In this document: piece by piece, positions 1 through 64,000 of the stretch | Numbering within the stretch: position 1 is the first letter of the stretch | Layout: the number at the start of each line of letters is the position of its first letter | Origin: Anaerolineales bacterium UBA4826 | Lineage (GTDB): Bacteria > Chloroflexota > Anaerolineae > UBA4142 | Assembly: GCA_002400365.1 (NCBI GenBank) | Contig: DHFK01000087.1 | Span: 9,635-73,634 of the forward strand | DNA: 64,000 nt | Reading direction: 5' to 3' | Notes under the pieces: generated by a model | The model's input: only the letters and a program-made list of their open reading frames with translations | Database searches by the model: none | What the model was told of the DNA's origin: nothing | Program-made: the position numbers and the translations under genes

Positions 1-31
1 TCAAATTGAAACCCCCGTGGGCGCGGTTTCT

Positions 32-60
32 TTGACTTGCGCATCTGCTTGGGCTATAAT
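32..60 (+). promoter_or_regulatory. sigma70-type promoter candidate, TTGACT-17 nt-TATAAT
   Basis: TTGACT at 32-37, 17-nt spacer, TATAAT at 55-60. It lies about 44 nt upstream of the GTG start at 104. A GAAACC...GGTTTC hairpin at 8-30 precedes it. Confidence 0.55.
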
Positions 61-103
61 GATTGGGTAGGATCGGTTCTCACACGACGAGTAAGGATGC
101 CAA

Positions 104-1402
104 GTGAATCCGCTATCGCGTCTCTTCAATCGCTCCGCGTGGAAATGGCTATACATCGGCTTGGGCGTCAAGCGCTGGCTGCTCTTGCTCTCACTTGGCG
201 TGATGGTCCTGGCGCTCGGTTTGGCGTACGGACTGATCACCCTCTACCGCGAAACAACTCCCCCTGCCATGTTGGGCTACCTCACCCTGCAGTTCATTGA
301 CCGTCACGTGCGTGTCGTGCTCTTCGTCGTCGCCGGCGTCGTGGTGATGACAATCGCGATCGTTAAACTGAGCGAATCGCTCGTCTCCGCGTTTGCGAGC
401 GCAGACACGAGTCTGATTGACATCTTGTATCGCAAACGCGCGCGCCGCAAAGGTCCCAAGATCGTGGCGCTGGGCGGCGGCACCGGGCTTTCGACGCTGC
501 TGCGCGGACTGAAAGAGCATACCGATCAACTGACGGCGATCGTCACCGTCGCGGACGACGGCGGCAGTTCCGGGCGCCTGCGCCGCGAACTGGGCGTGCT
601 GCCGCCCGGCGACTTTCGTCAGTGCATCGCCGCGCTCGCCGATTCCGAGCCGCTGATGACTGCGCTGCTGCAATACCGCTTTGGCGCAGGCTCGGGGCTG
701 GAAGGTCATTCGTTCGGCAATCTGTTCATCGCGGCGATGGCGGGCGTCACCGGCAATTTCGAAAGCGCGTTGTTGGAGTCGAGCCGCGTGCTGGCGGTGC
801 GCGGCAAGATTTTGCCGTCCACGTTGCAGAACGTCACGCTGTGCGCCGAGACGCGCAATCCAGAGCCCCCAGCGAATGGATTGCAGCGCGTCGCCGGCGA
901 ATCCGAGATCACGCAGCGCGGCAGACCAATCGAGCGCGTGTACCTGGAACCGGAGCATGTGTCCGCGTATCCCGGCGTCATCCGCGCCATCCTCGACGCG
1001 GATTTGATCATCGCCGGTCCCGGCAGTCTATACACCAGTGTCCTGCCCAACCTGCTGGTCGAAGACGTGCGCGCCGCGCTGAAAGCGTCCAAGGCGCGCA
1101 AGGTGTACATCTGCAATGTCGCGACGCAGCCGGGCGAGACCGACAATTTCTCCGTCGCAGACCATTTCGACGCGCTCACGCAGCACGTCGGCAAGGGCAT
1201 CTTTACGACGGTCATCGCGAACGACAATTGGCAAGTGCGTTTTCCAGAACACGCCCAAAGCCAAATGGTGCGCGTCCAATCCGCACCTCCAGATTTCGAA
1301 ATGATCCGGGGAGATTTGGTGGATGAATCCAAACCGTGGAGGCATGACCCGGCGAAACTGGCTAAAGAGATTTTAGAGTGGTATAACTCGCTGCACGAAT
1401 AA
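104..1402 (+). CDS. YvcK/CofD-family (UPF0052) gluconeogenesis-factor-like protein with N-terminal TM segment
   Basis: 432-aa [17 protein letters not shown] and [22 protein letters not shown] motifs are typical of the YvcK/CofD fold. Hydrophobic N-terminus. AAGGA sits 7 nt upstream of the GTG start. Confidence 0.8.
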
Positions 1403-1427
1403 TTCCGACTCTAGGAGGAGAATCACC

Positions 1428-2438
1428 ATGGCAACACGAATCGGCATCAACGGGTTTGGACGGATCGGGCGGCTGGTCTTTCGCACGATCAAAGCGCGCG
1501 CAGCCGGCAAGGTCGAGGTGGTCGCGGTGAACGACCTGTTCGACCCGGCGACGAACGCGCACTTGCTCAAGTATGATTCGACGTACGGCGCGTTCGACGG
1601 AAAGGTTGAGGTCAAAGACGGCAACCTGGTCGTGGATGGCAAGACGATCAAGGTGACCGCCGAAAAGGATCTGAACGCGATCAAATGGGCGGACCTGGGC
1701 GTGGACATCGTGATCGAGTCCACCGGCTTGTTTACCGACGCGACCAGGTCGCGCGGGCACATCACGTCCGGCGGCGCGAATAAAGTCATCATCTCCGCGC
1801 CCGCCAAGAACGAGGACATTACCATCGTCCTCGGCGTGAACGGCGACAAGTACGACCCAGCCAAGCACCACATGATCTCGAACGCCTCTTGCACCACGAA
1901 TGGTCTCGCGCCGGTCGCCAAGGTGTTGAACGACCGGTTCGGCATTGACAAGGGCATCTTGACTACGGTGCACGCCTATACCAACTCACAGAAACTGCAA
2001 GACCTCGGCGCGAAGGATTTGCGCGACGCACGCGCCGCCGCGCAGAACATCGTGCCGGCGGAAACCGGCGCGGCAAAAGCCGTCGGGTTGGTCATTCCCG
2101 AATTGAAAGGCAGGTTCGGCGGCATGGCATTCCGCGTTCCAACCACCACCGTCTCGGTCGTTGACTTTACCGCGGTTCTGAACCAGGAAGCATCGAAAGA
2201 AACGATCCGCGCGGCAATGCTCGAATACGCGAATGGCTCGATGAAGGGCATCCTCGACGTGACCGACGAGCCGTTGGTTTCCAGCGACTTGCGCGGCACG
2301 ACGTTCTCGTCGGTGTTCAGCGCGATGGACACGCTCGTGATCGGCAACCTGGTCAAGGTGATCGCGTGGTACGATAACGAATGGGGCTACGCCTGCCGTG
2401 TGGCGGATCTGGCGGCGATGGTGGCGAGTAAACTGTAA
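1428..2438 (+). CDS. gap: type I glyceraldehyde-3-phosphate dehydrogenase
   Basis: 336 aa. [12 protein letters not shown]-binding motif and SNASCTTN active-site Cys motif. AGGAGG sits 8 nt upstream of the ATG. Confidence 0.97.
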
Positions 2439-2540
2439 TTGGAGATTGGAGATTGGAGATCGGAAGTTGGAGGTTAGAGGTTGGAAGTTGGACGGATGAT
2501 CCCAGTCCTCCAACATCTAACGTCCAACCGCTAACTTCTA
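2439..2540. repeat. tandem-heptamer hairpin (TTGGAGA/TTGGAAG units x8, with an inverted partial array)
   Basis: Eight consecutive 7-mers at 2439-2494 (TTGGAGA x3, TCGGAAG, TTGGAGG, TTAGAGG, TTGGAAG, TTGGACG). Complementary CTCCAAC/ATCTAAC/GTCCAAC/CGCTAAC units follow at 2508-2540. It fills the gap-pgk intergenic space. Confidence 0.85.
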
Positions 2541-2548
2541 GGTGAACC

Positions 2549-3718
2549 ATGAACAAGAAAACCATTCGCGACATCAACGTCAAAGACAAACGCGCGCTCG
2601 TCCGCGTGGACTTTAACGTGCCGCTGGAAAAGGGCCAAGTCGCCGACGACACGCGCCTCGTCGCGTCGCTGCCGACGATCCGGTACCTGGTCGCGCAGGG
2701 CGCGAAAGTGATCTTGTGCTCGCACCTCGGTCGCCCCAAGGGCAAGGACCAGAAACTGTCGCTGCGCCCGGTCGCGGCGCGGTTGCAGGACTTGCTCGGC
2801 AAGCCGGTCACCTTCGTGGGCGACTGCATCGGGCAGCCGGTCGAGCGCGTGGTGGAAGCGCTGAACGCGGGCGATGTGCTGCTGCTGGAGAACGTGCGCT
2901 TTTACCCCGAAGAAGAAAAGAACGATCCAGAGTTTGCCCGGCGACTGGCGGCGTTCGGCGATGTGTACGTGAACGATGCGTTCGGCTCCGCGCATCGCGC
3001 GCACGCCAGCACCGAGGGAGTGACGAAATATCTGCCCGGCGTCGCGGGCTTGCTAATGGAAAAGGAATTGAACTATCTCGGCAGCGCGCTCGCGCAGCCG
3101 GCAAAACCCTTCGTCGCGATCCTCGGCGGCGCAAAGGTGAGCGACAAGATCAAGGTGATCGAAAATCTCTTGCCGCAAGTTGATTCGCTGTTGATTGGGG
3201 GCGGCATGGCGAACACGTTCCTCGCCGCGCGCGGCTTGAACCTGGGGCAGTCGCTCGTCGAAGCGGACAAACTTGGTGTGGCAAAAGCGCTGATGGACAA
3301 GGGCGGCGCGAAGATCGTGCTGCCAGTCGACGCGGTGATCGCGGACAAGTTCGCGGCGGACGCGCAGAACAAGATCGTTCCGGTCGGCCAGGTGCCGGCA
3401 GACTGGCGCGTGCTCGACGTCGGTCCCCAGACGATCGCTGCGTTCTCGGAAATCTTAGGGGGCGCCAAGACAGTCGTGTGGAATGGACCGCTCGGCGTAT
3501 GCGAGTTCCCCGCGTTCGCGCAAGGCACCGTTGAGATCGCCAAGCGGCTGGCGCAGTCTGGCGCGACGACGATCATCGGCGGCGGCGACAGCGCGGCGGC
3601 GGTCGAGCAAGCCGGCGTCGCGGGCAAGCTGACGCACATCTCGACCGGCGGCGGCGCGTCGCTCGAGTTTCTGGAAGGGCGCGTGCTGCCGGGGGTGGCG
3701 GCGCTGCAGGACAAATAG
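2549..3718 (+). CDS. pgk: phosphoglycerate kinase
   Basis: 389 aa. N-terminal RVDFNVP motif, C-terminal [13 protein letters not shown] motif, and the usual gap-pgk synteny. Confidence 0.97.
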
Positions 3719-3789
3719 CAGGTGCTCGTACTATCGCCCGCGGGTCCGAGAACCAAAGAGCGGCGCGCTGACGCCACGGAAGACGCAAA

Positions 3790-4080
3790 ATGACCCAAGC
3801 AGATGTCCTAAGAACCCTCAAGGCCTTGAAGCCTGAGTTCACCACGCGCTTTAAGGTCAAAGAACTCAGTCTCTTCGGCTCCTTCGTCCGAGGCGAGCAG
3901 ACAGAAGCCAGCGATGTTGACGTTCTGGTAGAATTCGACGAAAGCGCTAGTCTGTTTGATTTGGTAAGGTTGTCACTCTTTTTGGAAGATCAACTTCATC
4001 GGAAGATAGATGTCGTACCAAAGGATTCCTTGCGCATGGAATTCCGAGAGAATATCTTGCGCGAGAGGGTGACGGTATGA
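3790..4080 (+). CDS. mntA: MNT-type nucleotidyltransferase antitoxin (type VII TA)
   Basis: 96 aa. GSxxRG-x-DxD motif (FGSFVRGEQTEASDVDVLV). ATGA overlap with the downstream HepT gene. Confidence 0.85.
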   Translation: MTQADVLRTLKALKPEFTTRFKVKELSLFGSFVRGEQTEASDVDVLVEFDESASLFDLVRLSLFLEDQLHRKIDVVPKDSLRMEFRENILRERVTV

Positions 4081-4445
4081 GAGACTATCGGATTTTTCTC
4101 AAGGACATCTTGGCGGCGATCAAAAGCATCCAGACATTCATCGCGGGGATGGATCTCGAAACTTTCCAATCGGATGACAAGACGACGAGCGCGGTTATTC
4201 GCAAGTTCGAAATCATCGGCGAAGCCGTGCGGGGTGTTCCCGAAGACATTCGCACCGCCTATGCCAAAGTCGCGTGGAAAGAAATGGCGGGGATGCGTGA
4301 TCGCCTGATTCATTTCTATATGGGCGTCAATTATCGGCTTATCTGGAAAACGATTCAAGAGGACTTGCCTACGACCGAAGCGCAGATTCAAAAAATCCTT
4401 GAGGAAAACCCAGCCGACCCGGCAAACGGGCGGGTCTCGGAATGA
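4077..4445 (+). CDS. hepT: HepT (DUF86) HEPN-family RNase toxin
   Basis: 122 aa. Rx4HxY HEPN motif (RDRLIHFY). Translationally coupled to the MNT gene. Confidence 0.85.
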   Translation: MRDYRIFLKDILAAIKSIQTFIAGMDLETFQSDDKTTSAVIRKFEIIGEAVRGVPEDIRTAYAKVAWKEMAGMRDRLIHFYMGVNYRLIWKTIQEDLPTTEAQIQKILEENPADPANGRVSE

Positions 4446-4454
4446 GCTTCGTGG

Positions 4455-5066
4455 ATGATTCCTGTTGATTTCGGCTTGTCCAAGTCAGGAGTAGGAGCGT
4501 TGAGAAAGAACGTCCAGTCCCAGTGGAAAGAAGAAACTCTCCGAATGAAGCCGGGTCACACTTGGAAATCCCAGCCCGGCTACAAGATATTTGTGGCGGA
4601 TCGCGGGGCAGTGCGCTTCCAGATTCCAAAACACTGGATCGTTGAGCCAGATGCGCGGTCTGTCAAATTCTTCGACGGCGCGCCCCCAAACGATAACTGT
4701 CGCTTGGAGTGCTCTTACTTGCGTATACCGTCCTTGGACTGGAGCGGACTGCCTCTGTCGGAACTGATCGCCGTGGCGCTGAAGGGCGATCCGAGAGAAA
4801 CTGTGATGAGTGGAGACATCGTTCAGCCAGATAGACAGGATCTTGAGATCGCTTGGGCAGAGTTTAGTTTCGTTGATTCAAACGAACAGCGTTCTGCCTG
4901 CACGCGAGTTTGCATTGCCCGCGGCTCCGGAATCCAATGTCTGCTCACGCTTGATTTCTGGCCCGAGGATGCTGCGCGAATCAATCCGGTGTGGCTTCAA
5001 GTCATCCGCACCGTGGAACTGGGCAGGTACGTCACCGATCCGACCAAGGGAGAAACTATTCATTGA
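4455..5066 (+). CDS. hypothetical protein (start uncertain; alternative ATG at 4545)
   Basis: 203-aa ORF with no motif I recognise. It lies in the same visibly lower-GC patch as the MNT/HepT pair. Confidence 0.45.
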   Translation: MIPVDFGLSKSGVGALRKNVQSQWKEETLRMKPGHTWKSQPGYKIFVADRGAVRFQIPKHWIVEPDARSVKFFDGAPPNDNCRLECSYLRIPSLDWSGLPLSELIAVALKGDPRETVMSGDIVQPDRQDLEIAWAEFSFVDSNEQRSACTRVCIARGSGIQCLLTLDFWPEDAARINPVWLQVIRTVELGRYVTDPTKGETIH

Positions 5067-5080
5067 ACGTTTTTGGCAAA

Positions 5081-6784
5081 TTACTTCTCCCCCACCACAA
5101 TCAACGACATCGCGTTCGGCGGCATTGCAAATGAAACGCGCGCCGCGCCGTTCTCGATCGCGCTGGCGCTGACTTGAGGCGCCAGTTTCGCTTTCGCCGC
5201 GATCTCCGCGACCTGCGCGCTCGTCGGTGATTTGGGACTGCCGAGCGCGAGCCACGCGCGGTACGCGTTCGCGTGCTCACGGTCAATCCGATAGTGCTTT
5301 AGCGGTACACTGGTCCCAGTAATTCCCTTGACCGTCAACTCGACCCCGACCGGATCACCGGTTCCTGCCGGGTTCTTTTCCTCGAACCGGTAAACAACCA
5401 TCTGTGCTGATCCACCGCGCCGCGCGGCAAAGCCGCGCACGTCTGCGCCCGGCTGCGCGATGTCAACGGCGATGCGTTCCGATCCCAGTTTGCCGAGCAA
5501 CCAGTATGCGTTGAAGATGGGCAGCGGAATGACCTGATCGCCGTAGAGCCGCGTGTGGGCGCGCCAGCCGTTCACCATTTGTCCCCAGCGTAAGAACAAG
5601 TCCACGCGCGCGTCCGCGTTGTTCAAGTTGTTGTCAATCGAACGGCAGAGGAACGCGGCATCGTATTCGCCCAAGACCGTCGGCGATTGTCCGGCGTCGC
5701 TCTGATTCAGTGTTTGTCCCCACTCGTTCTGGTGCAATTCGACTTGCGCCAGCGCGGGGTAACTGCGGACGCGCGCGCGGCGTTTCTTGTTATGCTCCAA
5801 TAATCCCTGGCTCGCGCCGTAGCCGTGCCACGAGATGAAATCAGCGCGCGTGCCGCGCGTGCCGGTCACCGCGTTCGTGCCACTCGTGATGTGATCGAGG
5901 AAGAGCCGGAAAAAGTCGTCGTGTCCGGCAAGCCCAGGTCCCCCCACTCTGATTTGCGAATCTGCCGCCGTCGCGCCATCCACAAAGTAATCGTACATCT
6001 TGTTGAACCGCGCGATGCGTTCGGACGTGAATTTCTGCGGACCTTCCGCGCCGTCAATGAAATAGGCGCGCAAATCCGGCTCGTTCCAGATTTCAAAGTA
6101 CCAGGTCCGCACCTCGTCCGCGCCATAGCGTTCGCCGAGATGCTTCACCGTGTGGTAAATCATCTCGCGCCATTTGGAGTAATCGCGCGGCGTGTTGATC
6201 GCGCCGCCGGAATAGTTGCGGACAAGCGTGCCCTCCGCGAGCGCGTCCGGCATAAAGTCCATTTCGAGGATCGGTTTCAAGCCGGCGCGCTGCCAGATGT
6301 CCAGAACTTGATCGAGATACTCAAAGTTGTAACGCGGCGCGCCGCTCGCATCTTCGGCATAGACGCGGCAGCCGTAGATTTGATCTGGACGCGCGCGCGG
6401 CGCCGCATCGCTGAATGTATTGTGACAGCGGATGTAGCGAAACGCGCGGCTCGCGCGCATCATCTCCCAGACCGGCTGTGTGACGGGCGAGGTCGTGTGC
6501 GCGAACATCGGATCGAAGCCGACGTTGCCCCACAGTTTCGCGTCGCACGCGCCGACGACGCGGCTGATATCTGCGCTCAAGCGCGCGGCGAGGGGCGGCG
6601 ACGTAGGAGACGCCGTTGGAGATGGAGGGACAGAAGTTGGCGGTTGGAAGTTGGAAGTTGGACTGGGCGTTGGCGCAGCGGTGGGAATGTCGGCGGCTCG
6701 GCATCCTCCAAGCATCCAAGCGGCGGCGAGTGATGCCGCGCCGATCCCGACTTGCTTTATGAATTCGCGGCGGGTTGTTCGCAT
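5081..6784 (-). CDS. clan GH-A glycoside hydrolase (GH39-like) with Tat/lipoprotein-type signal
   Basis: WYFEIWNEPD catalytic-acid motif. N-terminus MRTTRREFIKQVGIGAASLAAAWMLGGC. GGAGG sits 5 nt upstream of the ATG at 6784. The ORF-track start at 6820 is probably too long. Confidence 0.75.
   Translation of the reverse strand: MRTTRREFIKQVGIGAASLAAAWMLGGCRAADIPTAAPTPSPTSNFQPPTSVPPSPTASPTSPPLAARLSADISRVVGACDAKLWGNVGFDPMFAHTTSPVTQPVWEMMRASRAFRYIRCHNTFSDAAPRARPDQIYGCRVYAEDASGAPRYNFEYLDQVLDIWQRAGLKPILEMDFMPDALAEGTLVRNYSGGAINTPRDYSKWREMIYHTVKHLGERYGADEVRTWYFEIWNEPDLRAYFIDGAEGPQKFTSERIARFNKMYDYFVDGATAADSQIRVGGPGLAGHDDFFRLFLDHITSGTNAVTGTRGTRADFISWHGYGASQGLLEHNKKRRARVRSYPALAQVELHQNEWGQTLNQSDAGQSPTVLGEYDAAFLCRSIDNNLNNADARVDLFLRWGQMVNGWRAHTRLYGDQVIPLPIFNAYWLLGKLGSERIAVDIAQPGADVRGFAARRGGSAQMVVYRFEEKNPAGTGDPVGVELTVKGITGTSVPLKHYRIDREHANAYRAWLALGSPKSPTSAQVAEIAAKAKLAPQVSASAIENGAARVSFAMPPNAMSLIVVGEK
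6615..6675. repeat. GTTGGAA-type heptamer run inside the GH39-like CDS (encodes a P/T/S linker)
   Basis: GTTGGAG..GTTGGCG GTTGGAA GTTGGAA GTTGGAC. It uses the same unit as the 2439-2494 array. On the minus strand it reads PTSNFQPPTSVPPSPT, just after the lipobox. Confidence 0.7.
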
Positions 6785-6839
6785 GACGACCTCCGACCAA
6801 GTGTACGTGCTTTGGAACAAACGTCAAAATGACGCAAAG

Positions 6840-6869
6840 ACCTGGAAGGCGCTCAAGCACCTTCCAGGT
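6840..6869 (-). terminator. hairpin terminator candidate (ACCTGGAAGG / CCTTCCAGGT)
   Basis: Perfect 10-bp inverted repeat with a 10-nt loop, just downstream of the 6876 stop on the minus strand. A moderately T-rich tract follows. Confidence 0.45.
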
Positions 6870-6875
6870 TTGGCT

Positions 6876-7319
6876 TTACGGTAACGTAATGACCTTGCCC
6901 GTCTCAGTCCACACGCCATCTTCCTTATCGGTGTGGTACTTGCCCTGTCCCCGCAGGAGAAACTTGCCGGTGCCGGTCGCTTCGAGTTTGATGTTCTTGC
7001 CACCCAACGACACGACGATGTTGCTTCCGCTGATCTGCGCTTGCCCATCAAACCCGACATAGATGACGGTGCGGTCGTTGGGTTGGCGCTTGATGCCTTT
7101 GCCGCTGACATTGATGTCCGCGTCACCGGCAAGGTCGCGCATGGACAACACCCCTGACCCACTGAGGGTGATCGAACCGCTCCCTTTCATCGCGGCAAAT
7201 CCATCACCCTCTGCAGTTAGCGAGCCGGTGCCACCACCTTGCTCTGCCGCGGCGATGGCAGTCAGTAGCAAGGCGGCAACCAGTGCGAGAGTGAATGCGA
7301 CGACCAATTTGCCTTTCAT
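6876..7319 (-). CDS. small secreted protein of unknown function
   Basis: 147 aa. Signal-peptide-like N-terminus MKGKLVVAFTLALVAALLLTAIAAAEQ. Strong SD (AGGGAGG) 7 nt upstream. Confidence 0.6.
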   Translation of the reverse strand: MKGKLVVAFTLALVAALLLTAIAAAEQGGGTGSLTAEGDGFAAMKGSGSITLSGSGVLSMRDLAGDADINVSGKGIKRQPNDRTVIYVGFDGQAQISGSNIVVSLGGKNIKLEATGTGKFLLRGQGKYHTDKEDGVWTETGKVITLP

Positions 7320-7345
7320 GGTACACCTCCCTTTGAATCAATGTC

Positions 7346-7468
7346 TCATCGCGAGACAGCCCGAACACTTTTTTGCGACAGACCTAGCCAAATCACGAGT
7401 GCGATGCAAATCAGCGACGAGAGCACGTCCGTAGCCAGTTGGCTCAAGAATTTCTTGACGTTGCGCAT
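7346..7468 (-). CDS. candidate 40-aa small membrane protein
   Basis: Hand-translated as MRNVKKFLSQLATDVLSSLICIALVIWLGLSQKSVRAVSR. One hydrophobic helix, weak SD. It is below the ORF-track length cutoff. Confidence 0.25.
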   Translation of the reverse strand: MRNVKKFLSQLATDVLSSLICIALVIWLGLSQKSVRAVSR

Positions 7469-7486
7469 ACACACTAGTCCCCTCTG

Positions 7487-7555
7487 TCACATCCCCGGCT
7501 GGCGGAGAACCAGCCACGTACCGATTGCGATGATCGAAAACTGATGCTGTGACAT
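7487..7555 (-). CDS. candidate 22-aa small ORF
   Basis: Hand-translated as MSQHQFSIIAIGTWLVLRQPGM. GGGAGG sits 7 nt upstream of the ATG. It lies downstream of the TTTACA direct-repeat site. Confidence 0.25.
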   Translation of the reverse strand: MSQHQFSIIAIGTWLVLRQPGM

Positions 7556-7621
7556 GGTTTTGCCTCCCACCGTCTTATCACGTGGATCATCGCGCTAGCG
7601 GGTTAAGGCGGAATGAAACTG

Positions 7622-7639
7622 CTGTAAAATGACTGTAAA
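7622..7639 (-). promoter_or_regulatory. OmpR/PhoB-style direct-repeat site (TTTACAGTCATTTTACAG on the minus strand)
   Basis: Two TTTACA units spaced 11 bp apart. The site is near-identical to the one at 9976-9993 and sits at a similar distance from a -10-like hexamer. Confidence 0.5.
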
Positions 7640-7641
7640 AC

Positions 7642-7678
7642 AAAAAAGGCGCGACGCCCGTTCGACAGGCGTCGCGCC
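7642..7678 (-). terminator. rho-independent terminator of the histidine kinase gene
   Basis: Perfect 11-bp GC-rich stem (GGCGCGACGCC / GGCGTCGCGCC) with a 9-nt loop, followed on the minus strand by TTTTTTG. It starts 3 nt after the stop at 7681. Confidence 0.85.
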
Positions 7679-7680
7679 TT

Positions 7681-9129
7681 TCAGCGCACCGGCAGATGAA
7701 TGGTGAACACGCTGCCGTGCCCCGGTTCGCTCTTCACCGTGATCGCGCCGCCGTGCGCGGCGACGATTTCTTTGGCAATGGCTAGCCCCAAGCCGGTGCC
7801 GCCGGCGACGCGCGCTTTATCGCCGCGATAAAACCGCGCAAAGAGGCGCGGCAAGTCGTCCGCGGGAATGCCTTCGCCCGTGTCGGCGACGGCGATCCGA
7901 ATCCATCGCTGCGTCGGGGTCTTGCCTGCCGACCACCGCGCGAGCAAAGTGCTTTTGCCAGCGCTTTCTAGCGCTTCGGCTTTGGCGGTCACGGTGACTG
8001 TTCCGCCCGGGCGATTGTACTTGATCGCGTTTTCGACCAGGTTGGTCACGACTTGTTCCAATTGGCCGGCGTCGCCGGTGATTGGAGGGAGGGCGTCAAC
8101 CATGGCGACGATCGTCGCAGCCGGGATGTTCGCGCGCGCGCGGCAACGCTCGATCCAGCGCGGCAAGAGTTCGCCCAAGTCAACCCGGTCCTGCGCGAGC
8201 GCGATTTGCCCGGATTCCAGCCGCGCGAGCGTGAGCAAATTGCCAACCAAGCGCGCCATCCGCCCGGCTTCGTCGAAGATCGTTTGCGCGGCGCGGCGCG
8301 CCCCCGCCAGGTCATAGGTCGTCCCGTCGAGAATCGCCTGCGAAAAGCCCTGGATCGAAGTGAGCGGCGTTTTCAATTCGTGCGAGACGTTCGCGACGAA
8401 ATCTTTTTCCATCTGCCGCGCGCGCTGCATCTGCTCCGCCATCGCGTTGAAACTCGCGCCCAGCCGTCCGATTTCATCGCGCCCCCGGGCGTCGACGCGA
8501 TGAGCGTACTCTCCGCGCGCCAGCGCTTCGGTTGCCTGCGTCAAGCGCGTGATCGGTCGGGCAATCGAGCGCGCCAGCCAGAGCGCGGCGAGCAGCGAGA
8601 CCACTAACGTGATCGCGCCGGCGAGCAAGAGACTCGCGCCGATGTCGTCGAGCACGGCGAAGAAGGGCTGTTCTTTTGCCGCCAAACCCACGTACACCTG
8701 CTGCCCGCCGACCTGGCCTGCCAGCACGGCGACGTACAGCAGCGTGCGATTGAGGTTGCGTTGTGGATGAACGCCCCAGATGAATCCGCGGGGAGTGCCC
8801 GGCTTGTTCAGTGGCGTGAAAGAGATGTTGCGATTGGTCAAGCCATTTGCCGCGTCCGCCAGCACCAGCCCTTTGTCGGTCACGATGATGAGATCGCCGA
8901 CGCCGGTAGTTTGCTGCTGGAGCCGCGTCATCACCTCGCGCGGCGGAACGTTGTTGAGGAGCAGCGCGCGCGCCTGGAACGCCAACGGCACGACGGCATC
9001 CCCCAGGCGCGCGAGTTGGACATCGCGCTGGTACGCGCGCAGAATCACTGCCAGACTCACCGCGACGATCGCGAGCGTGAGCAGGATGACAAAGACGAAG
9101 GTTAGGGCAAGGCGCGTTCTAAGAGACAT
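7681..9129 (-). CDS. sensor histidine kinase (2 TM, HAMP, HisKA, HATPase_c)
   Basis: 482 aa. H-box SHELKTPLTSIQGF. N/G boxes (NAIKYN, DTGEGI, GGTGLGLAIAK). Two hydrophobic segments flank a periplasmic region of about 150 aa. Confidence 0.92.
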   Translation of the reverse strand: MSLRTRLALTFVFVILLTLAIVAVSLAVILRAYQRDVQLARLGDAVVPLAFQARALLLNNVPPREVMTRLQQQTTGVGDLIIVTDKGLVLADAANGLTNRNISFTPLNKPGTPRGFIWGVHPQRNLNRTLLYVAVLAGQVGGQQVYVGLAAKEQPFFAVLDDIGASLLLAGAITLVVSLLAALWLARSIARPITRLTQATEALARGEYAHRVDARGRDEIGRLGASFNAMAEQMQRARQMEKDFVANVSHELKTPLTSIQGFSQAILDGTTYDLAGARRAAQTIFDEAGRMARLVGNLLTLARLESGQIALAQDRVDLGELLPRWIERCRARANIPAATIVAMVDALPPITGDAGQLEQVVTNLVENAIKYNRPGGTVTVTAKAEALESAGKSTLLARWSAGKTPTQRWIRIAVADTGEGIPADDLPRLFARFYRGDKARVAGGTGLGLAIAKEIVAAHGGAITVKSEPGHGSVFTIHLPVR

Positions 9130-9134
9130 CCGAC

Positions 9135-9215
9135 TTTCGATTGCCGATCCTTCGGCAAGCGCAGGACAGGTTTTTCGATTTTCGATTGGGGCGCGCCAGA
9201 AATCGGCAATCGAAA
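9135..9215. repeat. TTTCGAT-unit repeat/hairpin between the kinase and regulator genes
   Basis: TTTCGATTGCCGAT (9135-9148) is the perfect reverse complement of ATCGGCAATCGAAA (9202-9215). An internal TTTTCGATTTTCGATT tandem lies at 9172-9187. Confidence 0.8.
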
Positions 9216-9231
9216 ATCGAACATCGAGAAT

Positions 9232-9900
9232 TCATCCGCCGACAAGTTTGTAGCCGACACCGCTCACCGTTTCAATTTGCGTCCGCGCGCCGGCGAGTTT
9301 CTTGCGCAAATGCGCGACGTGAACGTCCACCGTGCGCGTCTCGCCTGGGAAATCAAAGCCCCAGGCGATTTCCAGCAAGCGTTCGCGCGTCAAGACGATG
9401 CCGGGGTTTTGCATCAGCACCGCGAGCAAATCGAATTCTTTGGCGCGGAGCGCCACTGGCTTGCCCGCCGCCGTGACTTCGCGCCGATCCAGATCCAGAA
9501 CCACATCGCCGACGCTGAGGCGCTGGGTCTTGGGCGCGGGATTGACGCGGCGGAAAATCGCCTTGACGCGCGCGACGAGTTCGCGTGGGTTGAACGGCTT
9601 GGTCAGGTAATCGTCCGCGCCGAGTTCCAGTCCGACGATCTTGTCCACGTCCTGATCGCGCGCGGTCAGCATGATGATCGGCGCGTCGCTTTCCTGGCGG
9701 ATGCGGCGGCACACTTCCCAGCCGTCCAGCCCCGGCAGCATCAAATCGAGGATGACCGCCGCCGGCTTGAGCGCGCGAAAGCGGTCGAGCGCAGTCTTGC
9801 CGTCATACGCGGTTTCAATTTGATAGCCCTCTTTTTCCAGGTACAGGCGTTCCAGTTCGATGATGTTCTTTTCGTCGTCCACCAGGAGCAGCGTGGTCAT
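9232..9900 (-). CDS. OmpR/PhoB-family DNA-binding response regulator
   Basis: 222 aa. Receiver domain (LLVDDE, DLMLPGLDG, KP) plus a winged-helix trans_reg_C domain (LTRKEFDLL-type, VGYKL). Confidence 0.93.
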   Translation of the reverse strand: MTTLLLVDDEKNIIELERLYLEKEGYQIETAYDGKTALDRFRALKPAAVILDLMLPGLDGWEVCRRIRQESDAPIIMLTARDQDVDKIVGLELGADDYLTKPFNPRELVARVKAIFRRVNPAPKTQRLSVGDVVLDLDRREVTAAGKPVALRAKEFDLLAVLMQNPGIVLTRERLLEIAWGFDFPGETRTVDVHVAHLRKKLAGARTQIETVSGVGYKLVGG

Positions 9901-9929
9901 GCGAGACTCCGCGATTCGGTTTCAATGAA

Positions 9930-9958
9930 ATTATAGGACGGACGCGGGGGAATGTCAA
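9930..9958 (-). promoter_or_regulatory. consensus sigma70-type promoter TTGACA-17-TATAAT for the response regulator operon
   Basis: The minus strand reads TTGACA (9958-9953), a 17-nt spacer, then TATAAT (9935-9930). The ATG at 9900 has GGAG 8 nt upstream. Confidence 0.65.
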
Positions 9959-9975
9959 AGGGTTTACTCCGCAAA

Positions 9976-9993
9976 ATGTAAAATCACTGTAAA
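9976..9993 (-). promoter_or_regulatory. OmpR/PhoB-style direct-repeat site (TTTACAGTGATTTTACAT on the minus strand)
   Basis: Two TTTACA units with 11-bp spacing, 18 nt upstream of the -35 hexamer of the regulator's own promoter. Confidence 0.5.
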
Positions 9994-10018
9994 TTCCTTC
10001 TGCCATGCCGCTTGCCAT

Positions 10019-10047
10019 TTGTCACTCGGCGCTTTTGCGGCTATAAT
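10019..10047 (+). promoter_or_regulatory. promoter candidate TTGTCA-17-TATAAT, implying a leaderless mRNA
   Basis: TTGTCA 10019-10024, 17-nt spacer, TATAAT 10042-10047. The ATG at 10055 is only 7 nt after the -10 hexamer. Confidence 0.5.
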
Positions 10048-10054
10048 CGCGGCG

Positions 10055-10807
10055 ATGGATTCGAATGTATCCAACGACTTGGCTGTACGTCCATCCTTTG
10101 CGTTGTCCCCGGTGCCGTGGGGTTGGCGCGACTTGGGCTGGGCGATCCTCCTCGCAGCGGGCGCCATCCTCGCGCTCAACCTCGGCGCGCTGGCGTTGAG
10201 TGTTGGAGTGCGCCTGCCCGTCCACGGAAATGGAGTCATCCTCGCGCTCTTTGTCGTCGTCCAAGACCTGATCATCGTCGTCGCGGCGTGGCGGTTTAGC
10301 GTCGCGCGTTACCGCGTGGGCTGGGGGCAACTGGGCTTGCGCGGGTTCGACGCGGCGTTCGGCTGCCTGACCGGCGCGGCGTTGTTCTTTCTGTCGTACG
10401 TCGTGCGCGTCTGCTACGCCGCGACCGCGCTGGGCTTGGGGATAAAACTGGAACCGCAAGCCGTGCTGGCGCGCCTGGACACCAGCGGCTGGGCATTTTT
10501 CTTGACGCTTCTCAGCGCGGCGGTCTGGGCGCCGGTAGCCGAGGAGATTTTCTTTCGCGGCTTTCTGTACGGCAGTCTGCGCGGGCGCATCGGCGCGCGC
10601 GGCGCGATGATAGCCAGCACGTTCTTTTTCACCGCGCTGCATTTCAGTCTCGACGCCTTTATCCCGCTCTTTGTTCTGGGCTTGTGCCTGGCGTGGCTGT
10701 ACGAAAAGACCGGCTCGCTCTACCCGGGCATGATTCTGCACGCGTCGAACAATGCGGTTGCGCTCGTCGCGTTGTTCGTCACGCAAGCCATGGGGGTCAA
10801 GGTGTAA
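10055..10807 (+). CDS. CPBP-family (CAAX-type) intramembrane glutamic protease
   Basis: EEIFFRGFLY, FTALHF and HASNN motifs, multiple TM segments. I moved the start to the ATG at 10055, because the ORF-track TTG at 10019 coincides with a -35 hexamer. Confidence 0.85.
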   Translation: MDSNVSNDLAVRPSFALSPVPWGWRDLGWAILLAAGAILALNLGALALSVGVRLPVHGNGVILALFVVVQDLIIVVAAWRFSVARYRVGWGQLGLRGFDAAFGCLTGAALFFLSYVVRVCYAATALGLGIKLEPQAVLARLDTSGWAFFLTLLSAAVWAPVAEEIFFRGFLYGSLRGRIGARGAMIASTFFFTALHFSLDAFIPLFVLGLCLAWLYEKTGSLYPGMILHASNNAVALVALFVTQAMGVKV

Positions 10808-10808
10808 G

Positions 10809-10837
10809 ACCTTCCGGGTTTCCAAAACCTGGAAGGT
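10809..10837 (+). terminator. hairpin terminator candidate (ACCTTCCGGGTTT / AAACCTGGAAGGT)
   Basis: 13-bp imperfect inverted repeat immediately after the CPBP stop, followed by a T-rich tract. Confidence 0.45.
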
Positions 10838-10848
10838 TTGCTTCTACT

Positions 10849-10877
10849 TTGCCAAATCGCCCCAATTCTGGTAAAAT
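10849..10877 (+). promoter_or_regulatory. promoter candidate TTGCCA-17-TAAAAT for tRNA-Leu
   Basis: Correct 17-nt spacing. The -10 hexamer ends 14 nt before tRNA position 1. Confidence 0.55.
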
Positions 10878-10891
10878 GACCATAGAGCGTT

Positions 10892-10979
10892 GGGGGTGTG
10901 TCGGAATTGGCAGACGAGCATGGCTTAGGACCATGTGGGCTATAAACCCGTGAGAGTTCGAGTCTCTCCATCCCCACCA
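10892..10979 (+). tRNA. tRNA-Leu (anticodon TAG), class II with long variable arm, CCA encoded
   Basis: Hand-folded. Acceptor GGGGGTG/CATCCCC, anticodon stem CATGG/CCATG with loop CTTAGGA, variable arm GGG..CCC, T arm GAGAG-TTCGAGT-CTCTC, 3-prime ACCA. Confidence 0.93.
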
Positions 10980-10991
10980 ACAGCGAAGGCA

Positions 10992-11068
10992 GAAGGATGA
11001 AGGATGAAGGATGACAAACAGCGCGCTGCGATCAGTTTTCATCCTTCATCCCTCATCCCTCATCCTTT
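10992..11068. repeat. tandem-heptamer hairpin (GAAGGAT x3 / ATCCYTC x4)
   Basis: GAAGGAT x3 at 10992-11012. Complementary ATCCTTC, ATCCCTC, ATCCCTC and ATCCTTT units at 11041-11068. It lies between tRNA-Leu and tig. Confidence 0.9.
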
Positions 11069-11101
11069 TGATCCATAGTCCAAGAGAGGGAAACTAACCA
11101 C

Positions 11102-12565
11102 GTGAAAGTTACCACGGAACGCACCCCGAATTGCAACGCCGTCGTCACCGTCGAGGTGGACGACGACCAAGTCCAACGCGCGTTAAAGAACGCGGCAGTG
11201 CGCGTCTCGCGCATCCGCCCGATCCCCGGCTTTCGCCCCGGCAAGGCGCCGTACGCACGCGTCGAACGCGCGGTAGGCAAGGACCTCTTGCTCGACGAAG
11301 CGATTGACGAACTGGCGCAATCGCTCTACAAGCAAGTTCTGAAAGACGCAAACATCGAACCCTACGACGCCGGCAGCGTCGAGGTCGTGCAAAAGCAGCC
11401 GGTCATCTTAAAGTTCACGGTCCCCACGCGCCCGGTCGTCACGCTGGGCGACTATCGCTCCATCTACATTCAGCCCGAGCCGGTCGAAGTGAGCGCTGCG
11501 GAGGTGAATCAGGTCATCGAGCGCTGGCGCACGGAGCAAGCCACACTCGTGCCAGTCACGCGACCTGTGCAGCTGGGCGATCGCATTACCATCAATGTCA
11601 AAGGTGGGATCGAAAACCAGACGCAGATAGACCGCGAGAGCATGGAAGTGCAGATGGAGCCGGAGAAATTGCTCTTTCCCTGGTTGGAGCAACTCGTCGG
11701 CGCGAACGCCAACACGCCGCTCTCGATTACCTACACCTACCCAGCGGATGCGGCGGCGCCGGTCGCCGGCAAGACGGCGACGTACGCCGTGACCGTCACG
11801 GAAATCAAAGAGACCCAGTTGCCGGAACTCGACGACGCGTTCGCCCAGTCCATCAGCGCGTTCGAAACGCTCGACCAGTTGAAAAGGCGCGTCCGCGCGA
11901 ATCTGCTGGCGGAAAAGCAAGACGCGGAAAACAATCGCTATGCCGACCAGGTGGTGGACGCCGTGGTGGCGCAAGCGCAGATCGAGTACCCCGATTCCAT
12001 GATCGAAGACGAGCTCAACGTCGAGGTCGAGCAATCGAAAGACCTTGCCAAGCGGCTGAGTCTGACCTGGCAAAAGTACCTGGAATTGGCAAAGCAGGAC
12101 GAGAGCACGTATCGTGAAGCCAGCCGCCCGCGCGCGGAAAAGCGGCTCAAGCGCTTGCTGGCGCTGATGCAGGTCGCCGAAGCGGAAAAACTCGCGGTCA
12201 CCGCCAAGGACGTGGACGTGGAAATTGATCTGCGCGCGCAGCAAGACGCGCGCGCCGGCGGGAGCGCGGAGCAAACGCGCCGCGCGCTGGCGACGTCCGA
12301 TTCCCGGCGCGACATCGAGTTTACGCTCAGACTGCGCAAGGCGATCGCCTTTTTGGTCGCTTCCGCCAAGGGCGAGCCGACGAGCGGAAAGATCGTGACG
12401 CCAGACATGGTGCTCGCCGAACGCCGCGCCCGCGCGCAAGCCGCCGCGGCGGCAACCGCCGAGACCGGCGTATCGCCCAGCGGCTTGATCACCGATCCGT
12501 CTCAAGTGCGCGCGGAGGATTGGCCCCGCGGGCTGGACCATCCGCTGCTGCCAGGACAAGAGTAA
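11102..12565 (+). CDS. tig: trigger factor
   Basis: 487 aa. The N-terminal ribosome-binding region carries GFRPGKAP, the signature trigger-factor motif. Usual tig-clpP-clpX synteny. GTG start. Confidence 0.93.
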   Translation: MKVTTERTPNCNAVVTVEVDDDQVQRALKNAAVRVSRIRPIPGFRPGKAPYARVERAVGKDLLLDEAIDELAQSLYKQVLKDANIEPYDAGSVEVVQKQPVILKFTVPTRPVVTLGDYRSIYIQPEPVEVSAAEVNQVIERWRTEQATLVPVTRPVQLGDRITINVKGGIENQTQIDRESMEVQMEPEKLLFPWLEQLVGANANTPLSITYTYPADAAAPVAGKTATYAVTVTEIKETQLPELDDAFAQSISAFETLDQLKRRVRANLLAEKQDAENNRYADQVVDAVVAQAQIEYPDSMIEDELNVEVEQSKDLAKRLSLTWQKYLELAKQDESTYREASRPRAEKRLKRLLALMQVAEAEKLAVTAKDVDVEIDLRAQQDARAGGSAEQTRRALATSDSRRDIEFTLRLRKAIAFLVASAKGEPTSGKIVTPDMVLAERRARAQAAAAATAETGVSPSGLITDPSQVRAEDWPRGLDHPLLPGQE

Positions 12566-12644
12566 TTTCAGATTTCAGATTTATGCTTTAAGATTTGGCG
12601 CGCCCTCAAGTGGACGTGGAAATCATAAATCTGAAATCTGAAAT
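12565..12644. repeat. tandem-octamer hairpin (ATTTCAGATTTCAGATTTATG and its perfect complement)
   Basis: Perfect 21-bp inverted repeat, 12565-12585 versus 12624-12644, each arm made of TTCAGATT-type units. It lies between tig and clpP. Confidence 0.9.
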
Positions 12645-12663
12645 TTAGCAGGAGTCTCAAAGA

Positions 12664-13296
12664 ATGAATCACCTAGTCAGGTCGCCCAACGCCGTCATCC
12701 CCATGGTCGTCGAGAATACCGGGCGCGGGGAGCGCGTGTACGATATTTACTCGCTGTTATTGAAAGAGCGCATCATCTTTCTGGGCACGCCGATTGACGA
12801 CCACGTCGCCAACCTGGTGGTGGCGCAAATGCTCTTCCTCGATCGCGAGGACCCGGAAAAGGAAATCCGCCTGTACGTCAATTGCCCCGGCGGCTCGATC
12901 ACGGCAGGGCTCGCGATGTACGACACGATGCAAATCGTCGGCGCGCCGGTCTCGACGATCTGCGTGGGGCTAGCCGCCAGCATGGGCACGGTGCTGCTCT
13001 CGGCGGGCGCGAAGGGCCGCCGCTACGCGCTGCCCAACTCGACCATTCACATCCATCAGCCGTGGGGCGGCGCGCAGGGCCAAGCCGTGGACATCGAGAT
13101 CGAGGCGCGGCGCATCATGCGCGAGCGCGAGCGCTTGAACCAGTTGTTAGCCAAGAACACCGGGCAGCCCCTCGAACGCATCATCCACGACACCGACCGC
13201 AACTATTACATGGACGCGGCGGAAGCCGTCGAGTACGGCTTGATCGACGAAGTGCTCGCCAGCCCGAAAACGGAAAAGCAGGAAGAGAAAAAGTAA
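12664..13296 (+). CDS. clpP: ATP-dependent Clp protease proteolytic subunit
   Basis: 210 aa. Catalytic-Ser region GLAASMG and catalytic-His region IHQP. AGGAG SD. Confidence 0.97.
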
Positions 13297-13300
13297 GCGC

Positions 13301-14584
13301 ATGCCTAACATCATCCGGCGCGAGGAAGAATACTGTTCGTTTTGCAGTCGCAGTTCGGAACAGGTGAGTCGGCTGATCGCAGGACCGGAATCCGTGTTCA
13401 TCTGCGACGAGTGCGTGGACCTCTGCCGCGAAATCCTGGAGGCGGAAGCCGCGGGCGCCAAGGGCGAGACGCTCTCCATCCAGCGTTTGCCGCCCAAAGA
13501 AATCTATCGGCGGCTGAATCAATACGTCGTCGGGCAGGACCGCGCGAAAAAAGTCCTCTCCGTCGCGGTGTACAACCACTATAAACGCGTCCAGCCCGGC
13601 GCGGCGCCCGACGACATCGAACTGGGCAAATCGAACATCTTGCTGATCGGCCCGACCGGCTGCGGCAAGACTCTGCTGGCGCAAACGCTCGCGAAAATCC
13701 TCGACGTGCCGTTTACGATCGCGGATGCGACCACGCTGACCGAAGCCGGCTACGTCGGCGAAGACGTCGAAAACATCTTGCTCGCGTTGATTCAGAACGC
13801 CGACGGCGACATCGCGCGCGCCGAGCGCGGCATCATCTACATTGACGAGATTGACAAGATCGCGCGCAAGAGCGGCGACAGCCCTTCGATCACGCGTGAT
13901 GTTTCGGGCGAGGGCGTGCAGCAAGCGTTGTTGAAAATTCTGGAGGGGACGGTCGCGAATGTTCCGCCGCACGGCGGGCGCAAACACCCGCACCAAGAGT
14001 TCATCCAGATCAACACCGCCAACATCCTGTTTGTCTGCGGCGGCGCGTTCGAGAGCTTGGACAAGATCATCCTGGACCGCACCACGGATCGCCGGGCGGT
14101 CGGCTTCAAAGGCGAGAAAGAACGCTCCACGCAAGAAGCCAGTCCGGCAGAACTGCTCAAACTCGTCACCGCCGACGACCTGCTGCGCTTTGGATTGATT
14201 CCAGAATTTGTCGGGCGGATTCCGGTGATCGTCAGCGTAGACCCGCTCGATCGCGGGATGCTCATTCAGATTTTGACCGAGCCAAAGAATTCGATCATCA
14301 AGCAGTACCAGCGTTTGTTCGCGCTGGACCAGGTCGAGTTGGCTTTTACGGACGACGCGCTGCAAGCGGCGGCGGAAGAGGCGCTGCGCTACCGCACCGG
14401 GGCGCGCGGCTTGCGCACGATCATCGAAGGCATCCTGCTCGACGTGATGTACGAAATCCCGTCGCGCAAAGACGTGCGCAAGTGCCTCATCACCGCCGAG
14501 ACGATCCGCCAGCGCGCCAAGCCCCTTTTGCTGACGCAGACCGAGCACCCGGTCGAATGGCAAGAGGCGCAAAAGACCGCGTAG
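13301..14584 (+). CDS. clpX: ATP-dependent Clp protease ATP-binding subunit ClpX
   Basis: 427 aa. N-terminal zinc-binding CSFC...CDEC, Walker A GPTGCGKT, Walker [10 protein letters not shown]. Confidence 0.97.
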
Positions 14585-14592
14585 GACAATCC

Positions 14593-14625
14593 AGAAACCA
14601 GGGCGCCTGCAGAAACCTGGTTTCT
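14593..14625. repeat. AGAAACCAGG / CCTGGTTTCT hairpin (GAAACC-family palindrome)
   Basis: Perfect 10-bp inverted repeat with a 13-nt loop between clpX and the AAA+ gene. No T-run follows it. Confidence 0.7.
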
Positions 14626-14637
14626 AGCGGAGACCCT

Positions 14638-15936
14638 ATGGAAGCGACTCCCTCCCCTAACTTTCCGCCGGAACCGCGGACCATCGAAGATACCGGTTTG
14701 AGCATGGCGTTCCTCGCCGACCTCGCGCTCAAGACGATGTACACGCGCGGCTTTATGATGGGCCACGAAATCGCCGATTCGATGAAACTCCCCTTTGCCA
14801 ATGTGGTTGACCGCGTCCTCGACTATTTGCGCCGCGAGCATCTCACCGAAGTGAAAGGTTCGGGCGGCTTTGGCGAATCCTCCTACCAATATGTGATTTC
14901 CGACGAGGGGCGCGCACGCACGCGGGAACTGATGGATCAGAATCAGTACGTCGGGAGCGCGCCCGTCCGCCTGGAAGCCTATACGCGTATGGCGGCGGCG
15001 CAGTCGTTCGGCGGGCACGTCGTTTCCCAGGAGAGTCTCCGGCGCGCGTTCGCCCACCTGGTCCTCAGCGAAGAAATCTTGAATCAGTTGGGTCCCGCCA
15101 TCAACTCGGGCAAATCCATGTTCCTGTTTGGCAACGCCGGCAACGGCAAGACCGCCATCGCCGAAGCCATCGGGACGCTGCTGCCCGGCGCGATTCTCAT
15201 TCCCTATGCGGTCAGCGTGGATGGGCACATTATCCGAATCTTCGACGCGCTGCACCATCAAGCGATCCCGGAACAAGACGATGGCGACAACACCGCCGTG
15301 GGCATTCGCAAAGGCGAACGCTATGACCGCCGCTGGGTGCCCATTCGCCGCCCGTTGATCGTCACCGGCGGCGAACTGATGCTGGAGAACCTCGACCTGG
15401 TTTTTGATCCGACGACGAAATTCTACGAAGCGCCGTATCAGATGAAGGCGAACGGCGGCGTCTTCCTGATTGATGACTTTGGGCGTCAGCAGGTGCGCCC
15501 GCGCGAGTTATTGAATCGCTGGATCGTTCCGCTCGAAAAGCGCGTGGATTACTTGACGCTGGCGACGGGGCACAAGATTGACGTGCCTTTCGACGCGCTG
15601 ATTCTTTTTTCGACCAACCTCAATCCCGACGACCTGGTGGACGAAGCGTTCCTGCGCCGTATCCGTTACAAGATCTACGTGACGGATCCGACGTGGGAGG
15701 ATTATCGAGAGATCTTTAAACGCGTGGCGGCGAAGAACAGCATCCCCTACTCGGAAGAGGGCTTGCGTTATCTCATCACCGAGTATTACATCAAGCCCAA
15801 ACGCAAACCGCGCGCGGTCCATCCGCGCGACATTCTGGAAGAACTCGCGGACATTGCGCGCTTTCGCGGTCTGCCGCCGACCATGTCCAAAGAGTTGCTG
15901 GATCTGGCTTGCCGCACGTATTTCTTGCGCGGGTAA
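14638..15936 (+). CDS. MoxR/AAA_5-like AAA+ ATPase with a distinct N-terminal domain
   Basis: Walker A GNAGNGKT, Walker B-like VFLIDDFG, and LNRWIVPLEKRVDYLTL...FSTNLNP...AFLRRIRYKI, which resembles MoxR-type cores. Start set at the ATG at 14638 (GGAG 8 nt upstream), because the longer ORF overlaps clpX. Confidence 0.75.
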   Translation: MEATPSPNFPPEPRTIEDTGLSMAFLADLALKTMYTRGFMMGHEIADSMKLPFANVVDRVLDYLRREHLTEVKGSGGFGESSYQYVISDEGRARTRELMDQNQYVGSAPVRLEAYTRMAAAQSFGGHVVSQESLRRAFAHLVLSEEILNQLGPAINSGKSMFLFGNAGNGKTAIAEAIGTLLPGAILIPYAVSVDGHIIRIFDALHHQAIPEQDDGDNTAVGIRKGERYDRRWVPIRRPLIVTGGELMLENLDLVFDPTTKFYEAPYQMKANGGVFLIDDFGRQQVRPRELLNRWIVPLEKRVDYLTLATGHKIDVPFDALILFSTNLNPDDLVDEAFLRRIRYKIYVTDPTWEDYREIFKRVAAKNSIPYSEEGLRYLITEYYIKPKRKPRAVHPRDILEELADIARFRGLPPTMSKELLDLACRTYFLRG

Positions 15937-15952
15937 CCCCGAGGAGGAAAAC

Positions 15953-16915
15953 ATGTTCAGTTCGGTTTCAGTCGTGCTGGATGTCGCCATCGGAATTATT
16001 TTCGTCTTTTTGTTGGTCAGTCTCATCTGTTCCCAGATCAACGAAAAGATTTCACAATGGCTACGGATGCGCGCCAAGGGGCTGGAAGACGGGCTGCGGC
16101 AGTTCATCGTTGGCGACCCCAACCTCCAGCAACTGCTCTACAGCAATCCGCTGATCAAATCGCTGACGCCGGAGGATGCGTGGGTGACTCAGTTTCTCGA
16201 AAAGACCCCCGGGTTGAAGCAGTTGATTCGCGCCGACAAAAACCCGGTGAGCATCCCGCCGCGCACCTTCGCCCTCGCCTTGTTCGACATGATGATCCCC
16301 AATGCAGCGGGGAACACCAGCGTCGCGCAGTTACACGCGACGATCGCCACGCTGCCCACCACTTCGCCGATGCGCGCGCCCTTGCTTTCGATCATCTCCA
16401 CGGCAGAAAACAACATTAATACGGTGCGCCAGAACATCGAAGCCTGGTACGACAGCGCGATGACAAAGACGACGGCGCTCTACCAGGGACACATGTGGCG
16501 CTTTGCGTTGGTCATCGCCTCGCTCGTCGCCATCGTGCTGAACGTGGACACGGTCGCCGTCGGCGTCAATCTGTGGAGCGATTCGTCCTTACGCTCCGCG
16601 CTCGTCGCCGAAGCCGGCAAGTACGCGCAAGGCACGCCGCAAAAGGAAGCAGCGCTCAAACAACTCAACTCGCTGAGTCTGCCGATTGGCTGGCAGGTGC
16701 AATTCTCGCCCACGGCAACCGATTGGCTGTCCAAGATCCAATCTATCTCCATCAAGCCGAACGATTGGCTCGCCAAGCCGAATCAGCCGGAGACGACGTT
16801 GGGCTGGCGCAGCGGCTTGTTCAAACTCGCGGGCTGGCTCATCACCGCGCTCGCCGGCGCGCAAGGCGCGCCCTTCTGGTTCGACCTCTTGAAAAAGTTG
16901 ACGCGGCGGGGTTAG
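15953..16915 (+). CDS. membrane protein of unknown function (N-terminal TM, C-terminal GAPFWFDLLKK)
   Basis: GAGGAGG sits 6 nt upstream of the ATG at 15953, 17 nt after the AAA+ stop. Two to three hydrophobic segments. Confidence 0.6.
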   Translation: MFSSVSVVLDVAIGIIFVFLLVSLICSQINEKISQWLRMRAKGLEDGLRQFIVGDPNLQQLLYSNPLIKSLTPEDAWVTQFLEKTPGLKQLIRADKNPVSIPPRTFALALFDMMIPNAAGNTSVAQLHATIATLPTTSPMRAPLLSIISTAENNINTVRQNIEAWYDSAMTKTTALYQGHMWRFALVIASLVAIVLNVDTVAVGVNLWSDSSLRSALVAEAGKYAQGTPQKEAALKQLNSLSLPIGWQVQFSPTATDWLSKIQSISIKPNDWLAKPNQPETTLGWRSGLFKLAGWLITALAGAQGAPFWFDLLKKLTRRG

Positions 16916-16988
16916 TAGGGGCAGTCCTGCGTGACTGCCCAACGCGGGCGACCACATCGGGTCGCCCCTACAAGATCGCGTCCTAAAC

Positions 16989-17026
16989 AATCGCCGCGCT
17001 CGCGAGACATCGCGGGCGCGGCGATT
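16989..17026. terminator. bidirectional terminator hairpin between convergent genes
   Basis: AATCGCCGCGC (16989-16999) pairs with GCGCGGCGATT (17016-17026). TTTCTGTT follows on the plus strand. A compound GTAGGGGC...GCCCCTAC palindromic element at about 16916-16970 precedes it. Confidence 0.6.
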
Positions 17027-17040
17027 TTCTGTTGACTTTT

Positions 17041-19878
17041 TCAGGGCAGGTCGAGCGCCGGAAGCAGCACGCGGTCTTCCGCGGCGCTGGTTTTCAAGCG
17101 CACGCCGGTCGCTGGATCGTACACACCAATTTCGATTGGGTACATGCCCGGCGGCAAATCGGCGGGCAGCGTCAGCGTGTGCGCGTCGGCCATGTATTCG
17201 CCCTCGATCCAGCCGGTCGTCGGGAATTGATCGTTGCCCGGCGGCGCATCGCCAACGGCGATGACGTTGTTCTGCGCGTCGAGCAGGTGCACGAACACGG
17301 TGTACGGCGTATCCATGAGCGCGAGCGCGCGCCAGTACAAAGTCACCTGCGCGGTGGATTGTTTTGAATCTATTTGCAGATCGTAACCCAATAACTTGAT
17401 TTTCTGATCGAACGCCGCTTCCAGCGCGCGCGGAATGTTTGGCGCAGTCATCACCCGCGCGCGATTCTTTATTTCGATGCTTCCCAGGTCAACGACCGTG
17501 GCGCGGAACGGCAGCAAAGGCGTACCCAGCAGTTGATTGTTCCGCGCGACCGCGAGTTTCACCGCGTACTTGCCGTCGGCGACGTTCGCGGGGATACGCA
17601 TCGGGGACCAATCGCGCACGTACGTGTGCGGCTGCCACTGGAAGGGAGGATAGCCAACGCTGATGAGCGTATCGCGGCTAGTGATTTGTCTTCCTTCGGA
17701 ATCATCCAGCCAGATCCGCGCCATCAGATTGTCCGGCAGTTTCAGCGCGCCCGCGCGCCACAACAAGGTCAGCGGGAGCGCGTCGCCAGGTCGCGCCGGC
17801 GCGCTCGCGTCGAGCGCATAACCGACGAGAGACAACACGCCAAAGTCGGCGTCGGCGATCCGCGCGACGTTCCACGCGTCGAGCGAATAGCCGGCGAGCG
17901 ACAGCGCCAAGTACTCGGCGGCTGCGTGCGCGCCGTTCCGCGGGTCGCGGCGCGGCGCTGTAACGTCCGCCTCGAGCGTGATCTTATCGAGATCGCGCTG
18001 ACCGATCACGCCGCCGGAATTCGCGTCGTACAACGTCACGTTGACGATGTACTCGCCGGGCGTGACGCCCAACCACAGCGGCACCGCGTACGTATCAACG
18101 ATGATTTCGCCGGCGCGCCACGCGGTCGTGGGGTACGCGTCGAGCACGGGGCGGTGATCGGTTTGTCCGACGACGCGTCGATCGCGGCGTAGCACTTTGA
18201 CCGAGACCATTACGTCGCTTTCGATTTTTTGCGCGGCGAGCCAATGCAGTGTCACGCGCAGGCCGCGCCCGTTCTCCGCGTGCCAGCGACCGGGAAGCGC
18301 GTTGAGTCGCGCCGGGTCTAATTCGACCCCAAGCAGGGTGATGTCCGCGCCAAAGGACTCGCCGAGCCATTGCGCGTGCTTGGGATCGCCCATGACCGGT
18401 TGCGGGTTCACGCGGATGAGAGGACCGAGCGAACTCAGCGAGTATTTCTTCGCCGCGCCTTTCAGTTGTCGCGTGAGATAGACGACGCGGTTTTGTCTCA
18501 GCGCGTCGGCGATGGCAGCCAGGCGCGCGTCCTCTTTGTCGGCGGCGATCGTCTGGACGTCGGGGCGCAGACCTTGCGTCTCTTGAAAATAACGCAGCAG
18601 CGTCATCTCGCCCTGAATGCCGATAATCGTCGCGTTATTTTCGAGCGGCTGATTCAAGATGTCGAGACCATAGTCGTGGACGTCCCATTTGTTGGCTAGT
18701 TGGTTAGTTGGATAGTTGGCTAGCAACAGGTTAGCGGGAATGAGAAACAGGAGCCATCCAACTAAAAGGGTGAGTGGCGCAAAACGTGAAACGTAAAACG
18801 TAAAGGACTGGAGTGCGTCAATGCCTACGCTGAGGAAGAGCGCGAGCAAGAGAAACATCGTGAGAAAGTGGACTTGCACATTGGCGGTGTGATAATTGAA
18901 CGCAAAGCCGGCTTCGGCGAGCAGCGCGACGGCAAGCAACACCCATTCGCGCGGGCGGCGCAGCAGCGCGACGACGCCGAGCGCGGCGAGCGCGATGCCC
19001 GCGACAGTGAATTGCGCGTTGAATAGCGACCAATAAAAGGCGGCATCGTGTTGGACGTTAAACGGGTTGCCGAAAAAAGTAAAGTACTGTTGCGCTGTCA
19101 CCCACGCGATGAATCCTTGCAGTGTGTTTTCGTACGTGCCGTCGGCGGAGCCAACGCTGCCGCGCAAGGGCAGATATAGGTAAAGCAGCAATGGCGCAAT
19201 GAAAAGCAACGCGGCGCGCGCAAGCGTCTTGAAATCGCGGAGGATGGAGCGATCAACGAGTAAAACGTAAACCGTAATGGCAGGGTAGAGGAGCAAGATG
19301 AGCCGATGGTGAGTCAGCCCCAGCCCCATCGTGAACGCGAGCGCGTAGAACCTGCCCTGAGCGGAGCCGAAGGGGCGGTGGCGCGCGGCATCTGCGTTTC
19401 CGCGCGCGTGCTCTTCACGCCAGGCGAGCGCGAGGTAGAGCAGGATCGCGACGATCAGCATCTGCGTCGAGTACGTTTCCGCGATGACCGCTTGCGACCA
19501 AAAGGTCGGTCCGACCGCGAACGTCAGCGCGCCGATTAGCGCGGCGATGCGGTACGCGGTGAGGTGACGAATGACCAGGTACACCATTGCCACGGCGAGC
19601 GCGCCGTTCAGTGCGGAAAGCAAATTCAGCCGGAACGCGGGGGCGTTGAGCGGCACGATTAGCGTGAACAGTTTGCCGAGAAGCGCGTAAAACGGATAGC
19701 CCGTCTGGTGAATGATGCCGAGGCGCGGGACGACGTACTGAAACTCTAGCGTGTCGTCGAAGAGGAACGCCACCGAGGGCGCGAGTGTGCGCAGGTACAG
19801 CGCGCACGCGAGAAGGCAGATGAGCGCGCTGATCAGCGCGTCGCGGCGAGCGTTCCAGAGATGGGTTAGCGTTTTCAT
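17041..19878 (-). CDS. DUF2723-type polytopic membrane glycosyltransferase-like protein
   Basis: 945 aa. N-terminal DDTLEFQYVVPRLGIIHQTGYPFYALLGKLF resembles the DUF2723/TMEM260 signature. Many TM segments, then a large soluble C-terminal domain. Confidence 0.75.
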   Translation of the reverse strand: MKTLTHLWNARRDALISALICLLACALYLRTLAPSVAFLFDDTLEFQYVVPRLGIIHQTGYPFYALLGKLFTLIVPLNAPAFRLNLLSALNGALAVAMVYLVIRHLTAYRIAALIGALTFAVGPTFWSQAVIAETYSTQMLIVAILLYLALAWREEHARGNADAARHRPFGSAQGRFYALAFTMGLGLTHHRLILLLYPAITVYVLLVDRSILRDFKTLARAALLFIAPLLLYLYLPLRGSVGSADGTYENTLQGFIAWVTAQQYFTFFGNPFNVQHDAAFYWSLFNAQFTVAGIALAALGVVALLRRPREWVLLAVALLAEAGFAFNYHTANVQVHFLTMFLLLALFLSVGIDALQSFTFYVSRFAPLTLLVGWLLFLIPANLLLANYPTNQLANKWDVHDYGLDILNQPLENNATIIGIQGEMTLLRYFQETQGLRPDVQTIAADKEDARLAAIADALRQNRVVYLTRQLKGAAKKYSLSSLGPLIRVNPQPVMGDPKHAQWLGESFGADITLLGVELDPARLNALPGRWHAENGRGLRVTLHWLAAQKIESDVMVSVKVLRRDRRVVGQTDHRPVLDAYPTTAWRAGEIIVDTYAVPLWLGVTPGEYIVNVTLYDANSGGVIGQRDLDKITLEADVTAPRRDPRNGAHAAAEYLALSLAGYSLDAWNVARIADADFGVLSLVGYALDASAPARPGDALPLTLLWRAGALKLPDNLMARIWLDDSEGRQITSRDTLISVGYPPFQWQPHTYVRDWSPMRIPANVADGKYAVKLAVARNNQLLGTPLLPFRATVVDLGSIEIKNRARVMTAPNIPRALEAAFDQKIKLLGYDLQIDSKQSTAQVTLYWRALALMDTPYTVFVHLLDAQNNVIAVGDAPPGNDQFPTTGWIEGEYMADAHTLTLPADLPPGMYPIEIGVYDPATGVRLKTSAAEDRVLLPALDLP
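18691..18805. repeat. two simple-repeat patches inside the DUF2723 CDS
   Basis: GTTGGNTA x4 at 18691-18722, read as LANYPTNQLANK. AAAACGTGAAACGTAAAACGTAAAGG at 18778-18805, read as SFTFYVSRFA, uses the same ACGTAAA unit as the intergenic arrays at 40831 and 43261. Confidence 0.7.
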
Positions 19879-20036
19879 TGCGGCGAGATGATAACACAGA
19901 GTACGGAGAATCGCAAAAGTGAATGGTTTGTTGTATAATCACAGGAGAAATTCGATTCTGGAACAGCGACGCGCGGCACAACCTTGAAGCGGTGTTGGCG
20001 ACGATTTCAGAGAGGTTGCCAGACCGCGCGGAGAAA

Positions 20037-20156
20037 CGTCTTGACAATGTTGGATTAGCCACAGAGCGCACAGAGGACGCAGAGAAAAATCTGTTCTTTC
20101 CTCTGTGTTCTCTGTGTCCTCTGTGGCGGAAAGGAAAATGTAACATTGTCAAGACG
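20037..20156. repeat. 120-nt compound hairpin: 15-bp outer stem plus CACAGAG-unit inner arms
   Basis: CGTCTTGACAATGTT (20037-20051) is the perfect complement of AACATTGTCAAGACG (20142-20156). The inner arms are CCACAGAG CGCACAGAG GACGCAGAG versus CTCTGTGTT CTCTGTGTC CTCTGTGG. Confidence 0.9.
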
Positions 20157-20191
20157 TGAAAACCCTATGTCGTGACATCGAGGAGGATGTT

Positions 20192-20851
20192 ATGCTCCGC
20201 TCACTCTTTCGCTTCCTTTGGCTGAGCATCGCCGCTGCGGCAATCACCTGGTTGATCGGCTGCAGTTCCGCGCCGACGCCGACTATCGTCCCATCGCCGA
20301 CAAGCGTCGTTCTGCCGACTCCAGTGCCGAGCGCGATGCTAACCGATACGCCCACGGCGGCGCCCGCGCTCGCGCCAACACAAACGCCGACTGCCACGCC
20401 AACGGTCAAGACGACGCCCACGCGCACGCCGACGCTTGCCGCGGGCACGATGCGCATCAAACTGTTCTTCGTCGCATTGGAGGACAATGGCAAGCGCGGC
20501 AAAAAGATCGGCTGCAACGACAGCATCGTCGCGGTGGATCGCGTTATTCCCGCGACGACGGCGCCGCTGACCGCCGCGCTCAAAGAATTGTTTTCGATTA
20601 GCGAACGCACTTATGGTCCGTCGGGTCTGTACAACGCGCTGGCTCAAGCCAACTTGAAACTGGACAGCGCCGCGGTCGTCAACGGCAAAGCGACCGTCAA
20701 TATCTCCGGCGTTCTGAAACTCGGCGGCGTCTGTGACAATCCCAGAGCCGAAGCGCAGATCAAGGAACTGGTCATGCAGTTCGCGACGGTCAAACAGGCA
20801 AACATCTTCATCAACAACATCCCGATCGAAAAGGCGCTTTCCGAAAAATGA
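20192..20851 (+). CDS. GerMN-domain lipoprotein
   Basis: Lipobox LIGC after a hydrophobic N-terminus, a P/T-rich linker, then a GerMN-like domain. GAGGAGG sits 5 nt upstream of the ATG at 20192. Confidence 0.65.
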   Translation: MLRSLFRFLWLSIAAAAITWLIGCSSAPTPTIVPSPTSVVLPTPVPSAMLTDTPTAAPALAPTQTPTATPTVKTTPTRTPTLAAGTMRIKLFFVALEDNGKRGKKIGCNDSIVAVDRVIPATTAPLTAALKELFSISERTYGPSGLYNALAQANLKLDSAAVVNGKATVNISGVLKLGGVCDNPRAEAQIKELVMQFATVKQANIFINNIPIEKALSEK

Positions 20852-21492
20852 TTCTGACGCCCCTCCCCCTCGTGCGAAAAATCGAACTGGCTTTGCTCGC
20901 GCCCGAATTAGCGCGGCAGGATGTCGAAACGGGCTGCGCCGCGGCAGTGCGCTTGGATTGCGTGTCGGTGTTCGTCAAGCCGCATTATATCCAAGTCGCG
21001 CGCAAGGCGCTGAAGGATACGCACATCAAGGTCGTGTCGGTCGTCGGCTTTCCGCACGGCGGCGTGACCACGGCGACAAAAATGTACGAGACGCAAGACC
21101 TGATTCAGCGCGGCGCGGATGAACTGGCGATGGTCGTCAACCTTGGCGCGCTGCGCGATCGCGACGACTTGGCGGCGCGCAACGACATCGCCGGCGTCGT
21201 CAGGACCGCGCGGGGCAAGCCGATCACGGTGATTCTCGAAACGCCGCGGCTGACCGACGAAGAGAAAACGCGCGGCGGCAAGATCGCCGAGGCGGCCGGC
21301 GCGTCGTTCATCCAAACTGCCACCGGCTTTGCCGGCGACGCGACCGTTGCCGACGTGCGGCTGTTACGCGCCACCTGTCCAGGTCTAAAGGTGCGCGCGG
21401 CGGGCGGAATCCATTCGCCGGCAGACGCGCTGGCGCTGCTCGAAGCCGGCGCAGAACGCGTCGTTGTAAGCGCGAGCGAAAAGATTCTGTGA
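20848..21492 (+). CDS. DeoC/DERA-fold protein lacking the canonical catalytic residues
   Basis: 214 aa with clear class I aldolase DeoC-like motifs (VVGFPHGG, ADELAMVVN, VILET, FIQTATGF, VRAAGGI). The conserved Asp and three Lys positions read A94, T127, Q156 and R183. ATGA overlap with the upstream gene. Confidence 0.8.
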   Translation: MILTPLPLVRKIELALLAPELARQDVETGCAAAVRLDCVSVFVKPHYIQVARKALKDTHIKVVSVVGFPHGGVTTATKMYETQDLIQRGADELAMVVNLGALRDRDDLAARNDIAGVVRTARGKPITVILETPRLTDEEKTRGGKIAEAAGASFIQTATGFAGDATVADVRLLRATCPGLKVRAAGGIHSPADALALLEAGAERVVVSASEKIL

Positions 21493-21500
21493 TGGCTCGG

Positions 21501-21648
21501 GTCATCATTGCGAGCCAACCCAAGCAATCTCCACAGCACGGGGGGATCGCCTGCTTCGCCCTTGGACTTTGCTCAGGGTCGCTCAGCCCCGCATCGTTCG
21601 ACTGCGCCGCTTTGCGGCTCCGCTCACGATGCTCCTCGCAATGATACG
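21501..21648. mobile_element. MITE-like palindromic element (GTCATTGCGAGCC family), long copy
   Basis: Terminal 11-bp inverted repeat: ATCATTGCGAG (21504-21514) versus CTCGCAATGAT (21635-21645). Its internal GCAATCTCCACAGCAC..GGGGATCGC..CTTCGCC block is shared with the copy at 44369-44465. Confidence 0.6.
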
Positions 21649-21669
21649 GCGCGACAAGCCCTCGCGCAT

Positions 21670-21698
21670 TTGAAATCACTGGGAGAGTAGAGTATAAT
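21670..21698 (+). promoter_or_regulatory. promoter candidate TTGAAA-17-TATAAT upstream of moaC
   Basis: TTGAAA 21670-21675, 17-nt spacer, TATAAT 21693-21698. The moaC ATG is at 21735. Confidence 0.55.
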
Positions 21699-21734
21699 GC
21701 GGGCAACCAAATTTCTTGTGCTTCAAACATCACG

Positions 21735-22223
21735 ATGACCCTCTCGCATCTCGACGAACAAGGGCGCGCGCAGATGGTGGACATCAGCGCAAAAGCCGAT
21801 ACCGAACGCGTCGCCATCGCCAAGTGCCAGGTGACGATGCAAGCCGCGACGCTCGCGCTCATCCGCGCCGGCAAGATCGAAAAAGGCGAGGTGTTCGCGG
21901 TCGCGCGCGTCGCGGGAATCATGGCGGCAAAGCGGACGCACGAACTCATTCCGCTGTGTCATCCGCTGCTCGTCACCGATGTCGCGGTTGACTTTGAAAT
22001 TTTGTCCGCCGGCGACGCGCACGCACGCGCGCGCGTCGGCATCACTGGCACGGCGAAAAACGTCGGCAAGACCGGCGTCGAGATGGAAGCGCTCGTCGCG
22101 GTGACGACCGCCGCCCTCACGATCTACGACATGGCGAAAGCAGTGGACCGCGCGATGCGTATCGAGAATGTGCGTTTGGTGTTGAAACGTGGGGGCAAGT
22201 CGGGGGAGATTCAGTTGGAGTGA
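21735..22223 (+). CDS. moaC: cyclic pyranopterin monophosphate synthase MoaC
   Basis: 162 aa. Typical MoaC sequence ([42 protein letters not shown]). Confidence 0.93.
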
Positions 22224-22248
22224 GCGTGTTGCCCCAACGGAGGTAAGC

Positions 22249-22494
22249 ATGGAGTCGGTTAAGCAAGCATTGCATAGCACAATTGAATTGCTGGGCGACG
22301 AAGAAGCGCGCCAGATTCTGGAATTCGCAAGACGACTGCGAGAAAAGGACGCCGTTTCGCCGACACTGCGACGATTGGCTAACGATCCGACATTCAGAAT
22401 TCCCTCGATGGAAAAACTTGCCTTCCGCGTCGTGCAGCCGATCGAGGGGAAAGGCATTGCAGCATCCAGACTCTTGGTGGAGGATCGGCGATGA
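22249..22494 (+). CDS. putative antitoxin partner of the PIN toxin
   Basis: 81 aa. GGAGG sits 6 nt upstream. ATGA overlap with the downstream PIN gene. No family motif I can name. Confidence 0.55.
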   Translation: MESVKQALHSTIELLGDEEARQILEFARRLREKDAVSPTLRRLANDPTFRIPSMEKLAFRVVQPIEGKGIAASRLLVEDRR

Positions 22495-22979
22495 TTCTCT
22501 ACTACCTCGATGCCAGCGCATGGGTCAAGCGCTATTACCGAGAAGCGGGAACAGATTGGGTGCAGAGTTTGTTTTCGCAGAATTCCATGATAGCTTGCGC
22601 ATCCCTGGGTCTAGTGGAAGTAACAGCGACCTTGTCGCGGAAGCGAAAAGCGGGAGAGATTCCAGCCGAACTCTTCGAGCAGAAATCGCAGGAACTCGAA
22701 GAGGATTGGAATCGCCTGATCCAAGTTCAATTCACCGCCGAGGCAGTAGACGCGGCGAGAAAGTCAGCAAGAGAACTTGCGCTCCGCGGAGCCGATGCCA
22801 TTCATCTCGCATCAGCCGTTTTGCTGAGGGGGCGGCTTGCGGAAGGCGATCAGCTGATGCTTGCCACCTCTGATAGTGAACTGAAGAAGGCGGCTCAAGC
22901 ATCTGGTTTCGCTGTGATTGACCCCGGCGAACAAGACGCGCAGTCTGCTCACAATCTACGATATGGCGAACACGGTTGA
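22491..22979 (+). CDS. vapC: PIN-domain ribonuclease toxin (VapC-like)
   Basis: Acidic PIN residues in the expected order (YLDASA, LVEV, GADAIHLA, TSDSEL). The last ~10 codons read out of frame through a moaC-derived remnant. Confidence 0.82.
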   Translation: MILYYLDASAWVKRYYREAGTDWVQSLFSQNSMIACASLGLVEVTATLSRKRKAGEIPAELFEQKSQELEEDWNRLIQVQFTAEAVDAARKSARELALRGADAIHLASAVLLRGRLAEGDQLMLATSDSELKKAAQASGFAVIDPGEQDAQSAHNLRYGEHG

Positions 22980-23055
22980 CCGCGCGATGCGTATCGAGAA
23001 TGTGCGGTTGGTGTTAAAGCGCGGGGGCACGTTGGGAGAAACCAGACTGGAGTAA
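22948..23055 (+). pseudogene. orphan duplicate of the moaC 3-prime end (last 35 codons plus stop)
   Basis: It aligns without gaps to 22116-22223, with 87 of 108 identical by hand count and a 29-nt perfect core. It translates to [35 protein letters not shown], versus [35 protein letters not shown] in moaC. Confidence 0.85.
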
Positions 23056-23058
23056 CCC

Positions 23059-23505
23059 ATGAACACGCGAACACGCTTGGCTCTGGCTCTCAGCGCATTG
23101 CTTTTCCTTCTGATGGTCGCATGCAGCGAGTCCGACAGTCAAATAGCAGTGACAAAGAATTGGATCAATGCCTGCGAGCGTGACGATGCCACGAGTGCTG
23201 GCAAGTTCTGGAGCAAAGTCAATCCAGGGCTTGGCGAGAAGGAAACCAAGTTTCTCTGTGATCTGCGCAAAGAGACCAAATTCAAACTCCACGCGGTGGA
23301 AAAAAGAGACGGCATCATTGCGCTCTTGCAGTCAGGCGAGCAACGTGGCTTACTTGGACTTACTCTGGTGAACAGCGACAGTGGCTGGGTTATTACTGGC
23401 GTCGTATATTCGATCCAGGGCGCGTCCGGTTCTGGGGATGCGCGCTCCGGGTGTGAAATCGGCGCGAAGAAGATAACCAGTTTTGCAGAGTGTTTTTGGT
23501 ATTGA
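23059..23505 (+). CDS. lipoprotein of unknown function
   Basis: 148 aa. Lipobox LMVAC after a signal peptide. Visibly lower GC than the flanks. Confidence 0.6.
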   Translation: MNTRTRLALALSALLFLLMVACSESDSQIAVTKNWINACERDDATSAGKFWSKVNPGLGEKETKFLCDLRKETKFKLHAVEKRDGIIALLQSGEQRGLLGLTLVNSDSGWVITGVVYSIQGASGSGDARSGCEIGAKKITSFAECFWY

Positions 23506-23511
23506 AGAAGA

Positions 23512-24585
23512 ATGAACACCCCTTCCAAACACATCCGCCTCACCTCCTACGCCGCGTGCGCCGGCTGAGCGTCGAAAATCGGCGCTGCCGAACTGGCGCA
23601 AGTTTTGCGCCCCCTGCGCGACAGATTTCAGCCCAAGGATTTTCCCGCGCTCCTCGTCGGTCTCGGCGTCCCGGACGATGCGGCGGTCTATCGTATCAAC
23701 GACTCGACCGCGATCATTCAGACGATGGATTTCTTTCCGCCAGTCGTGGACGACGCGTACGCGTTTGGCGCGATCGCCGCGGCGAACGCCATGAGCGACG
23801 TGTACGCCATGGGCGGCGAGGCGCTTGTCGCGCTCAACATCGCCGCGTGGCGCGACGATTTGCCGCTCGAACTGCTCAGCGATATTTTTCGCGGCGCGGC
23901 GGACAAGGTCGCGGAAGCGGGCGCGGCGATTGCCGGCGGGCACACGATCACCGACGACGAACCAAAATTCGGCTTGGCAGTCACCGGCGTCGTACACCCC
24001 GACCGCATCATCACGAAAGGCGGCGCGCGCGCCGGCGATGCGCTGGTGCTGACCAAGCCGCTCGGCAGCGGCTTGCTCACGACCGCCGGCAAGCACGGCG
24101 TCGTGTCGGACACACATTTGCAGAACGCGATCGCTTGGATGACGCGCCTGAATCGCGGCGCGGCGCAGGCGCTGCAAGCCGTCGGCGTCAAATGCGCGAC
24201 CGACATCACGGGCTATGGCTTGCTCGGTCACGCGTACGAAGTTGCGGAAGCGTCTCACGTCGCGCTGCGCTTCCACGCCGACGCGCTGCCGATTCTCGAC
24301 GGCGCGCTCGAGTACGCGCGCGAACATCAAATCCCCGGCGGCGCAGGGCGCAACAAACTGTACCTGGAAGGCAAGGTCGAGTTCGCGCGCCCGCTCGCCG
24401 ACGCGCTCTACGAGGTTTTGTTCGATCCGCAAACGTCGGGCGGATTGCTCATCGCCGTCCCCGCCGCGCAACTCGACGCGCTCACGCGCGCGCTCAGGTC
24501 GCGTGGAGTTGAACACTGGGTCGTCGGAGAGATAATAGATGAACGAGGAAAGACGAAAGAAACCACGCGCATTCTAGTCGTTTGA
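23512..24585 (+). CDS. selD: selenide, water dikinase SelD with in-frame UGA (selenocysteine) at codon 19
   Basis: The ORF track starts at 23605, but the same frame from the ATG at 23512 reads [34 protein letters not shown]. This matches the SelD N-terminal Cys/Sec-x-x-K glycine-rich loop. The TGA is at 23566-23568. The remaining 326 aa are typical SelD/AIR-synthase-like. Confidence 0.88.
23581..23611 (+). promoter_or_regulatory. candidate bacterial SECIS hairpin
   Basis: GGCGC (23581-23585) can pair with GCGCC (23607-23611), with an inner GCC/GGC helix. Alternatively GGCGCA (23595-23600) can pair with TGCGCC (23606-23611). The structure starts 13 nt after the UGA. Hand-folded only. Confidence 0.35.
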
Positions 24586-24602
24586 TTTCCTTCTCTTCTT
24601 CT

Positions 24603-24637
24603 CTCTCATCTCTCATCTCTCATCTTTCATCTCTTCA
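24603..24637. repeat. CTCTCAT heptamer run upstream of fabF
   Basis: CTCTCAT x3, CTTTCAT, CTCTTCA. This is the complement of the GAAAGAT/GAGAGAT unit family. It sits directly upstream of the fabF SD. Confidence 0.8.
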
Positions 24638-24652
24638 CGAGGAGGTCGTCCA

Positions 24653-25909
24653 ATGTCGGACAATCAACGGCGTGTCGTCGTTACCGGAATGGGCGCAATT
24701 ACGCCGCTCGGCAATTCCGTCGCCAAGACCTGGGCGAATCTGGTCGCGGGCGTCTCGGGCACGCGACGCATCACGCGCTTTGACGCGTCGCGGTTCGCCG
24801 TGCAGATCGCATGCGAGGTCAGCGATTTCAACATCGAGGATTATGCGGAAATTGACCGCAAAGAGGCGCGGCGCATGGACTTGTTCCTGCACTATGCCAT
24901 CGCCGCTAGCGTGGAAGCGTTACGGGACTCGGGCTTGAAGATTGATGAATCGAATTGGGACGAGGTTGGCGCGCTGATCGGTTCGGGTATCGGCGGCTTG
25001 CAGTTGATGTACGACGGCGCGCGCACGCTGCTCGAAAAAGGTCCGATGCGCGTCAGCCCGTTCACGGGACCGTACATGATTCCCAACATGGCGGCGGGCG
25101 AAATCGCGATCCTCTTTGGCGCACGCGGTCCGAATTTTTCGATTGCGTCCGCGTGCGCGACCGGCACCCACGCGATCGGCGAGGCGTACGAAATCATCAA
25201 GCGCGGGGACGCGCAGGCGATGATTACCGGCGGCACCGAAGCGTCGCTCACTGAATTGGGGCTTGCCGCGTTCCATCGCACCCAAGCCATGTCCACGCGT
25301 AACGATGATCCCGCGCACGCGTCGCGTCCATTCGATTTGCAGCGCGATGGCTTCGTCTTTGGCGAAGGCGCCGGCACTCTGATTTTCGAGTCGCTCGAAA
25401 GCGCGCGGGCGCGCAACGCCAAGATCTACGCCGAAGTGGTGGGCTATGCGGCGACCGACGATGCGTTCCACATCAGCGCGCCGGTCGAAGGCGGCGTGGG
25501 CGCGGCAAAGGCAATGCAGCGCGCGCTGAAGAAAGCGGGCTTGGCGCCGGACGCCGTGGACTATATCAACGCGCACGGCACTTCGACCCAGTTGAACGAC
25601 GCGGCGGAGACGACGGCGATCAAAACCGTTTTCGGCGCGCACGCCTACCAGATTCCAATCAGTTCGTCGAAATCCATGCTCGGGCACATGCTCGGCGCCG
25701 CTGGCGCGGTCGAAGCCATCGCGGCGGTGAAGACGATCGAGACCGGCATGATTCATCCGACAATCAACTATGAATTTCCTGATCCCAAGTGCGATCTGGA
25801 TTACGTGCCGAACCACGCGCGTGCGGCGAACGTGCGGGTTGCGATGTCGAACTCGTTCGGCTTCGGCGGGCACAACGCGATTATTCTTTTCAAGAAATTC
25901 GAGAGATAA
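24653..25909 (+). CDS. fabF: beta-ketoacyl-ACP synthase II
   Basis: 418 aa. Active-site Cys motif (SACATG), HGTST and GHMLGAAG motifs. GAGGAGG SD. Confidence 0.95.
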
Positions 25910-25940
25910 CCCTGACAAGGTGACGGGGTGACACGGTGAC

Positions 25941-26717
25941 ATGGAGAAGGACCTGTCACCCTGGCACCGTATCATTATGGATTTGCAAGACCTCGAAACC
26001 GCGCTCGGCGTCACATTCAAAGACAAATCGCTGTTGACGCGCGCGCTCACGCATCGCTCGTACCTCAACGAGAATCCCGATTTGCCGTACCTCGACAACG
26101 AACGGCTGGAATTTCTCGGCGATGCGATTTTGGATTTTGTCGCCGCCGAGTTTTTGTACCAGCGCTTTCCTGAGATGAGCGAAGGCGATCTCACGTCCCT
26201 GCGCGCCGCGCTCGTCAAGGGCGAAACGCTCGCGCGCTTTGCGGCTGAAACTGGCATGCCGCCGCACCTCTTGATGTCGCGCGGCGAAGAAGCCGCGGGT
26301 GGACGCGAGCGCGCGACCCTGCTCGCCGGCGCGGTCGAAGCGCTCATCGGCGCGCTGTACCTTGACCAGGGACTCGACGCCGCGCGGGCATGGATTCTGC
26401 GCTTGCTCCCCAGCGAGGCGGAGCGCGTGCACCATCAGCGGCTCGACCGCGATGCCAAAAGCATGTTGCAGGAACTGAGCCAGGGCAAGTTGCAGGTGAC
26501 CCCACTCTATCGCCTCGTCGAAACGCGCGGACCCGACCACGCGAAAGAGTTCACCATTCAAGTGGTCATCCAGGAGCGCGTGTACGGACAAGGGACCGGA
26601 CGCAGCAAACAGATCGCGGAGCAAGAAGCCGCGCGGGTTGCCTTGGAAGCGTTACAGCAAGAAATCTCGCAAGCAGATCACGCGGCGTTGATCGCCCTAA
26701 AGGGCCAAGTCGAATAG
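25941..26717 (+). CDS. rnc: ribonuclease III (start uncertain: ATG at 25941 or 25977)
   Basis: RNase III signature NERLEFLGDAIL and a C-terminal dsRBD. The ATG at 25941 lies inside a GGTGACA/TGTCACC hairpin (25935-25960), which is preceded by GGTGACG-type units at 25919-25934. Confidence 0.9.
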   Translation: MEKDLSPWHRIIMDLQDLETALGVTFKDKSLLTRALTHRSYLNENPDLPYLDNERLEFLGDAILDFVAAEFLYQRFPEMSEGDLTSLRAALVKGETLARFAAETGMPPHLLMSRGEEAAGGRERATLLAGAVEALIGALYLDQGLDAARAWILRLLPSEAERVHHQRLDRDAKSMLQELSQGKLQVTPLYRLVETRGPDHAKEFTIQVVIQERVYGQGTGRSKQIAEQEAARVALEALQQEISQADHAALIALKGQVE

Positions 26718-26800
26718 TCGCGTAGTCGCATGGTCAGATAGTCAAACCGACTACGACTATACGACGACTCGACTATCCGACTAAAGACTATGCGACTATT
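26713..26800. repeat. TAGTCG-unit hairpin spanning the rnc stop and the next gene's start codon
   Basis: Left arm AATAGTCGCGTAGTCGCATGGTCAGATAGTC (26713-26743). Right arm GACTACGACTATACGACGACTCGACTATCCGACTAAAGACTATGCGACTATT (26749-26800). The ATG at 26790 is inside the right arm. Confidence 0.8.
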
Positions 26801-27674
26801 GGTTACCGGCGGCAGCGGCTATTTGGGCGCGGCGATCCTAAAGCGCGCGCCTCAAGACTGGGAACTCGCGGCAACGTATTACGCGCATCCACTCGCGCAG
26901 AGCCACGTTGCCGCGTTTCGCGTTGACGTGCGCGATGCGGACGCGGTCAGCCGTCTCTTCTCCACATTTCGTCCCGCGGTCGTGATTCACACCGCCGCGG
27001 CGATGTCCGGCGAGGCGATGCTGGCGACCAACGCGGCGGGCACGCGGAACGTCGCGCGCGCAGCGGCAGACATACGCGCGCGGCTCATCCATCTGTCGTC
27101 CGACGTGATCTTTGACGGCGAGCACGCGCCGTACGACGAGAGCGCGCCGCCGCATCCGCTCACGCCGTACGCCGAATCAAAAGCGCGCGCGGAACGCGCC
27201 GTCATCGAAAAGTATCCGGCGGCGGCGATCGTGCGTACCTCGCTCATTTACGGGTTCGATCCGCTCGACCCGCGCACGCGGCAAACGCTCGCTGGCGAAT
27301 TCCCGCGCCTGTTCACCGACGAGTACCGCTGTCCGGTTTTCGTGGACGACCTCGCGGACGCGCTGATCGAACTGGCGGGACAGAAACCCGTTTTCTCTGC
27401 CCCTCCGCTACGCTCCGGGGTGCTTTGCAAGAAAACGGGTTTCTCCGTGCTGAATCTCGCGGGAGCGCAGCGCGTGAGCCGCTACGAATTCGGCGTCAAA
27501 CTCGCGCGCGCGTTTGGCGTGCCGCCGCGGTTTGAACCCGCGCTCACCGCGTCGTATCCCACGCCCCGCCCGCGCGACTGCACACTCGACGTTTCGCTCG
27601 CGCAAAAGATCCTGCGGACGCGACTGCGCGGGGTGGACCAAGTTCTCGCGGAGGTCAAACGACCAAGCGAATGA
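26790..27674 (+). CDS. RmlD-like SDR (dTDP-4-dehydrorhamnose reductase family) with an internal palindromic-element insert
   Basis: TGGSGYLG Rossmann motif and YAESK catalytic motif. About 21 extra residues (QKPVFSAPPLRSGVLCKKTGFS) coincide with the repeat at 27382-27444. Confidence 0.8.
   Translation: MRLLVTGGSGYLGAAILKRAPQDWELAATYYAHPLAQSHVAAFRVDVRDADAVSRLFSTFRPAVVIHTAAAMSGEAMLATNAAGTRNVARAAADIRARLIHLSSDVIFDGEHAPYDESAPPHPLTPYAESKARAERAVIEKYPAAAIVRTSLIYGFDPLDPRTRQTLAGEFPRLFTDEYRCPVFVDDLADALIELAGQKPVFSAPPLRSGVLCKKTGFSVLNLAGAQRVSRYEFGVKLARAFGVPPRFEPALTASYPTPRPRDCTLDVSLAQKILRTRLRGVDQVLAEVKRPSE
27382..27444. repeat. GAAACCCGTTTTC palindromic element, copy A (inside a CDS, in frame)
   Basis: AGAAACCCGTTTTC (27382-27395) and GAAAACGGGTTTCT (27431-27444). 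Both arms are identical to those of the copies at 33091-33150 and 52518-52581. Confidence 0.9.
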
Positions 27675-27696
27675 AAGTAATTCGCCTATTCGTTTT

Positions 27697-27725
27697 TTGA
27701 TTCGTTGCCGTTCCTGTTGTATACT
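27697..27725 (+). promoter_or_regulatory. promoter candidate TTGATT-17-TATACT upstream of smc
   Basis: TTGATT 27697-27702, 17-nt spacer, TATACT 27720-27725. It is embedded in ATTCG-unit repeats. The smc ATG is at 27771. Confidence 0.45.
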
Positions 27726-27770
27726 ACATCTGCAATTCAATCCTTGCGTTTCACGTTTACGTTTTGATCC

Positions 27771-30407
27771 ATGCATCTCAAACACCTCGACCTGCACGGC
27801 TTTAAGACATTCGCCAATCGCACCAATTTCGTGTTCGACCTCGGCGTAACCGCGATCGTGGGTCCGAATGGCTCGGGCAAGAGCAACATCGCGGACGCCG
27901 TGCGTTGGGTGATGGGCGAGCAATCCTACAGCGAACTGCGCGTAAAAAAGACCGAAGACCTGATCTTTACCGGCAGCGCGACGCGCCCACGGATGGGCAT
28001 GACCGAAGTTTCGATGATGCTGGAGAATCCGAATCCGTGGACGGAGGCCGCCGCAGACGCGGAGCGCACCGGGGATACAGAGAAAACAAAACTCGACCCC
28101 GTGACCGAGTTGCTTCGCTCGAATCCATCCGAGGTGACGATCGGTCGCCGCGCGTACCGCGACGGCGGCAACGAGTACTTTCTCAACGGCGCGCGCGTGC
28201 GCCTGCGCGACATCTTCGAACTCCTCGCGCGCTGGGGCTTGGCGCGCAACACTTACGCCGTCGTCGGGCAGGGCTTGATTGACCAGGCGCTCTCGCTCCG
28301 TCCCGAAGAACGCCGTGCGCTGTTCGAAGAAGCCGCCGGCATCGGTCTCTATCAATCCAAGCGTCAGAACGCGATGGAGAAACTGGAAGAGACCAAGCAG
28401 AATCTCCTGCGCGTCAACGACATCATCAACGAAATCTCGCCGCGCCTACCCGCGCTGGCGCGCCAAGCCGAACGCGCGCGCAATTACGGCAGCGTCGTCA
28501 ACACGCTCGACGAGAAACTGCGCTTGTGGTACGCGTTTCAGTGGGCGCGCGCCCAGCAAGCCGCGCAAGAGACCGCCGCGCGCGAACACGCCGCGCGCGC
28601 CACATTGAACGCGCGGCGCGCGGGGGTGCAGGACCTCGCCGCCCGGCTCGCGCAGTGGCGGCGGCAGGGCCAGGAACTGCGCCAGCAACTTGCGCAAGCG
28701 CGCCACGCGCGGACGCAACTGGAACAGCAGCACGCGACCCACACGCGCGAACTCGCCGTCCTAGAAGAACGCCTGCGCTTGACGACGCAACAGCGCGATG
28801 AAGCCGCCGCCGAAATCGCGGCGCTCGCAGAATCGCAACGCGCGCAAGAACGACACATTGAGCAAGCGGCGAACCAAAGACAAGGGAAAGAGCAAGAACG
28901 GGACGGCGTGGCAGAGCGTCTGAGCAGGAGCGAAAAGGAACTGCGGGAATTGGAACACCGCGCCGCGCACGCCGAGGCGATGCTGGAGGAGAGCGCGCCA
29001 GAGATCCGCGGACTCGCCAAGCAACTCGCGTCGCTGCGTTCGGAATTCGGCATCTACGAAGAGGGCTTGCGCGCGGCCGCCGCGCTCAGCGTCCAAGCCG
29101 ACGCGCTCACCTCCTTTGAATACAAGCGCGCGCAAGCCGAACGCGCGGTCGAAACCGCGCGCGGTCAACTGACCGAGTTGCGCGCCGCGCTCGCGATCGC
29201 CGAACGCGATGTCGCCGGCGCGCGCGCGGAGGAACAGTCGGCGCGCACCGCGCTTGCCCAGTGGAACGCGCAGGTCGCCGCGCGCGCGCGCCGCGTCGAG
29301 TCGTTCACACGCCAGGTCGAAACCTTGACCGCGCAGCGCGATCAGTTGCGAACGCGCGCGGAGGCATCTGCCCGCGCGCTCGCGGAAAACGATCAGAGCA
29401 TCGCACCTGCCGAGACAAAACTGGCGGACGCGGAAAAAGCGCAGATAGATTTGGAGGAGCAGGAGACCGTAGAGCGCGCGCGGCTGGCGGAATTCGAGGA
29501 CGCGCACAATCGCGCGGTGCTGGACGCGGAACGCAGTCGCGCCGAGATCGCGCGGCTCGAAACCGAAATCGAAGACGACCTCGCCTCAGGTCGGATCGTA
29601 TCCGAAATTGTCGTAGACCCCGCTCGCCGCAGCGGGGACGAAAACGGCAACGGGCGCGAGACGGCGATCGTTCTCAACGCCGACCTGCCTACTCAACTGC
29701 GCTTGCAGTTGGGCGACGAAGTGGTCGCGCTGCCGGTCGTGACCGCCGCGCCCGAAGGACTCGAAAAAGAGATTCGCAAATTACGCAACCAGTTAAAGTA
29801 CATGGGCTCGGTGAATCCGAACGCGCCGCAGGAATTCGATGAGTTGAAAGCGCGCCATCAGTTTCTTACCGAGCAAGCCGCCGACGCGCAGCACGCGATC
29901 GAGAAATTGAACGTGGCGATCGCCGAACTCGACGAGATCATGCGGCGAAAATTCCAAGAGACGTTCAAAGCGATCAACGTCGAATTCACCAAGTTCTTTG
30001 CGATCCTATTCGACGGCGGGACGGCGCGCCTGGAACTGACGAATCCCGAAGACCTCACGCAAACCGGGATTGACGTGATCGCCAAGCCGCCGGGCAAGCG
30101 CGCCGCGCACCTCGCCATGCTTTCCGGCGGCGAGCGCGCGCTCACCGCGACCGCGCTGTTGTTCGCGATCCTCAAGGTCTCGCCGACGCCGTTCTGCGTG
30201 TTGGACGAGGTGGACGCGATGCTCGACGAGGCGAACGTCGGGCGCTTTCGCGACGCGCTCAAGACGCTGACCGCCGGCACGCAGTTCATCGTCATCACGC
30301 ACAATCGCACGACGATGGAAAGCGCGGACGCGGTCTATGGCATCACGATGAACGAGGATGGCGTATCGCAAGCGATTTCGTTGCGGTTGGAGTCAACGAA
30401 TGGGTAA
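27771..30407 (+). CDS. smc: SMC-family chromosome segregation ATPase, short form without a recognisable hinge
   Basis: N-terminal head FKTFANRT...[14 protein letters not shown]-terminal head [17 protein letters not shown]...[16 protein letters not shown]...THNRTTME. The ~490 aa between the heads is uninterrupted Ala/Arg/Glu/Gln-rich coiled-coil-like sequence. Confidence 0.85.
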
Positions 30408-30466
30408 CGAATAGACGAATAGTTCCCGCCCATTCGTTCATTCGTTTATTCGTTGGTGATTCGTTG
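30394..30466. repeat. ACGAATAG-unit hairpin overlapping the smc stop
   Basis: CAACGAATGGGTAACGAATAGACGAATAG (30394-30422) versus CATTCGTTCATTCGTTTATTCGTTGGTGATTCGTTG (30431-30466). Confidence 0.8.
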
Positions 30467-30483
30467 AGGTAGTTTTCCAACCA

Positions 30484-31485
30484 ATGCCCATCATCCAAGC
30501 CGAGAACCTCTCCAAAGTTTTCCGGATTCCCCACAAAGACCCTGGCGTCGCCGGCGCGTTCAAAGCGGTCTTGCGCCCACGCTTTGAAGACAAGGTTGCC
30601 GTCAACGGAATCAGTTTCAGCGTCGAGCCGGGCGAAATCGTCGGCTATATCGGCGTGAACGGCGCGGGCAAATCCACGACGATCAAAATGCTCACGGGCA
30701 TTCTCATGCCAACGCGCGGCAACGTTCAGGTGCTAGGTCGCGACCCGCATCGCCAGCGCGTTGCCAACGCGCGCGACATCGGCGTCGTGTTCGGTCAGCG
30801 TTCGCAGTTGTGGTGGGACCTCGCGTTCATCGAATCGCTCAATCTCGTCGCCAAGATTTACGAAGTGCCGCCGGCGCGCTACAAACAACTCCTCGACCAA
30901 TTCGCCGAAACGCTCGAACTCGGGGAACTGCTGCGCGTGCCGATTCGCAACATGTCGCTCGGGCAAAAGATGCGCGCGGAACTCGCCGCGACGCTCATTC
31001 ACGCGCCGCGCATCGTCTACCTCGACGAGCCAACCATCGGGCTTGACCTCATCGTGAAAGAGCGCATTCGCGAATTCATCAAACAACAGAACCGCGCGGC
31101 TGGAACGACGGTGATCCTCACGACGCACGACCTGGGCGACATCGAAGAGTTGTGTCCGCGCGTCATCATCATTGACGCCGGCGCGCTGATTTACGACGGA
31201 CCGATCAGCACGATCAAAGCGCGCTTTGGCAAGTATCGCGAGATCACGTTCGAGACGCTGGGCGACGCCAGCGCGTGCGCCGTTCCGCCCGGCGCAGAGA
31301 TCGTCGGCGCGGAACCGCGCAAACTCACCCTGCGCTTCGACCGCACGCTCACGACGGCGAGCCAGGTCGCGCAGGCGGTAATGAACGCAATCGAAGTCAA
31401 AGACTTTTCGCTCGCCGAGCCGGACCTCGCGTCGGTCATCAAGCAGATTTACGGCGGCGCGCTGCGCGAGCCGGTGACGCCATGA
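30484..31485 (+). CDS. ABC transporter ATP-binding protein (ABC-2 exporter type)
   Basis: Walker A GVNGAGKST, signature LSLGQKMR, Walker B IVYLDEPT. Confidence 0.9.
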   Translation: MPIIQAENLSKVFRIPHKDPGVAGAFKAVLRPRFEDKVAVNGISFSVEPGEIVGYIGVNGAGKSTTIKMLTGILMPTRGNVQVLGRDPHRQRVANARDIGVVFGQRSQLWWDLAFIESLNLVAKIYEVPPARYKQLLDQFAETLELGELLRVPIRNMSLGQKMRAELAATLIHAPRIVYLDEPTIGLDLIVKERIREFIKQQNRAAGTTVILTTHDLGDIEELCPRVIIIDAGALIYDGPISTIKARFGKYREITFETLGDASACAVPPGAEIVGAEPRKLTLRFDRTLTTASQVAQAVMNAIEVKDFSLAEPDLASVIKQIYGGALREPVTP

Positions 31486-32294
31486 TGCAAGCGCTGCGCC
31501 GCCGAATCAAAGTGTACGGCGCGTTCGCCGCAATGGCGCCGAAAGACTATTTTGCGTACACCGCCTGGGTGTGGGTGGAATTCATCGCGCAATTCCTGAC
31601 GATGACGATCTTTGTCCACTTTTGGCGCGCGGTCTACGCCAACACCAGCACCCTCAACGGCCTGAACCTCCCACAGACGCTGAATTACATCATGCTCGCC
31701 CAAGTCCTCGCGCCGCTCGTGCAGACGCGCACCATTTTTCAATTTGGCTTTTTGATTCAAAATGGTCAGATGGCGATCGAACTTTTGCGCCCGGTGGATT
31801 TTCAAGCGCGCGTCCTGGTAGATACCCTCGGCTGGCTCGGCATGTACGCGCTGCTAAAAACTCCCCTGCTCCTCATCGCCGTGATTCTCTTTGGCTTGCA
31901 ATTGCCGACCAGCCCGGCGGTGTGGCTCGCGTTCGGAATTTTGCTCGTCCTCGGTCGCGCGGTCGTGTTCTATTTCGATTGGATCTTTGCCTGCCTCGCG
32001 TTTTACACCACCGAGACCTGGGGGCTTTCCGTCGTCCGGGTCGGCGTGGCGACGTTCTTCAGCGGCATCCTTATTCCTATCGCGATGATGCCGGGTTGGC
32101 TGCAACAACTCGCCGGCGCGATGCCGTTCGCGCAAGCCATTTATGTTCCGACGTCGCTCCTCAGCGGGATTGCGAGTCTCGCCGACGCGCCGCGCGTGCT
32201 GCTAATTCAACTCGGCTGGCTGATCGCGTTGGCGATTCTCTCGCGCGCGGTTTTCAACGTCGCCATTCGCAAAGTGACCGTACAAGGCGGCTGA
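31482..32294 (+). CDS. ABC-2 family transporter permease
   Basis: ATGATG overlap with the ATPase stop. Six hydrophobic segments. The longer ORF-track start at 31275 overlaps the ATPase gene. Confidence 0.7.
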   Translation: MMQALRRRIKVYGAFAAMAPKDYFAYTAWVWVEFIAQFLTMTIFVHFWRAVYANTSTLNGLNLPQTLNYIMLAQVLAPLVQTRTIFQFGFLIQNGQMAIELLRPVDFQARVLVDTLGWLGMYALLKTPLLLIAVILFGLQLPTSPAVWLAFGILLVLGRAVVFYFDWIFACLAFYTTETWGLSVVRVGVATFFSGILIPIAMMPGWLQQLAGAMPFAQAIYVPTSLLSGIASLADAPRVLLIQLGWLIALAILSRAVFNVAIRKVTVQGG

Positions 32295-32297
32295 CCG

Positions 32298-33086
32298 ATG
32301 CGACGCTACCTCACGCTGTATTGGTACTTTCTCCTGCAGCGTTTCAAAATCCTGCTGGAGTATCGCGCCAACTTTATGATTGGCGCGTCGTCCACGATCA
32401 TCTTGCAGATCGCCGGGCTGCTGACGATTTGGGTCGTGATGGGACAGATACCCGATCTGAACGGCTGGGGCTTTGATGAAGTCCTGCTCGTGTATGGACT
32501 CATCACGCTGGCAAAATCCATCAACCACATGTTCGCCGACAACCTGTGGACGATCGGTTGGAGTTACGTTCGGAGCGGACAATTCGACCGCTTTCTCGTT
32601 CGCCCGATTGACCCACTCTTTCATCTGCTCGCCGACCGCTTTTGTCACGATGGCATCGGGAATTTTCTCGTCGGCGCAGCGCTCGTCGCGAAATCCACCG
32701 CGTCGCTTGGGATCGCTTGGACGCCTTTCAACGCGCTGTACCTGGCTGTCGCGGTTCTCAGCGGCGGCGCGATTTTTATCGCGCTGAATCTCATCACGGC
32801 AACCAGCGTCTTCTGGATCACCGAATCCATTCCGGTGACGCAAGTCATTTTCAACACGCACGAATTCGCGCAATACCCGCTCACGATTTACCATCGCGGC
32901 ATCCAAATTCTGCTGACGTGGGTGCTGCCGTACGGCTTGGCGTCGTTCTATCCCGCGAGTTTTCTGCTCGGGCGCGAGGTTGGCGCGCTGGCGTGGCTGT
33001 CGCCGGTGGTTGCGCTGGCTTTGCTGGTGATTGCATTTCGCGTTTGGCTGTTTGGTTTGAGGCATTACTCCGGCACGGGATCGTAA
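32298..33086 (+). CDS. ABC-2 family transporter permease (second subunit)
   Basis: 262 aa, multi-TM, starting 3 nt after the previous stop. Confidence 0.7.
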   Translation: MRRYLTLYWYFLLQRFKILLEYRANFMIGASSTIILQIAGLLTIWVVMGQIPDLNGWGFDEVLLVYGLITLAKSINHMFADNLWTIGWSYVRSGQFDRFLVRPIDPLFHLLADRFCHDGIGNFLVGAALVAKSTASLGIAWTPFNALYLAVAVLSGGAIFIALNLITATSVFWITESIPVTQVIFNTHEFAQYPLTIYHRGIQILLTWVLPYGLASFYPASFLLGREVGALAWLSPVVALALLVIAFRVWLFGLRHYSGTGS

Positions 33087-33090
33087 ATCA

Positions 33091-33150
33091 AGAAACCCGT
33101 TTTCCCAAGCCCCCGAAGCGAAGCGGAGTAGGGTCGAGAAAACGGGTTTC
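33091..33150. repeat. GAAACCCGTTTTC palindromic element, copy B (intergenic)
   Basis: AGAAACCCGTTTTC (33091-33104) and GAAAACGGGTTTC (33138-33150), with a different loop from copies A and C. Confidence 0.9.
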
Positions 33151-33168
33151 GGTGAAGGGCTATTGACG

Positions 33169-34020
33169 ATGGCTCTCCTGCGACGCTTGCAGGGCTACTG
33201 GTTGATGATTCACCCGTTTCCCGTGATGATGGTTATCACGTTCGCGGCGATTCTCGCGATCGTCACCGCGCGCGACGCGCTTGATCTGTCACGACTCGTC
33301 CGCACGGTCGCCGCGCTGTTCTTCTCCCAAGTCGTCGTCGGCATATCAAATGACTATCACGACCGTCTGCTCGACGCGCAGGGGCAGCCGTGGAAGCCGC
33401 TGGCACGCGGCATCGTCACGCCAAACGAAGCGCGCGCGTTGATCGCGCTCGCGTTCGTGCTGATGCTTGCGTGCGCGGTTTTGTTGGGACCGATTGCGCT
33501 GTCGTTCGTGCTGCTCGGTACGCTTGCCGGGCAGATCTACAATTTCCGGCTGCGCGGCACGCCGTTTAGTTGGCTCCCGTACGTTCTCGGCTTTATCATT
33601 CTGCCGATTTTCGTCGGGGTCGCAATGGAACGATTCGACGCGCGGCAACTCGCGCTCGTGCCGATCGGCTTGCCGTTGCTCTTCGCCGTTCACCTCGCGC
33701 AAACACTCCCCGATCTTGAGACCGATCGCGTGCTCGGCGTGCGTGGCGTGGCAGTAACGCTCGGGCATACCCGCGGCGTCACGGCGATGTGGCGCGCGTG
33801 GGCAGGCGCGCAAGCACTTGCGCTCGCGAGCGCGGCGCTTTTGGGCTTGGACCTGGGATTTGTCCTGATAGCAACGGGCATATCGCTCGCACTTGAAGTC
33901 GCAAGCATTGTGATGTATCATCATGGCGCAACGTCGTCAACACTGCGCGTCATTTTTCGATTGATCGCGGCGAGCGCAGTGATTCTGGTTGCAGGTTGGC
34001 TGCTCGGATTAAAATCGTAG
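33169..34020 (+). CDS. UbiA-family prenyltransferase
   Basis: NDYHDRLLD first Asp-rich motif and 8-9 TM segments. ATG at 33169, with an alternative TTG at 33163. Confidence 0.8.
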   Translation: MALLRRLQGYWLMIHPFPVMMVITFAAILAIVTARDALDLSRLVRTVAALFFSQVVVGISNDYHDRLLDAQGQPWKPLARGIVTPNEARALIALAFVLMLACAVLLGPIALSFVLLGTLAGQIYNFRLRGTPFSWLPYVLGFIILPIFVGVAMERFDARQLALVPIGLPLLFAVHLAQTLPDLETDRVLGVRGVAVTLGHTRGVTAMWRAWAGAQALALASAALLGLDLGFVLIATGISLALEVASIVMYHHGATSSTLRVIFRLIAASAVILVAGWLLGLKS

Positions 34021-34028
34021 AGGAACAA

Positions 34029-34925
34029 ATGACACTGAAACTCGAAGGCGTCTTTCCACCGATTCCAACGCCGTTTGACGCGGACGGGAATCTCTTGACC
34101 GAGAAGGTCAAATCCAACATCGCGCGGTGGAACAAAACCGGACTGCACGGTTACGTCGTCCTGGGCTCCAACGGCGAAGCGGTGATGCTCACCGATGCCG
34201 AACGCGCCGCGCTGTGGCAAGCCGCGCGCGCGGCGATTCCGCGCGACAAATTATTTCTCGCCGGCGCCGGCGTCGAGTCCACGCGCGGGTGCATCGCGCT
34301 GGCAAAACGCGCGGCAGAGTTGGGCGCGGACGCGGCAATGTTCGTCACGCCGAACTATTACAAGGCGGAGATGAAACCGGCGACGCTGATCAACCATTAT
34401 CGCGTCATTGCCGACGCGTCGCCGATCCCGACGATCATCTATAACATGCCCGCCGCGACCGGCATGGACATTGACGCGGCAACGGTGATCACGCTCGCGC
34501 AGCATCCGAACATCGTCGGCATCAAGGACAGCAGCGGCAACGTTGCGAAATACGCCGACATGATTCGCGCCGTGCGTCCCGATTTCTCCGTGATCGCCGG
34601 GTCGGGCGGATATTTTTATCCCGCGCTGTGCGTCGGCGCGCAAGGGTGCGTCGCCGCGCTGGCGAACGTTGCGCCGCGCGAGTGCGTGGCGCTGTACGAC
34701 GCGTTTCGCGCGGGGCGGCACGCCGACGCGCGCGCGCTGCAACTCAAACTCATTCCGCTGAATCAAGCCGTCACGACGCGCTGGAACGTTCCCGGCTTGA
34801 AAGCCGCGCTCGAAGAACTGAATCAGGGATTCTACGGCGGCGCGCCGCGCCTGCCGCTGCGACCGCTCGGCGACGAAGACCGCGCCGCGTTGCGGAAGAT
34901 CCTGCGGGAAGCCGGCGTGCTTTAA
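34029..34925 (+). CDS. DapA/DHDPS-family class I aldolase
   Basis: GSNGEAVMLT motif and Schiff-base Lys context GIKDSSG. GAGGA lies upstream of the ATG at 34029. Confidence 0.85.
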   Translation: MTLKLEGVFPPIPTPFDADGNLLTEKVKSNIARWNKTGLHGYVVLGSNGEAVMLTDAERAALWQAARAAIPRDKLFLAGAGVESTRGCIALAKRAAELGADAAMFVTPNYYKAEMKPATLINHYRVIADASPIPTIIYNMPAATGMDIDAATVITLAQHPNIVGIKDSSGNVAKYADMIRAVRPDFSVIAGSGGYFYPALCVGAQGCVAALANVAPRECVALYDAFRAGRHADARALQLKLIPLNQAVTTRWNVPGLKAALEELNQGFYGGAPRLPLRPLGDEDRAALRKILREAGVL

Positions 34926-34939
34926 CATTGACGATGGCT

Positions 34940-34999
34940 GATTTTCGATTTTCGATTGACCCCAACAGGAAATCGAAAATCAGAAATCGAAAACCGAAA
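34940..34999. repeat. TTTCGAT-unit hairpin
   Basis: GATTTTCGATTTTCGATT (34940-34957) versus AATCGAAAATCAGAAATCGAAAACCGAAAA (34971-35000). Same unit family as 9135-9215. Confidence 0.85.
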
Positions 35000-36112
35000 A
35001 TGAGTTTTGACGAACTGCTCTTCCAACTGGATAGCGCCGCATCGCTCAGCGCGAAAAAGCGCATGGTGCGCGAGTTCGCCGCGCGCCAGCCCTCCCCGAT
35101 CGTCGAGGATAACAGCGTCACGTTTTTCTATGTGAGCGAGGACGCCCGCGACGTCGCGTTGGAAGGCGATTGGACCCACTGGCAGCCGACCGCGCCGATG
35201 ACGTATTTGCCGGACACGCCGCTCTGGTATCGCGTCGAGCGATTTCCGCGCGAGGCGCGGCTGGAGTATCGGATCGTCGTCAACGGCACCCGCCGCCTCC
35301 TCGATCCCGGCAACCCGCGCACCGCGCCCAGCGGCTTTGGACTGCACTCTGAACTCGCCATGCCCGATTACCACGCGCCGCGCGAAGTGAGCGACCAGGG
35401 ACGCATCGCGCGCGGCGCGGTCGAGCAGCATTGGATGACCAGCAAGGCGCTGAACGATCGGCGCACGTTCTGGGTCTGGCTGCCGCCGCATTTCAACGCG
35501 CAGAAACCCCACCCGGTCGCGTACTTTAACGACGGCGGCGATTACTTGCGCCTCGCCGATCTGCCGCGCCTCCTGGACTATCTGGTCGAATGGGGTCGCA
35601 TCCCGCCGCTCATCGCCGTGCTCGCGAAACCGAACGATCGGGTCAAGGAGTACGCGCGCAACAACCAGTACGTGCGCTTTCTCGTGGACGAACTCGTGCC
35701 GTGGGTGGATGGCCTGTACCCGACGCGCGATGCGCCGGCGGCGCGCGCCATCATCGGCGCGTCGTACGGCGGATTGTGCGCCGCGCATGTAGCGCGCCGC
35801 CGCCCCAATGTCTTCGGCTTGGTCGGCGGACAATCGGGCTATTACAGTTACCAGAACGATGCGCTGCTGCGCGATTATGCGGCGGCGCAGAACCTCGGCA
35901 TCCGTTTCCACCTGGTCGTCGGCTCATTCGAAACCGATGCGCGCGGCAATGGCAAACCCGAAAGCGACTTGGTAGCGGCGCAGCGTCGCTTTGCGGAACT
36001 GTTACGCGGCAAAGGGTACGACGTGGCGTGCGCCGAGTATCCGGAGGGACATCAATGGGGATTTTGGCGCGCGCACGTCGGCGACGCGCTGAGATTTTTC
36101 TGGGGATGCTGA
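35000..36112 (+). CDS. esterase-D/enterochelin-esterase-like hydrolase with N-terminal Ig/CBM48-like domain
   Basis: GASYGG nucleophile elbow (GxSxG) and an N-terminal VTFFYVSEDARDVALEGDWTHW beta-sandwich-like region. ATG at 35000, with an alternative at 34934. The 34628 start is an artefact running through the dapA-like gene end. Confidence 0.72.
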   Translation: MSFDELLFQLDSAASLSAKKRMVREFAARQPSPIVEDNSVTFFYVSEDARDVALEGDWTHWQPTAPMTYLPDTPLWYRVERFPREARLEYRIVVNGTRRLLDPGNPRTAPSGFGLHSELAMPDYHAPREVSDQGRIARGAVEQHWMTSKALNDRRTFWVWLPPHFNAQKPHPVAYFNDGGDYLRLADLPRLLDYLVEWGRIPPLIAVLAKPNDRVKEYARNNQYVRFLVDELVPWVDGLYPTRDAPAARAIIGASYGGLCAAHVARRRPNVFGLVGGQSGYYSYQNDALLRDYAAAQNLGIRFHLVVGSFETDARGNGKPESDLVAAQRRFAELLRGKGYDVACAEYPEGHQWGFWRAHVGDALRFFWGC

Positions 36113-36182
36113 AGAACAGAGGAGACAGGAAAGATGAAAGATGAAAGATGAAAAACGACCCTCTCCTCTTTCATCTTTCTTC
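36111..36182. repeat. GAAAGAT-unit hairpin between convergent genes
   Basis: GGAAAGATGAAAGATGAAAGATGAAAA (36128-36154) versus CTCTCCTCTTTCATCTTTCTTC (36161-36182). A 13-nt perfect pairing is possible. Confidence 0.8.
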
Positions 36183-37531
36183 TATTTGAGCAACGCGGCA
36201 AGCACTGCATCGCTGACCAGTTGCGGGAACAAACCGAGGACGATAATCGCCGCGACGAGCAGCATCACCACGAACGTACACAGGTACGGCACAAGCTTCA
36301 ATTCGCCGTTTGATTCTAGCGCGCCAGCGCGTTCCGCCATGACACTCCAGACCATGCGCAACACTGCCACCACCACCAACCCGTTGGACGCCAGGAGCAG
36401 CGCGATAAATGCGATGTTCGATCGCGCGAGATCGCGGTAAATCGCATAGCCCGCAGCAAAGCCCAGCGCGGGCGGAAGGTTGGCGAGCGAGAAACCGCCA
36501 AAGAGGATGGCGAGCGCGCCCACGTTCTGCCAACGACGCTCTGGATGATGGCGCACGAAACTAATTCCCCCCGCGACGAGCGCAACGCCGGCGGCGCGGC
36601 TTAACGTCGCCAGCATCGCCCCGGCAAGCCCCAGGCGCGTGCCCAAGCCCAAACCGATCAACGCGTATCCCAGCGGGACGAGCGAAAGGTACGCCAGCAA
36701 GCGCCCTTCGCGCCGCTCCGCTACCGCGAGCAATGCGCCGACCGGGACTGTGATGGCGCCGCCCAAAAGCAAAATGCCGAGCAGCGGCGTTTTGTCAGTC
36801 AGCCAGAGCGCCGCGTCCAGTTGCCGCATGAGCAGCCACAACCCTACGGGCTGCGCCACGCCGACCAGGAACGCGATCCCCAGCAACGGCATCTCGTCGG
36901 CAAGCGGTCCCAGCCAGATACTGAGCGGCGCGACCGCGAGCAACAAGCCGAGACCCAGCGCCAAGAAAATCAGCGCGGCCCGGACCAGCTCGAGATTTTC
37001 CGGCGTGAGCGGATACAAATCCACGAAACGACTGGCGATGAGCAAACTCGCGCCCGCGACGACGATCAGCAAGAGGAATTGCCCCGCGCCGCCGACGCGG
37101 CCCTCGCGTTGGGGATGCGCCAGCAGCATCAGCACGACCAGGCCGATCGCCCAGAACAAGACGGCGAGCGGAAAACTATTCAGCGTGATCGCGACGACGA
37201 GCGGCGCGAGACTCCAGAAGAAGAACGCGCCCTGGGAATTGGCGATGACGGCGGAGGGCGCATTGCTGGCGCGTTCAAACGTCAAGGGCCCGAAGAATGC
37301 CAGCGCGGCGGTGATCGCGATCGCGGGCGCGAGAAACGCGCGCGCGGCGGCGTCGAGCGCGAGCGATCGCCCGAAGAAAAAGATGGGCGCGCCGGCAGCC
37401 GTCGCCAGAATCGCGGCGAGCGCTGTTGCGCCGGCGAGCGAGGCGACAAAAACCAGCCGCGGCCAGCGGCGCAGGACGCGGATCGCCACGCCGGTCGCCA
37501 GGCAGACCGCCGTCATCACGAGAATACTCAT
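36182..37531 (-). CDS. divergent NuoN/MnhD-like (Proton_antipo_M-like) polytopic membrane protein
   Basis: 449 aa, about 13 TM segments. LSIWLGPLADEMPLLGIAFLVG and GRLLAYLSLVPLGYALIGLG resemble the WLPxA..P.SA and KRLLAYSS..H.G blocks of antiporter-like subunits, with key residues changed. Confidence 0.45.
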   Translation of the reverse strand: MSILVMTAVCLATGVAIRVLRRWPRLVFVASLAGATALAAILATAAGAPIFFFGRSLALDAAARAFLAPAIAITAALAFFGPLTFERASNAPSAVIANSQGAFFFWSLAPLVVAITLNSFPLAVLFWAIGLVVLMLLAHPQREGRVGGAGQFLLLIVVAGASLLIASRFVDLYPLTPENLELVRAALIFLALGLGLLLAVAPLSIWLGPLADEMPLLGIAFLVGVAQPVGLWLLMRQLDAALWLTDKTPLLGILLLGGAITVPVGALLAVAERREGRLLAYLSLVPLGYALIGLGLGTRLGLAGAMLATLSRAAGVALVAGGISFVRHHPERRWQNVGALAILFGGFSLANLPPALGFAAGYAIYRDLARSNIAFIALLLASNGLVVVAVLRMVWSVMAERAGALESNGELKLVPYLCTFVVMLLVAAIIVLGLFPQLVSDAVLAALLK

Positions 37532-38262
37532 CGCGCTTCGCCCCGCCGCCGGCGCTGATCAGTTTCCAGGCTAGGGAGCGCGCCCAGATGCGCGATCACG
37601 AGCGCGAGCAAAAGATCGGCGATATTGAGCAACCCGTACAAAAGTAAACTCTCCTCGGTCGCCGTCTCCAGCAAGCACACGCCCCCGGTGAACATCAGAA
37701 TGCCGAGTCCCAGGCGCAATACATCGCGCGAGAGAATCGCTACGAGAACGCCTGCCGCGATCAGCCACACCCCGCTGAACAGAATGTCGGGCGCTAAACC
37801 GAGAAACGTCATGGACGAAGCGATGCCGATGATGGCGACCGCGACCAGCGCGAGCGCGAACAGTCGGAACGGAAAACCGACCATAAAGACTTGCTGGCGA
37901 TAGAGCCGTTCGATAACCGCGCGGGCGGCGTCGTCCTCTGCCTCCTGACAGGCGCGGCGATATTCCTCCGCCTTTTGGCGCAGCGTCAGATACAGAATCA
38001 GCATGGCGAGCGCGCCCGAAAGCGCGCGCACGACGGCGATGGGAAAGGGGACCCACGCGGCGAGCCAAGCCGCCGCGAGCACGTATTGCGCGAGCAGCGC
38101 AAAGAGCGCGCATCGCCAATCGGAAATGAGGACGATGAACGCGGCGGTGACGATCAAGCCGACGAGAATGCTCGCGGTGGAAATCGCTTGTAGATCAGGG
38201 AAAGACAAAACGCAGTTCCTTTGGGGTGGCGAGTGACGGGTGAGCGGGCTTTCCGATGTCAA
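37528..38262 (-). CDS. polytopic membrane protein, partner of the antiporter-like gene
   Basis: 244 aa, about 6 TM segments. Its stop overlaps the start of the downstream gene (ATGA-type coupling). Confidence 0.45.
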   Translation of the reverse strand: MTSESPLTRHSPPQRNCVLSFPDLQAISTASILVGLIVTAAFIVLISDWRCALFALLAQYVLAAAWLAAWVPFPIAVVRALSGALAMLILYLTLRQKAEEYRRACQEAEDDAARAVIERLYRQQVFMVGFPFRLFALALVAVAIIGIASSMTFLGLAPDILFSGVWLIAAGVLVAILSRDVLRLGLGILMFTGGVCLLETATEESLLLYGLLNIADLLLALVIAHLGALPSLETDQRRRRGEAR

Positions 38263-38486
38263 GCGAAAGCAACAACATCAATGCGCCGCTCTTGCGCGAG
38301 TTTTTTACGATGCAGTTTCAACCGTTCAATCTCATGCAGCGTCTCGGCAGTTAGGTAACTCTCACCGCAATGCGGACAGACAACTACAGGGACATTTTCA
38401 ATGGCAAACAGGTTTTCCCCTTTGCCGTAAGTTCGCGTCATACGCCGAATTCGCGCCCCGCTTTTTCTGCAAATATCACAAGTCAT
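38259..38486 (-). CDS. YgiT-type zinc-finger protein (MqsA-N-like antitoxin candidate)
   Basis: 75 aa. CDIC...CPHCGESY zinc ribbon. Confidence 0.78.
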   Translation of the reverse strand: MTCDICRKSGARIRRMTRTYGKGENLFAIENVPVVVCPHCGESYLTAETLHEIERLKLHRKKLAQERRIDVVAFA

Positions 38487-38497
38487 GTCTTCTCCTT

Positions 38498-38779
38498 TTA
38501 CGAACGGTATACCGTAATAAAAACCAATTTGCCCGTTGAACTCAACTTGGTGACCACACTCGCGTCATCGCCCGCAACCGTTTGACCTTTCACGAGATAC
38601 TTCCACTCTGCGGTTGTTTGATCTTTCTGGCGTTCAAAGATTTCGCCAGTGAGAATCACGCTTTCCACGTCGAAGATCGTCAAATCATCTTCGTCCATTT
38701 CTGCTTCACCATGCAAGGTCATGACGTACTCACGGGTACGAACTTTCTCACACATTCGTTTCAGGATTCGCTCAAGCAT
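38498..38779 (-). CDS. DUF4258-like small toxin candidate
   Basis: 93 aa. The sequence style (HGEAEMDEDDLTIFDVESVILTGEI...VVTVYRS-like end) and its pairing with a YgiT zinc-finger gene are both typical of DUF4258 modules. Confidence 0.65.
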   Translation of the reverse strand: MLERILKRMCEKVRTREYVMTLHGEAEMDEDDLTIFDVESVILTGEIFERQKDQTTAEWKYLVKGQTVAGDDASVVTKLSSTGKLVFITVYRS

Positions 38780-38832
38780 GATACTCTCCAGAGCGCGACA
38801 TCACCTTGCAAAGGCATTGCGCCGAACCCCCG

Positions 38833-40806
38833 TCACCCGTCACCCGTCACTCGCCACGCCCTCAGCACTTCCGCCACGCTCCACGCCTGCGCGATGCAGC
38901 CGACCGCGCGGTCCGGCGGCTCCGCTTCAAAGATTTCGCTGAGCGTGCCCAACCCCGCATCGGTCAGGTGCGCCCGAAACGCATCGAGCGCCACGCGCAC
39001 AGCGCGGTCGTCATGCGGCGCGATTTTGAGCCAGGCGTCCACGTACGCGCCGATCAACCACGCCCAGACGATTCCCTGGTGGTACGCGGCGTCACGCGCG
39101 CGCTGATCGCCGTGGTACAGCGCGTGATAATTCGGATCGTGCGGCGAAAGCGAACGTAACCCGAGCGGCGTCAGCAGGTTGCGCGTCACAAGGTCCAAGA
39201 TCATTTTCGCGCGCTCGGGCGCAACCAGGTCATCGGCGAGACTCAGCGCAAACAACTGGTTCGGGCGCAACGACGCGTCGCTGCCATTGGGCGTGTCAAT
39301 GACATCGTACAAATATCCGCCCCCGGCGTACCAAAAGCGATCGAACGACGCGCGCACCCGCGCGGCGAGATCGGCATAGCGCGCCGGCGGCTGCGCCAAC
39401 TGCGCTGCCCAGCGCTCCATCAAGCGCAGCGCGCGGTACCACAGCGCGTTGATTTCCACCGGCTTGCCGATGCGCGGCGTCACCACCCAGTCGCCGACCT
39501 TGGCGTCCATCCAGGTCAACTGTACGCCCGGCTCGCCGGCGTAGAGCAAGCCATCCGCCGGATCAACGTGGATGTTGTAGCGCGTGCCCTGGATGTGCCA
39601 GTCCACGATAGATTCAAGGATCGGAAATACCTCGCGCAACAAAGCATCGTCACGCGTCGCGGCAAGGTAACGGTCGAGCGCGTGCAAGAACCACAGCGTC
39701 GCATCCACCGTGTTGTATTCGACCGGCGCGGCGTCCACCCCGGCGTCGGGGAAACGATTCGGCAGCATCCCGCGATCCACATAGCGCGCGAACGCGCGCA
39801 AGATCTTCGCCGCTTCGATACATCGCCCGGTCACGAGCGTCAGCCCTTCGAGCGCGATCATCGTGTCCCTGCCCCAATCGCTGAACCAGGGATAGCCGGC
39901 GATGATCGTGCTGAGCGGCTGTCCGTCCACTTGCCGCTGGACGATGAACTGGTCCGCCGCGACGTACAATTGCTTTTCGAATTCGTCGCGCGCGTTCTGC
40001 GCGAGCGCCGCTTGCCGCGCGCGTTCGCGCTGCCAAGCCGTCTCGACCGCGCCGTCAACCGAGGCGACATCCTCGGTCGTCGCGACGACGGCGAAGGATG
40101 CGCCGGGCTGCAAATCCACGCGCCACAAGCCGGGCAGATACAAATCCTCGACCGAATCCAAACCGCGCTCTTGTTCGACGCGATGGCGAAAGCGCCAGTA
40201 CCACAAGTCCAGCGGGACGAAACTTGCCGCCGGCAGGGTCAACAGGTGGTACGCTGTCGCGCCGTCGAACGCAGTAATCGTCACGACGCCCACGCGCGCC
40301 TGGACGCCGAAATGCCAATCGCCCGAGCCGCGCAATTCGGCGTGGAAATCGCGATAGGTGCAGAGCGGCAGCAGCGTGAGCCGAATCGGCTGCGCGGTCT
40401 CGGCGAGCGCATAGCGAATGTACGTCGTGTTGCGCGCGTGCTCCATCCAGATCGTTTTGGTCAGGGAAAAATTCGCGGCTTGGTAGAAAAACGTGGGGAT
40501 CATCCCGTCGAGTTCGACACGTTCGAGGAACAAATAGCCGTCGGGGTAGAACACGCCGCTTTCATACTCGTTCGTACCCAGGCGATACGTCGCGCCGCCG
40601 ACCTCGACTTCTTCATCCATCTTCGCGAGCGTGACGGTGCGCGCCGCTGGCGGCTTGAGCGCTGCGACGAGCAGACCGTGATAGCGCCGCGTGTTCGCGC
40701 CGGTGAGCGTGCCAGAGGCATAGCCGCCGAGTCCGTTCGTCACCAGCCATTCGCGCGTGAGCGCGCTGTTGAGGTCGCGGCAAATTTCGCGGGGGATGGT
40801 GAGCAT
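38833..40806 (-). CDS. glycogen debranching enzyme family protein (GDE_N plus amylo-alpha-1,6-glucosidase domains)
   Basis: REWLVTNGLGGYASGT..NTRRYHGLL N-terminal signature and a large (alpha/alpha)6-type C-terminal domain. ATG at 40806 is preferred over the TTG at 40821. The last codons (VTGDG) lie in CGTCACC heptamers at 38828-38856. Confidence 0.9.
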   Translation of the reverse strand: MLTIPREICRDLNSALTREWLVTNGLGGYASGTLTGANTRRYHGLLVAALKPPAARTVTLAKMDEEVEVGGATYRLGTNEYESGVFYPDGYLFLERVELDGMIPTFFYQAANFSLTKTIWMEHARNTTYIRYALAETAQPIRLTLLPLCTYRDFHAELRGSGDWHFGVQARVGVVTITAFDGATAYHLLTLPAASFVPLDLWYWRFRHRVEQERGLDSVEDLYLPGLWRVDLQPGASFAVVATTEDVASVDGAVETAWQRERARQAALAQNARDEFEKQLYVAADQFIVQRQVDGQPLSTIIAGYPWFSDWGRDTMIALEGLTLVTGRCIEAAKILRAFARYVDRGMLPNRFPDAGVDAAPVEYNTVDATLWFLHALDRYLAATRDDALLREVFPILESIVDWHIQGTRYNIHVDPADGLLYAGEPGVQLTWMDAKVGDWVVTPRIGKPVEINALWYRALRLMERWAAQLAQPPARYADLAARVRASFDRFWYAGGGYLYDVIDTPNGSDASLRPNQLFALSLADDLVAPERAKMILDLVTRNLLTPLGLRSLSPHDPNYHALYHGDQRARDAAYHQGIVWAWLIGAYVDAWLKIAPHDDRAVRVALDAFRAHLTDAGLGTLSEIFEAEPPDRAVGCIAQAWSVAEVLRAWRVTGDG

Positions 40807-40812
40807 GGCTGG

Positions 40813-40841
40813 AGTATACAACAGAACAGATAAAACGTAAA
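40813..40841 (-). promoter_or_regulatory. promoter candidate TTTACG-17-TATACT, 6 nt from the ATG (leaderless)
   Basis: Minus strand: TTTACG (40841-40836), 17-nt spacer, TATACT (40818-40813), CCAGCC, then the ATG at 40806. The -35 hexamer is part of the ACGTAAA repeat. Confidence 0.45.
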
Positions 40842-40906
40842 ACGTAAAGATGCCATTACGTTCTGCGCGTTACGTTTTACGTTTTACGCTTTACGCTTTA
40901 CGTTTT
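40831..40906. repeat. ACGTAAA-unit hairpin in a divergent promoter region
   Basis: TAAAACGTAAAACGTAAAG (40831-40849) versus TTACGTTTTACGTTTTACGCTTTACGCTTTACGTTTT (40870-40906). Confidence 0.9.
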
Positions 40907-40925
40907 GCGCCCCGCGTGCTACAAT
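40897..40925 (+). promoter_or_regulatory. promoter candidate TTTACG-17-TACAAT, 6 nt from the folK ATG (leaderless)
   Basis: TTTACG 40897-40902, 17-nt spacer, TACAAT 40920-40925, GTCCCC, then the ATG at 40932. Confidence 0.45.
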
Positions 40926-40931
40926 GTCCCC

Positions 40932-41423
40932 ATGCCGACTCTCTACCTCGCGCTCGGCTCGAACCTGGGCGACCGCGAAAAGAATCTGCGCGACGCGCTC
41001 GCGCGGCTCGGCGAATTCATTGACCTCGCGCGCGTCTCGTCCATCTACGAAACGGAACCCTGGGGCGTGCGCGACCAGCCCTGGTTTCTCAACCTGGTCT
41101 GCGCGGGGACGACGACGCTCTCGCCGGTGGACGTACTGCGCCGCGCCAAGAAAATCGAAATAGAAATGGGGCGCACCGAAGGCATTCGCTTTGGCCCGCG
41201 CCCCATTGATATTGATATTCTGCTGTACGACCGCGTGATCGAACTCTCCCCCGCGCTGACGATTCCCCACCCGCGCCTGCACGAGCGCGCCTTTGTCCTC
41301 GTGCCGCTCGCCGAAATCGCGCCCGACTTGATCCACCCGCGCCTGCGCGTCACGATCCGCGCATTGCTGCGCCGCCTCGCTTCGACAGATCAAGTGCGGC
41401 TGCACAGTAGGACAAGTTTGTAA
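40932..41423 (+). CDS. folK: 2-amino-4-hydroxy-6-hydroxymethyldihydropteridine diphosphokinase
   Basis: LALGSNLGDR start motif, ETEPWG, RFGPRPIDIDIL and IPHPRLHERAFVL motifs. Confidence 0.92.
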   Translation: MPTLYLALGSNLGDREKNLRDALARLGEFIDLARVSSIYETEPWGVRDQPWFLNLVCAGTTTLSPVDVLRRAKKIEIEMGRTEGIRFGPRPIDIDILLYDRVIELSPALTIPHPRLHERAFVLVPLAEIAPDLIHPRLRVTIRALLRRLASTDQVRLHSRTSL

Positions 41424-41434
41424 ACTTGTCCTAC
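41407..41434. terminator. 13-bp perfect palindrome overlapping both convergent stop codons
   Basis: GTAGGACAAGTTT GT AAACTTGTCCTAC. It contains the folK TAA and the complement of the deacetylase TAG. Confidence 0.5.
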
Positions 41435-42393
41435 TTGCCGCTCGCCATCCAGTACTTGAGCCAGTACGCGAATTCGTCCACGGAATAACTGCCGCGCACG
41501 CGGATGCGCCGCAGTTCGAAAATGTCCTCCGTGGCTTGGCGCGCCCCCGCGATCTCCGTTACCGCGGCGAGATACCCGGTCGAACGCAACACCTCCAGCG
41601 TGCGCGCGTCGTACTTGCCCGAGGGATAGCAGAACGACGTGACCGGCGTGCCGATGCGCGCCTCGATCATCGCCTTCGCGCCGGCGATTTCGCTATTCTG
41701 AACCGCCAGCGATCTGCCGCGCAGTTCGATGTGATTCACCGTGTGCGCCCCGATCTCCATCCCCTCGATCGCCATTTCTTCCGCCTGATCCCAGGTCATA
41801 TAGCCGGGACGCTTTTCGTCAATCAATTGCGTGATGAGAAAGAACGTCGCGGGGAATTTATAGTTCTTGAGTATCGGAAACGCGTTTTCGAAATTGTCGG
41901 CATAGCCATCGTCAAAGGTCAGGACGATCGGCTTGGACGGCAACGGCTTGCCGTTCAACAAATGCTCGGTAAGATCAGATAGGCGGATCGGGTGATAGCC
42001 CTCGATGGCGAGGTATTCCATCTGCGCGTCAAAGTTGGCGGGGGTCACGGTGAGATCGAGGCGGTACTTGTCGGCATCGGGCGGGGGAATGCCGAGATAG
42101 TGATACATCAAAATCGGCACGCGCGCGACGCGCAAGTTGGGGTTGCGCGTGGGTGTGAGTGTGCGCGTGGGGGTCGGAGCAAAAGTGGGGGTCTTGGTCG
42201 GCGCGGCGGTTGGCGTCGGCTGAGGCGTCGAGGTTGGCGCGGGACTGGGCGTGACAACCTCTGTTGGCACTAGCGCGCTGACGCCGGCAACCTGGACGAC
42301 GGTACCTGGCGGTGGACCTGGAACATCCGCGAAACCGGCGAAGATCAGGGTCGCCACGATGGGCGCGGCGACGAGAAATCGCTTCAAGTTCAT
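41431..42393 (-). CDS. polysaccharide deacetylase (NodB/CE4) family protein, secreted
   Basis: TFDDGY, HTVNH and P/T-rich linker after a signal/anchor segment. ATG at 42393 is preferred over the one at 42414. Confidence 0.85.
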   Translation of the reverse strand: MNLKRFLVAAPIVATLIFAGFADVPGPPPGTVVQVAGVSALVPTEVVTPSPAPTSTPQPTPTAAPTKTPTFAPTPTRTLTPTRNPNLRVARVPILMYHYLGIPPPDADKYRLDLTVTPANFDAQMEYLAIEGYHPIRLSDLTEHLLNGKPLPSKPIVLTFDDGYADNFENAFPILKNYKFPATFFLITQLIDEKRPGYMTWDQAEEMAIEGMEIGAHTVNHIELRGRSLAVQNSEIAGAKAMIEARIGTPVTSFCYPSGKYDARTLEVLRSTGYLAAVTEIAGARQATEDIFELRRIRVRGSYSVDEFAYWLKYWMASGK

Positions 42394-42438
42394 TGCGCCC
42401 AGAGTATAACACAAACCCGCGAAAAAGCAAGAGCGCGT

Positions 42439-43254
42439 TTACCCGTTCGGCGGCAGCAGGACGATGTGCGGCGCATGCGCGCGCGTGGGATGGTCGGCGA
42501 CCAGAACATCCGTGCCGAAAACGCCCTGCACGCGTTCTTTCGACAACACCGCGCGCGGCGTCCCCTCGGTGATGATGCGCCCATCGCTCAGCAGCATCAA
42601 ACGATCAAAGTAAAGCGCCGCCAGGTTCAAATCGTGCATCGTCGCCAGCACCGTCAGCCCGCGCTCGCGATTCAGTTTGCGGATGAGTTCCAGCACCTCG
42701 ATCTGGTGATTGATGTCGAGATGCACCGTCGGCTCGTCGAGGAGCAGAACGGCGGGCTTGAGCCCTGGATCGAGCAGCACTTGCGCCAACGCCATGGCGA
42801 CCATCACACGCTGCCGCTCGCCGCCCGACAATTCGCCGAACACGCGCGCTGCGAGCGCGCGCGTCTCCGTCAACGCGAGCGCGCGGTCAATCGCGGCGCG
42901 GTCGCGCGCCGATTCGCCGAACAACGGGCGGATGTGCGGCGTGCGCCCCAACAAGACCATTTCCCGCACGGTAAACGCGAACGGCACGTTCACTTCTTGC
43001 GGCACGAGCGCGATCCGCCGCGCAATTGCGCGGCGCGAGAACGCGGCGAGGTTGTCGCCGTCCAGCGCCACGTGCCCCGCGCGCGGGGACAAAATCCCAT
43101 TCAGAATCTTGAGCAGCGTCGTCTTGCCCGAGCCATTGGGACCCAGCAGCGCGACCAGTCCGCCGCGTTCGAGCGCGAGGTCAACGCCGCGCAAGACCAT
43201 GCGACCGTTGTAGGCGAATTCGATCTGGTGAGCGGAAAGCAAAGGATCAGACAT
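42439..43254 (-). CDS. btuD: ABC importer ATP-binding protein (BtuD/FecE type)
   Basis: Walker A GPNGSGKTT, signature LSGGERQR, Walker B LLLDEPT. It sits in an operon behind a cobalamin riboswitch. Confidence 0.85.
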   Translation of the reverse strand: MSDPLLSAHQIEFAYNGRMVLRGVDLALERGGLVALLGPNGSGKTTLLKILNGILSPRAGHVALDGDNLAAFSRRAIARRIALVPQEVNVPFAFTVREMVLLGRTPHIRPLFGESARDRAAIDRALALTETRALAARVFGELSGGERQRVMVAMALAQVLLDPGLKPAVLLLDEPTVHLDINHQIEVLELIRKLNRERGLTVLATMHDLNLAALYFDRLMLLSDGRIITEGTPRAVLSKERVQGVFGTDVLVADHPTRAHAPHIVLLPPNG

Positions 43255-43260
43255 CGTACT

Positions 43261-43326
43261 CTTTACGTTTTACGTTTTAGACGAGGTAAAGCGTAAATCG
43301 TAAAACGTAAATCGCAAAACGTAAAA
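43261..43326. repeat. ACGTAAA-unit hairpin within the btu-like operon
   Basis: CTTTACGTTTTACGTTTTA (43261-43279) versus TAAAGCGTAAATCGTAAAACGTAAATCGCAAAACGTAAAA (43287-43326). Confidence 0.85.
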
Positions 43327-44358
43327 TCAGAATGTGTATTCCCGTTTCGTGCGTCTCAGCAGATAGATAAAGAACGGCGCGCCGACGAGCGCGGTCACCA
43401 CGCCGAGCGGCAACTCGGACGGCGCAAGGACAAGGCGCGCGATCAGATCTGCCAGCACGAGAAAAATCGCGCCGCTCAGGAATGAAGCCGGCAACAGCAG
43501 GCGATGATCGGGCCCCAGCACCAAGCGGACGACGTGCGGCACGATCAAGCCGACGAACCCGACCAAGCCGCTGATCGCGACGGCTGCGCCGGTGAGCAAC
43601 GCGCCAATCGTCAGCGCCAGGAATTTTTGCCGCTCGACCGCGACGCCGAGCGCGGCGGCTTGTTCTTCGCCGAGCAGGAACGCGTTGAGATCATTCGCCA
43701 GCGCGAACGCCGCGAGCGCGCCGACGACAACCAGCGGCGTCACGACCTTGAGCGCGTCCCAGCCGCTGGCGCTGACGCCGCCCATGGTCCACAGCACGAC
43801 GCGTTGGAGCGTATTCTGGTTCATCAGCATCAGGAATGACATGACCGACGCCATCATCGAACTCGTCGCAAAGCCCGCGAGCAACAGCGTCGTGATCGGC
43901 GTGCGCGGACCGACGCGCGCGATCTGATAGACGAGCAGCACTGCGCCCAGCGCACCCATGAACGCGGCAATCGGCACGAGCGTGAACGCAAAGACGCCGA
44001 ACGACGCGGGGACGAGCAAGGCGATCGTCGCCGCGAGCGCCGCGCCGCCCGACGTGCCGAGCAAATACGGATCGGCGATCGGATTGCGGAGCAGTCCTTG
44101 GAACAACACGCCCGCGCTGGCGAGCGCGGCGCCGACGATTGCCGCGCCGCAAACACGCGGCAGGCGCAACTGCCACACGATGGTTTCCTGCGTCTCGCTC
44201 CACGCCGCGCCAATGGACACGCCCAGCGCGCGCTTGAGCGCGATCGCGGCGATGTCGCCCAGCGGAATCGCGACGGTGCCAAGCGACGCCGCTACTCCAA
44301 GCGCGAGGAGCAGCGCGAGCGCTAGCAGCGTGAGAGCGAGAATGGGTTGGCGGCGCAT
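43327..44358 (-). CDS. btuC: FecCD/BtuC-family ABC importer permease
   Basis: 343 aa, about 10 TM segments, with typical FecCD blocks (LGTSGGAALAAT, PLGVVTALVGAPFFIYLL). Confidence 0.88.
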   Translation of the reverse strand: MRRQPILALTLLALALLLALGVAASLGTVAIPLGDIAAIALKRALGVSIGAAWSETQETIVWQLRLPRVCGAAIVGAALASAGVLFQGLLRNPIADPYLLGTSGGAALAATIALLVPASFGVFAFTLVPIAAFMGALGAVLLVYQIARVGPRTPITTLLLAGFATSSMMASVMSFLMLMNQNTLQRVVLWTMGGVSASGWDALKVVTPLVVVGALAAFALANDLNAFLLGEEQAAALGVAVERQKFLALTIGALLTGAAVAISGLVGFVGLIVPHVVRLVLGPDHRLLLPASFLSGAIFLVLADLIARLVLAPSELPLGVVTALVGAPFFIYLLRRTKREYTF

Positions 44359-44368
44359 GGGACTAGGC

Positions 44369-44465
44369 GTATGTCATTGCGAGCCAGCATCTTTTGCCGG
44401 CGATGCAATCCCCACAGCACTCTGGGGATTGCTTCGCCGCTTCGGCGGCTCGCAATGACACATAC
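44369..44465. mobile_element. MITE-like palindromic element (GTCATTGCGAGCC family), short copy
   Basis: GTATGTCATTGCGAGCC (44369-44385) versus GGCTCGCAATGACACATAC (44447-44465). Inner GCAATCCCCA/TGGGGATTGC hairpin. It lies between the substrate-binding and permease genes. Confidence 0.65.
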
Positions 44466-44467
44466 CG

Positions 44468-45529
44468 CTACTTGAACAACTCTGGGTGAATGATCTTCGC
44501 CGCGGCTTCCAAGCCATCGGCGATGCGCGGGCCAGGCCGGCTGACCAGGTTATCGTCAATCGGAAAGATTCGGTTGTTCTTGACGGCGTTGATCGCCGAC
44601 CAACCGCCGCGCGCCTTGACTGATTCGGGCGTCGTGCCGTACGCGGCATCGCTCAGGATGATGAGATCAGGATTCGCGGCGATGATCGCTTCCGCGTTCA
44701 CTTGGGCGTACGGCGTTTTGGCATTGGCGGTTGCGTTGACGCCTCCCGCGAGCGTGATGATGTCGTTGATGAACGAGCCGGGACCTGGCGCGTACGGCTT
44801 GGCGGGATCGGTCGCGTCGAGTTCCCAGTAGACCCGCGGCTTGGCCTGCGCGTTCGCCACCTTCGCTTTGACCGCGTCCACTTTTTGCTTCATCGCGTCG
44901 GCGATCGTTTTCGCTTTCGCATCCGTCCCGGTTGCCTTGCCAACCAGCGCGATGTCCGCGGTCACGCTATCGAACGTCGTGTTCATCGAGCCGACGACGA
45001 GCACGGTTAGTTTGAGATCGGCAAGTTTCTTGATGTCGTCAGGACTCTGGATGCCCGCCGCGAGAACCAGATCGGGCTTGAGCGCGACGATTTGCTCAAG
45101 GTTCAGCGGATACGTTTTGATCTTGGGCAAATCCTTCGTCTCGGCGGGATAATCGGAAAACGAATCCACGGCGACGACGCGGCGGCCCAGTCCGAGCGCG
45201 AACGCGATTTCGGTTGTGCTCGGCGCGAGCGAGATGATGCGTTGCGGTAGCGCAGAGATCGTCACGCTTCGATTCGCGCCGTCGGTGACGGTGATCGGCG
45301 CGGGTGTGGCTGTCGCAGGCACCGGCGTCGGCGCGACCGTTGGCGGGATTTTAGTCGGCGCAGCAGTTGGCGGGACGGGCGTCGCGGTTGGCGCGAGCGT
45401 CGCCGGAATTCGAGTCGGCGCAGCGGTGGGAGGAACGGGCGTCGCGGTTGGCGCGGGCGCGCATGCAACAACCGCGACCAGCATTATCGTCAGGGCAATC
45501 AGCCCGGCGGAAAGTTTTCGAGCGTTCAT
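44468..45529 (-). CDS. btuF: periplasmic-binding-protein (BtuF/TroA-like) lipoprotein of the ABC importer
   Basis: Lipobox VVAC, a P/T/A-rich repeated linker, then a class III PBP domain (RIISLAPSTTEI..). AGGAGA sits 6 nt upstream of the ATG at 45529. Confidence 0.82.
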   Translation of the reverse strand: MNARKLSAGLIALTIMLVAVVACAPAPTATPVPPTAAPTRIPATLAPTATPVPPTAAPTKIPPTVAPTPVPATATPAPITVTDGANRSVTISALPQRIISLAPSTTEIAFALGLGRRVVAVDSFSDYPAETKDLPKIKTYPLNLEQIVALKPDLVLAAGIQSPDDIKKLADLKLTVLVVGSMNTTFDSVTADIALVGKATGTDAKAKTIADAMKQKVDAVKAKVANAQAKPRVYWELDATDPAKPYAPGPGSFINDIITLAGGVNATANAKTPYAQVNAEAIIAANPDLIILSDAAYGTTPESVKARGGWSAINAVKNNRIFPIDDNLVSRPGPRIADGLEAAAKIIHPELFK

Positions 45530-45561
45530 TGGATTCTCCTGTTGTGAATTTAATGCACGAT

Positions 45562-45600
45562 GGAAAAACAAAAATCCCCTTGCCTTTTCGACAAGGGGAT
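45562..45600 (-). terminator. riboswitch expression-platform terminator
   Basis: Minus strand: ATCCCCTTG-TCGAAAAGG-CAAGGGGAT followed by TTTTGTTTTT. It ends 33 nt before the ATG. Confidence 0.85.
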
Positions 45601-45682
45601 CAAGTCGCGTGAGTCATCATCATCCTGCCCCCTTTCTCGCGAAGGTTGCGTCGGGTAAGCGCGATCAGATTGCATCGCGCTC

Positions 45683-45865
45683 TGACAGAGACAGGTTTTC
45701 TGGCTTGCTAGCAGATAACGTATGGCAGATGGCAGATGGCTATTGAGGTTTTTGCCATAAGCCATTTGCTCTTTGCTATCTGCTAGTCCACAGTTGCGGG
45801 ACAGCGTCGGCTTGACCGAACTTGCCCTGTTTGGCTCTCCCTTTCGGAAAGAGTCACCTCTGTCA
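45683..45865 (-). promoter_or_regulatory. cobalamin riboswitch aptamer
   Basis: The minus strand contains GGTGAC..TTCCGAAAGGGAG..AACAGGGCAAG..GGTCAAGCC..GCTGTCCCGCAACTGTGG, then the B12 box AAGCCAGAAAACCTGTC. P1 pairs TGACAGAG (45865-45858) with CTCTGTCA (45690-45683). It is upstream of btuFCD-like genes. Confidence 0.85.
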
Positions 45866-45946
45866 ATTCCTATTGCGTTGAAAATGTACGGATCGCTCAA
45901 CCATCCTCGCAAAGGCCCCAAACCTTCGCAAGGTTCTGGTTCGTGA

Positions 45947-46507
45947 TTATCCGAGGATGTCTGCCACGGCGAGTTCTAAACCAGGCAGGGCTTGCGGACA
46001 AAGAACTTGACCGCGCCTAACTTGCCGAACCTCAGCGTACCCCTTTGCCGAGGGCTGACGGAAGACCTCGATATAATCTTCGCTCAGGTCAACCAGCCAC
46101 AGTTCAGGGATACCGGCTTGCGCATAGAGCGGCGCTTTCGTTTCTCGGTCAAAGTCGGCGGAGGTCTCCGCCACCTCGACGATCAACAACACATCTTCGG
46201 GTTCCGGGTGCGCTCGTTCATAGAAATCATCGCGCGGCTGTAACAAAGCCAGGTCCGGCTGTGGTTCGGAGCGCTTGCTTAGGTGAATCGGGTTCTGCAC
46301 ACTGACGATCGCGCGCGTGCCTATTCGTGCAGAGAAAATTTGATTCAGCCGACGGACACACGCGGCATGGCGACTGCCAATTGGACTCATTTCCAAGATC
46401 TCCCCTTCGATGAGTTCTACCCGGTCGTCCTCCGAAAGGATGCCGCTCCGCGCCATCTGATAATATTCTTCGACCGTAAAAAGTCGTTTCAGAGTTTGAA
46501 GCGTCAC
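45947..46507 (-). CDS. Uma2-family (DUF820) restriction-endonuclease-fold protein
   Basis: 186 aa. FTVEEYYQM...RVELIEGEILEMSPIGSRH...PDLAL...EV..S typical Uma2 pattern. Confidence 0.85.
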   Translation of the reverse strand: MTLQTLKRLFTVEEYYQMARSGILSEDDRVELIEGEILEMSPIGSRHAACVRRLNQIFSARIGTRAIVSVQNPIHLSKRSEPQPDLALLQPRDDFYERAHPEPEDVLLIVEVAETSADFDRETKAPLYAQAGIPELWLVDLSEDYIEVFRQPSAKGYAEVRQVRRGQVLCPQALPGLELAVADILG

Positions 46508-46599
46508 TCCGACCTCCTGCCACGCCGTCCTCTGTATAACACAATCTCACTGGCTCGTCAAATCAACGGTCATCTCATTTGGCGTCATGCGAACATTCG

Positions 46600-48291
46600 T
46601 CACATCGTCTCCGGCGCGCGCACGCCCATCAGGTTCAGCGTCCGCGCGAGCGTGTGCTGCGCGGCGGCGACCAGTTTCAAGCGCGCGCGCGTGAGCGCCG
46701 CGTCTGCCGGATCGGACGAGACGACGCGGCATTGCTTGTAGAACGAGTGGAAGATGCCCGCGAGTTCGATGCCATAATGCGGCAGGTGATGCGGCTCCAG
46801 TTTCGTCGCGGCAAGTTCGATGATCTCCGGCAGGCGCAGCATCGCGCGAATGAGTTCCAGTTCGGCGGGATGCGTGAGCAACGCCACGTCGCCGCCTGCG
46901 CTCGATACACCCGACTCTGCCGCTTTTTTGAGGATACTCGCGATGCGCGCGTGCGCGTACTGCACATAGTACACCGGATTTTCCTCCGACTGTTTGACCG
47001 CGACATCGAGATCGAAATCAAGCGTGGAATTAGCGGACTGGGTGATGAGCATAAAGCGCACGGCGTCGGGACCCACTTCCTCGATCAGTTCATCGAGCGT
47101 GACGAATTCGCCGGTGCGCTTGCTCATGCGCACCGCTTCGCCGCCGCGCCGGAGCGTGACGAATTGGTAAATCACAATCCTGACGCGTTTTTCGTCCAAG
47201 CCGAGCACGCGCGTCGCCGCCAAGAGGCGAGCGACATCGCCGTGGTGGTCTGCGCCCCAGACGTAGATGGCGCGATCGAATTCCCGCAGCGCGAGTTTGT
47301 TCCATACGTACGCGATATCCGACGCCAGATACGTCGGGCGTTCATCCGGTTCGGCGATCACTTGCGGCGAACGGATCAGCACTTCGTCTTTCGCTTCGCC
47401 TAATGCCTGCGCGGCAAACCAGGTCGCGCCATCCTTCTCGAAAACCAGCCCCTGGTCCTGAAGAATCTTGAGCGCCTGCGCAAAGGTGCCATCCTCGTGC
47501 AACGAGCGCTCCGAGAGCCAGGTGTCAAAGCGCACGTTCATGCGCAACAGCGTCTCGCGCAAACTAGCAACCACCACGTCAATTCCCAGGCGCCCCAGTT
47601 CGCGGACGGCTTGGTCGCGCGACATCTTTAGAAATCTGTCGCCGTGCTGCTGCGCCCAGTGCTTGCCCATCTCGACGACATAGCCCCCTTGGTAGCCATC
47701 TGCAGGGAGTTTTTCGTCGCGCCCCAATGCCTGCGCGTAGCGCGCGAAAATGCTTTCGCCAAAGTGCCGCACCTGCGAGCCGTTGTCGTTGATGTAAAAC
47801 TCGCGCTGAACGTCGTGCCCGGCGGCTTGCAAGATGTTCGCCAGCGTGTCGCCGATCGCGCCATTGCGTCCGCTGCCAACGTGCATCGGTCCGGTCGGAT
47901 TGACGCTGACGTGCTCGACCTGGATTTTCAACCGGCGTTCGGGCTGCAGATTGCCAAAGCGCGCGCCCTCGGCAAGGATCGCGTCCACTTGACGCGCGAG
48001 CCAGGCATCGCTCAGCGTGAAATTCACAAAGCCCGGCGCGCGCGCTTCGACCCTGCCGACCGCGTCGTCGGGCGGGACGTGCGCGGCGAGCGCCTGCGCG
48101 ATTTGGAGCGGCGCGCGTTGCGCGGCGCGGGCGAGTTTCAGCGGCAGCGCGGTGGAGAAATCGCCCCACTCTTTTTTCTGCGGACGCTCGACGAAAACAG
48201 CGGGGGCTGGAAACGCGGGGAGCGCGCCCGCGGTCTGCGCCCGCGCGATGGCTTGTTTAACGAGTTCGGCGAGCTGATTTTTGATCAACAT
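46600..48291 (-). CDS. argS: arginine--tRNA ligase
   Basis: 563 aa. HIGH-type motif PTGPMHVGSGRN, MSKRTGE (KMSK-like) and a DALR anticodon-binding C-terminus. Confidence 0.95.
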   Translation of the reverse strand: MLIKNQLAELVKQAIARAQTAGALPAFPAPAVFVERPQKKEWGDFSTALPLKLARAAQRAPLQIAQALAAHVPPDDAVGRVEARAPGFVNFTLSDAWLARQVDAILAEGARFGNLQPERRLKIQVEHVSVNPTGPMHVGSGRNGAIGDTLANILQAAGHDVQREFYINDNGSQVRHFGESIFARYAQALGRDEKLPADGYQGGYVVEMGKHWAQQHGDRFLKMSRDQAVRELGRLGIDVVVASLRETLLRMNVRFDTWLSERSLHEDGTFAQALKILQDQGLVFEKDGATWFAAQALGEAKDEVLIRSPQVIAEPDERPTYLASDIAYVWNKLALREFDRAIYVWGADHHGDVARLLAATRVLGLDEKRVRIVIYQFVTLRRGGEAVRMSKRTGEFVTLDELIEEVGPDAVRFMLITQSANSTLDFDLDVAVKQSEENPVYYVQYAHARIASILKKAAESGVSSAGGDVALLTHPAELELIRAMLRLPEIIELAATKLEPHHLPHYGIELAGIFHSFYKQCRVVSSDPADAALTRARLKLVAAAQHTLARTLNLMGVRAPETM

Positions 48292-49066
48292 TTTTGGCTT
48301 TCCTAAAGTTGTTCTTGGGCGACCAACTCAAGAACGCGTAGATCGGATACAACTGCTCAATGCGCGTCAACACTTCGTCCGCGATGTGCTCCGCGCTCAG
48401 GCGTTTGTCGTTGGAGGGATAGTAAATGCCCAAACGCAAATCGTGTCCGCCGGGCTTGTACTTTTCCATCGTCGCGTTCAACATGCCGACGTTGACCAAG
48501 CGGCTTGCTTTGGCGCGCAGCGCTTCTTCGTAACGCGTGAATCCGTCTTCGCCGCGGATGTACTGCGAGAGCCGCAGCGTGTACTCGCCGCCCAGGTCTG
48601 CGAGCAGCGTTCGAAAATGACCGCGCTGATCCGCGCCGTCGCGCAGGCGCTCCTTGAGATTCTGCCCATCCACCCACGCCTTGTCGCTGACGTAGAGTTC
48701 AACCGCGAAACCCTCTTTGTCAATGCGCGCCGCGATCATCGCGTTGGCGTAAAAGTGCCCAAAGTCTTCGAACAGTTCTTTCTTCATCAACTTGATCGTC
48801 GTCTCGGGCTTGCTATAGCGCAGGGTCATAAAGTCAATGCGCGGCGTCGCCGGCGAAATGCGCGACGCGCTGATCAGCCACTGCGTCATCCAGTGCGGAT
48901 GCAGATCCCATTTGCGTTTGCGAATCTCGGGATAGACCGCACGATGCAGGAACACGAGTTTGTCTTTGACGCGCTCGCGTTCGCCGTCGTAATCGGGATT
49001 GCCGCCGAGTCCGTTTTCAAAGACCGCGTAATCGGCGGGCGAAAAGAACAGTCCGTCTCTAGTCAT
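48257..49066 (-). CDS. hypothetical protein
   Basis: 269-aa ORF with coding-like codon usage and no recognisable motif. It overlaps the argS start by 35 nt and the upstream gene's stop by 8 nt. Confidence 0.5.
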   Translation of the reverse strand: MTRDGLFFSPADYAVFENGLGGNPDYDGERERVKDKLVFLHRAVYPEIRKRKWDLHPHWMTQWLISASRISPATPRIDFMTLRYSKPETTIKLMKKELFEDFGHFYANAMIAARIDKEGFAVELYVSDKAWVDGQNLKERLRDGADQRGHFRTLLADLGGEYTLRLSQYIRGEDGFTRYEEALRAKASRLVNVGMLNATMEKYKPGGHDLRLGIYYPSNDKRLSAEHIADEVLTRIEQLYPIYAFLSWSPKNNFRKAKNVDQKSARRTR

Positions 49067-51791
49067 GGTGGATTCTGTTTCCGTGTCGAAGATAGAAAAT
49101 CACAATGCCGGTCACAATCAAAAGACTTGCGCTGACTGCCGCGCCGAGCATAAACGACATCGGGCGATAATCGAAAACAAGCGTATGCGTCCCCGGTTCG
49201 ATCCGCACCGCGCGGAACAAAACATCCGCGCGATAGAGCGGCGCCGGCTGACCATCCACGAACGCGTTCCAACCCGGATACCATGAATCGGTCAGCACCA
49301 CATAGCCCGGCTGAGCCGTCGTCGCCGCCATTTCGACGCGCTCGGGTTGGTAACGCGTGATGGCGATGGTGTCGGGCGACTCTGGTTGCGGCAACGCCTG
49401 CGCCAAGTCTGCCTCCGCAGACTCTTCACCGAGCAACACCACCTGGTCGGCGCGAAAATTCCTTTCGCTCAAGCGCGCGAGCGCCGCGTCGTCGTTCATC
49501 ACTTTTGCCGCGTGTACGACGAACGCGCGCGGCAGCAGGTCGAGATTCTCCCACGCCGCGACCGTATCGCTCAGATACGCCAGCCGGAACGCGTTCTTGC
49601 CGGTCAGATGCGCGAGCGAAATAGACGCGCCGTTCGCCGCGTTGAACCAGATACTTTCGATCAGCAGGCGCGCGGTCGGCTGCAGTACGCGGACGCCTAC
49701 GCCGACGATCTTGCGCGCCGCCAAGTCGTACCGCGCGAGGTACGTGTGTCCCTCGAACGCGCGACCGAACGCGCGCCAGTACGCTGAGAAAGAGTGTGCG
49801 ATCCGCGCGCGCTGATGCTTGATTTGGTGCGCGGCTTGCTTGCGGTCGTAATCCCAGTCCGCCGTTTCGACGCCGACGCGCAAGGACAAGGTCTTGGTCG
49901 TATCGTCGTCAAAGCGTAAAGTGATTTCAGCCACCGGCGTGCCGTCCGCAAGGTTCGCGGCTTGCTCGGTTGCGGACGCAATGTACATCACAGCCGCCGG
50001 CGTCGGCGCAATGCTAACTTCGTTGTCCAAAATATCCAGCGCGACGGAATCGGCGGGCGTCGCCATCTTCGTCTGCGGTCGTGGCTCGAGGGGGACCATC
50101 CAATAGCGCACGTTCAGCAGGCTCAGCATCGCCGGCGCAAGGTTGTAAAAGTACGCCTGGTGCCTGGCATATTCGAGCGACGTGTACGCCTGCGCGCTCT
50201 CTCGCCCAAAGGTCAGTCCGCTCGACGGAAAGAAACTGCCGCGCAGCGCCGGGAGAGACGGAAAGACCGACAAATCGGTGAACACGCGCTCGGGTTTTTG
50301 CGGCGCGCCCAGCGCAGTCGCCGATCGCGGTACCGTCTCAACGTACGCCGCCGGCGTTAGCGCGTCTATCGTCGCCAAGAACGGCGGGAAGAAACTTGCC
50401 AGGTCAAGCACGGTCAGCCCGACGATCGCGCTCGCCAAGACCGCGCCGTCGAGCCGACGCATCTTGCTCAGTCCAATCAGCGCCACCGAAACGAGCCCGA
50501 GCGGTAACGGGAGGATCTGCCACACCGTGAGCCAAAAGTCGAGGGGTTGCGCGTACGCCAATGCGATGACGCCCAGCGCGAACCCGGTCGCGAGAGTGAT
50601 CGTTCGTTTGCCTAATTCTCGGGTTTGCGCCAATGCGTCTAGCGCGCTCGCGCCCAAAAGCGCTGCCGCAAAAACAAAGATAAAGAGATAGCGCGCCGGC
50701 ACGCGGAACAAGCCAAAGATCGGCAGGCGATAGAGCCAGGCGTACAGCGGATTCTGTCCGCCCAACGCCAGCGCCAACGCGACCAACGCCAAGCACAGCA
50801 GGAAAATCGTCTGACGATTCCGGCGCAGCAACGGCGCAAGCAGCGCGAGCAGCAGCGGCGCGATGCCAAAGTAGAACCAGTACTCGCCGCTCGCTTCCGA
50901 CGGCTCGCCGCGAGCAAAAGGCAAAAGCGCCTGAGAAAGCGCTTCGACCGGCAGCGAATAACTGGCGAAAAACTCTTGGCTCGCTGCGCGGCGAACCGAA
51001 TAGCCGGTCAATTCGCTCGTCGGCAGCAGTTGCGCCGCGGCGATACCACCCCCCAGTATGCCGGGCAGCACCGTAGAGAAAACGACCGCCGCTAGCGCGG
51101 CGCGCCCGTGCGCGCGCCGATGCCACAGCCATCCGCCGGCAATGCCGAACGCGCCGAACGTGAGCGCGTTCAGGAACGCCAACTGCGCCGAGCCGCAGAG
51201 AAACTGGACGCCGAACGCCAGCGTGGTAAGCGCGAACCACACCGCGCGGCGATCGGTCATTGCGCGGAGCGATTTTTGCAGCCGGTCTTGAAAGAAAATC
51301 AACCACGGCAGCCACGCCATCGTCGCGATGACGGAGGGATGCGAGAGATGTCCAAAGATCACGCCGTTGAACGAAAAGACGAATCCCGCCAGGCACGCGC
51401 CCGGCGCGCGCACCCCCAGCGACCGCGCGCAAGCGTACATGCCGACGCCCGCCCACGCCAGGTGGAGCAAAATTCCGTACGACAGCGCGAAATGCGCCGG
51501 CAATAGTTTGTAAAGGAGCCAATTGATCGGATACAGCGCGCCCACCTGCCCTTCCGCCAGTAGCGGAAAACCGGCGAGCAAGCCCGGCGTCCAGAGCGGC
51601 AGCCGCCCCTCGTTCAGCGCGCGCGCCAGTTCAACGCCAAAGGGATGGAACAAGCGCACGACATCCGTCGTGAACCAGACATTCTGCCCGAGCGTCACCT
51701 GCCAGAAATACACCGGCGACCACGCGGCGAGCAACGCAATCGCCCCCACGTCTCCGCTACGGAAGAATCTGAGTTCACGGAAAGCGGACAT
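49059..51791 (-). CDS. YfhO-family polytopic membrane protein (glycosyl-transfer associated)
   Basis: 910 aa. N-terminal LPLWTPGLLAGFPLLAEGQVGALYPINWL is typical of YfhO. It has more than 12 TM segments and one C-terminal TM. Confidence 0.75.
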   Translation of the reverse strand: MSAFRELRFFRSGDVGAIALLAAWSPVYFWQVTLGQNVWFTTDVVRLFHPFGVELARALNEGRLPLWTPGLLAGFPLLAEGQVGALYPINWLLYKLLPAHFALSYGILLHLAWAGVGMYACARSLGVRAPGACLAGFVFSFNGVIFGHLSHPSVIATMAWLPWLIFFQDRLQKSLRAMTDRRAVWFALTTLAFGVQFLCGSAQLAFLNALTFGAFGIAGGWLWHRRAHGRAALAAVVFSTVLPGILGGGIAAAQLLPTSELTGYSVRRAASQEFFASYSLPVEALSQALLPFARGEPSEASGEYWFYFGIAPLLLALLAPLLRRNRQTIFLLCLALVALALALGGQNPLYAWLYRLPIFGLFRVPARYLFIFVFAAALLGASALDALAQTRELGKRTITLATGFALGVIALAYAQPLDFWLTVWQILPLPLGLVSVALIGLSKMRRLDGAVLASAIVGLTVLDLASFFPPFLATIDALTPAAYVETVPRSATALGAPQKPERVFTDLSVFPSLPALRGSFFPSSGLTFGRESAQAYTSLEYARHQAYFYNLAPAMLSLLNVRYWMVPLEPRPQTKMATPADSVALDILDNEVSIAPTPAAVMYIASATEQAANLADGTPVAEITLRFDDDTTKTLSLRVGVETADWDYDRKQAAHQIKHQRARIAHSFSAYWRAFGRAFEGHTYLARYDLAARKIVGVGVRVLQPTARLLIESIWFNAANGASISLAHLTGKNAFRLAYLSDTVAAWENLDLLPRAFVVHAAKVMNDDAALARLSERNFRADQVVLLGEESAEADLAQALPQPESPDTIAITRYQPERVEMAATTAQPGYVVLTDSWYPGWNAFVDGQPAPLYRADVLFRAVRIEPGTHTLVFDYRPMSFMLGAAVSASLLIVTGIVIFYLRHGNRIHHD

Positions 51792-53145
51792 TCCACTTGA
51801 AACCGAAAAATGGAAAACGATTCACGTCGCGCGTCATTTGCAACGGCGGCAGCCAATCCTGCCACGGCGCTTGCGCGCCTTGCAGCGACGAGTACGCCGA
51901 AAGCGCAAGCAGCGGCGCGAACAAGATCCAGCCGACATGCTTCCAGGTGCTTGCGTTCAGCGGCGGCGCATCAAAGATGAACGCGCACAAGGTGGGAATT
52001 GCCGGGATGAACCAACGCTCGCCATAGCCCGTGCCGCCATAGTTGCCTGTTTGCGTCGCCAGGTAGACACTCAACACGATAAAGCCCAACGCCGTAGAAA
52101 TTCCTTCGATCCAAAGTGGGTGTTTGCGCTTCAATCCTACTCCGATCGCGCCGACCAGCGCGAACAACAACAGCGGATTGTAGGCGAACAGCCCTTTGCC
52201 GCCGAGGAACATGCGGAACGCGTACGCCGCGTAATCGTCCGGCGTACCGTTTCCGCCGAACGTCGCGGGAAACGCCGAGCCGGGATAATTATAGCCGTTC
52301 GTAAGCATGTACGGCGGCAGGATCGTCTGCGCGATTTGATAATCGAGCAGCGCGGTCACGAGCATTGGAATCGCCGCGCCGATCAAAAAGAATCCCCAGC
52401 GCCAGCGCTGCCGCGCCAGCGCAATCCCGGCGATACTCGCGGCGACAATACCCGCCAGCACATCGAACGAAACCGCCAGGGCGGCTAGGAATCCTGCGGC
52501 AACGAGGAGTCCGTCGGAGAAACCCGTTTTCTGCGCTTTTTCGATGCATGTCCCGCCTGATGAGGAAGAAAACGGGTTTCTGAAACTGTGCACACTCGCG
52601 TCGCGCGTCGTCAATATATAGAAACTCGCAAAGAGACTTGCCGCCGCCGGAACATGATGGTTGAAAACAAGCGCGAACGGAAACAGCAGCGTGCCCAGCC
52701 CCAACGCCAGTATCCCGATCGCCGCAATCCACACCGGCACCGCGCGGCGCAGCGCGTGATCGAAAAAGAGCCAGAGCATCAGCGCAGCGGGAACGGCAAC
52801 CAGAATCAAAGTGAGCCAGGGGTACGCGCACCTCTGGCAATCAGGCGCGAGCGACGCGCCGAAGCCAAAACGCAAAATCGCGTACACCCCCGCGCCGATC
52901 AGGGTCAGCGCCGGCATTTTGTCGGAATAGAACTTGCCGCCGATCAGGACCTTGTCCTTGGTCGCGTCCACCCAGAGCGAATGGTCAATGGACCACGTCC
53001 CACGTTCCGCCAACGATTCGATCGCGGCGACGCGCGCGATGTCGTTCCACGACTCTGGCTTGCTCTTGATCAGCGTGAGCGCCCCGCCGAGAAACAAAAG
53101 CGCGATTCCCGCGCCGATTACCCTTCGCCATTTGCGATTCGCCAT
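51775..53145 (-). CDS. GT-C-like polytopic membrane protein (putative glycosyltransferase) with palindromic-element insert
   Basis: 456 aa. The DKVLIGGKFYSDKMPALTLIG loop resembles the first periplasmic loop of ArnT/PMT-like enzymes. The start at 53145 lies inside a heptamer array and overlaps polA by 28 nt, so it is uncertain. Confidence 0.5.
   Translation of the reverse strand: MANRKWRRVIGAGIALLFLGGALTLIKSKPESWNDIARVAAIESLAERGTWSIDHSLWVDATKDKVLIGGKFYSDKMPALTLIGAGVYAILRFGFGASLAPDCQRCAYPWLTLILVAVPAALMLWLFFDHALRRAVPVWIAAIGILALGLGTLLFPFALVFNHHVPAAASLFASFYILTTRDASVHSFRNPFSSSSGGTCIEKAQKTGFSDGLLVAAGFLAALAVSFDVLAGIVAASIAGIALARQRWRWGFFLIGAAIPMLVTALLDYQIAQTILPPYMLTNGYNYPGSAFPATFGGNGTPDDYAAYAFRMFLGGKGLFAYNPLLLFALVGAIGVGLKRKHPLWIEGISTALGFIVLSVYLATQTGNYGGTGYGERWFIPAIPTLCAFIFDAPPLNASTWKHVGWILFAPLLALSAYSSLQGAQAPWQDWLPPLQMTRDVNRFPFFGFKWNVRFP
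52518..52581. repeat. GAAACCCGTTTTC palindromic element, copy C (inside a CDS, reading frame maintained)
   Basis: AGAAACCCGTTTTC (52518-52531) and GAAAACGGGTTTCT (52568-52581). On the minus strand it reads FRNPFSSSSGGTCIEKAQKTGFS. Confidence 0.9.
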
Positions 53146-55940
53146 TCGCTATTCGCCATCGCGTCCCAATTCTGCCCGACCGCGACATCCACCTTCAACT
53201 TTGATTCCAGCGCGTACGCGTTCTCCATGATCTCGCGCACGAGCGGCGCAACAACGCGTACCTCGTCGTCGGGACATTCGAGCACGAGTTCGTCATGCAC
53301 CTGGAGCGTCATCCGACTTTTCAAATTGCGCGCGTGCAGTTCGCGCTGCAACCGAATCATCGCCAGTTTAATAATGTCCGCCGCGCTGCCCTGAATCGGA
53401 TGGTTGATCGCTTCGCGCTCCGCCGCGTTCTTCAGCGCGGGGTTGACGCTGCCCTTGCCGCGCAGTTCGGGAAAATAACGCCGCCGCCCCAGGAGCGTCT
53501 GCACGTAGCCATGCTCGCGCGCCTCGCGCTTGGTGCTTTCGATGTACGCCTTGACCCGCGCGAACTGGGTAAAGTAATTGTCAATCAGTTGCCGCGCCTC
53601 GGCTTGCGACAACTCGGTGCGCGCGGCGACACCGTAATCGGTGATGCCGTAGGCGATGCCAAAGTTGATCGTCTTGCCCAACTGCCGCATGGACGCCGTG
53701 ACCTGCTCACGCGGGACGTTGAACAAGCGCGCGGCGGTCGCCGCGTGAATGTCCTCCCCGCGCGCGAACGCGTCGAGCAAACCCGGGTCGTGCGTGATGT
53801 GCGCGAGGATGCGCAGTTCGACCTGGGAATAATCCGCGCTGATGAGTTTGCTGCCGCGCGGCGCGATGAACGCGCGGCGCACCTGCCGCCCCAGGTCGGT
53901 GCGGATCGGAATGTTCTGCAAATTGGGGTTCGACGATGAGACGCGTCCTGTGATCGCGCCGGTCTGGTTGTAATCGGTGTGCACCCGCCCGGTGCGCGGC
54001 AACACCAGCGCGGGCAGCGCGTCCACATACGTCCCTTTGAGTTTCGACAACTCGCGGTGCTCGAGAATCAACGGGATGATCGGATGCGCGGCGCGCAGTG
54101 ACTCCAACACCTCGGCGGCGGTCGAAATCTGACCGGTTTTCGTCTTGGGTAACCCAGTCGTCGGCAGTTTCAGCCGCTTGTACAGCGCATCGCCCAATTG
54201 CTGCGGCGACGCGATGTTGATCGGCATTCCAACGTGCGTGGTGATTTGCTTTTCCAACTCTTGCAGCCGCGCGGCAAGTTCGTCCGACATCCGCGCCAAA
54301 AAGTCGAGATCGAGCAACACGCCGGCGCGTTCCATCTCCAGCAGCACCGGCACGAGCGGCATCTCGACCTCGTTGAACAATTTGTCGAGTCCGTGTTCCG
54401 CCAGTTGCGGCTGGTAGAGTTCGACGAGGCGATAAGTGTAATCGGCGTCCGCGCACGCGTAACGCGACACTTTTGCAGGATCCACCTCCGCCATCGAAAT
54501 CTGGTTCTTGCCCTTGCCGATCAGCGCCTCGATCTCCGTCATCTCGACGCCGAACTTTTGAAAGACCAAACTCTTCAAGCCGATGGATTGTCTCCCCGGC
54601 TCGATCAAATGCGCGGCGATCATCGAGTCGAACGCAAGTCCGCGCAGTTCGACGCCGGCTTCGGCAAGCACCGTCGCGTCATATTTCGCGTTGTGCGCGT
54701 ACTTGATAATGCGCGCATCTTCGAAGATCGGTTTCAGTTTGGCGAGAACGTGATCGCGCTTAAAAGATGAAGGGTGAAAGATGAAAGATGAAGGTACTGT
54801 ATCAAAGGCAAGTTGCCCTTGTTTCCCAACTTCATCTTTCAACTTTCTGCTTTCATCCTTCACGGGAACATAATACGCCTCGCCATTCCCCACGCCGATC
54901 GCCAACCCCACCAACTCCGCGCGCATCGCGTCGGTGTCGGTGGTCTCGACGTCAACGACAAACGCCTTTGCCGATTGCAGACGCGCGACCAATTGGTCGA
55001 GCGCGGCTTCCGTATCAACCGTGTGATAATTCTCGGCGATGGCTTGCGGCTTGGCGGCAACCGAGTCCGGCGGCGCCGGCTTGACGCCGGGCAGTCGTTC
55101 GATCAAACTGCGAAAGCCGAGTTCACGAAAGAGCGCGACGACGCGTTCGCGGTCGTACTCTTCGACGCGGCACGCGGCGAGATCGAGTTTCACCGGCGCG
55201 TCGGTCACGATCGTGACGAGTTGCTTGCCTTGCTCTGCCTGCGCTTGTCCCGCGCGCAATTTTTCTTGCCAGCGTTTTTCGATTTCCTCGAGGTGCGCGT
55301 AGATGTCTTCGACGCTGCCGTACGTCTGCACGAGTTTCGTCGCGGTCTTTTCGCCGATACCGGGGACGCCGGGGATGTTGTCGGACACATCGCCTTTGAG
55401 CGCCTTGAAATCAATCAGTTGGCGCGGCTCGAGTTGGTAGCGCTGCTTGACCGCCGCTTCGTCGTACACAACGAATCCGCCCCCCGACTGCGGCGAGAAC
55501 ATCAGCACGCGCACGTGCGGCCCGATCAGTTGCAGCGTGTCAGTGTCGCCGGTGACGATGAGCGTTTCGATGCCGCGTTCGCTTGCCTGCCGCGCGAGCG
55601 TGCCGAGCAGATCGTCCGCTTCGTACCCTTCCAGCCCGAACGCCGGAATGCCCAACGTCTCCACGACCTGGCGCGAGCGCTGCAACTGCGTCAACAAATC
55701 ATCGCCGAGTTCAGGGCGCGTGGCTTTGTATTCCGCGTACAGCGCGTCGCGAAAACTCTTGCCCACGTCGAACGCGGCGGCGATGTACTCGGGCTTTTCG
55801 TCGCTCAGGACTTTGAGAACCGTCGAGGTAAAGCCGTACGTCGCGTTGGTCGGTTCGCCGCTCGGGCTGGTGAGGTTGGTTTGGATCGCGTGGTACGCGC
55901 GGTGGATCAGTGCGTGCGAATCAAGGAGAACAAGTTTCAT
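53118..55940 (-). CDS. polA: DNA polymerase I
   Basis: 940 aa. 5-prime nuclease domain, 3-prime-5-prime exo-like domain (DVETT, KYAHNAKYD) and polymerase motifs A (DYSQVELR), B (RRAAKTINFGIAYG-like QLGKTINFGIAYG) and C (QVHDEL). Confidence 0.97.
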   Translation of the reverse strand: MKLVLLDSHALIHRAYHAIQTNLTSPSGEPTNATYGFTSTVLKVLSDEKPEYIAAAFDVGKSFRDALYAEYKATRPELGDDLLTQLQRSRQVVETLGIPAFGLEGYEADDLLGTLARQASERGIETLIVTGDTDTLQLIGPHVRVLMFSPQSGGGFVVYDEAAVKQRYQLEPRQLIDFKALKGDVSDNIPGVPGIGEKTATKLVQTYGSVEDIYAHLEEIEKRWQEKLRAGQAQAEQGKQLVTIVTDAPVKLDLAACRVEEYDRERVVALFRELGFRSLIERLPGVKPAPPDSVAAKPQAIAENYHTVDTEAALDQLVARLQSAKAFVVDVETTDTDAMRAELVGLAIGVGNGEAYYVPVKDESRKLKDEVGKQGQLAFDTVPSSFIFHPSSFKRDHVLAKLKPIFEDARIIKYAHNAKYDATVLAEAGVELRGLAFDSMIAAHLIEPGRQSIGLKSLVFQKFGVEMTEIEALIGKGKNQISMAEVDPAKVSRYACADADYTYRLVELYQPQLAEHGLDKLFNEVEMPLVPVLLEMERAGVLLDLDFLARMSDELAARLQELEKQITTHVGMPINIASPQQLGDALYKRLKLPTTGLPKTKTGQISTAAEVLESLRAAHPIIPLILEHRELSKLKGTYVDALPALVLPRTGRVHTDYNQTGAITGRVSSSNPNLQNIPIRTDLGRQVRRAFIAPRGSKLISADYSQVELRILAHITHDPGLLDAFARGEDIHAATAARLFNVPREQVTASMRQLGKTINFGIAYGITDYGVAARTELSQAEARQLIDNYFTQFARVKAYIESTKREAREHGYVQTLLGRRRYFPELRGKGSVNPALKNAAEREAINHPIQGSAADIIKLAMIRLQRELHARNLKSRMTLQVHDELVLECPDDEVRVVAPLVREIMENAYALESKLKVDVAVGQNWDAMANSEWRIANGEG
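53124..53158. repeat. five tandem TTCGCCA-type heptamers at the polA end and the next gene's start
   Basis: TTCGCCA TTTGCGA TTCGCCA TTCGCTA TTCGCCA. On the minus strand it encodes the polA tail MANSEWRIANGEG and contains the ATG at 53145. Confidence 0.85.
54762..54863. repeat. GAAAGAT-unit hairpin inserted in frame in polA
   Basis: AAAAGATGAAGGGTGAAAGATGAAAGATGAAGG (54762-54794) versus CCAACTTCATCTTTCAACTTTCTGCTTTCATCCTTCAC (54826-54863). 17 of 18 bases pair in the core. On the minus strand it reads VKDESRKLKDEVGKQGQLAFDTVPSSFIFHPSSFK. Confidence 0.88.
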
Positions 55941-55949
55941 AAGTCACTG

Positions 55950-56012
55950 CGCCAATCGCCCAATGAACCAATGAGCCAAACGAGCCATTCGTCAAATTGC
56001 TTTGGCTCATTG
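55950..56012. repeat. CCAATGAG-unit repeat/hairpin upstream of polA
   Basis: CCAATCG CCCAATGAA CCAATGAG CCAAACGAG units. CAATGAGCCAAA (55969-55980) is the perfect complement of TTTGGCTCATTG (56001-56012). Confidence 0.85.
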
Positions 56013-56017
56013 CGCAT

Positions 56018-56404
56018 TTATTTATCCAGTCGTTCGAGGTTGCTGACGCCGCTGGTCTGCAATTCCTGATAGCGCGCGTCGGCGTTCCTGGCGCGCCACT
56101 CGACGACGACACGCCCGTCGCCGTTCTTGTACGCGGCGAGCGCCTTGTGCCTCAAGACGCGCTCAAACGCGTTCAGCAGTTCTTGGCTCGGCGCTTGCAT
56201 TTTGAGACGCAAATAATCCTTCGGCTCCCATTCCATCGTAAAAGCGACGTCGCCCCATTCGCCCCGACATTCAAACGGCGCGGTCTCTTTGACGCAACTG
56301 AACCACATGCGGGTCAAGCCCGCTTTCCAAAATGTCAGCCGCAGAGCGTTCTCAATGGCAGAGCGCGAGGGAGGAAAATCGGCGAAAAACCATTGGGCAC
56401 TCAT
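56018..56404 (-). CDS. hypothetical protein
   Basis: 128-aa ORF with no recognisable motif and plausible codon usage. Confidence 0.45.
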   Translation of the reverse strand: MSAQWFFADFPPSRSAIENALRLTFWKAGLTRMWFSCVKETAPFECRGEWGDVAFTMEWEPKDYLRLKMQAPSQELLNAFERVLRHKALAAYKNGDGRVVVEWRARNADARYQELQTSGVSNLERLDK

Positions 56405-56841
56405 TCTGTCTCTCTCCTTTTGAAAACAAAATAATGGCGCGCAGCCGGCGCTCTAGGTCGCGTTGATTTTAGCACAAGAGCGGCATAAAAACAACCTTGC
56501 GAAAAAATGCCGATCGAGATCGAAGCGAATCGCAGGCTCAGTGGGCGGCCCGATGCGCGTGCCGCGGCGTTGGCAGCCCGCGCGGACGCGTTCGTCAGCA
56601 AGGGCAACCCACCCAAAGGATGGTCGGCAATTTTGCGCGCCGTTTGCGTGGTAGGCGAAAAGCAACTTGCCAATGAGATTGACTTGGGCTATTATGGCGA
56701 GCAAGAGTCTGTGTCGCCCCCCTTGGCGACCCATTGGGTTGTCATTTGCGGACGCGAAACAAAACGGCAAGTGCCCCAAGGAATAGGCAAGCGCCAATGG
56801 ACTCGAGAGGTACTGTGAAACCTACTTGTGAAGGAGGCACC

Positions 56842-57330
56842 ATGTCCAAACAGATTTCACTCGACCGATTCACCCAGCCGTTGTTCGAGTTGCTCGACGA
56901 AACATTCGAGAACGTGCACGGCGCGTACCTCGACAAAGGCAACTCGCTCTTTGAAACGCTCGCGCCGGTGACCGCCGAACAAGCGTCGCGCGCCGCGTCC
57001 AATCAGGTGGCGACGATTGCCGCTCAGGTCAAGCACGTGCGTTTCTATCTGTGCGTGTTGCAGGACTATACTCTGAACAAGGACGTCGGGGGCGTGGACT
57101 GGGGGGAGATCTGGCGCACGACCAGGCAAGTCACGCCCGAAGAATGGGAAATCATCAAGCGCGAACTCAGAGAAGCCTATCAGAGCGTTCTCGCCACGCT
57201 GAAAAACCTGGACGGCTGGGAAGGCGAACACAGTATCGAGGGCGCTATGGGGATCGTCGCGCACACGGCGTATCACCTAGGCGAAATTCGCCAAGCCCTG
57301 GGCGTCATCAACGCGGCTCGACAAGGATGA
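56842..57330 (+). CDS. DinB/YfiT-like (DinB_2) four-helix-bundle metalloprotein
   Basis: The C-terminal HTAYHLGEIRQ motif is typical of the DinB superfamily. AAGGAGG sits 5 nt upstream of the ATG at 56842. The longer ORF-track start is unlikely. Confidence 0.78.
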   Translation: MSKQISLDRFTQPLFELLDETFENVHGAYLDKGNSLFETLAPVTAEQASRAASNQVATIAAQVKHVRFYLCVLQDYTLNKDVGGVDWGEIWRTTRQVTPEEWEIIKRELREAYQSVLATLKNLDGWEGEHSIEGAMGIVAHTAYHLGEIRQALGVINAARQG

Positions 57331-57781
57331 AGCATTTCTCGAAACGAAATCCTCCGATCGCGCCACGCGACCTGCAGATTCAGGCTTGCTCACAGATTGG
57401 CGCAAACCGAACCAGCCATCGAGTTCCCAGACGGCTTTGATTTCGTCAAGCGAAAACAGGGTAAGATCGGGATGACCTGGGACGTGCCGCGCGCTTTGAC
57501 CAAGCCAGCCGCATTGGCAGACAAGCGCATGGCTCGCCGCCACCGCGCGTTTGTCTGCCGCCGAGTCGGAGGGTCTGGTGGAGAAAGATGTTCTGCCCCT
57601 TTTCCTACGCGGCAAGGGGAGGGGTGCGCCCCTTCCCTGGGAGGGAAGGGGGTGGGGGTTAGGTCGGACTGCCAGTCAACTGACTCAAGCCCTCGGTGGA
57701 ATGTCAAGAGCCGCGAGGCAGGGGGCAAGAACAAATAAACCTAACCTGCGCCGAGCAGCAGATAGCACTTGGCCTGCTTGC

Positions 57782-60598
57782 TCATTCGATTTTGTACGCG
57801 CTCGGATCCGGCTTGACCGCGCGCGGCATCCACAGGGGTCGGCGCAGATTGGCCGGACCGGGTGCAGGGCGCGTCAGCGCGAGCCATTCCTTGTAGATTT
57901 CGTGGGCGCGGTTCGTGTCCACAAACACATCCCCATAGCGGTCGCCGGACTGCGCTTTGTCGACGCGCACCTTTTGATGCCAGCAGTGCATTCCGCTGAT
58001 CGGGTCGGGATGGACGGGCATAGTCAGATTTTGATGCACGCCGACCTCGTTCCACCACACGCGCAGAGAATCGGGGTCGTTGCTCGCAAAGGGTTTTGCG
58101 CCTTCGAGTTGCTTCATCGTCCATTTGCCGCCGGCGTGTTCCAGTTTCACCGTCGAAGCAAGCCAGCCCGAACCGCTCTGCTTGTCCAACCTCCAGCGTC
58201 CCATGTGATGCGAACACGCAACCACACGCGGATGAATGCTTTCCGTCACCCACACCTTGTCCACGAAATACCCGATGTCGGTCGTCACGCGCACCAGGTC
58301 GCCGGTCTTGACGCCGAGTTGGCGCGCGTCATCGGTGTGTATCCACACGGGGTTCTTGTGCGAAATCTCTGCCAGCCATTTCGAGTTCGCGCTGCGTGTG
58401 TGAATCTGGGTCGGCAGGCGAAAAGTCGAAAGCAAGACGAATTCATTCTTTGCCCGATCCACATTGTCGCGCCGCACGTGACTGGGAATGTATGCCGGCA
58501 AAGCGTACTCCCCCCATTTCCAATCCTGCATCGTACGCGAATAGATTTCAAGTTTGCGCGAGGGCGTCGGAAAGCCGACGTACTTTTCGCCATCAATTTC
58601 GACGCCGATTGCCGCGCCGCCTTTTTTCACCGCATGGGTCGTCGCATCTACGCTCGTTCCTTCAAGTTCCCTCTCCGTTAGTTTCTTCTCGTGGGTCTGG
58701 TAGACCAGGTCTTTGACGGTGAACGCGCCGTACTTGCGCATGAACTCGAGTGGGGTCAGGTTTTCTTGCTGCGCCGCTTCGGGTAAGCCGGGGACACTGT
58801 TCTCAAAAATCCAGCGATAGTAATCCGTGACCGTCATCTTTTCGCCGGGGCGAAAAGGCGATTCAAAATACTTGCGGATGCCCAGCGACCCATCGGGATC
58901 GATGCGCCACGACAACTCGATCCAGAACTCGTCTTCTTCCCAGACCTGACCTGGGTTGGCTTCGTACGTGTACTTGACCGGCTTGCCGATTTTCTCCAGC
59001 GCCACGCGGCGCACCGGTTGCCGGAACGCGATCCATTGCGCGGCGTGCGTTTCATAACTCACCAGGTCGTGCCGCTCCGGTCCCAGTCCCATCGGCAAGA
59101 CGTAGTCGGCGAACCACGCCGTCTCATTCCACGTGGGCGTGAGCGCGGCGTGCAAGCCGACCAGGTTTTCATCGGACAGCACTTCCATCCATGTCGCACC
59201 ATCGGGATTCGTCCACACCGGATTATAGACCCGCGTGAAATAGACGGCGAGTTTGCCGCGTCCCTCCTTCAAGAAATGCGGCAGGAGAAAACTCATTTCA
59301 AAGTACGCCAGCGGATACTCTTTCGGCATCAAGAGTTCGTTCCACACTTTTTGCGGCGGCGGCTTGAGCGGCGGCGTGGGCACGAATTTGTTGAACCCGT
59401 TGGGCGACGTGCCACCGGGCGTTCCCACCGCGCCGACGAGCACGCTCAAAAATTCCAGGCACCGCGCCACCTGCCAGCCGCCGAGATTCGCGGTCGCGGC
59501 GCTGCGCCACACGTGCGTCGCAAACGCCGACCCGGCGCGTCCGATCTCGCGCGCGATTTCGACAATCGTCTGCGCCGGAATTCCCGATTCCTTCTCCGCA
59601 AATTCCGGCGTGAACGAAGCGTAATTCTTTTTGAGACGCTCGATAAAGTCGTCGAAGGAGTAGTTAGCAATTGGAGATTGGAGATTTGGCTCATTGGGCA
59701 ATTGGCTCATTGGCTCATTGATCATGAACTCTTCCCAATTCGTCCAGCGGCGCACGAAATCGCGATTGAACAAATTCTCGTTCAAGATCACGCGCGCCAT
59801 GGCGAGCAGAACCGCGGCTTCCGAACCGGGCCACGTCGGCAGCCAATAGTCTGCCAGCGAAGCCGTGTTTGACAAGCGCGTGTCCAGCACCGCGATTTTC
59901 GCGCCGCGCATTTTCGCTTCGATAATGCGTTGCGCGTGCGGATTGAAATAGTGCCCCGTTTCGAGGTGCGACGAGATGAGCAGAATAAAGCGCGCGTTCG
60001 CATGATCGGGCGAGGGGCGATCAAAGCCATGCCACAAGGAATAGCCGAGGCGCGCCGCGGAGGAGCAAACGTTCGTGTGCGAATTGTGTCCGTCAATTCC
60101 CCACGCTTGCAAAACGCGATCCATGTAACCATCGTGCCCGGGACGACCGACGTGATACATGATTTCGTTGCGCCGTCCTTCCGTCAGCGCTTTGCGAATC
60201 CGTCCGCCAATATCGTCGAGCACTTGGGCCCAGGTCACACGTTCCCATTTGCCTTCGCCGCGTTTTCCGGCGCGTTTAAGCGGAAACAAAATCCGTTCGG
60301 GATCAGTCACCTGGCTGTACGTCGCCGGACCTTTCGCGCAGTTGCGTCCGCGCGAGCCGGGATGTTCGGGGTTGCCTTCGAACTTGCGCACCTGGAGCGT
60401 CTTTTTGTCAATGTACGCAAGCAAGCCACAACCGGCTTCGCAGTTAAAGCAGACGGTCGGCACGAGCATGTAATGCTTCTCGACGCGGCGGGGCCAAGCG
60501 GTGGGCTCGTACTCCATCCAATCGTCCCACTGCTCAACCGGCGGATACGCGGCGAGTTCTGGTTTCGTCGTCACAAAATCAAGCGCAACACGCGTCAT
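57782..60598 (-). CDS. molybdopterin (bis-MGD) oxidoreductase catalytic subunit, no Tat signal
   Basis: 938 aa. N-terminal 4Fe-4S motif CFNCEAGCG...C(AKG). Candidate Mo-ligand Cys in HTNVCSSAARLG. Typical MopB domain order. No RR-x-F-L-K motif in the first 40 aa. Confidence 0.9.
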   Translation of the reverse strand: MTRVALDFVTTKPELAAYPPVEQWDDWMEYEPTAWPRRVEKHYMLVPTVCFNCEAGCGLLAYIDKKTLQVRKFEGNPEHPGSRGRNCAKGPATYSQVTDPERILFPLKRAGKRGEGKWERVTWAQVLDDIGGRIRKALTEGRRNEIMYHVGRPGHDGYMDRVLQAWGIDGHNSHTNVCSSAARLGYSLWHGFDRPSPDHANARFILLISSHLETGHYFNPHAQRIIEAKMRGAKIAVLDTRLSNTASLADYWLPTWPGSEAAVLLAMARVILNENLFNRDFVRRWTNWEEFMINEPMSQLPNEPNLQSPIANYSFDDFIERLKKNYASFTPEFAEKESGIPAQTIVEIAREIGRAGSAFATHVWRSAATANLGGWQVARCLEFLSVLVGAVGTPGGTSPNGFNKFVPTPPLKPPPQKVWNELLMPKEYPLAYFEMSFLLPHFLKEGRGKLAVYFTRVYNPVWTNPDGATWMEVLSDENLVGLHAALTPTWNETAWFADYVLPMGLGPERHDLVSYETHAAQWIAFRQPVRRVALEKIGKPVKYTYEANPGQVWEEDEFWIELSWRIDPDGSLGIRKYFESPFRPGEKMTVTDYYRWIFENSVPGLPEAAQQENLTPLEFMRKYGAFTVKDLVYQTHEKKLTERELEGTSVDATTHAVKKGGAAIGVEIDGEKYVGFPTPSRKLEIYSRTMQDWKWGEYALPAYIPSHVRRDNVDRAKNEFVLLSTFRLPTQIHTRSANSKWLAEISHKNPVWIHTDDARQLGVKTGDLVRVTTDIGYFVDKVWVTESIHPRVVACSHHMGRWRLDKQSGSGWLASTVKLEHAGGKWTMKQLEGAKPFASNDPDSLRVWWNEVGVHQNLTMPVHPDPISGMHCWHQKVRVDKAQSGDRYGDVFVDTNRAHEIYKEWLALTRPAPGPANLRRPLWMPRAVKPDPSAYKIE
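59669..59720. repeat. ATTGGAG / ATTGGCTC simple-repeat patch inside the Mo-enzyme CDS
   Basis: AATTGGAGATTGGAGATTTGGCTCATTGGGCAATTGGCTCATTGGCTCATTG. It combines units found at 2439-2494 and 55950-56012. On the minus strand it reads INEPMSQLPNEPNLQSPIAN. Confidence 0.8.
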
Positions 60599-60685
60599 AA
60601 TTCACTCCCAGGAAAACAACTGAACCGCGAAGAAAACATAGAAAACCCTTGCGGTCTTCGTCTTGGCGGTGAGACTTGGCTTTAC

Positions 60686-62266
60686 TCAACTATTCGGCAC
60701 CCTCTGCCCGGCTTGCACCCAGGCGTGCAGGACCGCATACAATCCGGCGAGCGCGCAGGCGCCCCCGATCGCGCTGACGAATGTCAGCGCGGTGGCAAGC
60801 GCGATGACCGCCAACGCCAATCCAACTATCTCTGCCGCGATGCCGCCCCAGAAAAACGCACCGAAATATCCGTGGGTCATTAGACGATGTCCGTAGCGCG
60901 CGTTCGTCGTCGCGGGTGGAATCGCGAAATCGGCAAGGATTTGTGTGACGATGAGCGCGGCGAGACTGACGACGAATGCCCAGACGAGCGGAGTCGTCGC
61001 CGCAACCGCTAACCCGCCGATCATCGCCGCGATCAACAACGCGCCGCCGCCAGCCGCCCCGGCGTGGAGGAATAGATTGAGCGCAAGCGGCGGCGACTGC
61101 CACAAATCGCGCCCTTCCGCTTGGGAAAAGAGAAACGCCGAATAGATCGCGGAAAAGATCGCGAGAAACGCGGCGGGAAACGTCAACGCGTTTTGCGTTT
61201 GCTTGAGCCAATCCATTGGCAGCGCAATCGTCGCGCGCACGAATGTTTCTTGCGCCACGCTCGCGAGAAACCATAATCCGCCCAGCGCCGTGAATCCCAT
61301 CAAGATGAACGCGCCGCGCGCGAGCCACGAACGCAGCTGCGGGCGCAATACGATTTTCAAGAATCGGCGCGGCTGTTTCAAATCCCAGACGAGGAAAAAG
61401 GTCGTGATGCCGATGAACACAAGCGATAGGCATGCGGCAAGCGCGGCAAACGCGTTGGGGATCGGCAATCCAAATCCCAGGAACAACGCCGGGATAAAAA
61501 ACACGCCCGCGCCGATGGATTTCGTCCACAGGTACGCCGCAACTTTCCAGCCCCAGGGCATTTCGTGCGGCACGTCGTACACGGTTTGCGTCAGCGCGCC
61601 CGCAAACGTGCCCCCGCGCTGAATCGGTCCAGCGTGCCGGCCATTCGGCGCATATGCCGATTCGCCTACGTCTGCCCACATCCACGTTTCGGAACGCGCC
61701 GTCGCGAGCGGATTGAGCGATGCCGCTTCGCCGTCTATGTAGAATACTTTGGGATTCGTGCCTTGCTCCGGTTTGCGCACCGAAACCTGTTCGCGCGCGA
61801 GGAGCCGCGAGACCTGAGAACTGGGATCGTCCACGTCGCCGACGATGATCGCCCGTTCGGGGCAAACGATCACGCACGCCGGCTCCAAACCGCGCTCAAG
61901 CCGATGCGCGCAGAAATGGCATTTCGCCGCGGTGTGCGTTTCCGGGTCAACGTAGATCGCGTCGTAGGGACACGCTTGCAGGCACGCTTTGCACGCGATG
62001 CACTGCTCGCCGTTGAATTCGACGATGCCATCCGGTCGCCGATACATCGCGCCGGTCGGACAGATGCGGACGCACGGCGGATTATCGCATTGATTGCAGC
62101 GCGTGACCTGAAAGTACCGGCGTGTATGCGGAAACTTGCCTTTCTCGACGTACTTGACCCACGTGCGAAACACGCCGAGCGGCACCTGGTTCTCTTCCTT
62201 GCACGCGACACTGCACGCGTGACAGCCGATGCATTTGCGATTGTCAATGATCTTGGCGTATTTCAT
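60686..62266 (-). CDS. fused four-cluster ferredoxin (DmsB/PsrB-like) and NrfD/PsrC-like membrane anchor
   Basis: 526 aa. Four Cys groups (CIGCHACSVAC, CNQCDNPPC, CIACKACLQAC, CHFC...CVIVC) are followed by about 8 TM segments. There is no signal peptide. Confidence 0.88.
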   Translation of the reverse strand: MKYAKIIDNRKCIGCHACSVACKEENQVPLGVFRTWVKYVEKGKFPHTRRYFQVTRCNQCDNPPCVRICPTGAMYRRPDGIVEFNGEQCIACKACLQACPYDAIYVDPETHTAAKCHFCAHRLERGLEPACVIVCPERAIIVGDVDDPSSQVSRLLAREQVSVRKPEQGTNPKVFYIDGEAASLNPLATARSETWMWADVGESAYAPNGRHAGPIQRGGTFAGALTQTVYDVPHEMPWGWKVAAYLWTKSIGAGVFFIPALFLGFGLPIPNAFAALAACLSLVFIGITTFFLVWDLKQPRRFLKIVLRPQLRSWLARGAFILMGFTALGGLWFLASVAQETFVRATIALPMDWLKQTQNALTFPAAFLAIFSAIYSAFLFSQAEGRDLWQSPPLALNLFLHAGAAGGGALLIAAMIGGLAVAATTPLVWAFVVSLAALIVTQILADFAIPPATTNARYGHRLMTHGYFGAFFWGGIAAEIVGLALAVIALATALTFVSAIGGACALAGLYAVLHAWVQAGQRVPNS

Positions 62267-62995
62267 CTAGTCTCCGCCGGAAATTCGTGGGTTGATGATT
62301 TGATCCAAGCGCGAACGATCAAACACTTCCCCAGCGGAATGGCGCAGGGGAATCGTGAGCAAGCCCACGCCGAACAACAGCGACATGAACAGCGCCACCA
62401 CGCCAATGACGATTTCACCGCTGAGCGGTCCAATCGCGCCACGCGCGATGAATTCCTCCCAGGTCGTAACCGCAGTTGGCTGGGTGATATTCTTCAAAAT
62501 CCAACTCGCGATCAGCGTGAGAAAAATCCAACTGTAGTTGCGGCGAAAGCGCCGTCCCAGGGCTTCCCAGAGCGAGATCGGAAACTGCGGATGGCGCAAA
62601 CTGTCTGCCAGTCTTTCTGCCCACTGGGGCGAGGGCTCGTGGGGCGGTACCAACATCGCCGCAAAATAGTTGCACTCCATCAAACGCGCGCGGTACGCCC
62701 ACAACTCATAATAACGATCGCGCCGCGCTTCGATAAACAGAAAGAGGGCGATCAAGAACAGGTTGATGATGATGACGCCGTGATGATGATCCGACGCGGA
62801 GAGCGAGAAGGAAATCGCCGCGCCGGCAGTGATGATCGCCCAGTTGGTTGTGGCGTCGAGCCGCTGGCGCCAGACGTTCGAGCGTTGAATCTCCGCCCGA
62901 TAAAAGTGGACAAACGCCGTGTTGAACTCGCTCGTTTTAAGGTCGAGGTCGCGAAATTTCCAAATCGGTTCGCGTCCCGTTTGAGATTGGGTCAT
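62267..62995 (-). CDS. DUF2270-like integral membrane protein
   Basis: 242 aa. The N-terminal FVHFYRAEIQRSNVWRQRLDATTNWAI block matches what I recall of DUF2270. Four TM segments. Its stop abuts the start of the FeS-NrfD gene. Confidence 0.6.
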   Translation of the reverse strand: MTQSQTGREPIWKFRDLDLKTSEFNTAFVHFYRAEIQRSNVWRQRLDATTNWAIITAGAAISFSLSASDHHHGVIIINLFLIALFLFIEARRDRYYELWAYRARLMECNYFAAMLVPPHEPSPQWAERLADSLRHPQFPISLWEALGRRFRRNYSWIFLTLIASWILKNITQPTAVTTWEEFIARGAIGPLSGEIVIGVVALFMSLLFGVGLLTIPLRHSAGEVFDRSRLDQIINPRISGGD

Positions 62996-64000
62996 GAGGC
63001 AGATTGATCGAGCAGCATCACCGCGTGGGTCAGATCGTCCACGGTCATGCCCGGTGATTGAATGGCGAGGTTGCGATAGACTTCCTCGGCGCGCGCCTTG
63101 ACCGCATTCATATCAAGCGCCGTGCCGCGCAACGCCAGTTCGAGCGCGCCCGGCGCGAATTTCGGCAGCATCGTGAAATCGCCGGAGAGCGTGACGTCGT
63201 CAATGCGTCCCGCGCGCGTGCGCGCGGTTACCCGAATCAAACCGCCGGGCGCTTTGTGCGCCGCTTCGATCACGCGCACGTCTTCGTGAATCTTGACGCC
63301 GACCTGGCGCAGTCCGCCTTTTTGATAGAGCCATTCATCGGTCACCGCTTGCGCGTCCAATTGCGCCGCAATCGCCAGTTCCTTTTCGGTCGGTTCGCCG
63401 GGAACGATCTTGCGTCCCAGCACCGCCTCGACTTGCTCGAGATAGATTTTGACGACGGCGTCACGATCGGGCGTGCGTCCCAGGTGGCGCGTCATCGTCG
63501 TCATGTATTCGTTGAGGGATTGGAAAATCTTGTCGCGCATTTTCTCGGACGACACCTTCAACACTTGCGCCATCAACTCAACATTGAAATCGAACATCAA
63601 TGAGCCGACGACGACTTCGGCGTCGCCCATCTGCGCCGCGCCGGTGCCGCCGATCTTTTTGCCTTGCACGTGAATATCGTTGATCGGGCGATAGGTCGCC
63701 GGAATGCCAAACGCCCGATACGTTTCGACGAGCGGCTTGACGTACAGCGCAAATCGTTCGCCGAGATCGGCAGGCAAAACGTTGCGGTGGAAAATCCATT
63801 GTGTAAAGACCTGGTTTTGGTCGAGGTACACCGCGCCGCCGCCCACCTCGCGCCGATAGATCGGCAAGCCATGTGCGCGGCAGTACTCCACGTCCACTTC
63901 TTTTTCCAGTTCCTGATGAAAACCGATGCACACGTACGGTTCGGTCGGTCCGACGAGGATGATCGTGTCCGGCGAATCCGCATCGAGCGCGTATGCGACG
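62992..64000 (-). CDS. lplA: lipoate--protein ligase (LplA family), 5-prime end beyond the window
   Basis: The frame stays open to the window edge (..AYALDADSPDTIILVGPTEPYVCIGFHQ..). GGGAVYLD and the KKIGGTGAAQ lysine motif are present. ATGA overlap with the DUF2270 gene. Confidence 0.85.
   Translation of the reverse strand, partial: VAYALDADSPDTIILVGPTEPYVCIGFHQELEKEVDVEYCRAHGLPIYRREVGGGAVYLDQNQVFTQWIFHRNVLPADLGERFALYVKPLVETYRAFGIPATYRPINDIHVQGKKIGGTGAAQMGDAEVVVGSLMFDFNVELMAQVLKVSSEKMRDKIFQSLNEYMTTMTRHLGRTPDRDAVVKIYLEQVEAVLGRKIVPGEPTEKELAIAAQLDAQAVTDEWLYQKGGLRQVGVKIHEDVRVIEAAHKAPGGLIRVTARTRAGRIDDVTLSGDFTMLPKFAPGALELALRGTALDMNAVKARAEEVYRNLAIQSPGMTVDDLTHAVMLLDQSAS

Follow-up and report, generated by a model that had tools for sequence, protein, structure and literature searches.

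A 64,000-nucleotide stretch of DNA (here called the window) from an uncultured Chloroflexota lineage, whose neighbors are annotated as Anaerolineae, carries hairpins built from tandem 7- to 8-nt units in many of its intergenic gaps. What are these elements, how do they arise, and do they act as DNA or as RNA? We analyzed the window with TRF, an inverted-repeat finder, and RNAfold, defining the architecture as tandem 7- to 8-nt units, a spacer, and reverse-complement units; an earlier note on this DNA had named 16 such loci, and 12 of them bore it out. The heptamer arrays are real and nonrandom. Perfect period-7 tandem arrays numbered 19 in the window, against 0.58 expected and a maximum of 4 in 200 shuffles, and a reverse-complement array lay no more than 130 nt away from 14 of the 20 period-7/8 arrays (70%, versus a chance rate of 4.3%). 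The 14 hairpins tested had z scores from -2.4 to -10.9 relative to dinucleotide shuffles, and for 10 of them, none of 200 shuffles reached the same stability. Two possibilities raised at the outset, that the arrays are an assembly artifact or are confined to this contig, were excluded, since the same sequences are present in at least six independent assemblies, and arrays were found in other assemblies and in relatives. Array density in the window is ~11-fold that of distant tig loci (2.97 versus 0.27 per 10 kb).

Table 1. Heptamer and octamer arrays and hairpins of the window, by position
Position	Strand	Location	Structure and units	dG	z
2438-2546	+	Between gap (GAPDH) and pgk; first unit at gap stop codon	Hairpin; TTGGAGA-type, ~8 units in 5' arm, 5 complementary units in 3' arm	-42.6	-3.9
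6616-6663	.	5' region of GH39 gene	Direct TTGGAAG/TTGGAGA-type array; no inverted partner		
9118-9231	-	Fills response-regulator/histidine-kinase gap; kinase start codon (9129-9127) inside stem base	Hairpin; TTTCGAT/GATTTTC	-48.7	-5.5
10980-11075	+	Directly 3' of tRNA-Leu (10892-10979), upstream of tig	Hairpin; GAAGGAT pairs with TCATCC(C/T)	-42.6	-6.4
12560-12650	+	tig/clpP gap, from tig stop codon to just short of clpP ribosome-binding site	Hairpin; ATTTCAG		-5.8
18691-18804	-	In frame in TMEM260-like glycosyltransferase gene, ~aa 358-396	Direct arrays; GTTGGCTA x4 and AAAACGT x3.4		
20036-20157	.	Divergent intergenic region	Nested hairpin; unique 21-nt outer inverted repeat around CACAGAG-core repeats	-73.5	-10.9
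24602-24634	+	Between AIR-synthase-like gene and fabF	Direct array; TCTCTCA x4.7		-0.3
25913-25963	+	Covers rnc (RNase III) start codon at 25941	Short hairpin; GGTGAC(G/A)-type array, period ~8	-23.5	-2.6
26708-26804	+	From rnc stop codon to start of next gene (RmlD-like); ATG at 26790 within 3' arm	Hairpin; 8-nt TAGTCGCN		-5.4
30390-30470	+	Over last smc codons, toward next gene (ABC ATPase)	Hairpin; 8-nt ACGAATAG		-5.2
34928-35006	+	Between DHDPS-family gene and esterase gene	Hairpin; GATTTTC		-6.5
36107-36192	.	Between convergent esterase (+) and Proton_antipo_M (-) genes	Hairpin; GAAAGAT		-2.4
38829-38850	-	Over glycogen-debranching gene stop codon	Direct array; CCCGTCA x3.1		
40825-40912	.	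Divergent region between debranching-enzyme gene and HPPK gene	Hairpin; ACGTAAA/TTTACG(T/C); additional unpaired units on 3' side		-3.6
43254-43327	-	B12-transporter operon, FecCD permease/ABC ATPase; adjoins ATPase start codon at 43254	Hairpin; ACGTAAA		-3.1
45707-45787	-	Variable peripheral stem of cobalamin riboswitch (RF00174, 45876-45673, minus strand)	Heptamer-built stem; ATGGCAG pairs with GCCATCT		-5.9
53124-53163	-	C-terminal tail of PolA (ANSEWRIANGEG)	Array; TTCGCCA x5		
54763-54862	-	In frame in polA, ~aa 359-392, 3'-5' exonuclease domain	Hairpin; GAAAGAT-type		-5.4
55941-56017	-	Between 128-aa gene and polA	Hairpin; 8-nt CCAATGAG		-3.5
59670-59720	-	In frame in molybdopterin oxidoreductase gene, ~aa 293-309	Direct arrays; ATTGGAG x2.4 and TTGGCTCA x4.4		

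The elements occupy co-directional, convergent, and divergent gaps, as had been proposed, and are less pervasive than the "almost every intergenic gap" of the earlier note: a unit-built hairpin is present in about 14 of the 39 gaps of at least 30 nt (approximately one-third) and in 11 of the 24 gaps of 50 to 130 nt. Unpaired overhanging units are frequent on hairpin arms. Several loci differ in detail from their first description. The supposed GAAGGAT locus at 24603-24637 is instead the TCTCTCA direct array, without a significant hairpin. GGTGACG arrays had been given the inverted architecture at 25919-25960, where a hairpin exists with repeats confined to its 5' arm, and at 38828-38856, where only a direct array, with no partner arm, was found. 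The CACAGAG hairpin at 20037-20156 is genuine, with cores spaced 9 to 11 nt apart; a unit written as TTCAGATT is actually a 7-mer. The riboswitch hairpin, the 6616-6663 array, and the in-frame arrays in the polA, glycosyltransferase, and molybdopterin oxidoreductase genes had been overlooked.

Heptameric STRR repeats are known from heterocystous cyanobacteria, and the likening of the window's arrays to them is apt. Inverted heptamer pairs, which had been thought an unfamiliar design, are not new. Rehm et al. (2015) described 70 to 75 convergent GGGAATC array pairs per Xanthomonas genome, chiefly right after stop codons between co-directional genes and varying in length among close relatives (PMC4692102); we take them as a precedent for the reading favored below. 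In Geobacter metallireducens, Aklujkar et al. (2009) reported tandem hepta- and octanucleotide sites paired on opposite strands, similar to the inverted pairs seen here, and speculated that they bind IHF/HU (PMC2700814). This kind of repeat has thus been described in cyanobacteria, Xanthomonas, and Geobacter and is apparently unreported in Chloroflexota.

Arrays grow and shrink by whole units, the units of a locus are homogenized, and over evolutionary time one unit family gives way to another. Among same-species assemblies, the GCCATCT unit of the riboswitch stem is present in three copies in three assemblies and in two copies in two others, a change in one arm only. Across species with 48 to 81% protein identity, the tRNA-Leu/tig, tig/clpP, and 128-aa gene/polA gaps have kept unit-built hairpins or arrays with changed units. 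Orthologous hairpins with related units lie between tRNA-Leu and tig in L004, L006, and L002; the tig/clpP gap of L007 and L012 has no hairpin. Upstream of polA, the CCAATGAG unit family also occurs in L091 and L093, the latter having no hairpin, and different units are found in L094 and L095. The orthologous cobalamin riboswitch stem consists of ATGGCAG heptamers in the window and of AGTGGTA heptamers in L092, and it is short in L095. The process is active wherever added length is tolerated, that is, in intergenic spacers, in this length-variable riboswitch stem, and in protein surface loops.

At least 12 different unit families are present within the 64 kb, and a small repertoire recurs at unrelated loci and in related species. 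Units do differ between loci, as the earlier note had stated, but only in part: six pairs of loci match exactly in unit class (0.13 expected), and the notion of locus-specific units fails. Slippage from random local sequence does not account for this return of the same few families across unrelated loci and species, a point against the reading favored below.

We favor, with a probability of roughly 0.6, the interpretation that the arrays are heptanucleotide repeats of the STRR-like kind, which lengthen through 7-nt slippage and, when transcribed, form intercistronic RNA stem-loops. Slippage of replication in steps of 7 nt would be the driver, and the inverted pairing of most arrays may reflect growth on pre-existing hairpins. 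A change in one arm could then be carried over to the other through intrastrand template switching (quasi-palindrome correction), through selection for pairing, or through both; no template switching from arm to arm was seen, and the sole polymorphism encountered is the single-arm change described above. Once transcribed, the inverted pairs are predicted to fold into imperfect RNA stem-loops of 25 to 40 bp that would bridge the interval between the upstream stop codon and the downstream ribosome-binding site. In all eight co-directional hairpin gaps, the repeat element or stem starts close to the stop codon of the preceding gene (about -14 to +21 nt), and four downstream genes (histidine kinase, RmlD-like, ABC ATPase, and rnc) have their start codon within the base of the stem or directly next to it. 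A riboswitch scored with Rfam includes one of the hairpins as an integral stem, which we count as support for transcription into RNA. Judging from sequence, the stem-loops are most likely intercistronic or 3' mRNA structures and presumably functional: they might shield the upstream cistron from 3'-to-5' decay or supply long double-stranded RNA to RNase III, and at loci whose stem base overlies the following start codon, downstream translation would need a ribosome finishing the upstream gene.

It is possible, if doubtful, that the hairpins are instead a neutral by-product: some peculiarity of replication or repair would cause frequent 7-nt slippage and palindromes, and functionless hairpins would pile up where they are harmless. 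Rapid unit turnover, within-species copy-number polymorphism, the presence or absence of hairpins at orthologous gaps, and the use of tolerant sites such as protein loops and the variable riboswitch stem could all be so explained, as could the uneven array density among relatives (0 to 5 per 10 kb). Nor did a comparison of the two strands, aimed at RNA-level selection, find asymmetry in G·U pairs (sense, 32; antisense, 28); of 12 hairpins, 9 folded more stably as the sense strand (P = 0.15). However, hairpins stay at the same gaps despite complete unit replacement, their placement from stop codon to ribosome-binding site is tight, and a limited, shared repertoire is not predicted by pure local slippage. 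The polA hairpin bears on both sides. This ancient insertion is orthologous throughout the clade with a conserved loop; it is translated as KDESRKLKDE (GAAAGAT-type units), GQLAFDT (loop), and SSFIFHPSSF (complementary units). Every unit differs jointly in both arms between the window (GATGAAA/TTTCATC) and L091 (GACGAAA/TTTCGTC), which argues against neutrality. In L096, on the other hand, the arms are noncomplementary, as a by-product might be, and polA of L092 to L095 has no significant fold; pairing is thus not always maintained. The PolA tail encoded by 53124-53163 is not present in the relatives' PolA.

A repertoire common to several loci and species would also suit units that are sites for a sequence-specific DNA-binding or nucleoid protein, with the inversion reflecting dimeric or looped binding and not RNA structure, which is the reading given to the Geobacter arrays (PMC2700814). 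The hairpins at 20036-20157 and 40825-40912 lie in divergent promoter regions, and TTTACG units match -35-like hexamers on both strands. We nevertheless consider such binding improbable: the number of unit families would demand many proteins or very loose specificity, most sites lie between a stop codon and the next start within operons and not at promoters, one is a riboswitch RNA stem, and orthologous sites can undergo complete exchange of their unit.

Very doubtful, too, is an origin as mobile miniature palindromic elements (REP/REPIN- or MITE-like). Insertion of whole hairpins by a transposase-type enzyme would explain both the unit families shared by unrelated loci and different species and the in-frame hairpins within coding sequences, which recall the in-frame gene insertions of Rickettsia palindromic elements. 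Two pairs of loci are indeed alike over 48 to 60 nt: the 6616-6663 and 2446-2493 arrays (81% identity over 48 nt) and the 34928-35006 and 9172-9231 hairpins (75% over 60 nt, with different loops). Unit-sharing loci, however, are unlike in their loops, their flanks, and the length of their arms. Neither conserved termini nor target-site duplications nor GTAG/CGTC heads were seen, and the window's genes yielded no transposase or RAYT domain. Copy number shifts by single units, and the clade-wide polA insertion is old, not recent.

That the elements are unconventional, U-tract-less ("I-shaped") transcription terminators or attenuators is highly unlikely, for although they include long stable hairpins right after stop codons and one between convergent genes (36107-36192), many are internal to clear operons (gap-pgk, tig-clpP-clpX, response regulator-kinase, and btuF-like/FecCD/ABC), two are in divergent regions, and others are within coding sequences and a riboswitch aptamer. 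Canonical intrinsic terminators were rejected as their identity, none of the unit hairpins having a G+C-rich stem plus a U-tract, in agreement with the earlier view that simple terminator function does not account for all of them. Operon ends in this genome use canonical terminators, and G+C-rich stems followed by U-tracts are present in the window at 16989-17026, 7682-7644, 10807-10839, and 45601-45573.

Tandem Repeats Finder reported dozens of short arrays in the window, the majority of them with period 7. With a perfect array defined as at least two units plus 2 nt, 19 perfect period-7 arrays were observed against 0.58 expected (200 dinucleotide-preserving shuffles, maximum 4), and perfect arrays with periods of 8 to 12 stayed close to expectation. 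An inverted partner, that is, two reverse-complement units with at most 3 mismatches in 14-16 nt and no more than 130 nt away, was found for 14 of the 20 perfect period-7/8 arrays, against a chance rate of 4.3% obtained from random windows of the same sequence. Fourteen hairpins had z values (fold energy relative to dinucleotide shuffles) from -2.4 to -10.9; for 10 of them, 0 of 200 shuffles folded as well. Non-coding DNA, which makes up ~12% of the window, holds about 14-16 of the 20 perfect arrays, and an autocorrelation peak at lags 7 and 14 was present in intergenic DNA only, coding DNA showing the usual period 3.

By the array excess, the inverted partners, and the folds compared with shuffles, the heptamer-array feature is real, statistically overwhelming, and in substance as described in the earlier note, which was right to spot it and overstated its extent and novelty. 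That note had placed a hairpin in almost every intergenic gap. Many gaps do carry one, but the counts are only ~14 among the 39 gaps that reach 30 nt and 11 among the 24 that measure 50-130 nt. Arrays are likewise present at three of its listed loci (24602-24634, 38829-38850, and 25913-25963), but as direct or one-arm-only repeats, and the unit at 24603 is TCTCTCA rather than GAAGGAT. A purine/pyrimidine hairpin at 24505-24660 was not significant when folded (z = -0.3), and folding of 38780-38900 gave no hairpin. The loci that were missed, in the riboswitch, polA, and other genes, are the most informative ones.

The arrays sit in ordinary chromosomal DNA of ~60% G+C across the 64 kb, among cofD, gap, pgk, a histidine kinase, a response regulator, tRNA-Leu, tig-clpP-clpX, fabF, rnc, smc, a glycogen-debranching enzyme, folK, a B12-type ABC transporter, argS, polA, and a molybdopterin oxidoreductase. 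The nearest public proteins come from metagenome-assembled genomes annotated as Chloroflexota or Anaerolineae; in the closest other species, trigger factor is ~68% and PolA ~81% identical. At least six independent assemblies, made from several samples, contain the window's own species at 99.1-99.97% DNA identity, so the sequence is neither an artefact nor a one-off. The same hairpins recur in JGI 3300014686, 3300038308, and 3300030373, in GCA_002412505.1 and GCA_002380735.1, and in SRR1563167, ruling out an assembly or synthetic artefact, and the arrays and hairpins of relatives (loci L006, L010, L096, L092, L094, and L037) rule out restriction to this contig; two of the outcomes named beforehand as fatal to the observation were thus excluded. 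In one same-species contig (L097, 1-1992; JGI 3300014686), similarity to the window is lost just upstream of tRNA-Leu (window upstream of 10847), where a 651-aa open reading frame (ORF) stands instead, reflecting either a rearrangement or insertion beside the tRNA gene or a chimeric assembly. At the 3' end of a MoaC-like gene, a 92-nt stretch (22116-22207) is repeated 832 nt downstream at 22948-23039 with 86% identity, also in same-species contigs L097 and L098; from its sequence, this looks like a duplicated gene fragment.

A gathering-threshold Rfam scan of the window returned the cobalamin riboswitch as its sole family (see table). The riboswitch lies upstream of a btuF-like/FecCD/ABC-ATPase operon (~45571-42439, minus strand), and its aptamer has a long, variable peripheral stem, which is the ATGGCAG/GCCATCT hairpin (45707-45787). 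For this stem only, the match to the Rfam cobalamin model supports membership in an RNA. In another species (L092), the stem of the orthologous riboswitch is again built of heptamers, the unit there being AGTGGTA/CACTACC (z -5.3); in a further species (L095), the riboswitch has a short stem only. Cyanobacterial STRR units reportedly lengthen helix P12 of RNase P RNA, which would be a direct parallel to the heptamer-built riboswitch stem.

Within the species, the number of GCCATCT units in the 3' arm of this stem varies: the window and assemblies L087 and L089 have three, L086 and L088 have two, and overall identity exceeds 99%. Besides this copy change, a ~20-kb same-species comparison showed just two real indels, deletions of 13 nt and 1 nt; the remaining indels flank N runs. 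Over ~32 kb, the same-species comparison revealed no copy-number change in the other arrays. In L088, an N-gap deletes most of the riboswitch hairpin; L086, L089, and L097 have N-gaps with garbled flanks (window ~50725-50964 and ~18963-18974), and L087 lacks 13 nt in a 269-aa gene (~48482), leaving a called product of 218 aa. N-gaps and a truncated hairpin at or near arrays suggest that the hairpins cause trouble for short-read assembly, which they break or collapse.

Selected features of the window, with positions in nucleotides
Feature	Position	Strand	Detail
Cobalamin riboswitch (RF00174)	45876-45673	minus	Rfam, 38.5 bits vs threshold 31.5
Canonical terminator-like hairpin and U-tract 3' of the riboswitch	45601-45573	minus	
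In-frame hairpin in polA	54763-54862	minus	5' arm KDESRKLKDE, loop GQLAFDT, 3' arm SSFIFHPSSF
PolA C-terminal tail from a TTCGCCA x5 array	53124-53163 (tail region 53118-53163)	minus	ANSEWRIANGEG
Direct arrays translated in a glycosyltransferase	18691-18804		
Direct arrays translated in a molybdopterin oxidoreductase	59670-59720		

Arrays are also translated. Compared with the E. coli Klenow fragment, the polA hairpin adds ~25 residues to a 3'-5' exonuclease domain loop, and this insertion is present in all relatives down to ~57% protein identity. Its G-Q-L-x-F center is kept in most relatives, while the flanks are variable and, at the DNA level, are heptamer arrays. In the window, GATGAAA-type units pair with TTTCATC, and in its relative L091, GACGAAA-type units pair with TTTCGTC, so that one substitution in nearly all units of one arm is compensated in the other. 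The polA flanks of L096 are unrelated heptamer arrays, CGCCGAC and TCATCCC, which form no hairpin, and the insertions of L092-L095 folded no better than shuffles. We know of no description of a conserved in-frame polA hairpin for cyanobacterial STRR repeats. The array-derived C-terminal tail of PolA was not seen in the PolA proteins of relatives, and its region extends into the beginning of the next gene (51775-53145). Three unrelated long genes, all on the minus strand, carry an in-frame array ~290-400 residues in: the glycosyltransferase (17041-19878), polA (53118-55940), and the molybdopterin oxidoreductase (57782-60598). The low-complexity peptides added in this way (e.g., FTFYVSRF, LANYPTNQLANK, and NEPMSQLPNEPNLQSPIANY) are lineage-specific additions to conserved proteins, and since several long ORFs read through arrays, these can inflate ORF calls.

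Orthologous gaps were compared at syntenic tig loci (L001, L002, L004, and L006-L014) and polA loci (L091-L096) of other species. Between tRNA-Leu and tig, eight of the nine sequences examined, the window included, have a unit-built hairpin or array, and L001 has neither. The units are GAAGGCA/GAAGGAT in the window, L004, and L006, GAAAGAT-type in L002, and GATTTCA-type in L008 and L014; L010 has GATTTTG x6, and L011 has a single GATTTCA-type copy. Compared with L004, the window has two additional GAAGGAT units in this hairpin, with the opposite arm lengthened to match. A hairpin of different units follows tig in most species; L007 and L012 have none. The gap between a 128-aa gene and polA contains the CCAATGAG 8-mer family in the window, L091, and L093 (direct copies only in L093), and hairpins from other units in L094 and L095. 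In many of the window's hairpins, extra unpaired units overhang one arm, as expected if the arms expand independently. The comparative tig, polA, and riboswitch data indicate that arrays persist, that their units are homogenized, and that pairing is frequent but not obligatory. Overall, the arrays depart from randomness, occur across the lineage, and are paired in most cases; whole units are gained or lost, and turnover leaves the position of an array unchanged.

The 15 array loci of the window fall into 13 unit classes, rotations and both strands being counted as one class. The units had been described as locus-specific; this was not borne out, since six pairs of separate loci use the same class, where random heptamers of matched composition would give 0.13, and 9 of 33 period-7 arrays from other species use a class present in the window. 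The latter include a locus, L037, with just 36% identity in trigger factor, at which a hairpin is once more built of ACGTAAA-type units. Many classes are one or two substitutions apart (e.g., AAAGATG, AAGGATG, AGGGATG, and AGAGATG), and no class has a G-run (GGG) in every unit; the units include TTGGAGA, GATTTTC, GAAGGAT, ATTTCAG, ACGTAAA, and ATGGCAG. Informally, roughly half the unit families fit the form GAT plus four bases: GATTGGA, GATTTTC, GATGAAG, GATGAAA, GATTTCA, and GATGGCA.

Simple slippage of random local sequence would not yield a shared unit repertoire, and the same puzzle has been voiced for other heptamer-repeat systems (PMC4679880). We think it unlikely, but worth stating, that this Chloroflexota clade, and perhaps other heptamer-rich lineages too, has an unrecognized active process that seeds the same few families at unrelated loci and writes both hairpin arms symmetrically, even in an essential gene like polA. 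Candidates would be a dedicated enzyme, a peculiarity of polymerase or repair that extends and homogenizes hairpins, or a sequence-specific RNA- or DNA-binding system that selects the repertoire. If true, this would be more than passive slippage and would account for the cross-species repertoire and the concerted change of units in both arms, for which local slippage alone does not account.

The hairpins do not belong to a known RNA family, as the Rfam scan of the window gave no family matching them. Nor are they canonical terminators: in a consensus scan, no A/U-rich unit hairpin had a short G+C-rich stem followed by a U-tract, and only weak sub-stems of 5-8 pairs were found within unit hairpins (9147-9130 and 30437-30415). 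Strong canonical terminators do occur at operon ends (16989-17026, 7682-7644, 10807-10839, and 45601-45573), and many unit hairpins lie inside evident operons. REP/REPIN elements or MITEs as the main explanation were ruled out on the grounds that there are no near-identical full-length copies, GTAG/CGTC heads, or target duplications. Similarity between loci is at best 75-81% over 48-60 nt, and loops, arm lengths, and flanks differ; loci that share units without common loops or flanks are not copies of one mobile element. No RAYT or IS200-IS605 transposase domain was found among the genes of the 64 kb. REPs are conserved-sequence families mobilized by RAYT transposases; in the window, unlike REPs, only the short units recur. 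REP/BIME-type intercistronic stem-loops stabilize upstream mRNA, e.g., at malE-malF in E. coli. In Anabaena variabilis, stem-loops at the nifH processing site are associated with a longer half-life of the adjacent transcript (PMC4284476). The window's hairpins, located after cistrons and inside operons, resemble both by analogy and might act in a similar mode.

Strict-sense STRR repeats belong to heterocystous cyanobacteria of ~40% G+C. They comprise several heptamer families that are dispersed intergenically, common to related genera, and variable in copy number; in the intergenic regions of the Anabaena nif cluster, the sequence varies and stem-loop potential is kept. They are the classical multi-family case (Mazel et al. 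1990; Jackman and Mulligan 1995; Vioque 1997). The window shares with them a 7-nt tandem excess, an intergenic bias, limited dispersed families, and whole-unit copy variation; its host differs in having Chloroflexota/Anaerolineae relatives and 60% G+C. The Nostoc GGGGAYT family is described as having "only a few paired repeats" (PMC4692102).

The closest published description is that of Rehm et al. 2015 (PMC4692102), who reported GGGAATC heptamer arrays in two Xanthomonas genomes, 89-93% of them intergenic, with 70-75 convergent opposite-strand array pairs per genome that have stem-loop potential. Those arrays are nearest to the upstream ORF (~28 nt) and mostly between co-directional ORFs; in close relatives, length and sequence vary while position and type (single or pair) are kept (PMC4692102). 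The window's array pairs are likewise inverted, close together, near the 3' end of the upstream ORF, and mostly in co-directional gaps. In contrast to the one G-rich GGGNATC family of Xanthomonas, with its G-quadruplex potential, the window has at least a dozen mostly A/T-rich families, with a larger share of arrays in hairpin form, and its host is of a different phylum.

In Geobacter metallireducens, Aklujkar et al. 2009 (PMC2700814) described several classes of paired sites, each of 3-5 tandem units of 7-9 nt in opposite-strand pairs at variable distance, located between genes, including inside operons (proB-proA), with one family in genes. Each class is multicopy and BLAST-detectable, with 8-24 pairs, and absent from the sister species G. 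sulfurreducens; the sites were read, without test, as binding sites for IHF/HU or a global regulator (PMC2700814). The window is similar in having several unit classes and opposite-strand pairs in operons and genes. According to Mrazek et al. 2007, as summarized in PMC4679880 and PMC4692102, heptanucleotide units are the most abundant class of long simple sequence repeats (SSRs) in many non-pathogen genomes, are attributed to slippage of the polymerase across ~7 nt, and, like other units that are not a multiple of three, are mostly non-coding. As described in these summaries, that work was a statistical treatment of direct arrays, with hairpin pairing, orthologous turnover, and Chloroflexota outside its scope.

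Heptamer arrays, often in inverted pairs, are thus of an already known kind, although the Chloroflexota host differs from the published cases. When the literature was searched for heptamer repeats together with Chloroflexi, Chloroflexota, or Anaerolineae, no relevant paper was among the 20 top-ranked results, which, given the incomplete coverage, is weak evidence of novelty. New details are the heptamer-built stem in the riboswitch, the polA hairpin, in frame throughout the clade and with arms that change in concert, and the replacement of units at orthologous sites. Why heptamers dominate the long SSRs of many free-living bacteria, how units come to be shared by many loci, and whether the arrays have any effect are unexplained according to published authors (PMC4679880, PMC4692102). 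The lineage is an unusually informative natural experiment on these questions, with many unit families per genome, hairpins kept while the unit is replaced, an RNA context in the riboswitch stem, the clade-wide polA hairpin, and a live one-unit polymorphism, and its loci provide concrete sites for studying slippage, arm-to-arm correction, and mRNA effects.

By gap type, eight hairpins are co-directional, one convergent, and two divergent. In co-directional gaps, the repeat element or stem begins within about -14 to +21 nt of the upstream stop, and the hairpin appears to end at or just before the next ribosome-binding site. The downstream start codon lies in or against the predicted stem base in four cases (a kinase, 9129; an RmlD-like gene, 26790; an ABC ATPase, 43254; rnc, 25941). 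Predicted stems are 23-41 pairs long, and rnc itself is present in the window. The generator is most likely 7-nt replication slippage, as proposed for heptameric repeats generally, and pairing may be upheld by intrastrand template switching, selection, or both. The hairpins could serve as 3' or intercistronic stem-loops that shield the upstream cistron, or as RNase III substrates; alternatively, they could act in translational coupling, the terminating ribosome melting the stem base and thereby freeing the next start site. The geometry fits both roles, and a substantial neutral component is plausible. In a strand-asymmetry comparison for RNA-level selection, sense and antisense folds had 32 and 28 G·U pairs, respectively.

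Expression of E. coli RNase III is autoregulated through a leader stem-loop. In the window, a GGTGAC-repeat hairpin (25913-25963, plus strand) lies over the start of rnc, which encodes RNase III (ATG at 25941), and is reminiscent by analogy of that arrangement; a unit hairpin is also found 3' of rnc. In the divergent region 40813-40925, TTTACG(T) units supply -35-like hexamers on both strands (TTTACG-17-TACAAT and TTTACG-17-TATACT), matches that could be due to chance. Between another pair of divergent genes, the outer arms of a nested hairpin (20036-20056 and 20137-20157) form a unique 21-nt inverted repeat, 90% complementary, with TTGACA on each strand.

Follow-up and report, generated by a model that had tools for sequence, protein, structure and literature searches.

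TTTACA-N5-TTTACA repeats conserved at two promoters of an Anaerolineales two-component locus, candidate binding sites of an OmpR/PhoB-type regulator

Two near-identical direct repeats on the minus strand of an Anaerolineales contig, one upstream of a response regulator gene and the other just past the partner kinase gene, raise the question of whether the two-component system encoded between them controls both its own operon and a second promoter. A preliminary description of this 64-kb stretch of DNA (here called the window) had proposed such an autoregulated system with a second target past the kinase. Phylogenetic footprinting supports the proposal, and we infer binding by the adjacent regulator. 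A window search located both repeats where they had been reported, TTTACAGTGATTTTACAT at 9993-9976 and TTTACAGTCATTTTACAG at 7639-7622 (minus strand), and the elements of the regulatory operon are as follows.

10019..10047, plus strand, promoter of a divergent CPBP/Rce1-like protease gene (TTGTCA, 17 nt, TATAAT)
9977..9993, minus strand, site 1, repeats R1-R2 (TTTACA-GTGAT-TTTACA), at about -70 to -54 from the predicted regulator-operon start
9930..9958, minus strand, predicted regulator-kinase operon promoter, TTGACA (9958-9953), 17 nt, TATAAT (9935-9930), a 12/12 match to consensus
9232..9900, minus strand, OmpR/PhoB-family response regulator, 222 aa (Pfam Response_reg PF00072, 7.8e-31; Trans_reg_C PF00486, 6.1e-26)
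9130..9231, minus strand, regulator-kinase intercistronic spacer with a long hairpin, its 3' arm reaching up to the kinase start codon (-47.7 kcal/mol, z = -4.2)
7681..9129, minus strand, sensor histidine kinase, 482 aa (HAMP, HisKA, HATPase_c)

The identification of these genes as an OmpR-family regulator (Response_reg plus Trans_reg_C) and its kinase (HAMP/HisKA/HATPase) held, and receiver and winged-helix domains, an adjacent HisKA/HATPase_c kinase and 11-bp direct repeats place the system in the OmpR/PhoB family. The kinase gene follows the regulator gene after 102 nt, a pairing kept in orthologs, and encodes two transmembrane segments around an extracytoplasmic domain of ~130 aa (no Pfam match), followed by HAMP, HisKA and HATPase_c. 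Kinase orthologs, 58-78% identical, occur in Chloroflexota/Anaerolineae metagenome-assembled genomes; the regulator is 82-90% identical among orthologs, so the same specificity is expected across lineages. Its closest solved relatives in a PDB search were RegX3 (6e-58), Mycobacterium tuberculosis (Mtb) PhoP (3e-56) and MtrA (1e-54), and it scored under every NCBIfam equivalog cut-off, with MtrA as the best NCBIfam match. Most orthologs checked carry a hairpin of other sequence at the same spacer position (L106 and L098 fold weakly).

Exact TTTACA-N5-TTTACA was found twice in the window, at sites 1 and 2, and 0 times across 100 dinucleotide-preserving shuffles; with up to two mismatches allowed, the window had 5 matches and the shuffles 0.88 on average. 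Three of these (13569, 38178 and 53568, each with two mismatches) were considered as extra sites; neither spacing yields a -10 for them, and they were taken as chance. The report that TGTAAA is limited to the two sites and position 41420 was wrong: single TTTACA/TGTAAA hexamers number 10 (4 inside the sites; 6 outside, at 32002, 41419, 47793, 50144, 51509 and 63802), about the chance number (shuffle mean 8.4). The non-randomness is confined to the paired arrangement and does not extend to the hexamer itself. A weight-matrix scan (14-bit threshold) over 214 kb of window and ortholog loci returned no site of at least 14 bits beyond the known ones, the lowest-scoring of which reached 22.4 bits. 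The repeats do have the OmpR/PhoB geometry ascribed to them, being 11 bp apart and upstream of, or in place of, a -35 element.

Site 2 and the genes beyond it are arranged as follows, in the direction of transcription.

7644..7682, minus strand, intrinsic-terminator-like hairpin and T-run closing the kinase operon (18 pairs, 11 G-C, then TTTTTTGTTTT)
7623..7639, minus strand, site 2, repeats R1-R2 (TTTACA-GTCAT-TTTACA), at about -60 to -44
7601..7617, minus strand, degenerate phased repeats R3 TTCATT (7617-7612) and R4 TTAACC (7606-7601), at about -38 to -22, in the place of a -35
7586..7591, minus strand, predicted target-promoter -10, GATGAT, starting 31 nt after R2
7487..7555, minus strand, small ORF 1, 22 aa, MSQHQFSIIAIGTWLVLRQPGM
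7346..7474, minus strand, small ORF 2, 42 aa, predicted small membrane protein, preceding the 147-aa gene
6876..7319, minus strand, 147-aa secreted protein, signal peptide and all-beta domain

The placement of site 2 just past a kinase terminator was confirmed by the strong hairpin and T-run at 7682-7644. The proposed -10, GATAAG (7579-7574), had to be replaced, since it is not conserved; the conserved element is GATGAT (7591-7586). A -10-like hexamer stands exactly 31 nt after R2 in 12/12 orthologous target promoters and reads GATnnT in 10/12, and the same 31-nt spacing recurs, with canonical TAnAAT, in Bacillota and other Chloroflexota loci. R3 and R4, which are in 11-bp register with TCAT and TAA cores kept across the 12 promoters, end 9 nt ahead of the -10. 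Reading R2 as a -35 with R4 as the -10 was rejected on the hexamer 17 nt past R2, which never ends in T in any of the 12 promoters. Repeat-to--10 distances had been given as 41 and 43 nt; the first stands for site 1, but the revised -10 makes the second 31 nt, so the two arrangements are one helical turn apart.

Site 2 was correctly described as lying ahead of small-ORF and secreted-protein genes, except that small ORF 1 is probably what remains of a deleted target gene. From the 5' UTR through the ribosome-binding site into its first codons, it aligns with the beginning of a ~250-aa gene in L086, the rest of which tblastn did not find in the window. The ~250-aa protein has no family match and only 6 homologs, all hypothetical, 1 of them named as from Anaerolineales. 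Small ORF 2 has homologs in L087, preceding the 147-aa gene, and in P0132, where the homologous segment extends the N-terminus; the core D..LS.L.CI...I is invariant. The 147-aa protein is likely the expressed product of the predicted target promoter in this genome. It belongs to an orphan family (16 clusters) with no Pfam or NCBIfam match (DUF2807 only at E = 0.18), and its AlphaFold2 model (pLDDT 87) found no fold match in the PDB (best E = 0.24, TM below 0.3). Its orthologs in L103 and L087 each have their own motif-bearing promoter.

Conservation beside orthologous two-component pairs, suggested earlier as a check, was examined in 17 orthologous Chloroflexota/Anaerolineales lineages, whose kinases are 61-78% identical, with loci of 27-46% identical kinases as an outgroup (from a contig scan with full-length kinase alignment; generic H-box peptides). 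The check came out in favor of the sites, with site 1 present in 8 lineages and the target layout at 12 promoters. In the information profile, the 17-mer is kept and the flanking intergenic sequence is not. The full site 2 layout (R1-R2, R3/R4 cores, -10 at 31 nt) is kept at its 12 promoters in 9 lineages, and the genes behind them encode the orphan secreted ~250-aa and ~147-aa proteins and, once, an EamA-like protein. A site 2 counterpart directly follows the kinase gene in L082, L086, L087, L088, L097, L098, L099 and L107; L103 has its ~250-aa and ~147-aa genes apart from the kinase, and the motif still precedes each.

The layout is that of a Bacillus-type Pho box. TTTACA-N5-TTTACA with degenerate R3/R4 and a -10 at 31 nt is found upstream of pstS in Bacillota (L054, L067, L072 and L074), where the PBP_like_2 (PstS-type) gene lies beside a PnpS-equivalog kinase in L074 (514 bits; cut-off, 400) and beside PhoU in L054; it is this motif and spacing before pstS at PhoPR/PnpRS-type systems that identifies the window layout. 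The two share the hexamer, the 11-bp period and the orientation on the coding strand, as well as four phased repeats at about -60 to -22 that replace the -35, with the -10 31 nt past the second repeat. The Bacillus subtilis Pho box core was reportedly defined by Liu and Hulett in 1998 as TT(A/T/C)ACA x4 with an 11-bp period. Half-sites of 6 conserved and 5 variable nt are the PhoB/PhoP norm (PMC2275107). Unlike PnpS/PhoR, however, the window kinase has no cytoplasmic PAS domain, and the models match only its catalytic half (PnpS, 247.8 against a cut-off of 400; PhoR, 216 against 334.2); the regulator also falls below the PhoB cut-off (220.8 against 296.2). No PstS homolog and no pst or pho genes occur within the window, and there are no phosphate genes among the targets, which, unlike those of a phosphate regulon, comprise orphan secreted proteins specific to these lineages and a single EamA-like gene. 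The locus thus resembles a phosphate regulon in box sequence and promoter geometry and departs from it in equivalog scores and in lacking phosphate-acquisition targets.

Other OmpR-family systems were compared in the same way. WalR (YycF/VicR) of Bacillota has the consensus TGTWAH-N5-TGTWAH (PMC4168254), which the reverse complement of both sites, TGTAAA-N5-TGTAAA, fits exactly, and WalR is likewise an OmpR-family regulator of hexamer direct repeats with an 11-bp period. The equivalog scores are nonetheless low (YycF, 225.4 against 340; WalK, 269 against 725, C-terminal half only), and Pfam found no PAS domain in the window kinase, whereas WalK has extracellular and cytoplasmic ones. The walHIJ genes are also missing, none of the targets is a cell wall hydrolase, and the four-repeat layout that replaces the -35 is closer to the Pho box. 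MtrA-MtrB, RegX3-SenX3 and Mtb PhoP give the regulator its best sequence matches, but MtrA (232.5 against 300) and MtrB (182.6 against 450) stay below their equivalog cut-offs. The recognition sequences of RegX3, MtrA and Mtb PhoP differ from TTTACA, and these systems differ from ours in phylum and target genes. The Escherichia coli PhoB pho box shares the 11-bp unit (conserved core plus variable/AT-rich part), tandem head-to-tail binding and replacement of the -35 at ~10 bp upstream of the -10 (9 nt for R3-R4 in the window); it differs in its core, CTGTCAT, and in that the strongest half-sites in the window are the promoter-distal pair.

Such likenesses bear on which regulator reads the boxes. 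Other Chloroflexota systems also have a near-identical motif and geometry, in front of the gene for an unrelated secreted protein of ~180 aa, so a paralogous OmpR-family regulator, for example, the true phosphate regulator, could bind instead or additionally, and the genes would then belong to its regulon. The hexamer, spacing and 31-nt geometry shared with Bacillota pstS promoters of PhoPR/PnpRS type and with those Chloroflexota systems would fit, as would L086, in which kinase and site 2 are present and a neighboring regulator gene is missing. We nevertheless regard this as unlikely: across the 17 lineages, the sites persistently co-occur with this regulator-kinase pair, including directly upstream of the regulator, and phosphate genes are missing from window and targets, as are further sites from the 214 kb scanned.

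What site 1 does is a separate matter. The consensus TTGACA-17-TATAAT promoter reported ahead of the regulator, with the repeat 18 nt upstream, is indeed a 12/12 promoter, and the distance from site 1 to its -35 (18 nt; 19 in L103) is kept in 8 lineages (the window, L087, L097, L102, L103, L107, L109 and L110; kinases 65-78% identical). TTGACn-17-TATAAT is kept in all orthologs of the same gene context, including three from which site 1 is absent (L088, L105 and L106); with a perfect consensus promoter, these make autoregulation dispensable and its sign uncertain. On the other side, the CPBP gene, whose synteny with the two-component genes extends to most lineages, has its ATG at 10055, 7 nt past its -10, and its mRNA is therefore probably leaderless. 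That site 1 serves this divergent promoter, or dampens the regulator promoter in negative feedback, instead of activating, is suggested by its position between back-to-back near-consensus promoters, by the synteny and by a 12/12 promoter that needs no activator. We judge either version quite improbable. Site 1 keeps a fixed 18-19 nt from the regulator -35, against a variable ~60 to ~185 nt from the CPBP gene among orthologs, and lineages that lack site 1 show no change in the CPBP promoter, so this promoter is probably not the regulated one. Site 1 also overlaps neither core promoter, which would be unusual for a repressor, and its repeats are oriented as at the target promoters.

That the repeats bind no protein, and are AT-rich sequence arisen by chance, hexamers resembling a -35 in overlapping promoters (TTTACA matches the -35 consensus at 5/6) or part of a terminator T-tract (site 2 abuts the T-run), is hardly credible given their absence from the shuffles, their retention where flanks have diverged and at loci without a terminator, the lack of any -10 17 nt past R2 and the use of the same architecture by known regulators.

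Activation through the adjacent regulator thus remains our preferred reading. We consider it likely, from sequence and its conservation, that both sites are binding sites for the phosphorylated OmpR/PhoB-type regulator (9900-9232). An extracytoplasmic signal sensed by the adjacent kinase would lead to phosphorylation of the regulator, a head-to-tail dimer of which would occupy the two strong TTTACA half-sites 11 bp apart. At site 2, the strong pair (about -60 to -44) would recruit a second dimer cooperatively to the degenerate half-sites (about -38 to -22), giving a putative tetramer; the dimer on R3-R4 would stand in for the missing -35 and bring RNA polymerase to GATGAT, the weak -10. The predicted transcript would run from the deleted-gene stump through the small membrane-protein ORF to the 147-aa secreted-protein gene. 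The -35 replacement is backed by the structure of Mtb PhoP, cryo-EM of which reveals dimers bound in tandem to direct repeats, where they displace the contact between sigma region 4 and the -35 (PMC11825685). At site 1, where the promoter downstream is a full consensus one, the same pair is shifted upstream by one helical turn (to about -70 to -54), and its effect would most likely be positive feedback on the regulator operon.

The sites are real, conserved and ordinary, and their predicted mechanism is textbook OmpR/PhoB behavior, a match that a specialist would find unsurprising. They put Bacillus-type Pho-box geometry in use outside Bacillota. A bolder and unlikely reading is that an ancient promoter grammar common to Bacillota and Chloroflexota was re-wired in Anaerolineales from phosphate genes to orphan secreted proteins, or that the system is an unrecognized phosphate, envelope or nutrient sensor with the orphan proteins as a new effector class. 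Re-wiring, if true, would mean a private regulon that includes a 147-aa protein with a confidently predicted fold and no PDB match. To our knowledge, uncultured Anaerolineales, a little-studied group, have almost no experimentally defined regulons. For this uncharacterized system, the locus offers a concrete operator and promoter model (half-site sequence, four-site phasing and a fixed-distance -10), and the two orphan secreted-protein families and the small membrane protein tied to it may serve as entry points toward the signal.

Exact TTTACA-N5-TTTACA repeats occur twice in the window, at the two positions given in the preliminary description and nowhere else in 64 kb, and in none of 100 dinucleotide-preserving shuffles; allowing ≤2 mismatches, 5 matches were found against a shuffle mean of 0.88. 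The hexamer alone, previously described as near-unique, is present in 10 copies (TTTACA/TGTAAA) where about 8.4 are expected by chance; only the paired, phased hexamers are non-random. The feature is real. Its earlier interpretation as an autoregulated two-component regulon is essentially right, but three points in it had to be corrected: which hexamer is the -10, how the two spacings compare, and whether the hexamer is unique. The gene calls behind it (regulator, kinase, terminator-like hairpin, small ORFs, and secreted protein) were all correct, as was the consensus promoter of the regulator. The features are as follows.

10019-10047, plus: near-consensus promoter (TTGTCA-17-TATAAT) of a CPBP/Rce1-like protease gene, directed opposite to the regulator promoter
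9993-9976, minus: site 1, the repeat before the regulator gene, TTTACAGTGATTTTACAT
9958-9930, minus: regulator promoter, perfect consensus (TTGACA-17-TATAAT)
9900-9232, minus: OmpR-type regulator
9129-7681, minus: HAMP/HisKA/HATPase kinase
7682-7644, minus: terminator-like hairpin
7639-7622, minus: site 2, the repeat after the kinase gene, TTTACAGTCATTTTACAG
7617-7612, minus: half-site R3 of the class B promoter, TTCATT
7606-7601, minus: half-site R4 of the class B promoter, TTAACC
7591-7586, minus: -10 of the class B promoter, GATGAT
7555-7487, minus: 22-aa small ORF, aligned with the ~250-aa gene of related locus L086
7474-7346, minus: 42-aa small ORF, conserved predicted small membrane protein
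7319-6876, minus: 147-aa signal-peptide protein, preceded by the small ORFs
GH39 glycosidase, with a weak promoter of its own

Kinase orthologs (58-78% identity) are numerous in Chloroflexota/Anaerolineae metagenome assemblies, and 28 loci representing 17 lineages in addition to the window were compared. Gene order is conserved (clpX-clpP-tig, CPBP, divergent regulator and kinase, a variable stretch, pgk-gap), and the regulator is 82-90% identical in all orthologs, so the same DNA specificity is expected throughout. A nucleotidyltransferase/HepT-like toxin-antitoxin pair (3790-4445, plus; 96 and 122 aa, ORFs overlapping by 4 nt) between the GH39 region and pgk is missing at most orthologous loci. 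Anchoring alignments on the repeat defined two promoter classes.

Class A, the regulator's own promoter, was found in 8 lineages (window, L087, L097, L102, L103, L107, L109, and L110) and reads TTTACA-N5-TTTACA, 18 nt (19 in L103), TTGACn, 17 nt, TATAAT. The more distant lineages L088, L105, and L106 keep the consensus promoter with no repeat at it, and in lineages whose regulator gene has been fused to a different operon the repeat is likewise missing. Because site 1 keeps a fixed distance to the regulator promoter and a variable one (about 60 to 185 nt) to the CPBP gene, whose promoter is unaltered in lineages lacking the site, the CPBP gene is not counted as regulated. Its ATG (10055) lies 7 nt past the TATAAT -10 (10042-10057, plus), a spacing that recurs in L088 and L106, and its mRNA appears leaderless. 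The class A pair would span -70 to -54 and face the same side of the helix, ahead of an intact consensus promoter; site 1 may provide modest positive feedback, although three lineages lack the site.

Class B comprises 12 promoters in 9 lineages, each ordered as R1 (TTTACA), N5, R2 (TTTACA), N5, R3, N5, R4, 9 nt, and a -10-like hexamer, with conserved cores TCAT in R3 and TAA in R4. The hexamer lies exactly 31 nt past R2 in every promoter and is GATnnT in 10 of 12; a -35 is absent from all 12. GATAAG (7579-7574), initially taken as the -10 of site 2, was discarded for lack of conservation among class B promoters, the conserved element being GATGAT. Of the two repeat-to--10 distances first reported, 41 nt at site 1 held and 43 nt at site 2 became 31 nt, and the classes thus differ by one helical turn. 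Intergenic sequence beyond these elements carries essentially zero information (information profile), and a weight matrix built from 20 sites, with a threshold 8 bits under the weakest of them, yielded zero further sites in 214 kb of window and ortholog loci.

This layout is that of OmpR/PhoB regulators binding as tandem head-to-tail dimers; binding itself, the direction of regulation, and the transcription starts are inferred. A 6+5-nt repeat unit is usual for PhoB and PhoP (PMC2275107). At class B promoters, the strong distal pair (-60 to -44) would nucleate regulator binding and the weak proximal pair (-38 to -22) would stand in for the -35, with the regulator recruiting RNA polymerase, a mechanism documented in structures of the activation complexes, both tetramer and hexamer, of Mycobacterium tuberculosis PhoP (PMC11825685).

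The class B promoter of most lineages is located directly 3' of the kinase gene, ahead of the gene for a ~250-aa protein, secreted or a lipoprotein, that matches no family; elsewhere it precedes the gene for a ~147-aa protein, as in the window, or in one case an EamA-like gene. The ~250-aa and ~147-aa genes are displaced from the kinase in L103, each with its own class B promoter, and both are present in L087 with one site each; the motif therefore tracks these genes and not merely the post-kinase position. Both proteins form narrow orphan families, with 16 clusters (~147 aa; all 146-198 aa) and 6 clusters (~250 aa) among 5.8 billion. The 147-aa protein (6876-7319, minus) gave a confident all-beta AlphaFold2 model (pLDDT 87; mature part, 96) with no fold match in PDB (best E = 0.24).

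The sequence past the class B promoter of the window aligns, through 5' UTR, ribosome-binding site, and first codons, with the beginning of the L086 ~250-aa gene, and the 22-aa ORF matches that gene's 5' UTR and the first part of its signal peptide. As the body of the gene is missing, the 22-aa ORF is probably what remains of a ~250-aa gene after a deletion that joined the gene's promoter to the small-ORF/147-aa cassette. The products of that promoter in this genome are now probably the small membrane protein and the 147-aa protein. The former (core D..LS.L.CI...I) has a homolog upstream of the 147-aa gene in L087 (about 8470-8600) and appears as a fused N-terminal extension in protein P0132; the ORF is missing from the gene calls of the L001 and L087 contigs.

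A hairpin of -47.7 kcal/mol (z = -4.2) is formed by the regulator-kinase spacer (9130-9231, minus). It takes in the kinase start codon and might restrict translation of the kinase or be a mark of mRNA processing. Hairpins of differing tandem-repeat sequence occupy the equivalent position in most orthologs (L087, L102, L105, L107, L097, L082, and L109). At least nine long intergenic hairpins in the window (10986-11067, 12564-12645, 20058-20127, 30393-30467, 34932-35004, 36132-36183, 43257-43323, 45708-45786, and 54763-54860) have one arm of ~7-nt tandem repeats and the complement opposite, with units varying by site (GAAGGAT, TTTCAGA, CACAGAG, TTTCGAT, GATGAAA, and others), which looks like a lineage-wide feature. 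In the relatives L098 (about 2460-2500) and L099 (about 640-740 and 2930-3180), regulator and target operons alike have 5' UTRs filled with tandem ~9-nt repeats (CCAACTATC and complement GGATAGTTGG).

Fifteen exact TTTACA-N5-TTTACA matches were found at loci of kinases only 27-46% identical to that of the window. In most of them R3 and R4 are degenerate in the same way, and a canonical -10 follows R2 at exactly 31 nt. In Bacillota (L054, L067, L072, and L074), such sites lie upstream of PstS-type binding-protein genes (PBP_like_2) and adjoin PhoU or a kinase above the PnpS equivalog cut-off, which identifies them as Pho boxes of PhoPR/PnpRS-type systems. The motif and 31-nt geometry also occur at other Chloroflexota two-component loci (L014, 2965; L016, 3585; L027, 3669; L028, 3861; L035, 2551; kinases about 35-43% identical), where they precede the gene of another conserved secreted protein, of ~180 aa, for which Pfam gives no match. 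In Bacillus subtilis, the core site for PhoP consists of four copies of TT(A/T/C)ACA. The window operator, judged by layout, would work like a Bacillus-type Pho box. The system itself falls below curated cut-offs for PhoB/PhoR, YycF/WalK, and MtrA/MtrB, and its kinase below that for PnpS; no cytoplasmic PAS domain was found in the kinase and no phosphate genes nearby, and the system could not be shown to belong to any named one. The operator is of a well-known kind; what it chiefly offers is an operator model, together with candidate effectors, for a lineage that has not been studied.

Follow-up and report, generated by a model that had tools for sequence, protein, structure and literature searches.

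Within the 64,000-nucleotide stretch of Anaerolineales bacterium UBA4826 DNA analyzed here (the window), a lipoprotein gene is followed by a gene whose product resembles deoxyribose-phosphate aldolase (DERA, or DeoC) but lacks the residues of its catalytic site. What, then, is such a protein kept for? The initial annotation had argued for a retained nonaldolase function over decay, a position supported by the residue loss itself, a monophyletic clade of similar proteins, dN/dS values of 0.10–0.20 and linkage to the GerMN lipoprotein gene. The explanation that we favor, and to which we give about an even chance, is that an uncultured Chloroflexota lineage has kept a DERA-derived TIM barrel, devoid of class I aldol catalysis, for a noncatalytic role. 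The gene in question is the following:

20848–21492, plus strand: gene for a DeoC/DERA-fold protein of 214 amino acids (plus stop) without the catalytic Asp-Lys-Lys set and without the third conserved Lys.

The open reading frame at 20848–21492 is uninterrupted, as had been claimed, and profile and model comparisons indicate that its product is clearly a DERA/DeoC homologue, far beyond chance. The protein passes the curated cutoffs of TIGR00126 (188.2 bits, E = 1.2e-55; cutoff 117.3 bits) and PF01791 (29.9 bits; cutoff 23.8), and its best PDB match by HMMER is a DERA (E = 1.4e-44). The AF2 model has a pLDDT of 92.2; its top 40 Foldseek matches are all DERAs (TM 0.91–0.94), and comparison with the DERA crystal structures 5dbu and 6d33 gives a TM of 0.93 and an rmsd of 1.2 Å. 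In this model, the DERA-type (β/α)8 barrel fold is intact. An identical copy of the protein is present in three independent assemblies.

The barrel is thus shared with class I DERA (DeoC, EC 4.1.2.4; TIGR00126; 5dbu from S. suis, 6d33 from B. halodurans BH1352, 3r12 from T. maritima and 1jcl from E. coli). Identity to short-type DERAs is 38–43%, and the common motifs are GFPxG, T..K..E on α3, GADE, N98, VI.E and AxGG. Residue correspondence was taken from HMMER alignments to the solved DERAs 5dbu and 6d33, in which the block-for-block match read from the sequence is reproduced: VVGFPHG aligns with VIGFPLG, ADELAMVVN with ADEIDMVIN, ITVILET with VKVIIE, FIQTATGF with YVKTSTGF/FVKTSTGF and VRAAGGI with VKASGG. 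Profile alignment with TIGR00126 and the PDB DERAs bears out the claimed correspondence. Five features of the former active site depart from it:

20884–20901, plus strand: degraded N-terminal substrate block E13-L-A15-L-L-A18 (canonical D-H-T-L-L-K), by alignment to 5dbu/6d33.
21127–21129, plus strand: Ala94 (codon GCG) at the relay Asp (E. coli D102), by alignment.
21226–21228, plus strand: Thr127 (codon ACG) at the third conserved Lys (E. coli K137, BH1352 K126), by alignment.
21313–21315, plus strand: Gln156 (codon CAA) at the Schiff-base Lys (E. coli K167, BH1352 K155), by alignment.
21394–21396, plus strand: Arg183 (codon CGC) at the pKa-tuning Lys (E. coli K201, BH1352 K184), by alignment.

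Unlike DERA, the window protein therefore has Gln for the Schiff-base Lys, Arg for K201, Ala for D102 and Thr for K137, and the alignments to 5dbu and 6d33 place these four substitutions exactly where they had been read. The N-terminal D-x-T-x-x-K block is likewise degraded as proposed, with IELALLAP standing where DERAs have IDHT(I/L)LKP, and Val occupies the phosphate-site Gly206. The roles of DERA K167, K201 and D102 have been described (PMC4725968), and PDB 6msw, titled 'K184L mutant', carries a change at BH1352 K184. The window protein lacks the Schiff-base Lys on β6 that all 164 canonical representatives have; the second catalytic lysine (K201) and the relay aspartate (D102) are absent as well, replaced by Arg183 and Ala94, and the relay position is Asp in all 164. 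At position 127, too, all 164 have Lys, whereas 89 of the 97 clade members have Thr; at position 18, 73% of the canonical sequences and 0% of the clade have Lys. In DERA structures, the phosphate-binding elements are the N-terminal Lys of the LLKP block, the G-G on β7 and the Gly-x-Ser on β8. Two of these elements are lost from the window protein (Ala18, Val206) and G186/G187 are present; across the clade, G206 becomes V or A and G187 is variable.

The variant is not unique to one genome. A search for a conserved clade recovered about 100 protein clusters, counted at 90% identity (P0001–P0100), which span 52–100% identity, form a monophyletic group in an NJ tree and all lack the catalytic set. 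Members come from Chloroflexota MAGs wherever the source gives an organism; assemblies with the variant include GCA_002380735.1, GCA_037444225.1, GCA_016219275.1, GCA_016208315.1 and GCA_009712145.1. The closest relatives outside the clade (≤49% identity) retain D/K/K/K, as do 144 of the 149 other representatives listed at 50% clustering, a level at which the whole clade is a single representative (327 bits; runner-up match, 239 bits). A sister group made up of a Chloroflexota paralogue was considered and rejected, as the canonical sequences nearest to the clade come labelled as Armatimonadota or Firmicutes and lie in a different gene context. Full-text searches on DERA/DeoC, pseudoenzyme and GerMN found no description of a Chloroflexota DERA clade without catalytic residues.

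While the variant clade is conserved, the exact Q/A/T/R combination does not hold as its signature, with T127 the only near-fixed replacement (89/97). Position 156 is Q in 45, M in 38 and K in 14 of 97 members, encoded among the loci by CAA, CAG, ATG, AAA or AAG. Several switches among K, Q and M occur within tight sub-clades, which argues that an amine at this position is not required. Position 94 is A, T, E, S, G, Y, V or Q, with Asp only in P0087, and position 183 is R in 52, K in 27 and I in 14 (n = 97).

Overall, purifying selection acts on the DeoC-like protein. NG86 dN/dS for the six closest pairs of relatives is 0.156, 0.199, 0.098, 0.124, 0.126 and 0.140, and this range of 0.10–0.20 in the least saturated pairs, which is no higher than that of the neighboring GerMN domain, speaks against relaxed selection. 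Pairs formed with the window sequence itself gave ω of 0.15–0.42 at dS of 0.83–1.42, values that are unreliable because dS is near saturation; the closer pairs of relatives were used instead. The reading frame is uninterrupted in all 24 distinct loci, and 18 columns are invariant over 63 aligned clade members. A homologue of an enzyme family that lacks the essential catalytic residues and is conserved under purifying selection is what the term pseudoenzyme describes, and both properties are found here. From sequence, loss of the ancestral aldolase mechanism can be inferred; a new activity may still exist.

Where selection acts in the clade differs from DERA: constraint has left the pocket for α2–α4. 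For the 20 positions that once formed the active site and phosphate site, the mean entropy percentile is 0.18 in canonical DERAs (n = 164; MWU p = 7e-8) and 0.59 in the clade (n = 97), so the former substrate and phosphate pocket has lost any special constraint. Positions 94, 156, 160, 183, 187, 206, 208 and 209 differ even among close relatives. Conservation specific to the clade is concentrated in three segments:

20977–21015, plus strand: K44-P-H46-Y47-I-E/Q49-x-A-R52-K53-x-L-K56, the β2 end and helix α2, conserved specifically in the clade.
21070–21111, plus strand: helix α3, T75-A-T-K-M79-Y-E-T-Q83-D84-L-I-Q87-R88, with clade-specific invariant D84 and R88.
21148–21228, plus strand: A101-L-R103-D104..D107-L108..N112-D113 (helix α4) through R122-G-x-P125-I-T127, with clade-specific invariant residues.

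The alignments show new invariant residues, mostly polar or charged, at the β2 end, on α2–α4 and before β5. R122, A76, N112, L108, D84, R88 and Y47 are invariant in the clade and hypervariable (2.9–3.4 bits) in canonical DERAs; for R122, N112 and L108, the entropy is 0 in the clade versus 3.3–3.4 bits. K44 is found in 96% of the clade versus 12% of canonical sequences. This conserved 'surface patch' was placed by secondary-structure position and sequence register, not by 3D clustering. Inside the barrel, T127, N98, E131 and T157 are still conserved.

On the noncatalytic explanation, the protein would act by binding, not chemistry, through this new conserved surface, which by sequence register seems to overlap positions of the E. 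coli-type DERA dimer interface. It would serve as a homo- or hetero-oligomeric scaffold or as a regulatory subunit. The DERA-like protein TgDPA of Toxoplasma gondii offers a parallel. Its structures 3qyq and 4eiv are weak PDB matches of the window protein (E ~2e-6), and it is reportedly a DERA-fold protein without DERA activity that binds actin-depolymerising factor. Both are DERA-fold paralogues proposed to be noncatalytic and to work through protein binding. TgDPA, however, is eukaryotic, is only distantly related and has no GerMN context, and the distance implies a separate, independent event. The Chloroflexota clade would provide a clean bacterial case of the passage from TIM-barrel enzyme to pseudoenzyme, with K/Q/M toggling, a released pocket and a new conserved surface. 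Such a series may be useful for tracing pseudoenzyme origins and gives enzyme engineers a naturally 'emptied' DERA scaffold.

Some observations count against a noncatalytic role: a few members (e.g., P0058, P0064 and P0073) combine K156 and K183 with E94 and might keep some Schiff-base chemistry, K44 is at the catalytic face, where it could be a new nucleophile, and T127, N98, E131 and T157 stay conserved in the barrel. The foremost alternative, though an unlikely one, builds on such residues and holds that the protein is a repurposed enzyme with new chemistry or a new substrate (for example, one without the phosphate handle), in a pocket remodelled with K44, E13/D13, R/K183, T127 and E131. 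The location of the clade-enriched K44 at the C-terminal end of β2 suits this idea, as do the clade-specific invariants H46 and Y47 right after β2, the near fixation of T127, persisting conservation at N98, E131, T157, G186 and GFPHG, and strong purifying selection. However, a new active site should stand out as the protein's most conserved region, whereas the pocket set (percentile 0.59) is as variable as an average position and eight of its positions vary in close relatives. Moreover, K44 also occurs in canonical DERAs that use K167 (the sister group P0101–P0105 and actinobacterial sequences) and is therefore not a compensatory novelty, and the barrel interior holds no other conserved Lys.

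If the barrel does act by binding, its partner might be an active relative. Prozymes are dead paralogues that regulate active relatives, such as the trypanosomatid AdoMetDC prozyme and, in bacteria, HisZ with HisG. Like them, the window protein is a homologue without catalytic residues that is kept by selection and proposed to act via oligomerization; unlike them, its gene is linked to a lipoprotein gene and not to a paralogous enzyme. On such a model, which we consider improbable, the dead barrel would heterodimerize through the retained dimer interface with a DERA that is active or with some other TIM-barrel enzyme, its gene lying elsewhere in the genome, and would regulate or stabilize this partner. 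R52/K53 on α2 and Q83–R88 on α3 align with R57/K58 and the A95 region of E. coli DERA, although the structurally closest DERAs are of the short type, which dimerizes differently. DERA K58 and position 95 are engineered dimer-interface positions (PMC4725968). The model also draws on P0132, in which a degenerate DERA half-domain is fused to a canonical DERA domain, evidence that a live DERA module can be joined to a dead one. A tblastn search, however, found no canonical deoC in the 64-kb window or the 24 loci, and the nearest canonical relatives carry Armatimonadota or Firmicutes labels, not Chloroflexota.

Directly upstream lies the gene that the initial annotation had called a GerMN lipoprotein gene:

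20192–20851, plus strand: GerMN lipoprotein gene, 219 amino acids (open reading frame, gene call, 'weak' PF10646 match, orthologues, AF2/Foldseek).
20447–20848, plus strand: GerMN domain, residues 86–219, with two invariant Cys (orthologue alignment).
20848–20851, plus strand: ATGA start/stop overlap of the GerMN and DeoC-like genes (ATG 20848–20850, TGA 20849–20851).

A Shine-Dalgarno-like GAGGAGG lies 5 nt upstream of the GerMN ATG at 20192. In the product, a lipobox, L-I-G-C24, follows the signal peptide and precedes a Pro/Thr-rich linker (approximately residues 25–85). By inspection, the lipobox L-x-[GA]-C is present in 20 of 20 aligned orthologues. The window copy has a 'weak' precomputed match to PF10646, and Pfam scans of it returned no match at E ≤ 0.01 (219-aa product) or E ≤ 10 (231-aa ORF). 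GerMN identity was settled instead via orthologues, 33 of 36 of which match PF10646 (best E 6.6e-13), and via structure: the AF2 model of the domain (pLDDT 93–98) has B. subtilis GerM 6gzb/6gz8 as its top Foldseek matches (E 1e-5, prob 1.0). The GerMN lipoprotein claim is borne out, and on the model the upstream product has the GerMN fold. Among single-GerMN proteins, 48 of 120 were predicted lipoproteins (Rigden and Galperin 2008, PMC2732212); that survey mentions no association with a DeoC-family gene. Like single-domain GerMN lipoproteins (PF10646; B. subtilis GerM 6gzb), the upstream product combines the fold with a lipobox; it differs in its long Pro/Thr-rich linker and its pair of invariant Cys.

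The claimed ATGA overlap is real and is consistent with translational coupling of the two genes, which would then form a two-gene unit on one transcript. Elsewhere, the stop-to-start distance ranges from -4 to +103 nt and reaches 540 nt at a single locus. Of the 24 distinct loci, 21 carry a GerMN gene just upstream of the DeoC-like gene even as the rest of the neighborhood varies; the three without it are L018, L024 and L029. The adjacency may be inherited synteny and not selected, because the loci stem from related genomes whose neighboring genes are highly similar (GyrA 84–94% and DUF4139 75–87% identity between loci). For an RNA element in the leader, Rfam returned nothing but hairpin-type matches below threshold, and the 120-nt hairpin that precedes the GerMN gene shows no evident conservation at other loci. 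An HMM of the GerMN partner detected no GerMN–DERA fusion among the 149 DERA representatives with N-terminal extensions. The two products are unlikely to touch directly, since the GerMN domain, part of a lipoprotein and bearing two invariant Cys, is predicted to lie outside the cytoplasm and the DeoC-like protein carries no signal peptide.

A promoter-like site (11/12 match) follows the gene pair, upstream of moaC, and the pair sits among cell-envelope-type genes, including those for a TMEM260-like glycosyltransferase and a DUF4139/MuiA-like lipoprotein. A bolder and very doubtful proposal joins the dead DERA barrel to the GerMN lipoprotein in a dedicated two-component envelope module. In the cytoplasm, the barrel would have become a sensor or adaptor, or a K44-based enzyme on a nonphosphorylated substrate, and would control or supply the biogenesis (possibly O-glycosylation) of the Pro/Thr-rich lipoproteins encoded nearby (GerMN and DUF4139, with the TMEM260-like glycosyltransferase adjacent). 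Whatever the role, the tight linkage provides a testable handle on a poorly understood domain family.

An ordinary deoxyribose-phosphate aldolase, the name used in the source records and in JGI/NCBI annotation, is scarcely credible: TIGR00126 is an 'equivalog' model that the window protein passes at 188 bits against a cutoff of 117 and that all 63 clade members tested match at E ≤ 1e-34, but the Schiff-base lysine that class I aldolases need is Gln, K201, D102 and K137 are replaced too, and the 164 canonical representatives show little or no variation at any of the four positions. Equally hard to credit is a decaying gene or assembly artefact that is still open by chance, in spite of the joint loss of several catalytic residues and the variable former active site, given the intact frame in 24/24 loci, the approximately 100 clusters spanning 52–100% identity, dN/dS of 0.10–0.20, the 18 invariant columns in 63 members, an AF2 pLDDT of 92 and the identical protein in three independent assemblies. 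Since its tested members pass the NCBI 'equivalog' DERA model, the clade is systematically misannotated as deoxyribose-phosphate aldolase. Metabolic reconstructions thus credit abundant uncultured Chloroflexota with a deoxyribose-catabolic step for which this protein would be unfit.

While the DeoC-like protein of the window is a homologue of deoxyribose-phosphate aldolase (DERA), it fails the defining catalytic features of that family. It scores 188.2 bits against the NCBIfam deoC 'equivalog' model TIGR00126 (cutoff 117.3) and 29.9 bits against Pfam DeoC, and the solved structures that HMMER ranks highest are DERAs: 5dbu (E 1.4e-44), then 6d33, 8qps, 4xbk and 3r12. An AlphaFold2 model with 63 members of its protein clade as input (pLDDT 92.2, pTM 0.89) fits DERA crystal structures with a TM of 0.93 and an rmsd of 1.2 Å. 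The block matches that the initial annotation had named were all reproduced in the alignments to solved DERAs (window protein first): IELALLAP and IDHT(I/L)LKP, VVGFPHG and VIGFPLG, ADELAMVVN and ADEIDMVIN, ITVILET and VKVIIE, FIQTATGF and YVKTSTGF/FVKTSTGF, and VRAAGGI and VKASGG.

The canonical catalytic set comprises D102, K137, K167 and K201 (E. coli numbering; D/K/K/K). K167 is the Schiff-base lysine, K201 lowers its pKa and D102 is catalytically important (PMC4725968). The alignment row of 6d33 (BH1352) pairs T127 with K126, Q156 with K155 and R183 with K184, the residue named in the title of PDB 6msw, 'K184L mutant'. This register places all three at lysine positions, and the four substitutions claimed at the outset were confirmed in full, including Gln for the Schiff-base lysine and Ala for the relay aspartate at the codons claimed:

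20848-21492 (+), DeoC-like gene, intact ORF of 214 aa
21127-21129 (+), codon GCG, A94 at the D102 position
21226-21228 (+), codon ACG, T127
21313-21315 (+), codon CAA, Q156
21394-21396 (+), codon CGC, R183

Because the Schiff-base lysine, K201 and D102 are all missing, the residues show that class I aldol chemistry as in DERA would be impossible for the window protein.

Among 5.8 billion proteins searched, about 100 clusters matched at 52-100% identity, followed by a gap down to <=49%. In a joint alignment, the catalytic set is missing in every member above the gap, and every sequence below it has D/K/K/K. The clusters are monophyletic in an NJ tree, in answer to the initial question whether the variant forms a conserved clade; sister to them stands a small group of canonical sequences, those with names coming from Armatimonadota or 'Firmicutes' MAGs. 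The window protein occurs identically in three independent assemblies (GCA_002380735.1 contig DFWE01000132.1, JGI 3300014686 and JGI 3300030373), and the 17 loci from GTDB species representatives all come from Chloroflexota MAGs, labelled Anaerolineae, 'Chloroflexi bacterium' and, once, 'Ca. Aquidulcis sp.'. When 1.84 billion representatives at 50% identity were searched with a profile, the clade collapsed to a single one, P0097 (327 bits; next match 239 bits). Among the matches listed, 144 of the 149 other representatives keep D/K/K/K, the exceptions being two fragments of the same clade, one chimeric sequence, one D-to-E and one K-to-S singleton. Lys-less DERA homologues are therefore rare, the clade being the one sizeable such group in its family neighbourhood. 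A separate homologue, P0212 (238 aa), has Ser at the Schiff-base lysine (FVSASTGF) and keeps D, K137 and K201; this singleton representative could be a real variant or a sequencing error. Another, P0132 (468 aa), is a natural fusion of a degenerate, partial DERA-like N-terminal half, with GFPLG and ALRDG kept but the catalytic Asp and Lys replaced by Thr and Ser, respectively, to a complete canonical DERA domain.

The clade does not share the full Q/A/T/R set. T127 is the sole former catalytic position near fixation (89/97 clade members); positions 94 (A/T/E/S/G/Y), 156 and 183 (R/K/I) vary. At position 156, Gln (45 members; CAA/CAG), Met (38; ATG) and Lys (14; AAA/AAG) swap several times inside tight sub-clades of the tree; a long unbranched side chain is retained there, with the amine dispensable. 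The 20 positions that we take to be the DERA substrate and phosphate site have a mean entropy percentile of 0.18 across 164 canonical representatives (conserved above the remaining positions; Mann-Whitney p=7e-8) and of 0.59 in 97 clade members; judged by sequence, the former pocket is shown to be no longer the constrained part of the protein. Instead, R122, A76, N112, L108, D84, R88 and Y47 are invariant in the clade, and H46, E49, R52, K53, Q83, Q87, R103, D104, D107, P125 and R142 are near-invariant, at positions that are hypervariable in canonical DERAs (2.4-3.4 bits). In the secondary structure of the AlphaFold2 model, these residues map to the β2 end, to α2, α3 and α4, and to a stretch just before β5. 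This pattern is the signature of functional constraint moved from pocket to helical surface, spatial clustering being inferred from secondary-structure positions.

The gene shows no decay. Its ORF is intact in 24 of 24 distinct loci, and dN/dS is low enough to agree with the initial view of a retained gene (0.098-0.199 in six pairs); pairs with the window sequence are near saturation (dS 0.83-1.42).

Nei-Gojobori estimates for the DeoC-like gene in the least saturated orthologue pairs (pairs of loci)
L014/L005, dN/dS 0.156, dS 0.22
L012/L004, dN/dS 0.199, dS 0.50
L007/L026, dN/dS 0.098, dS 0.70
L022/L023, dN/dS 0.124, dS 0.82
L006/L022, dN/dS 0.126, dS 0.84
L014/L015, dN/dS 0.140, dS 0.82

We give an even chance to the reading that the DeoC-like protein is now a binding protein, with the newly conserved α2-α4 surface as its contact site, a role that would replace catalysis in the barrel. 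This surface may form a reinforced interface of homo- or hetero-oligomers, because R52/K53 and Q87 align with R57/K58 and A95 of E. coli DERA, a register that serves as a lead only. K58 and position 95 of the E. coli enzyme are dimer-interface positions that have been engineered (PMC4725968). A repurposed enzyme would accord with the retention of T127, N98 and E131 and with K44, which is Lys in 96% of the clade versus 12% of canonical DERAs; however, the pocket is variable and K44 is found also in canonical DERAs using K167, leaving this reading unlikely. Slightly less probable again is a prozyme-like role as partner to an active DERA: the P0132 fusion proves that such combinations exist, but no canonical deoC was found within the 64-kb window or in any variant locus examined. 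The residue, ORF and dN/dS evidence contradicts both an ordinary DERA, as the Schiff-base lysine, K201 and D102 are all replaced, and a pseudogene, given the intact ORFs under low dN/dS, and either reading is barely credible.

Because the defining catalytic features are missing, the protein should not be classed as a DERA. TIGR00126 is nonetheless matched by 63 of 63 clade members tested (E<=1e-34), sources name clade members deoxyribose-phosphate aldolase, and the clade is thus systematically mis-annotated. Neither a Lys-less bacterial DERA clade nor a link between GerMN and DeoC turned up in full-text searches of the literature. The closest known precedent is the Toxoplasma DERA-like protein TgDPA; in this comparison, 3qyq and 4eiv gave only weak sequence matches. 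The clade is rated a putative lineage-specific pseudoenzyme derived from DERA, with a clean evolutionary signal and a real consequence for annotation; its carriers are uncultured.

The gene directly upstream of the DeoC-like gene is the following:

20192-20851 (+), GerMN lipoprotein gene, Shine-Dalgarno-like GAGGAGG ahead of its ATG

In its product, a signal peptide (lipobox L-I-G-C) is followed by about 60 residues of linker rich in Pro and Thr and then by a domain of 135 residues bearing two invariant cysteines. Pfam scans of the window product found no match; 33 of 36 orthologues match PF10646 (Germane), and an AF2 model (domain pLDDT 93-98) best fits the B. subtilis GerM GerMN domains 6gzb and 6gz8 (E 1e-5, prob 1.0), so the product is predicted to be a GerMN lipoprotein. 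Its domain has dN/dS 0.10-0.24 in the same six pairs. Direct contact between barrel and GerMN domain is unlikely, because the latter is predicted to lie outside the membrane, while the barrel lacks a signal peptide. A 120-nt near-perfect hairpin (20036-20157, +), unique in the window, precedes the GerMN start codon by 35 nt; its outer arms are perfect over 15 nt (CGTCTTGACAATGTT / AACATTGTCAAGACG), and its MFE is -74.3 kcal/mol (z = -11.8 vs shuffles). Rfam gave only sub-threshold miRNA-precursor-like matches, and no conservation is evident upstream of GerMN genes at other loci.

The proposed GerMN linkage recurs: in 21 of 24 distinct loci, an orthologue stands immediately upstream of the variant gene and shares its strand, with -4 to +103 nt from GerMN stop to DeoC-like start (540 nt in one locus). 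The pair was found again at L030 when queried from the GerMN side. The three loci without it are L018, with a GH15 gene abutting the DeoC-like one, L024, and L029 of the basal member P0087, with an RmlC-like cupin upstream. Upstream of the nearest canonical DERA (P0103), a CBS/BON gene takes the place of GerMN. At L031 (3265-6095), a 364-aa GerMN paralogue without a DeoC-like neighbour comes right after the genes of a response regulator and a histidine kinase, an arrangement recalling actinobacterial mtrAB-lpqB.

Other neighbours recur less often than GerMN: a UbiE-like methyltransferase gene downstream (15 loci), a DUF4139/MuiA-like lipoprotein gene downstream (14/24), gyrA, Grx-TrxR, DRTGG, GH15 and a TMEM260-like glycosyltransferase. 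Carrier genomes are fairly closely related, as the high similarity of these neighbours from locus to locus shows (GyrA 84-94% identity), and the adjacency may therefore be simply inherited in part. In the window, L004 and L005, both flanks have been replaced and the pair persists, an argument for co-transcription at the least. A sigma-70-like promoter match after the pair, upstream of moaC (TTGAAA-17-TATAAT, 11/12; 21670-21698, +), would mark the 3' boundary of the unit.

The DUF4139/DUF4140 protein (~490 aa; MuiA-like, TIGR02231 weak) is encoded at L004 (6786-8261), L024 (5764-7233; lipobox LTIGC) and 12 further loci, and is absent from the window; the DeoC-like gene is thus flanked by two lipoprotein genes in many genomes. 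Divergent from the GerMN gene lies a 945-aa TMEM260-like (PF11028) membrane glycosyltransferase gene (17041-19878, -), found near the pair also in L008, L010, L016, L026 and L027; the JGI copy L001 is split (561 + 383 aa), those of L002, L003 and the window are intact. It would be speculation to call the Pro/Thr-rich linker an O-glycosylation target. The stretch between moaC and selD holds a PIN-domain (VapC-like) gene and, overlapping it, a small antitoxin-like ORF (22189-22979, +). The selD gene (TIGR00476, 339 bits; 23512-24585, +) has its called start at 23605, which gives a protein of 326 aa; upstream, an in-frame TGA (23566-23568) sits exactly at the Cys/Sec of the SelD G-[C/U]-x-x-K-I motif, and gene callers have probably cut short a SelD that contains selenocysteine.
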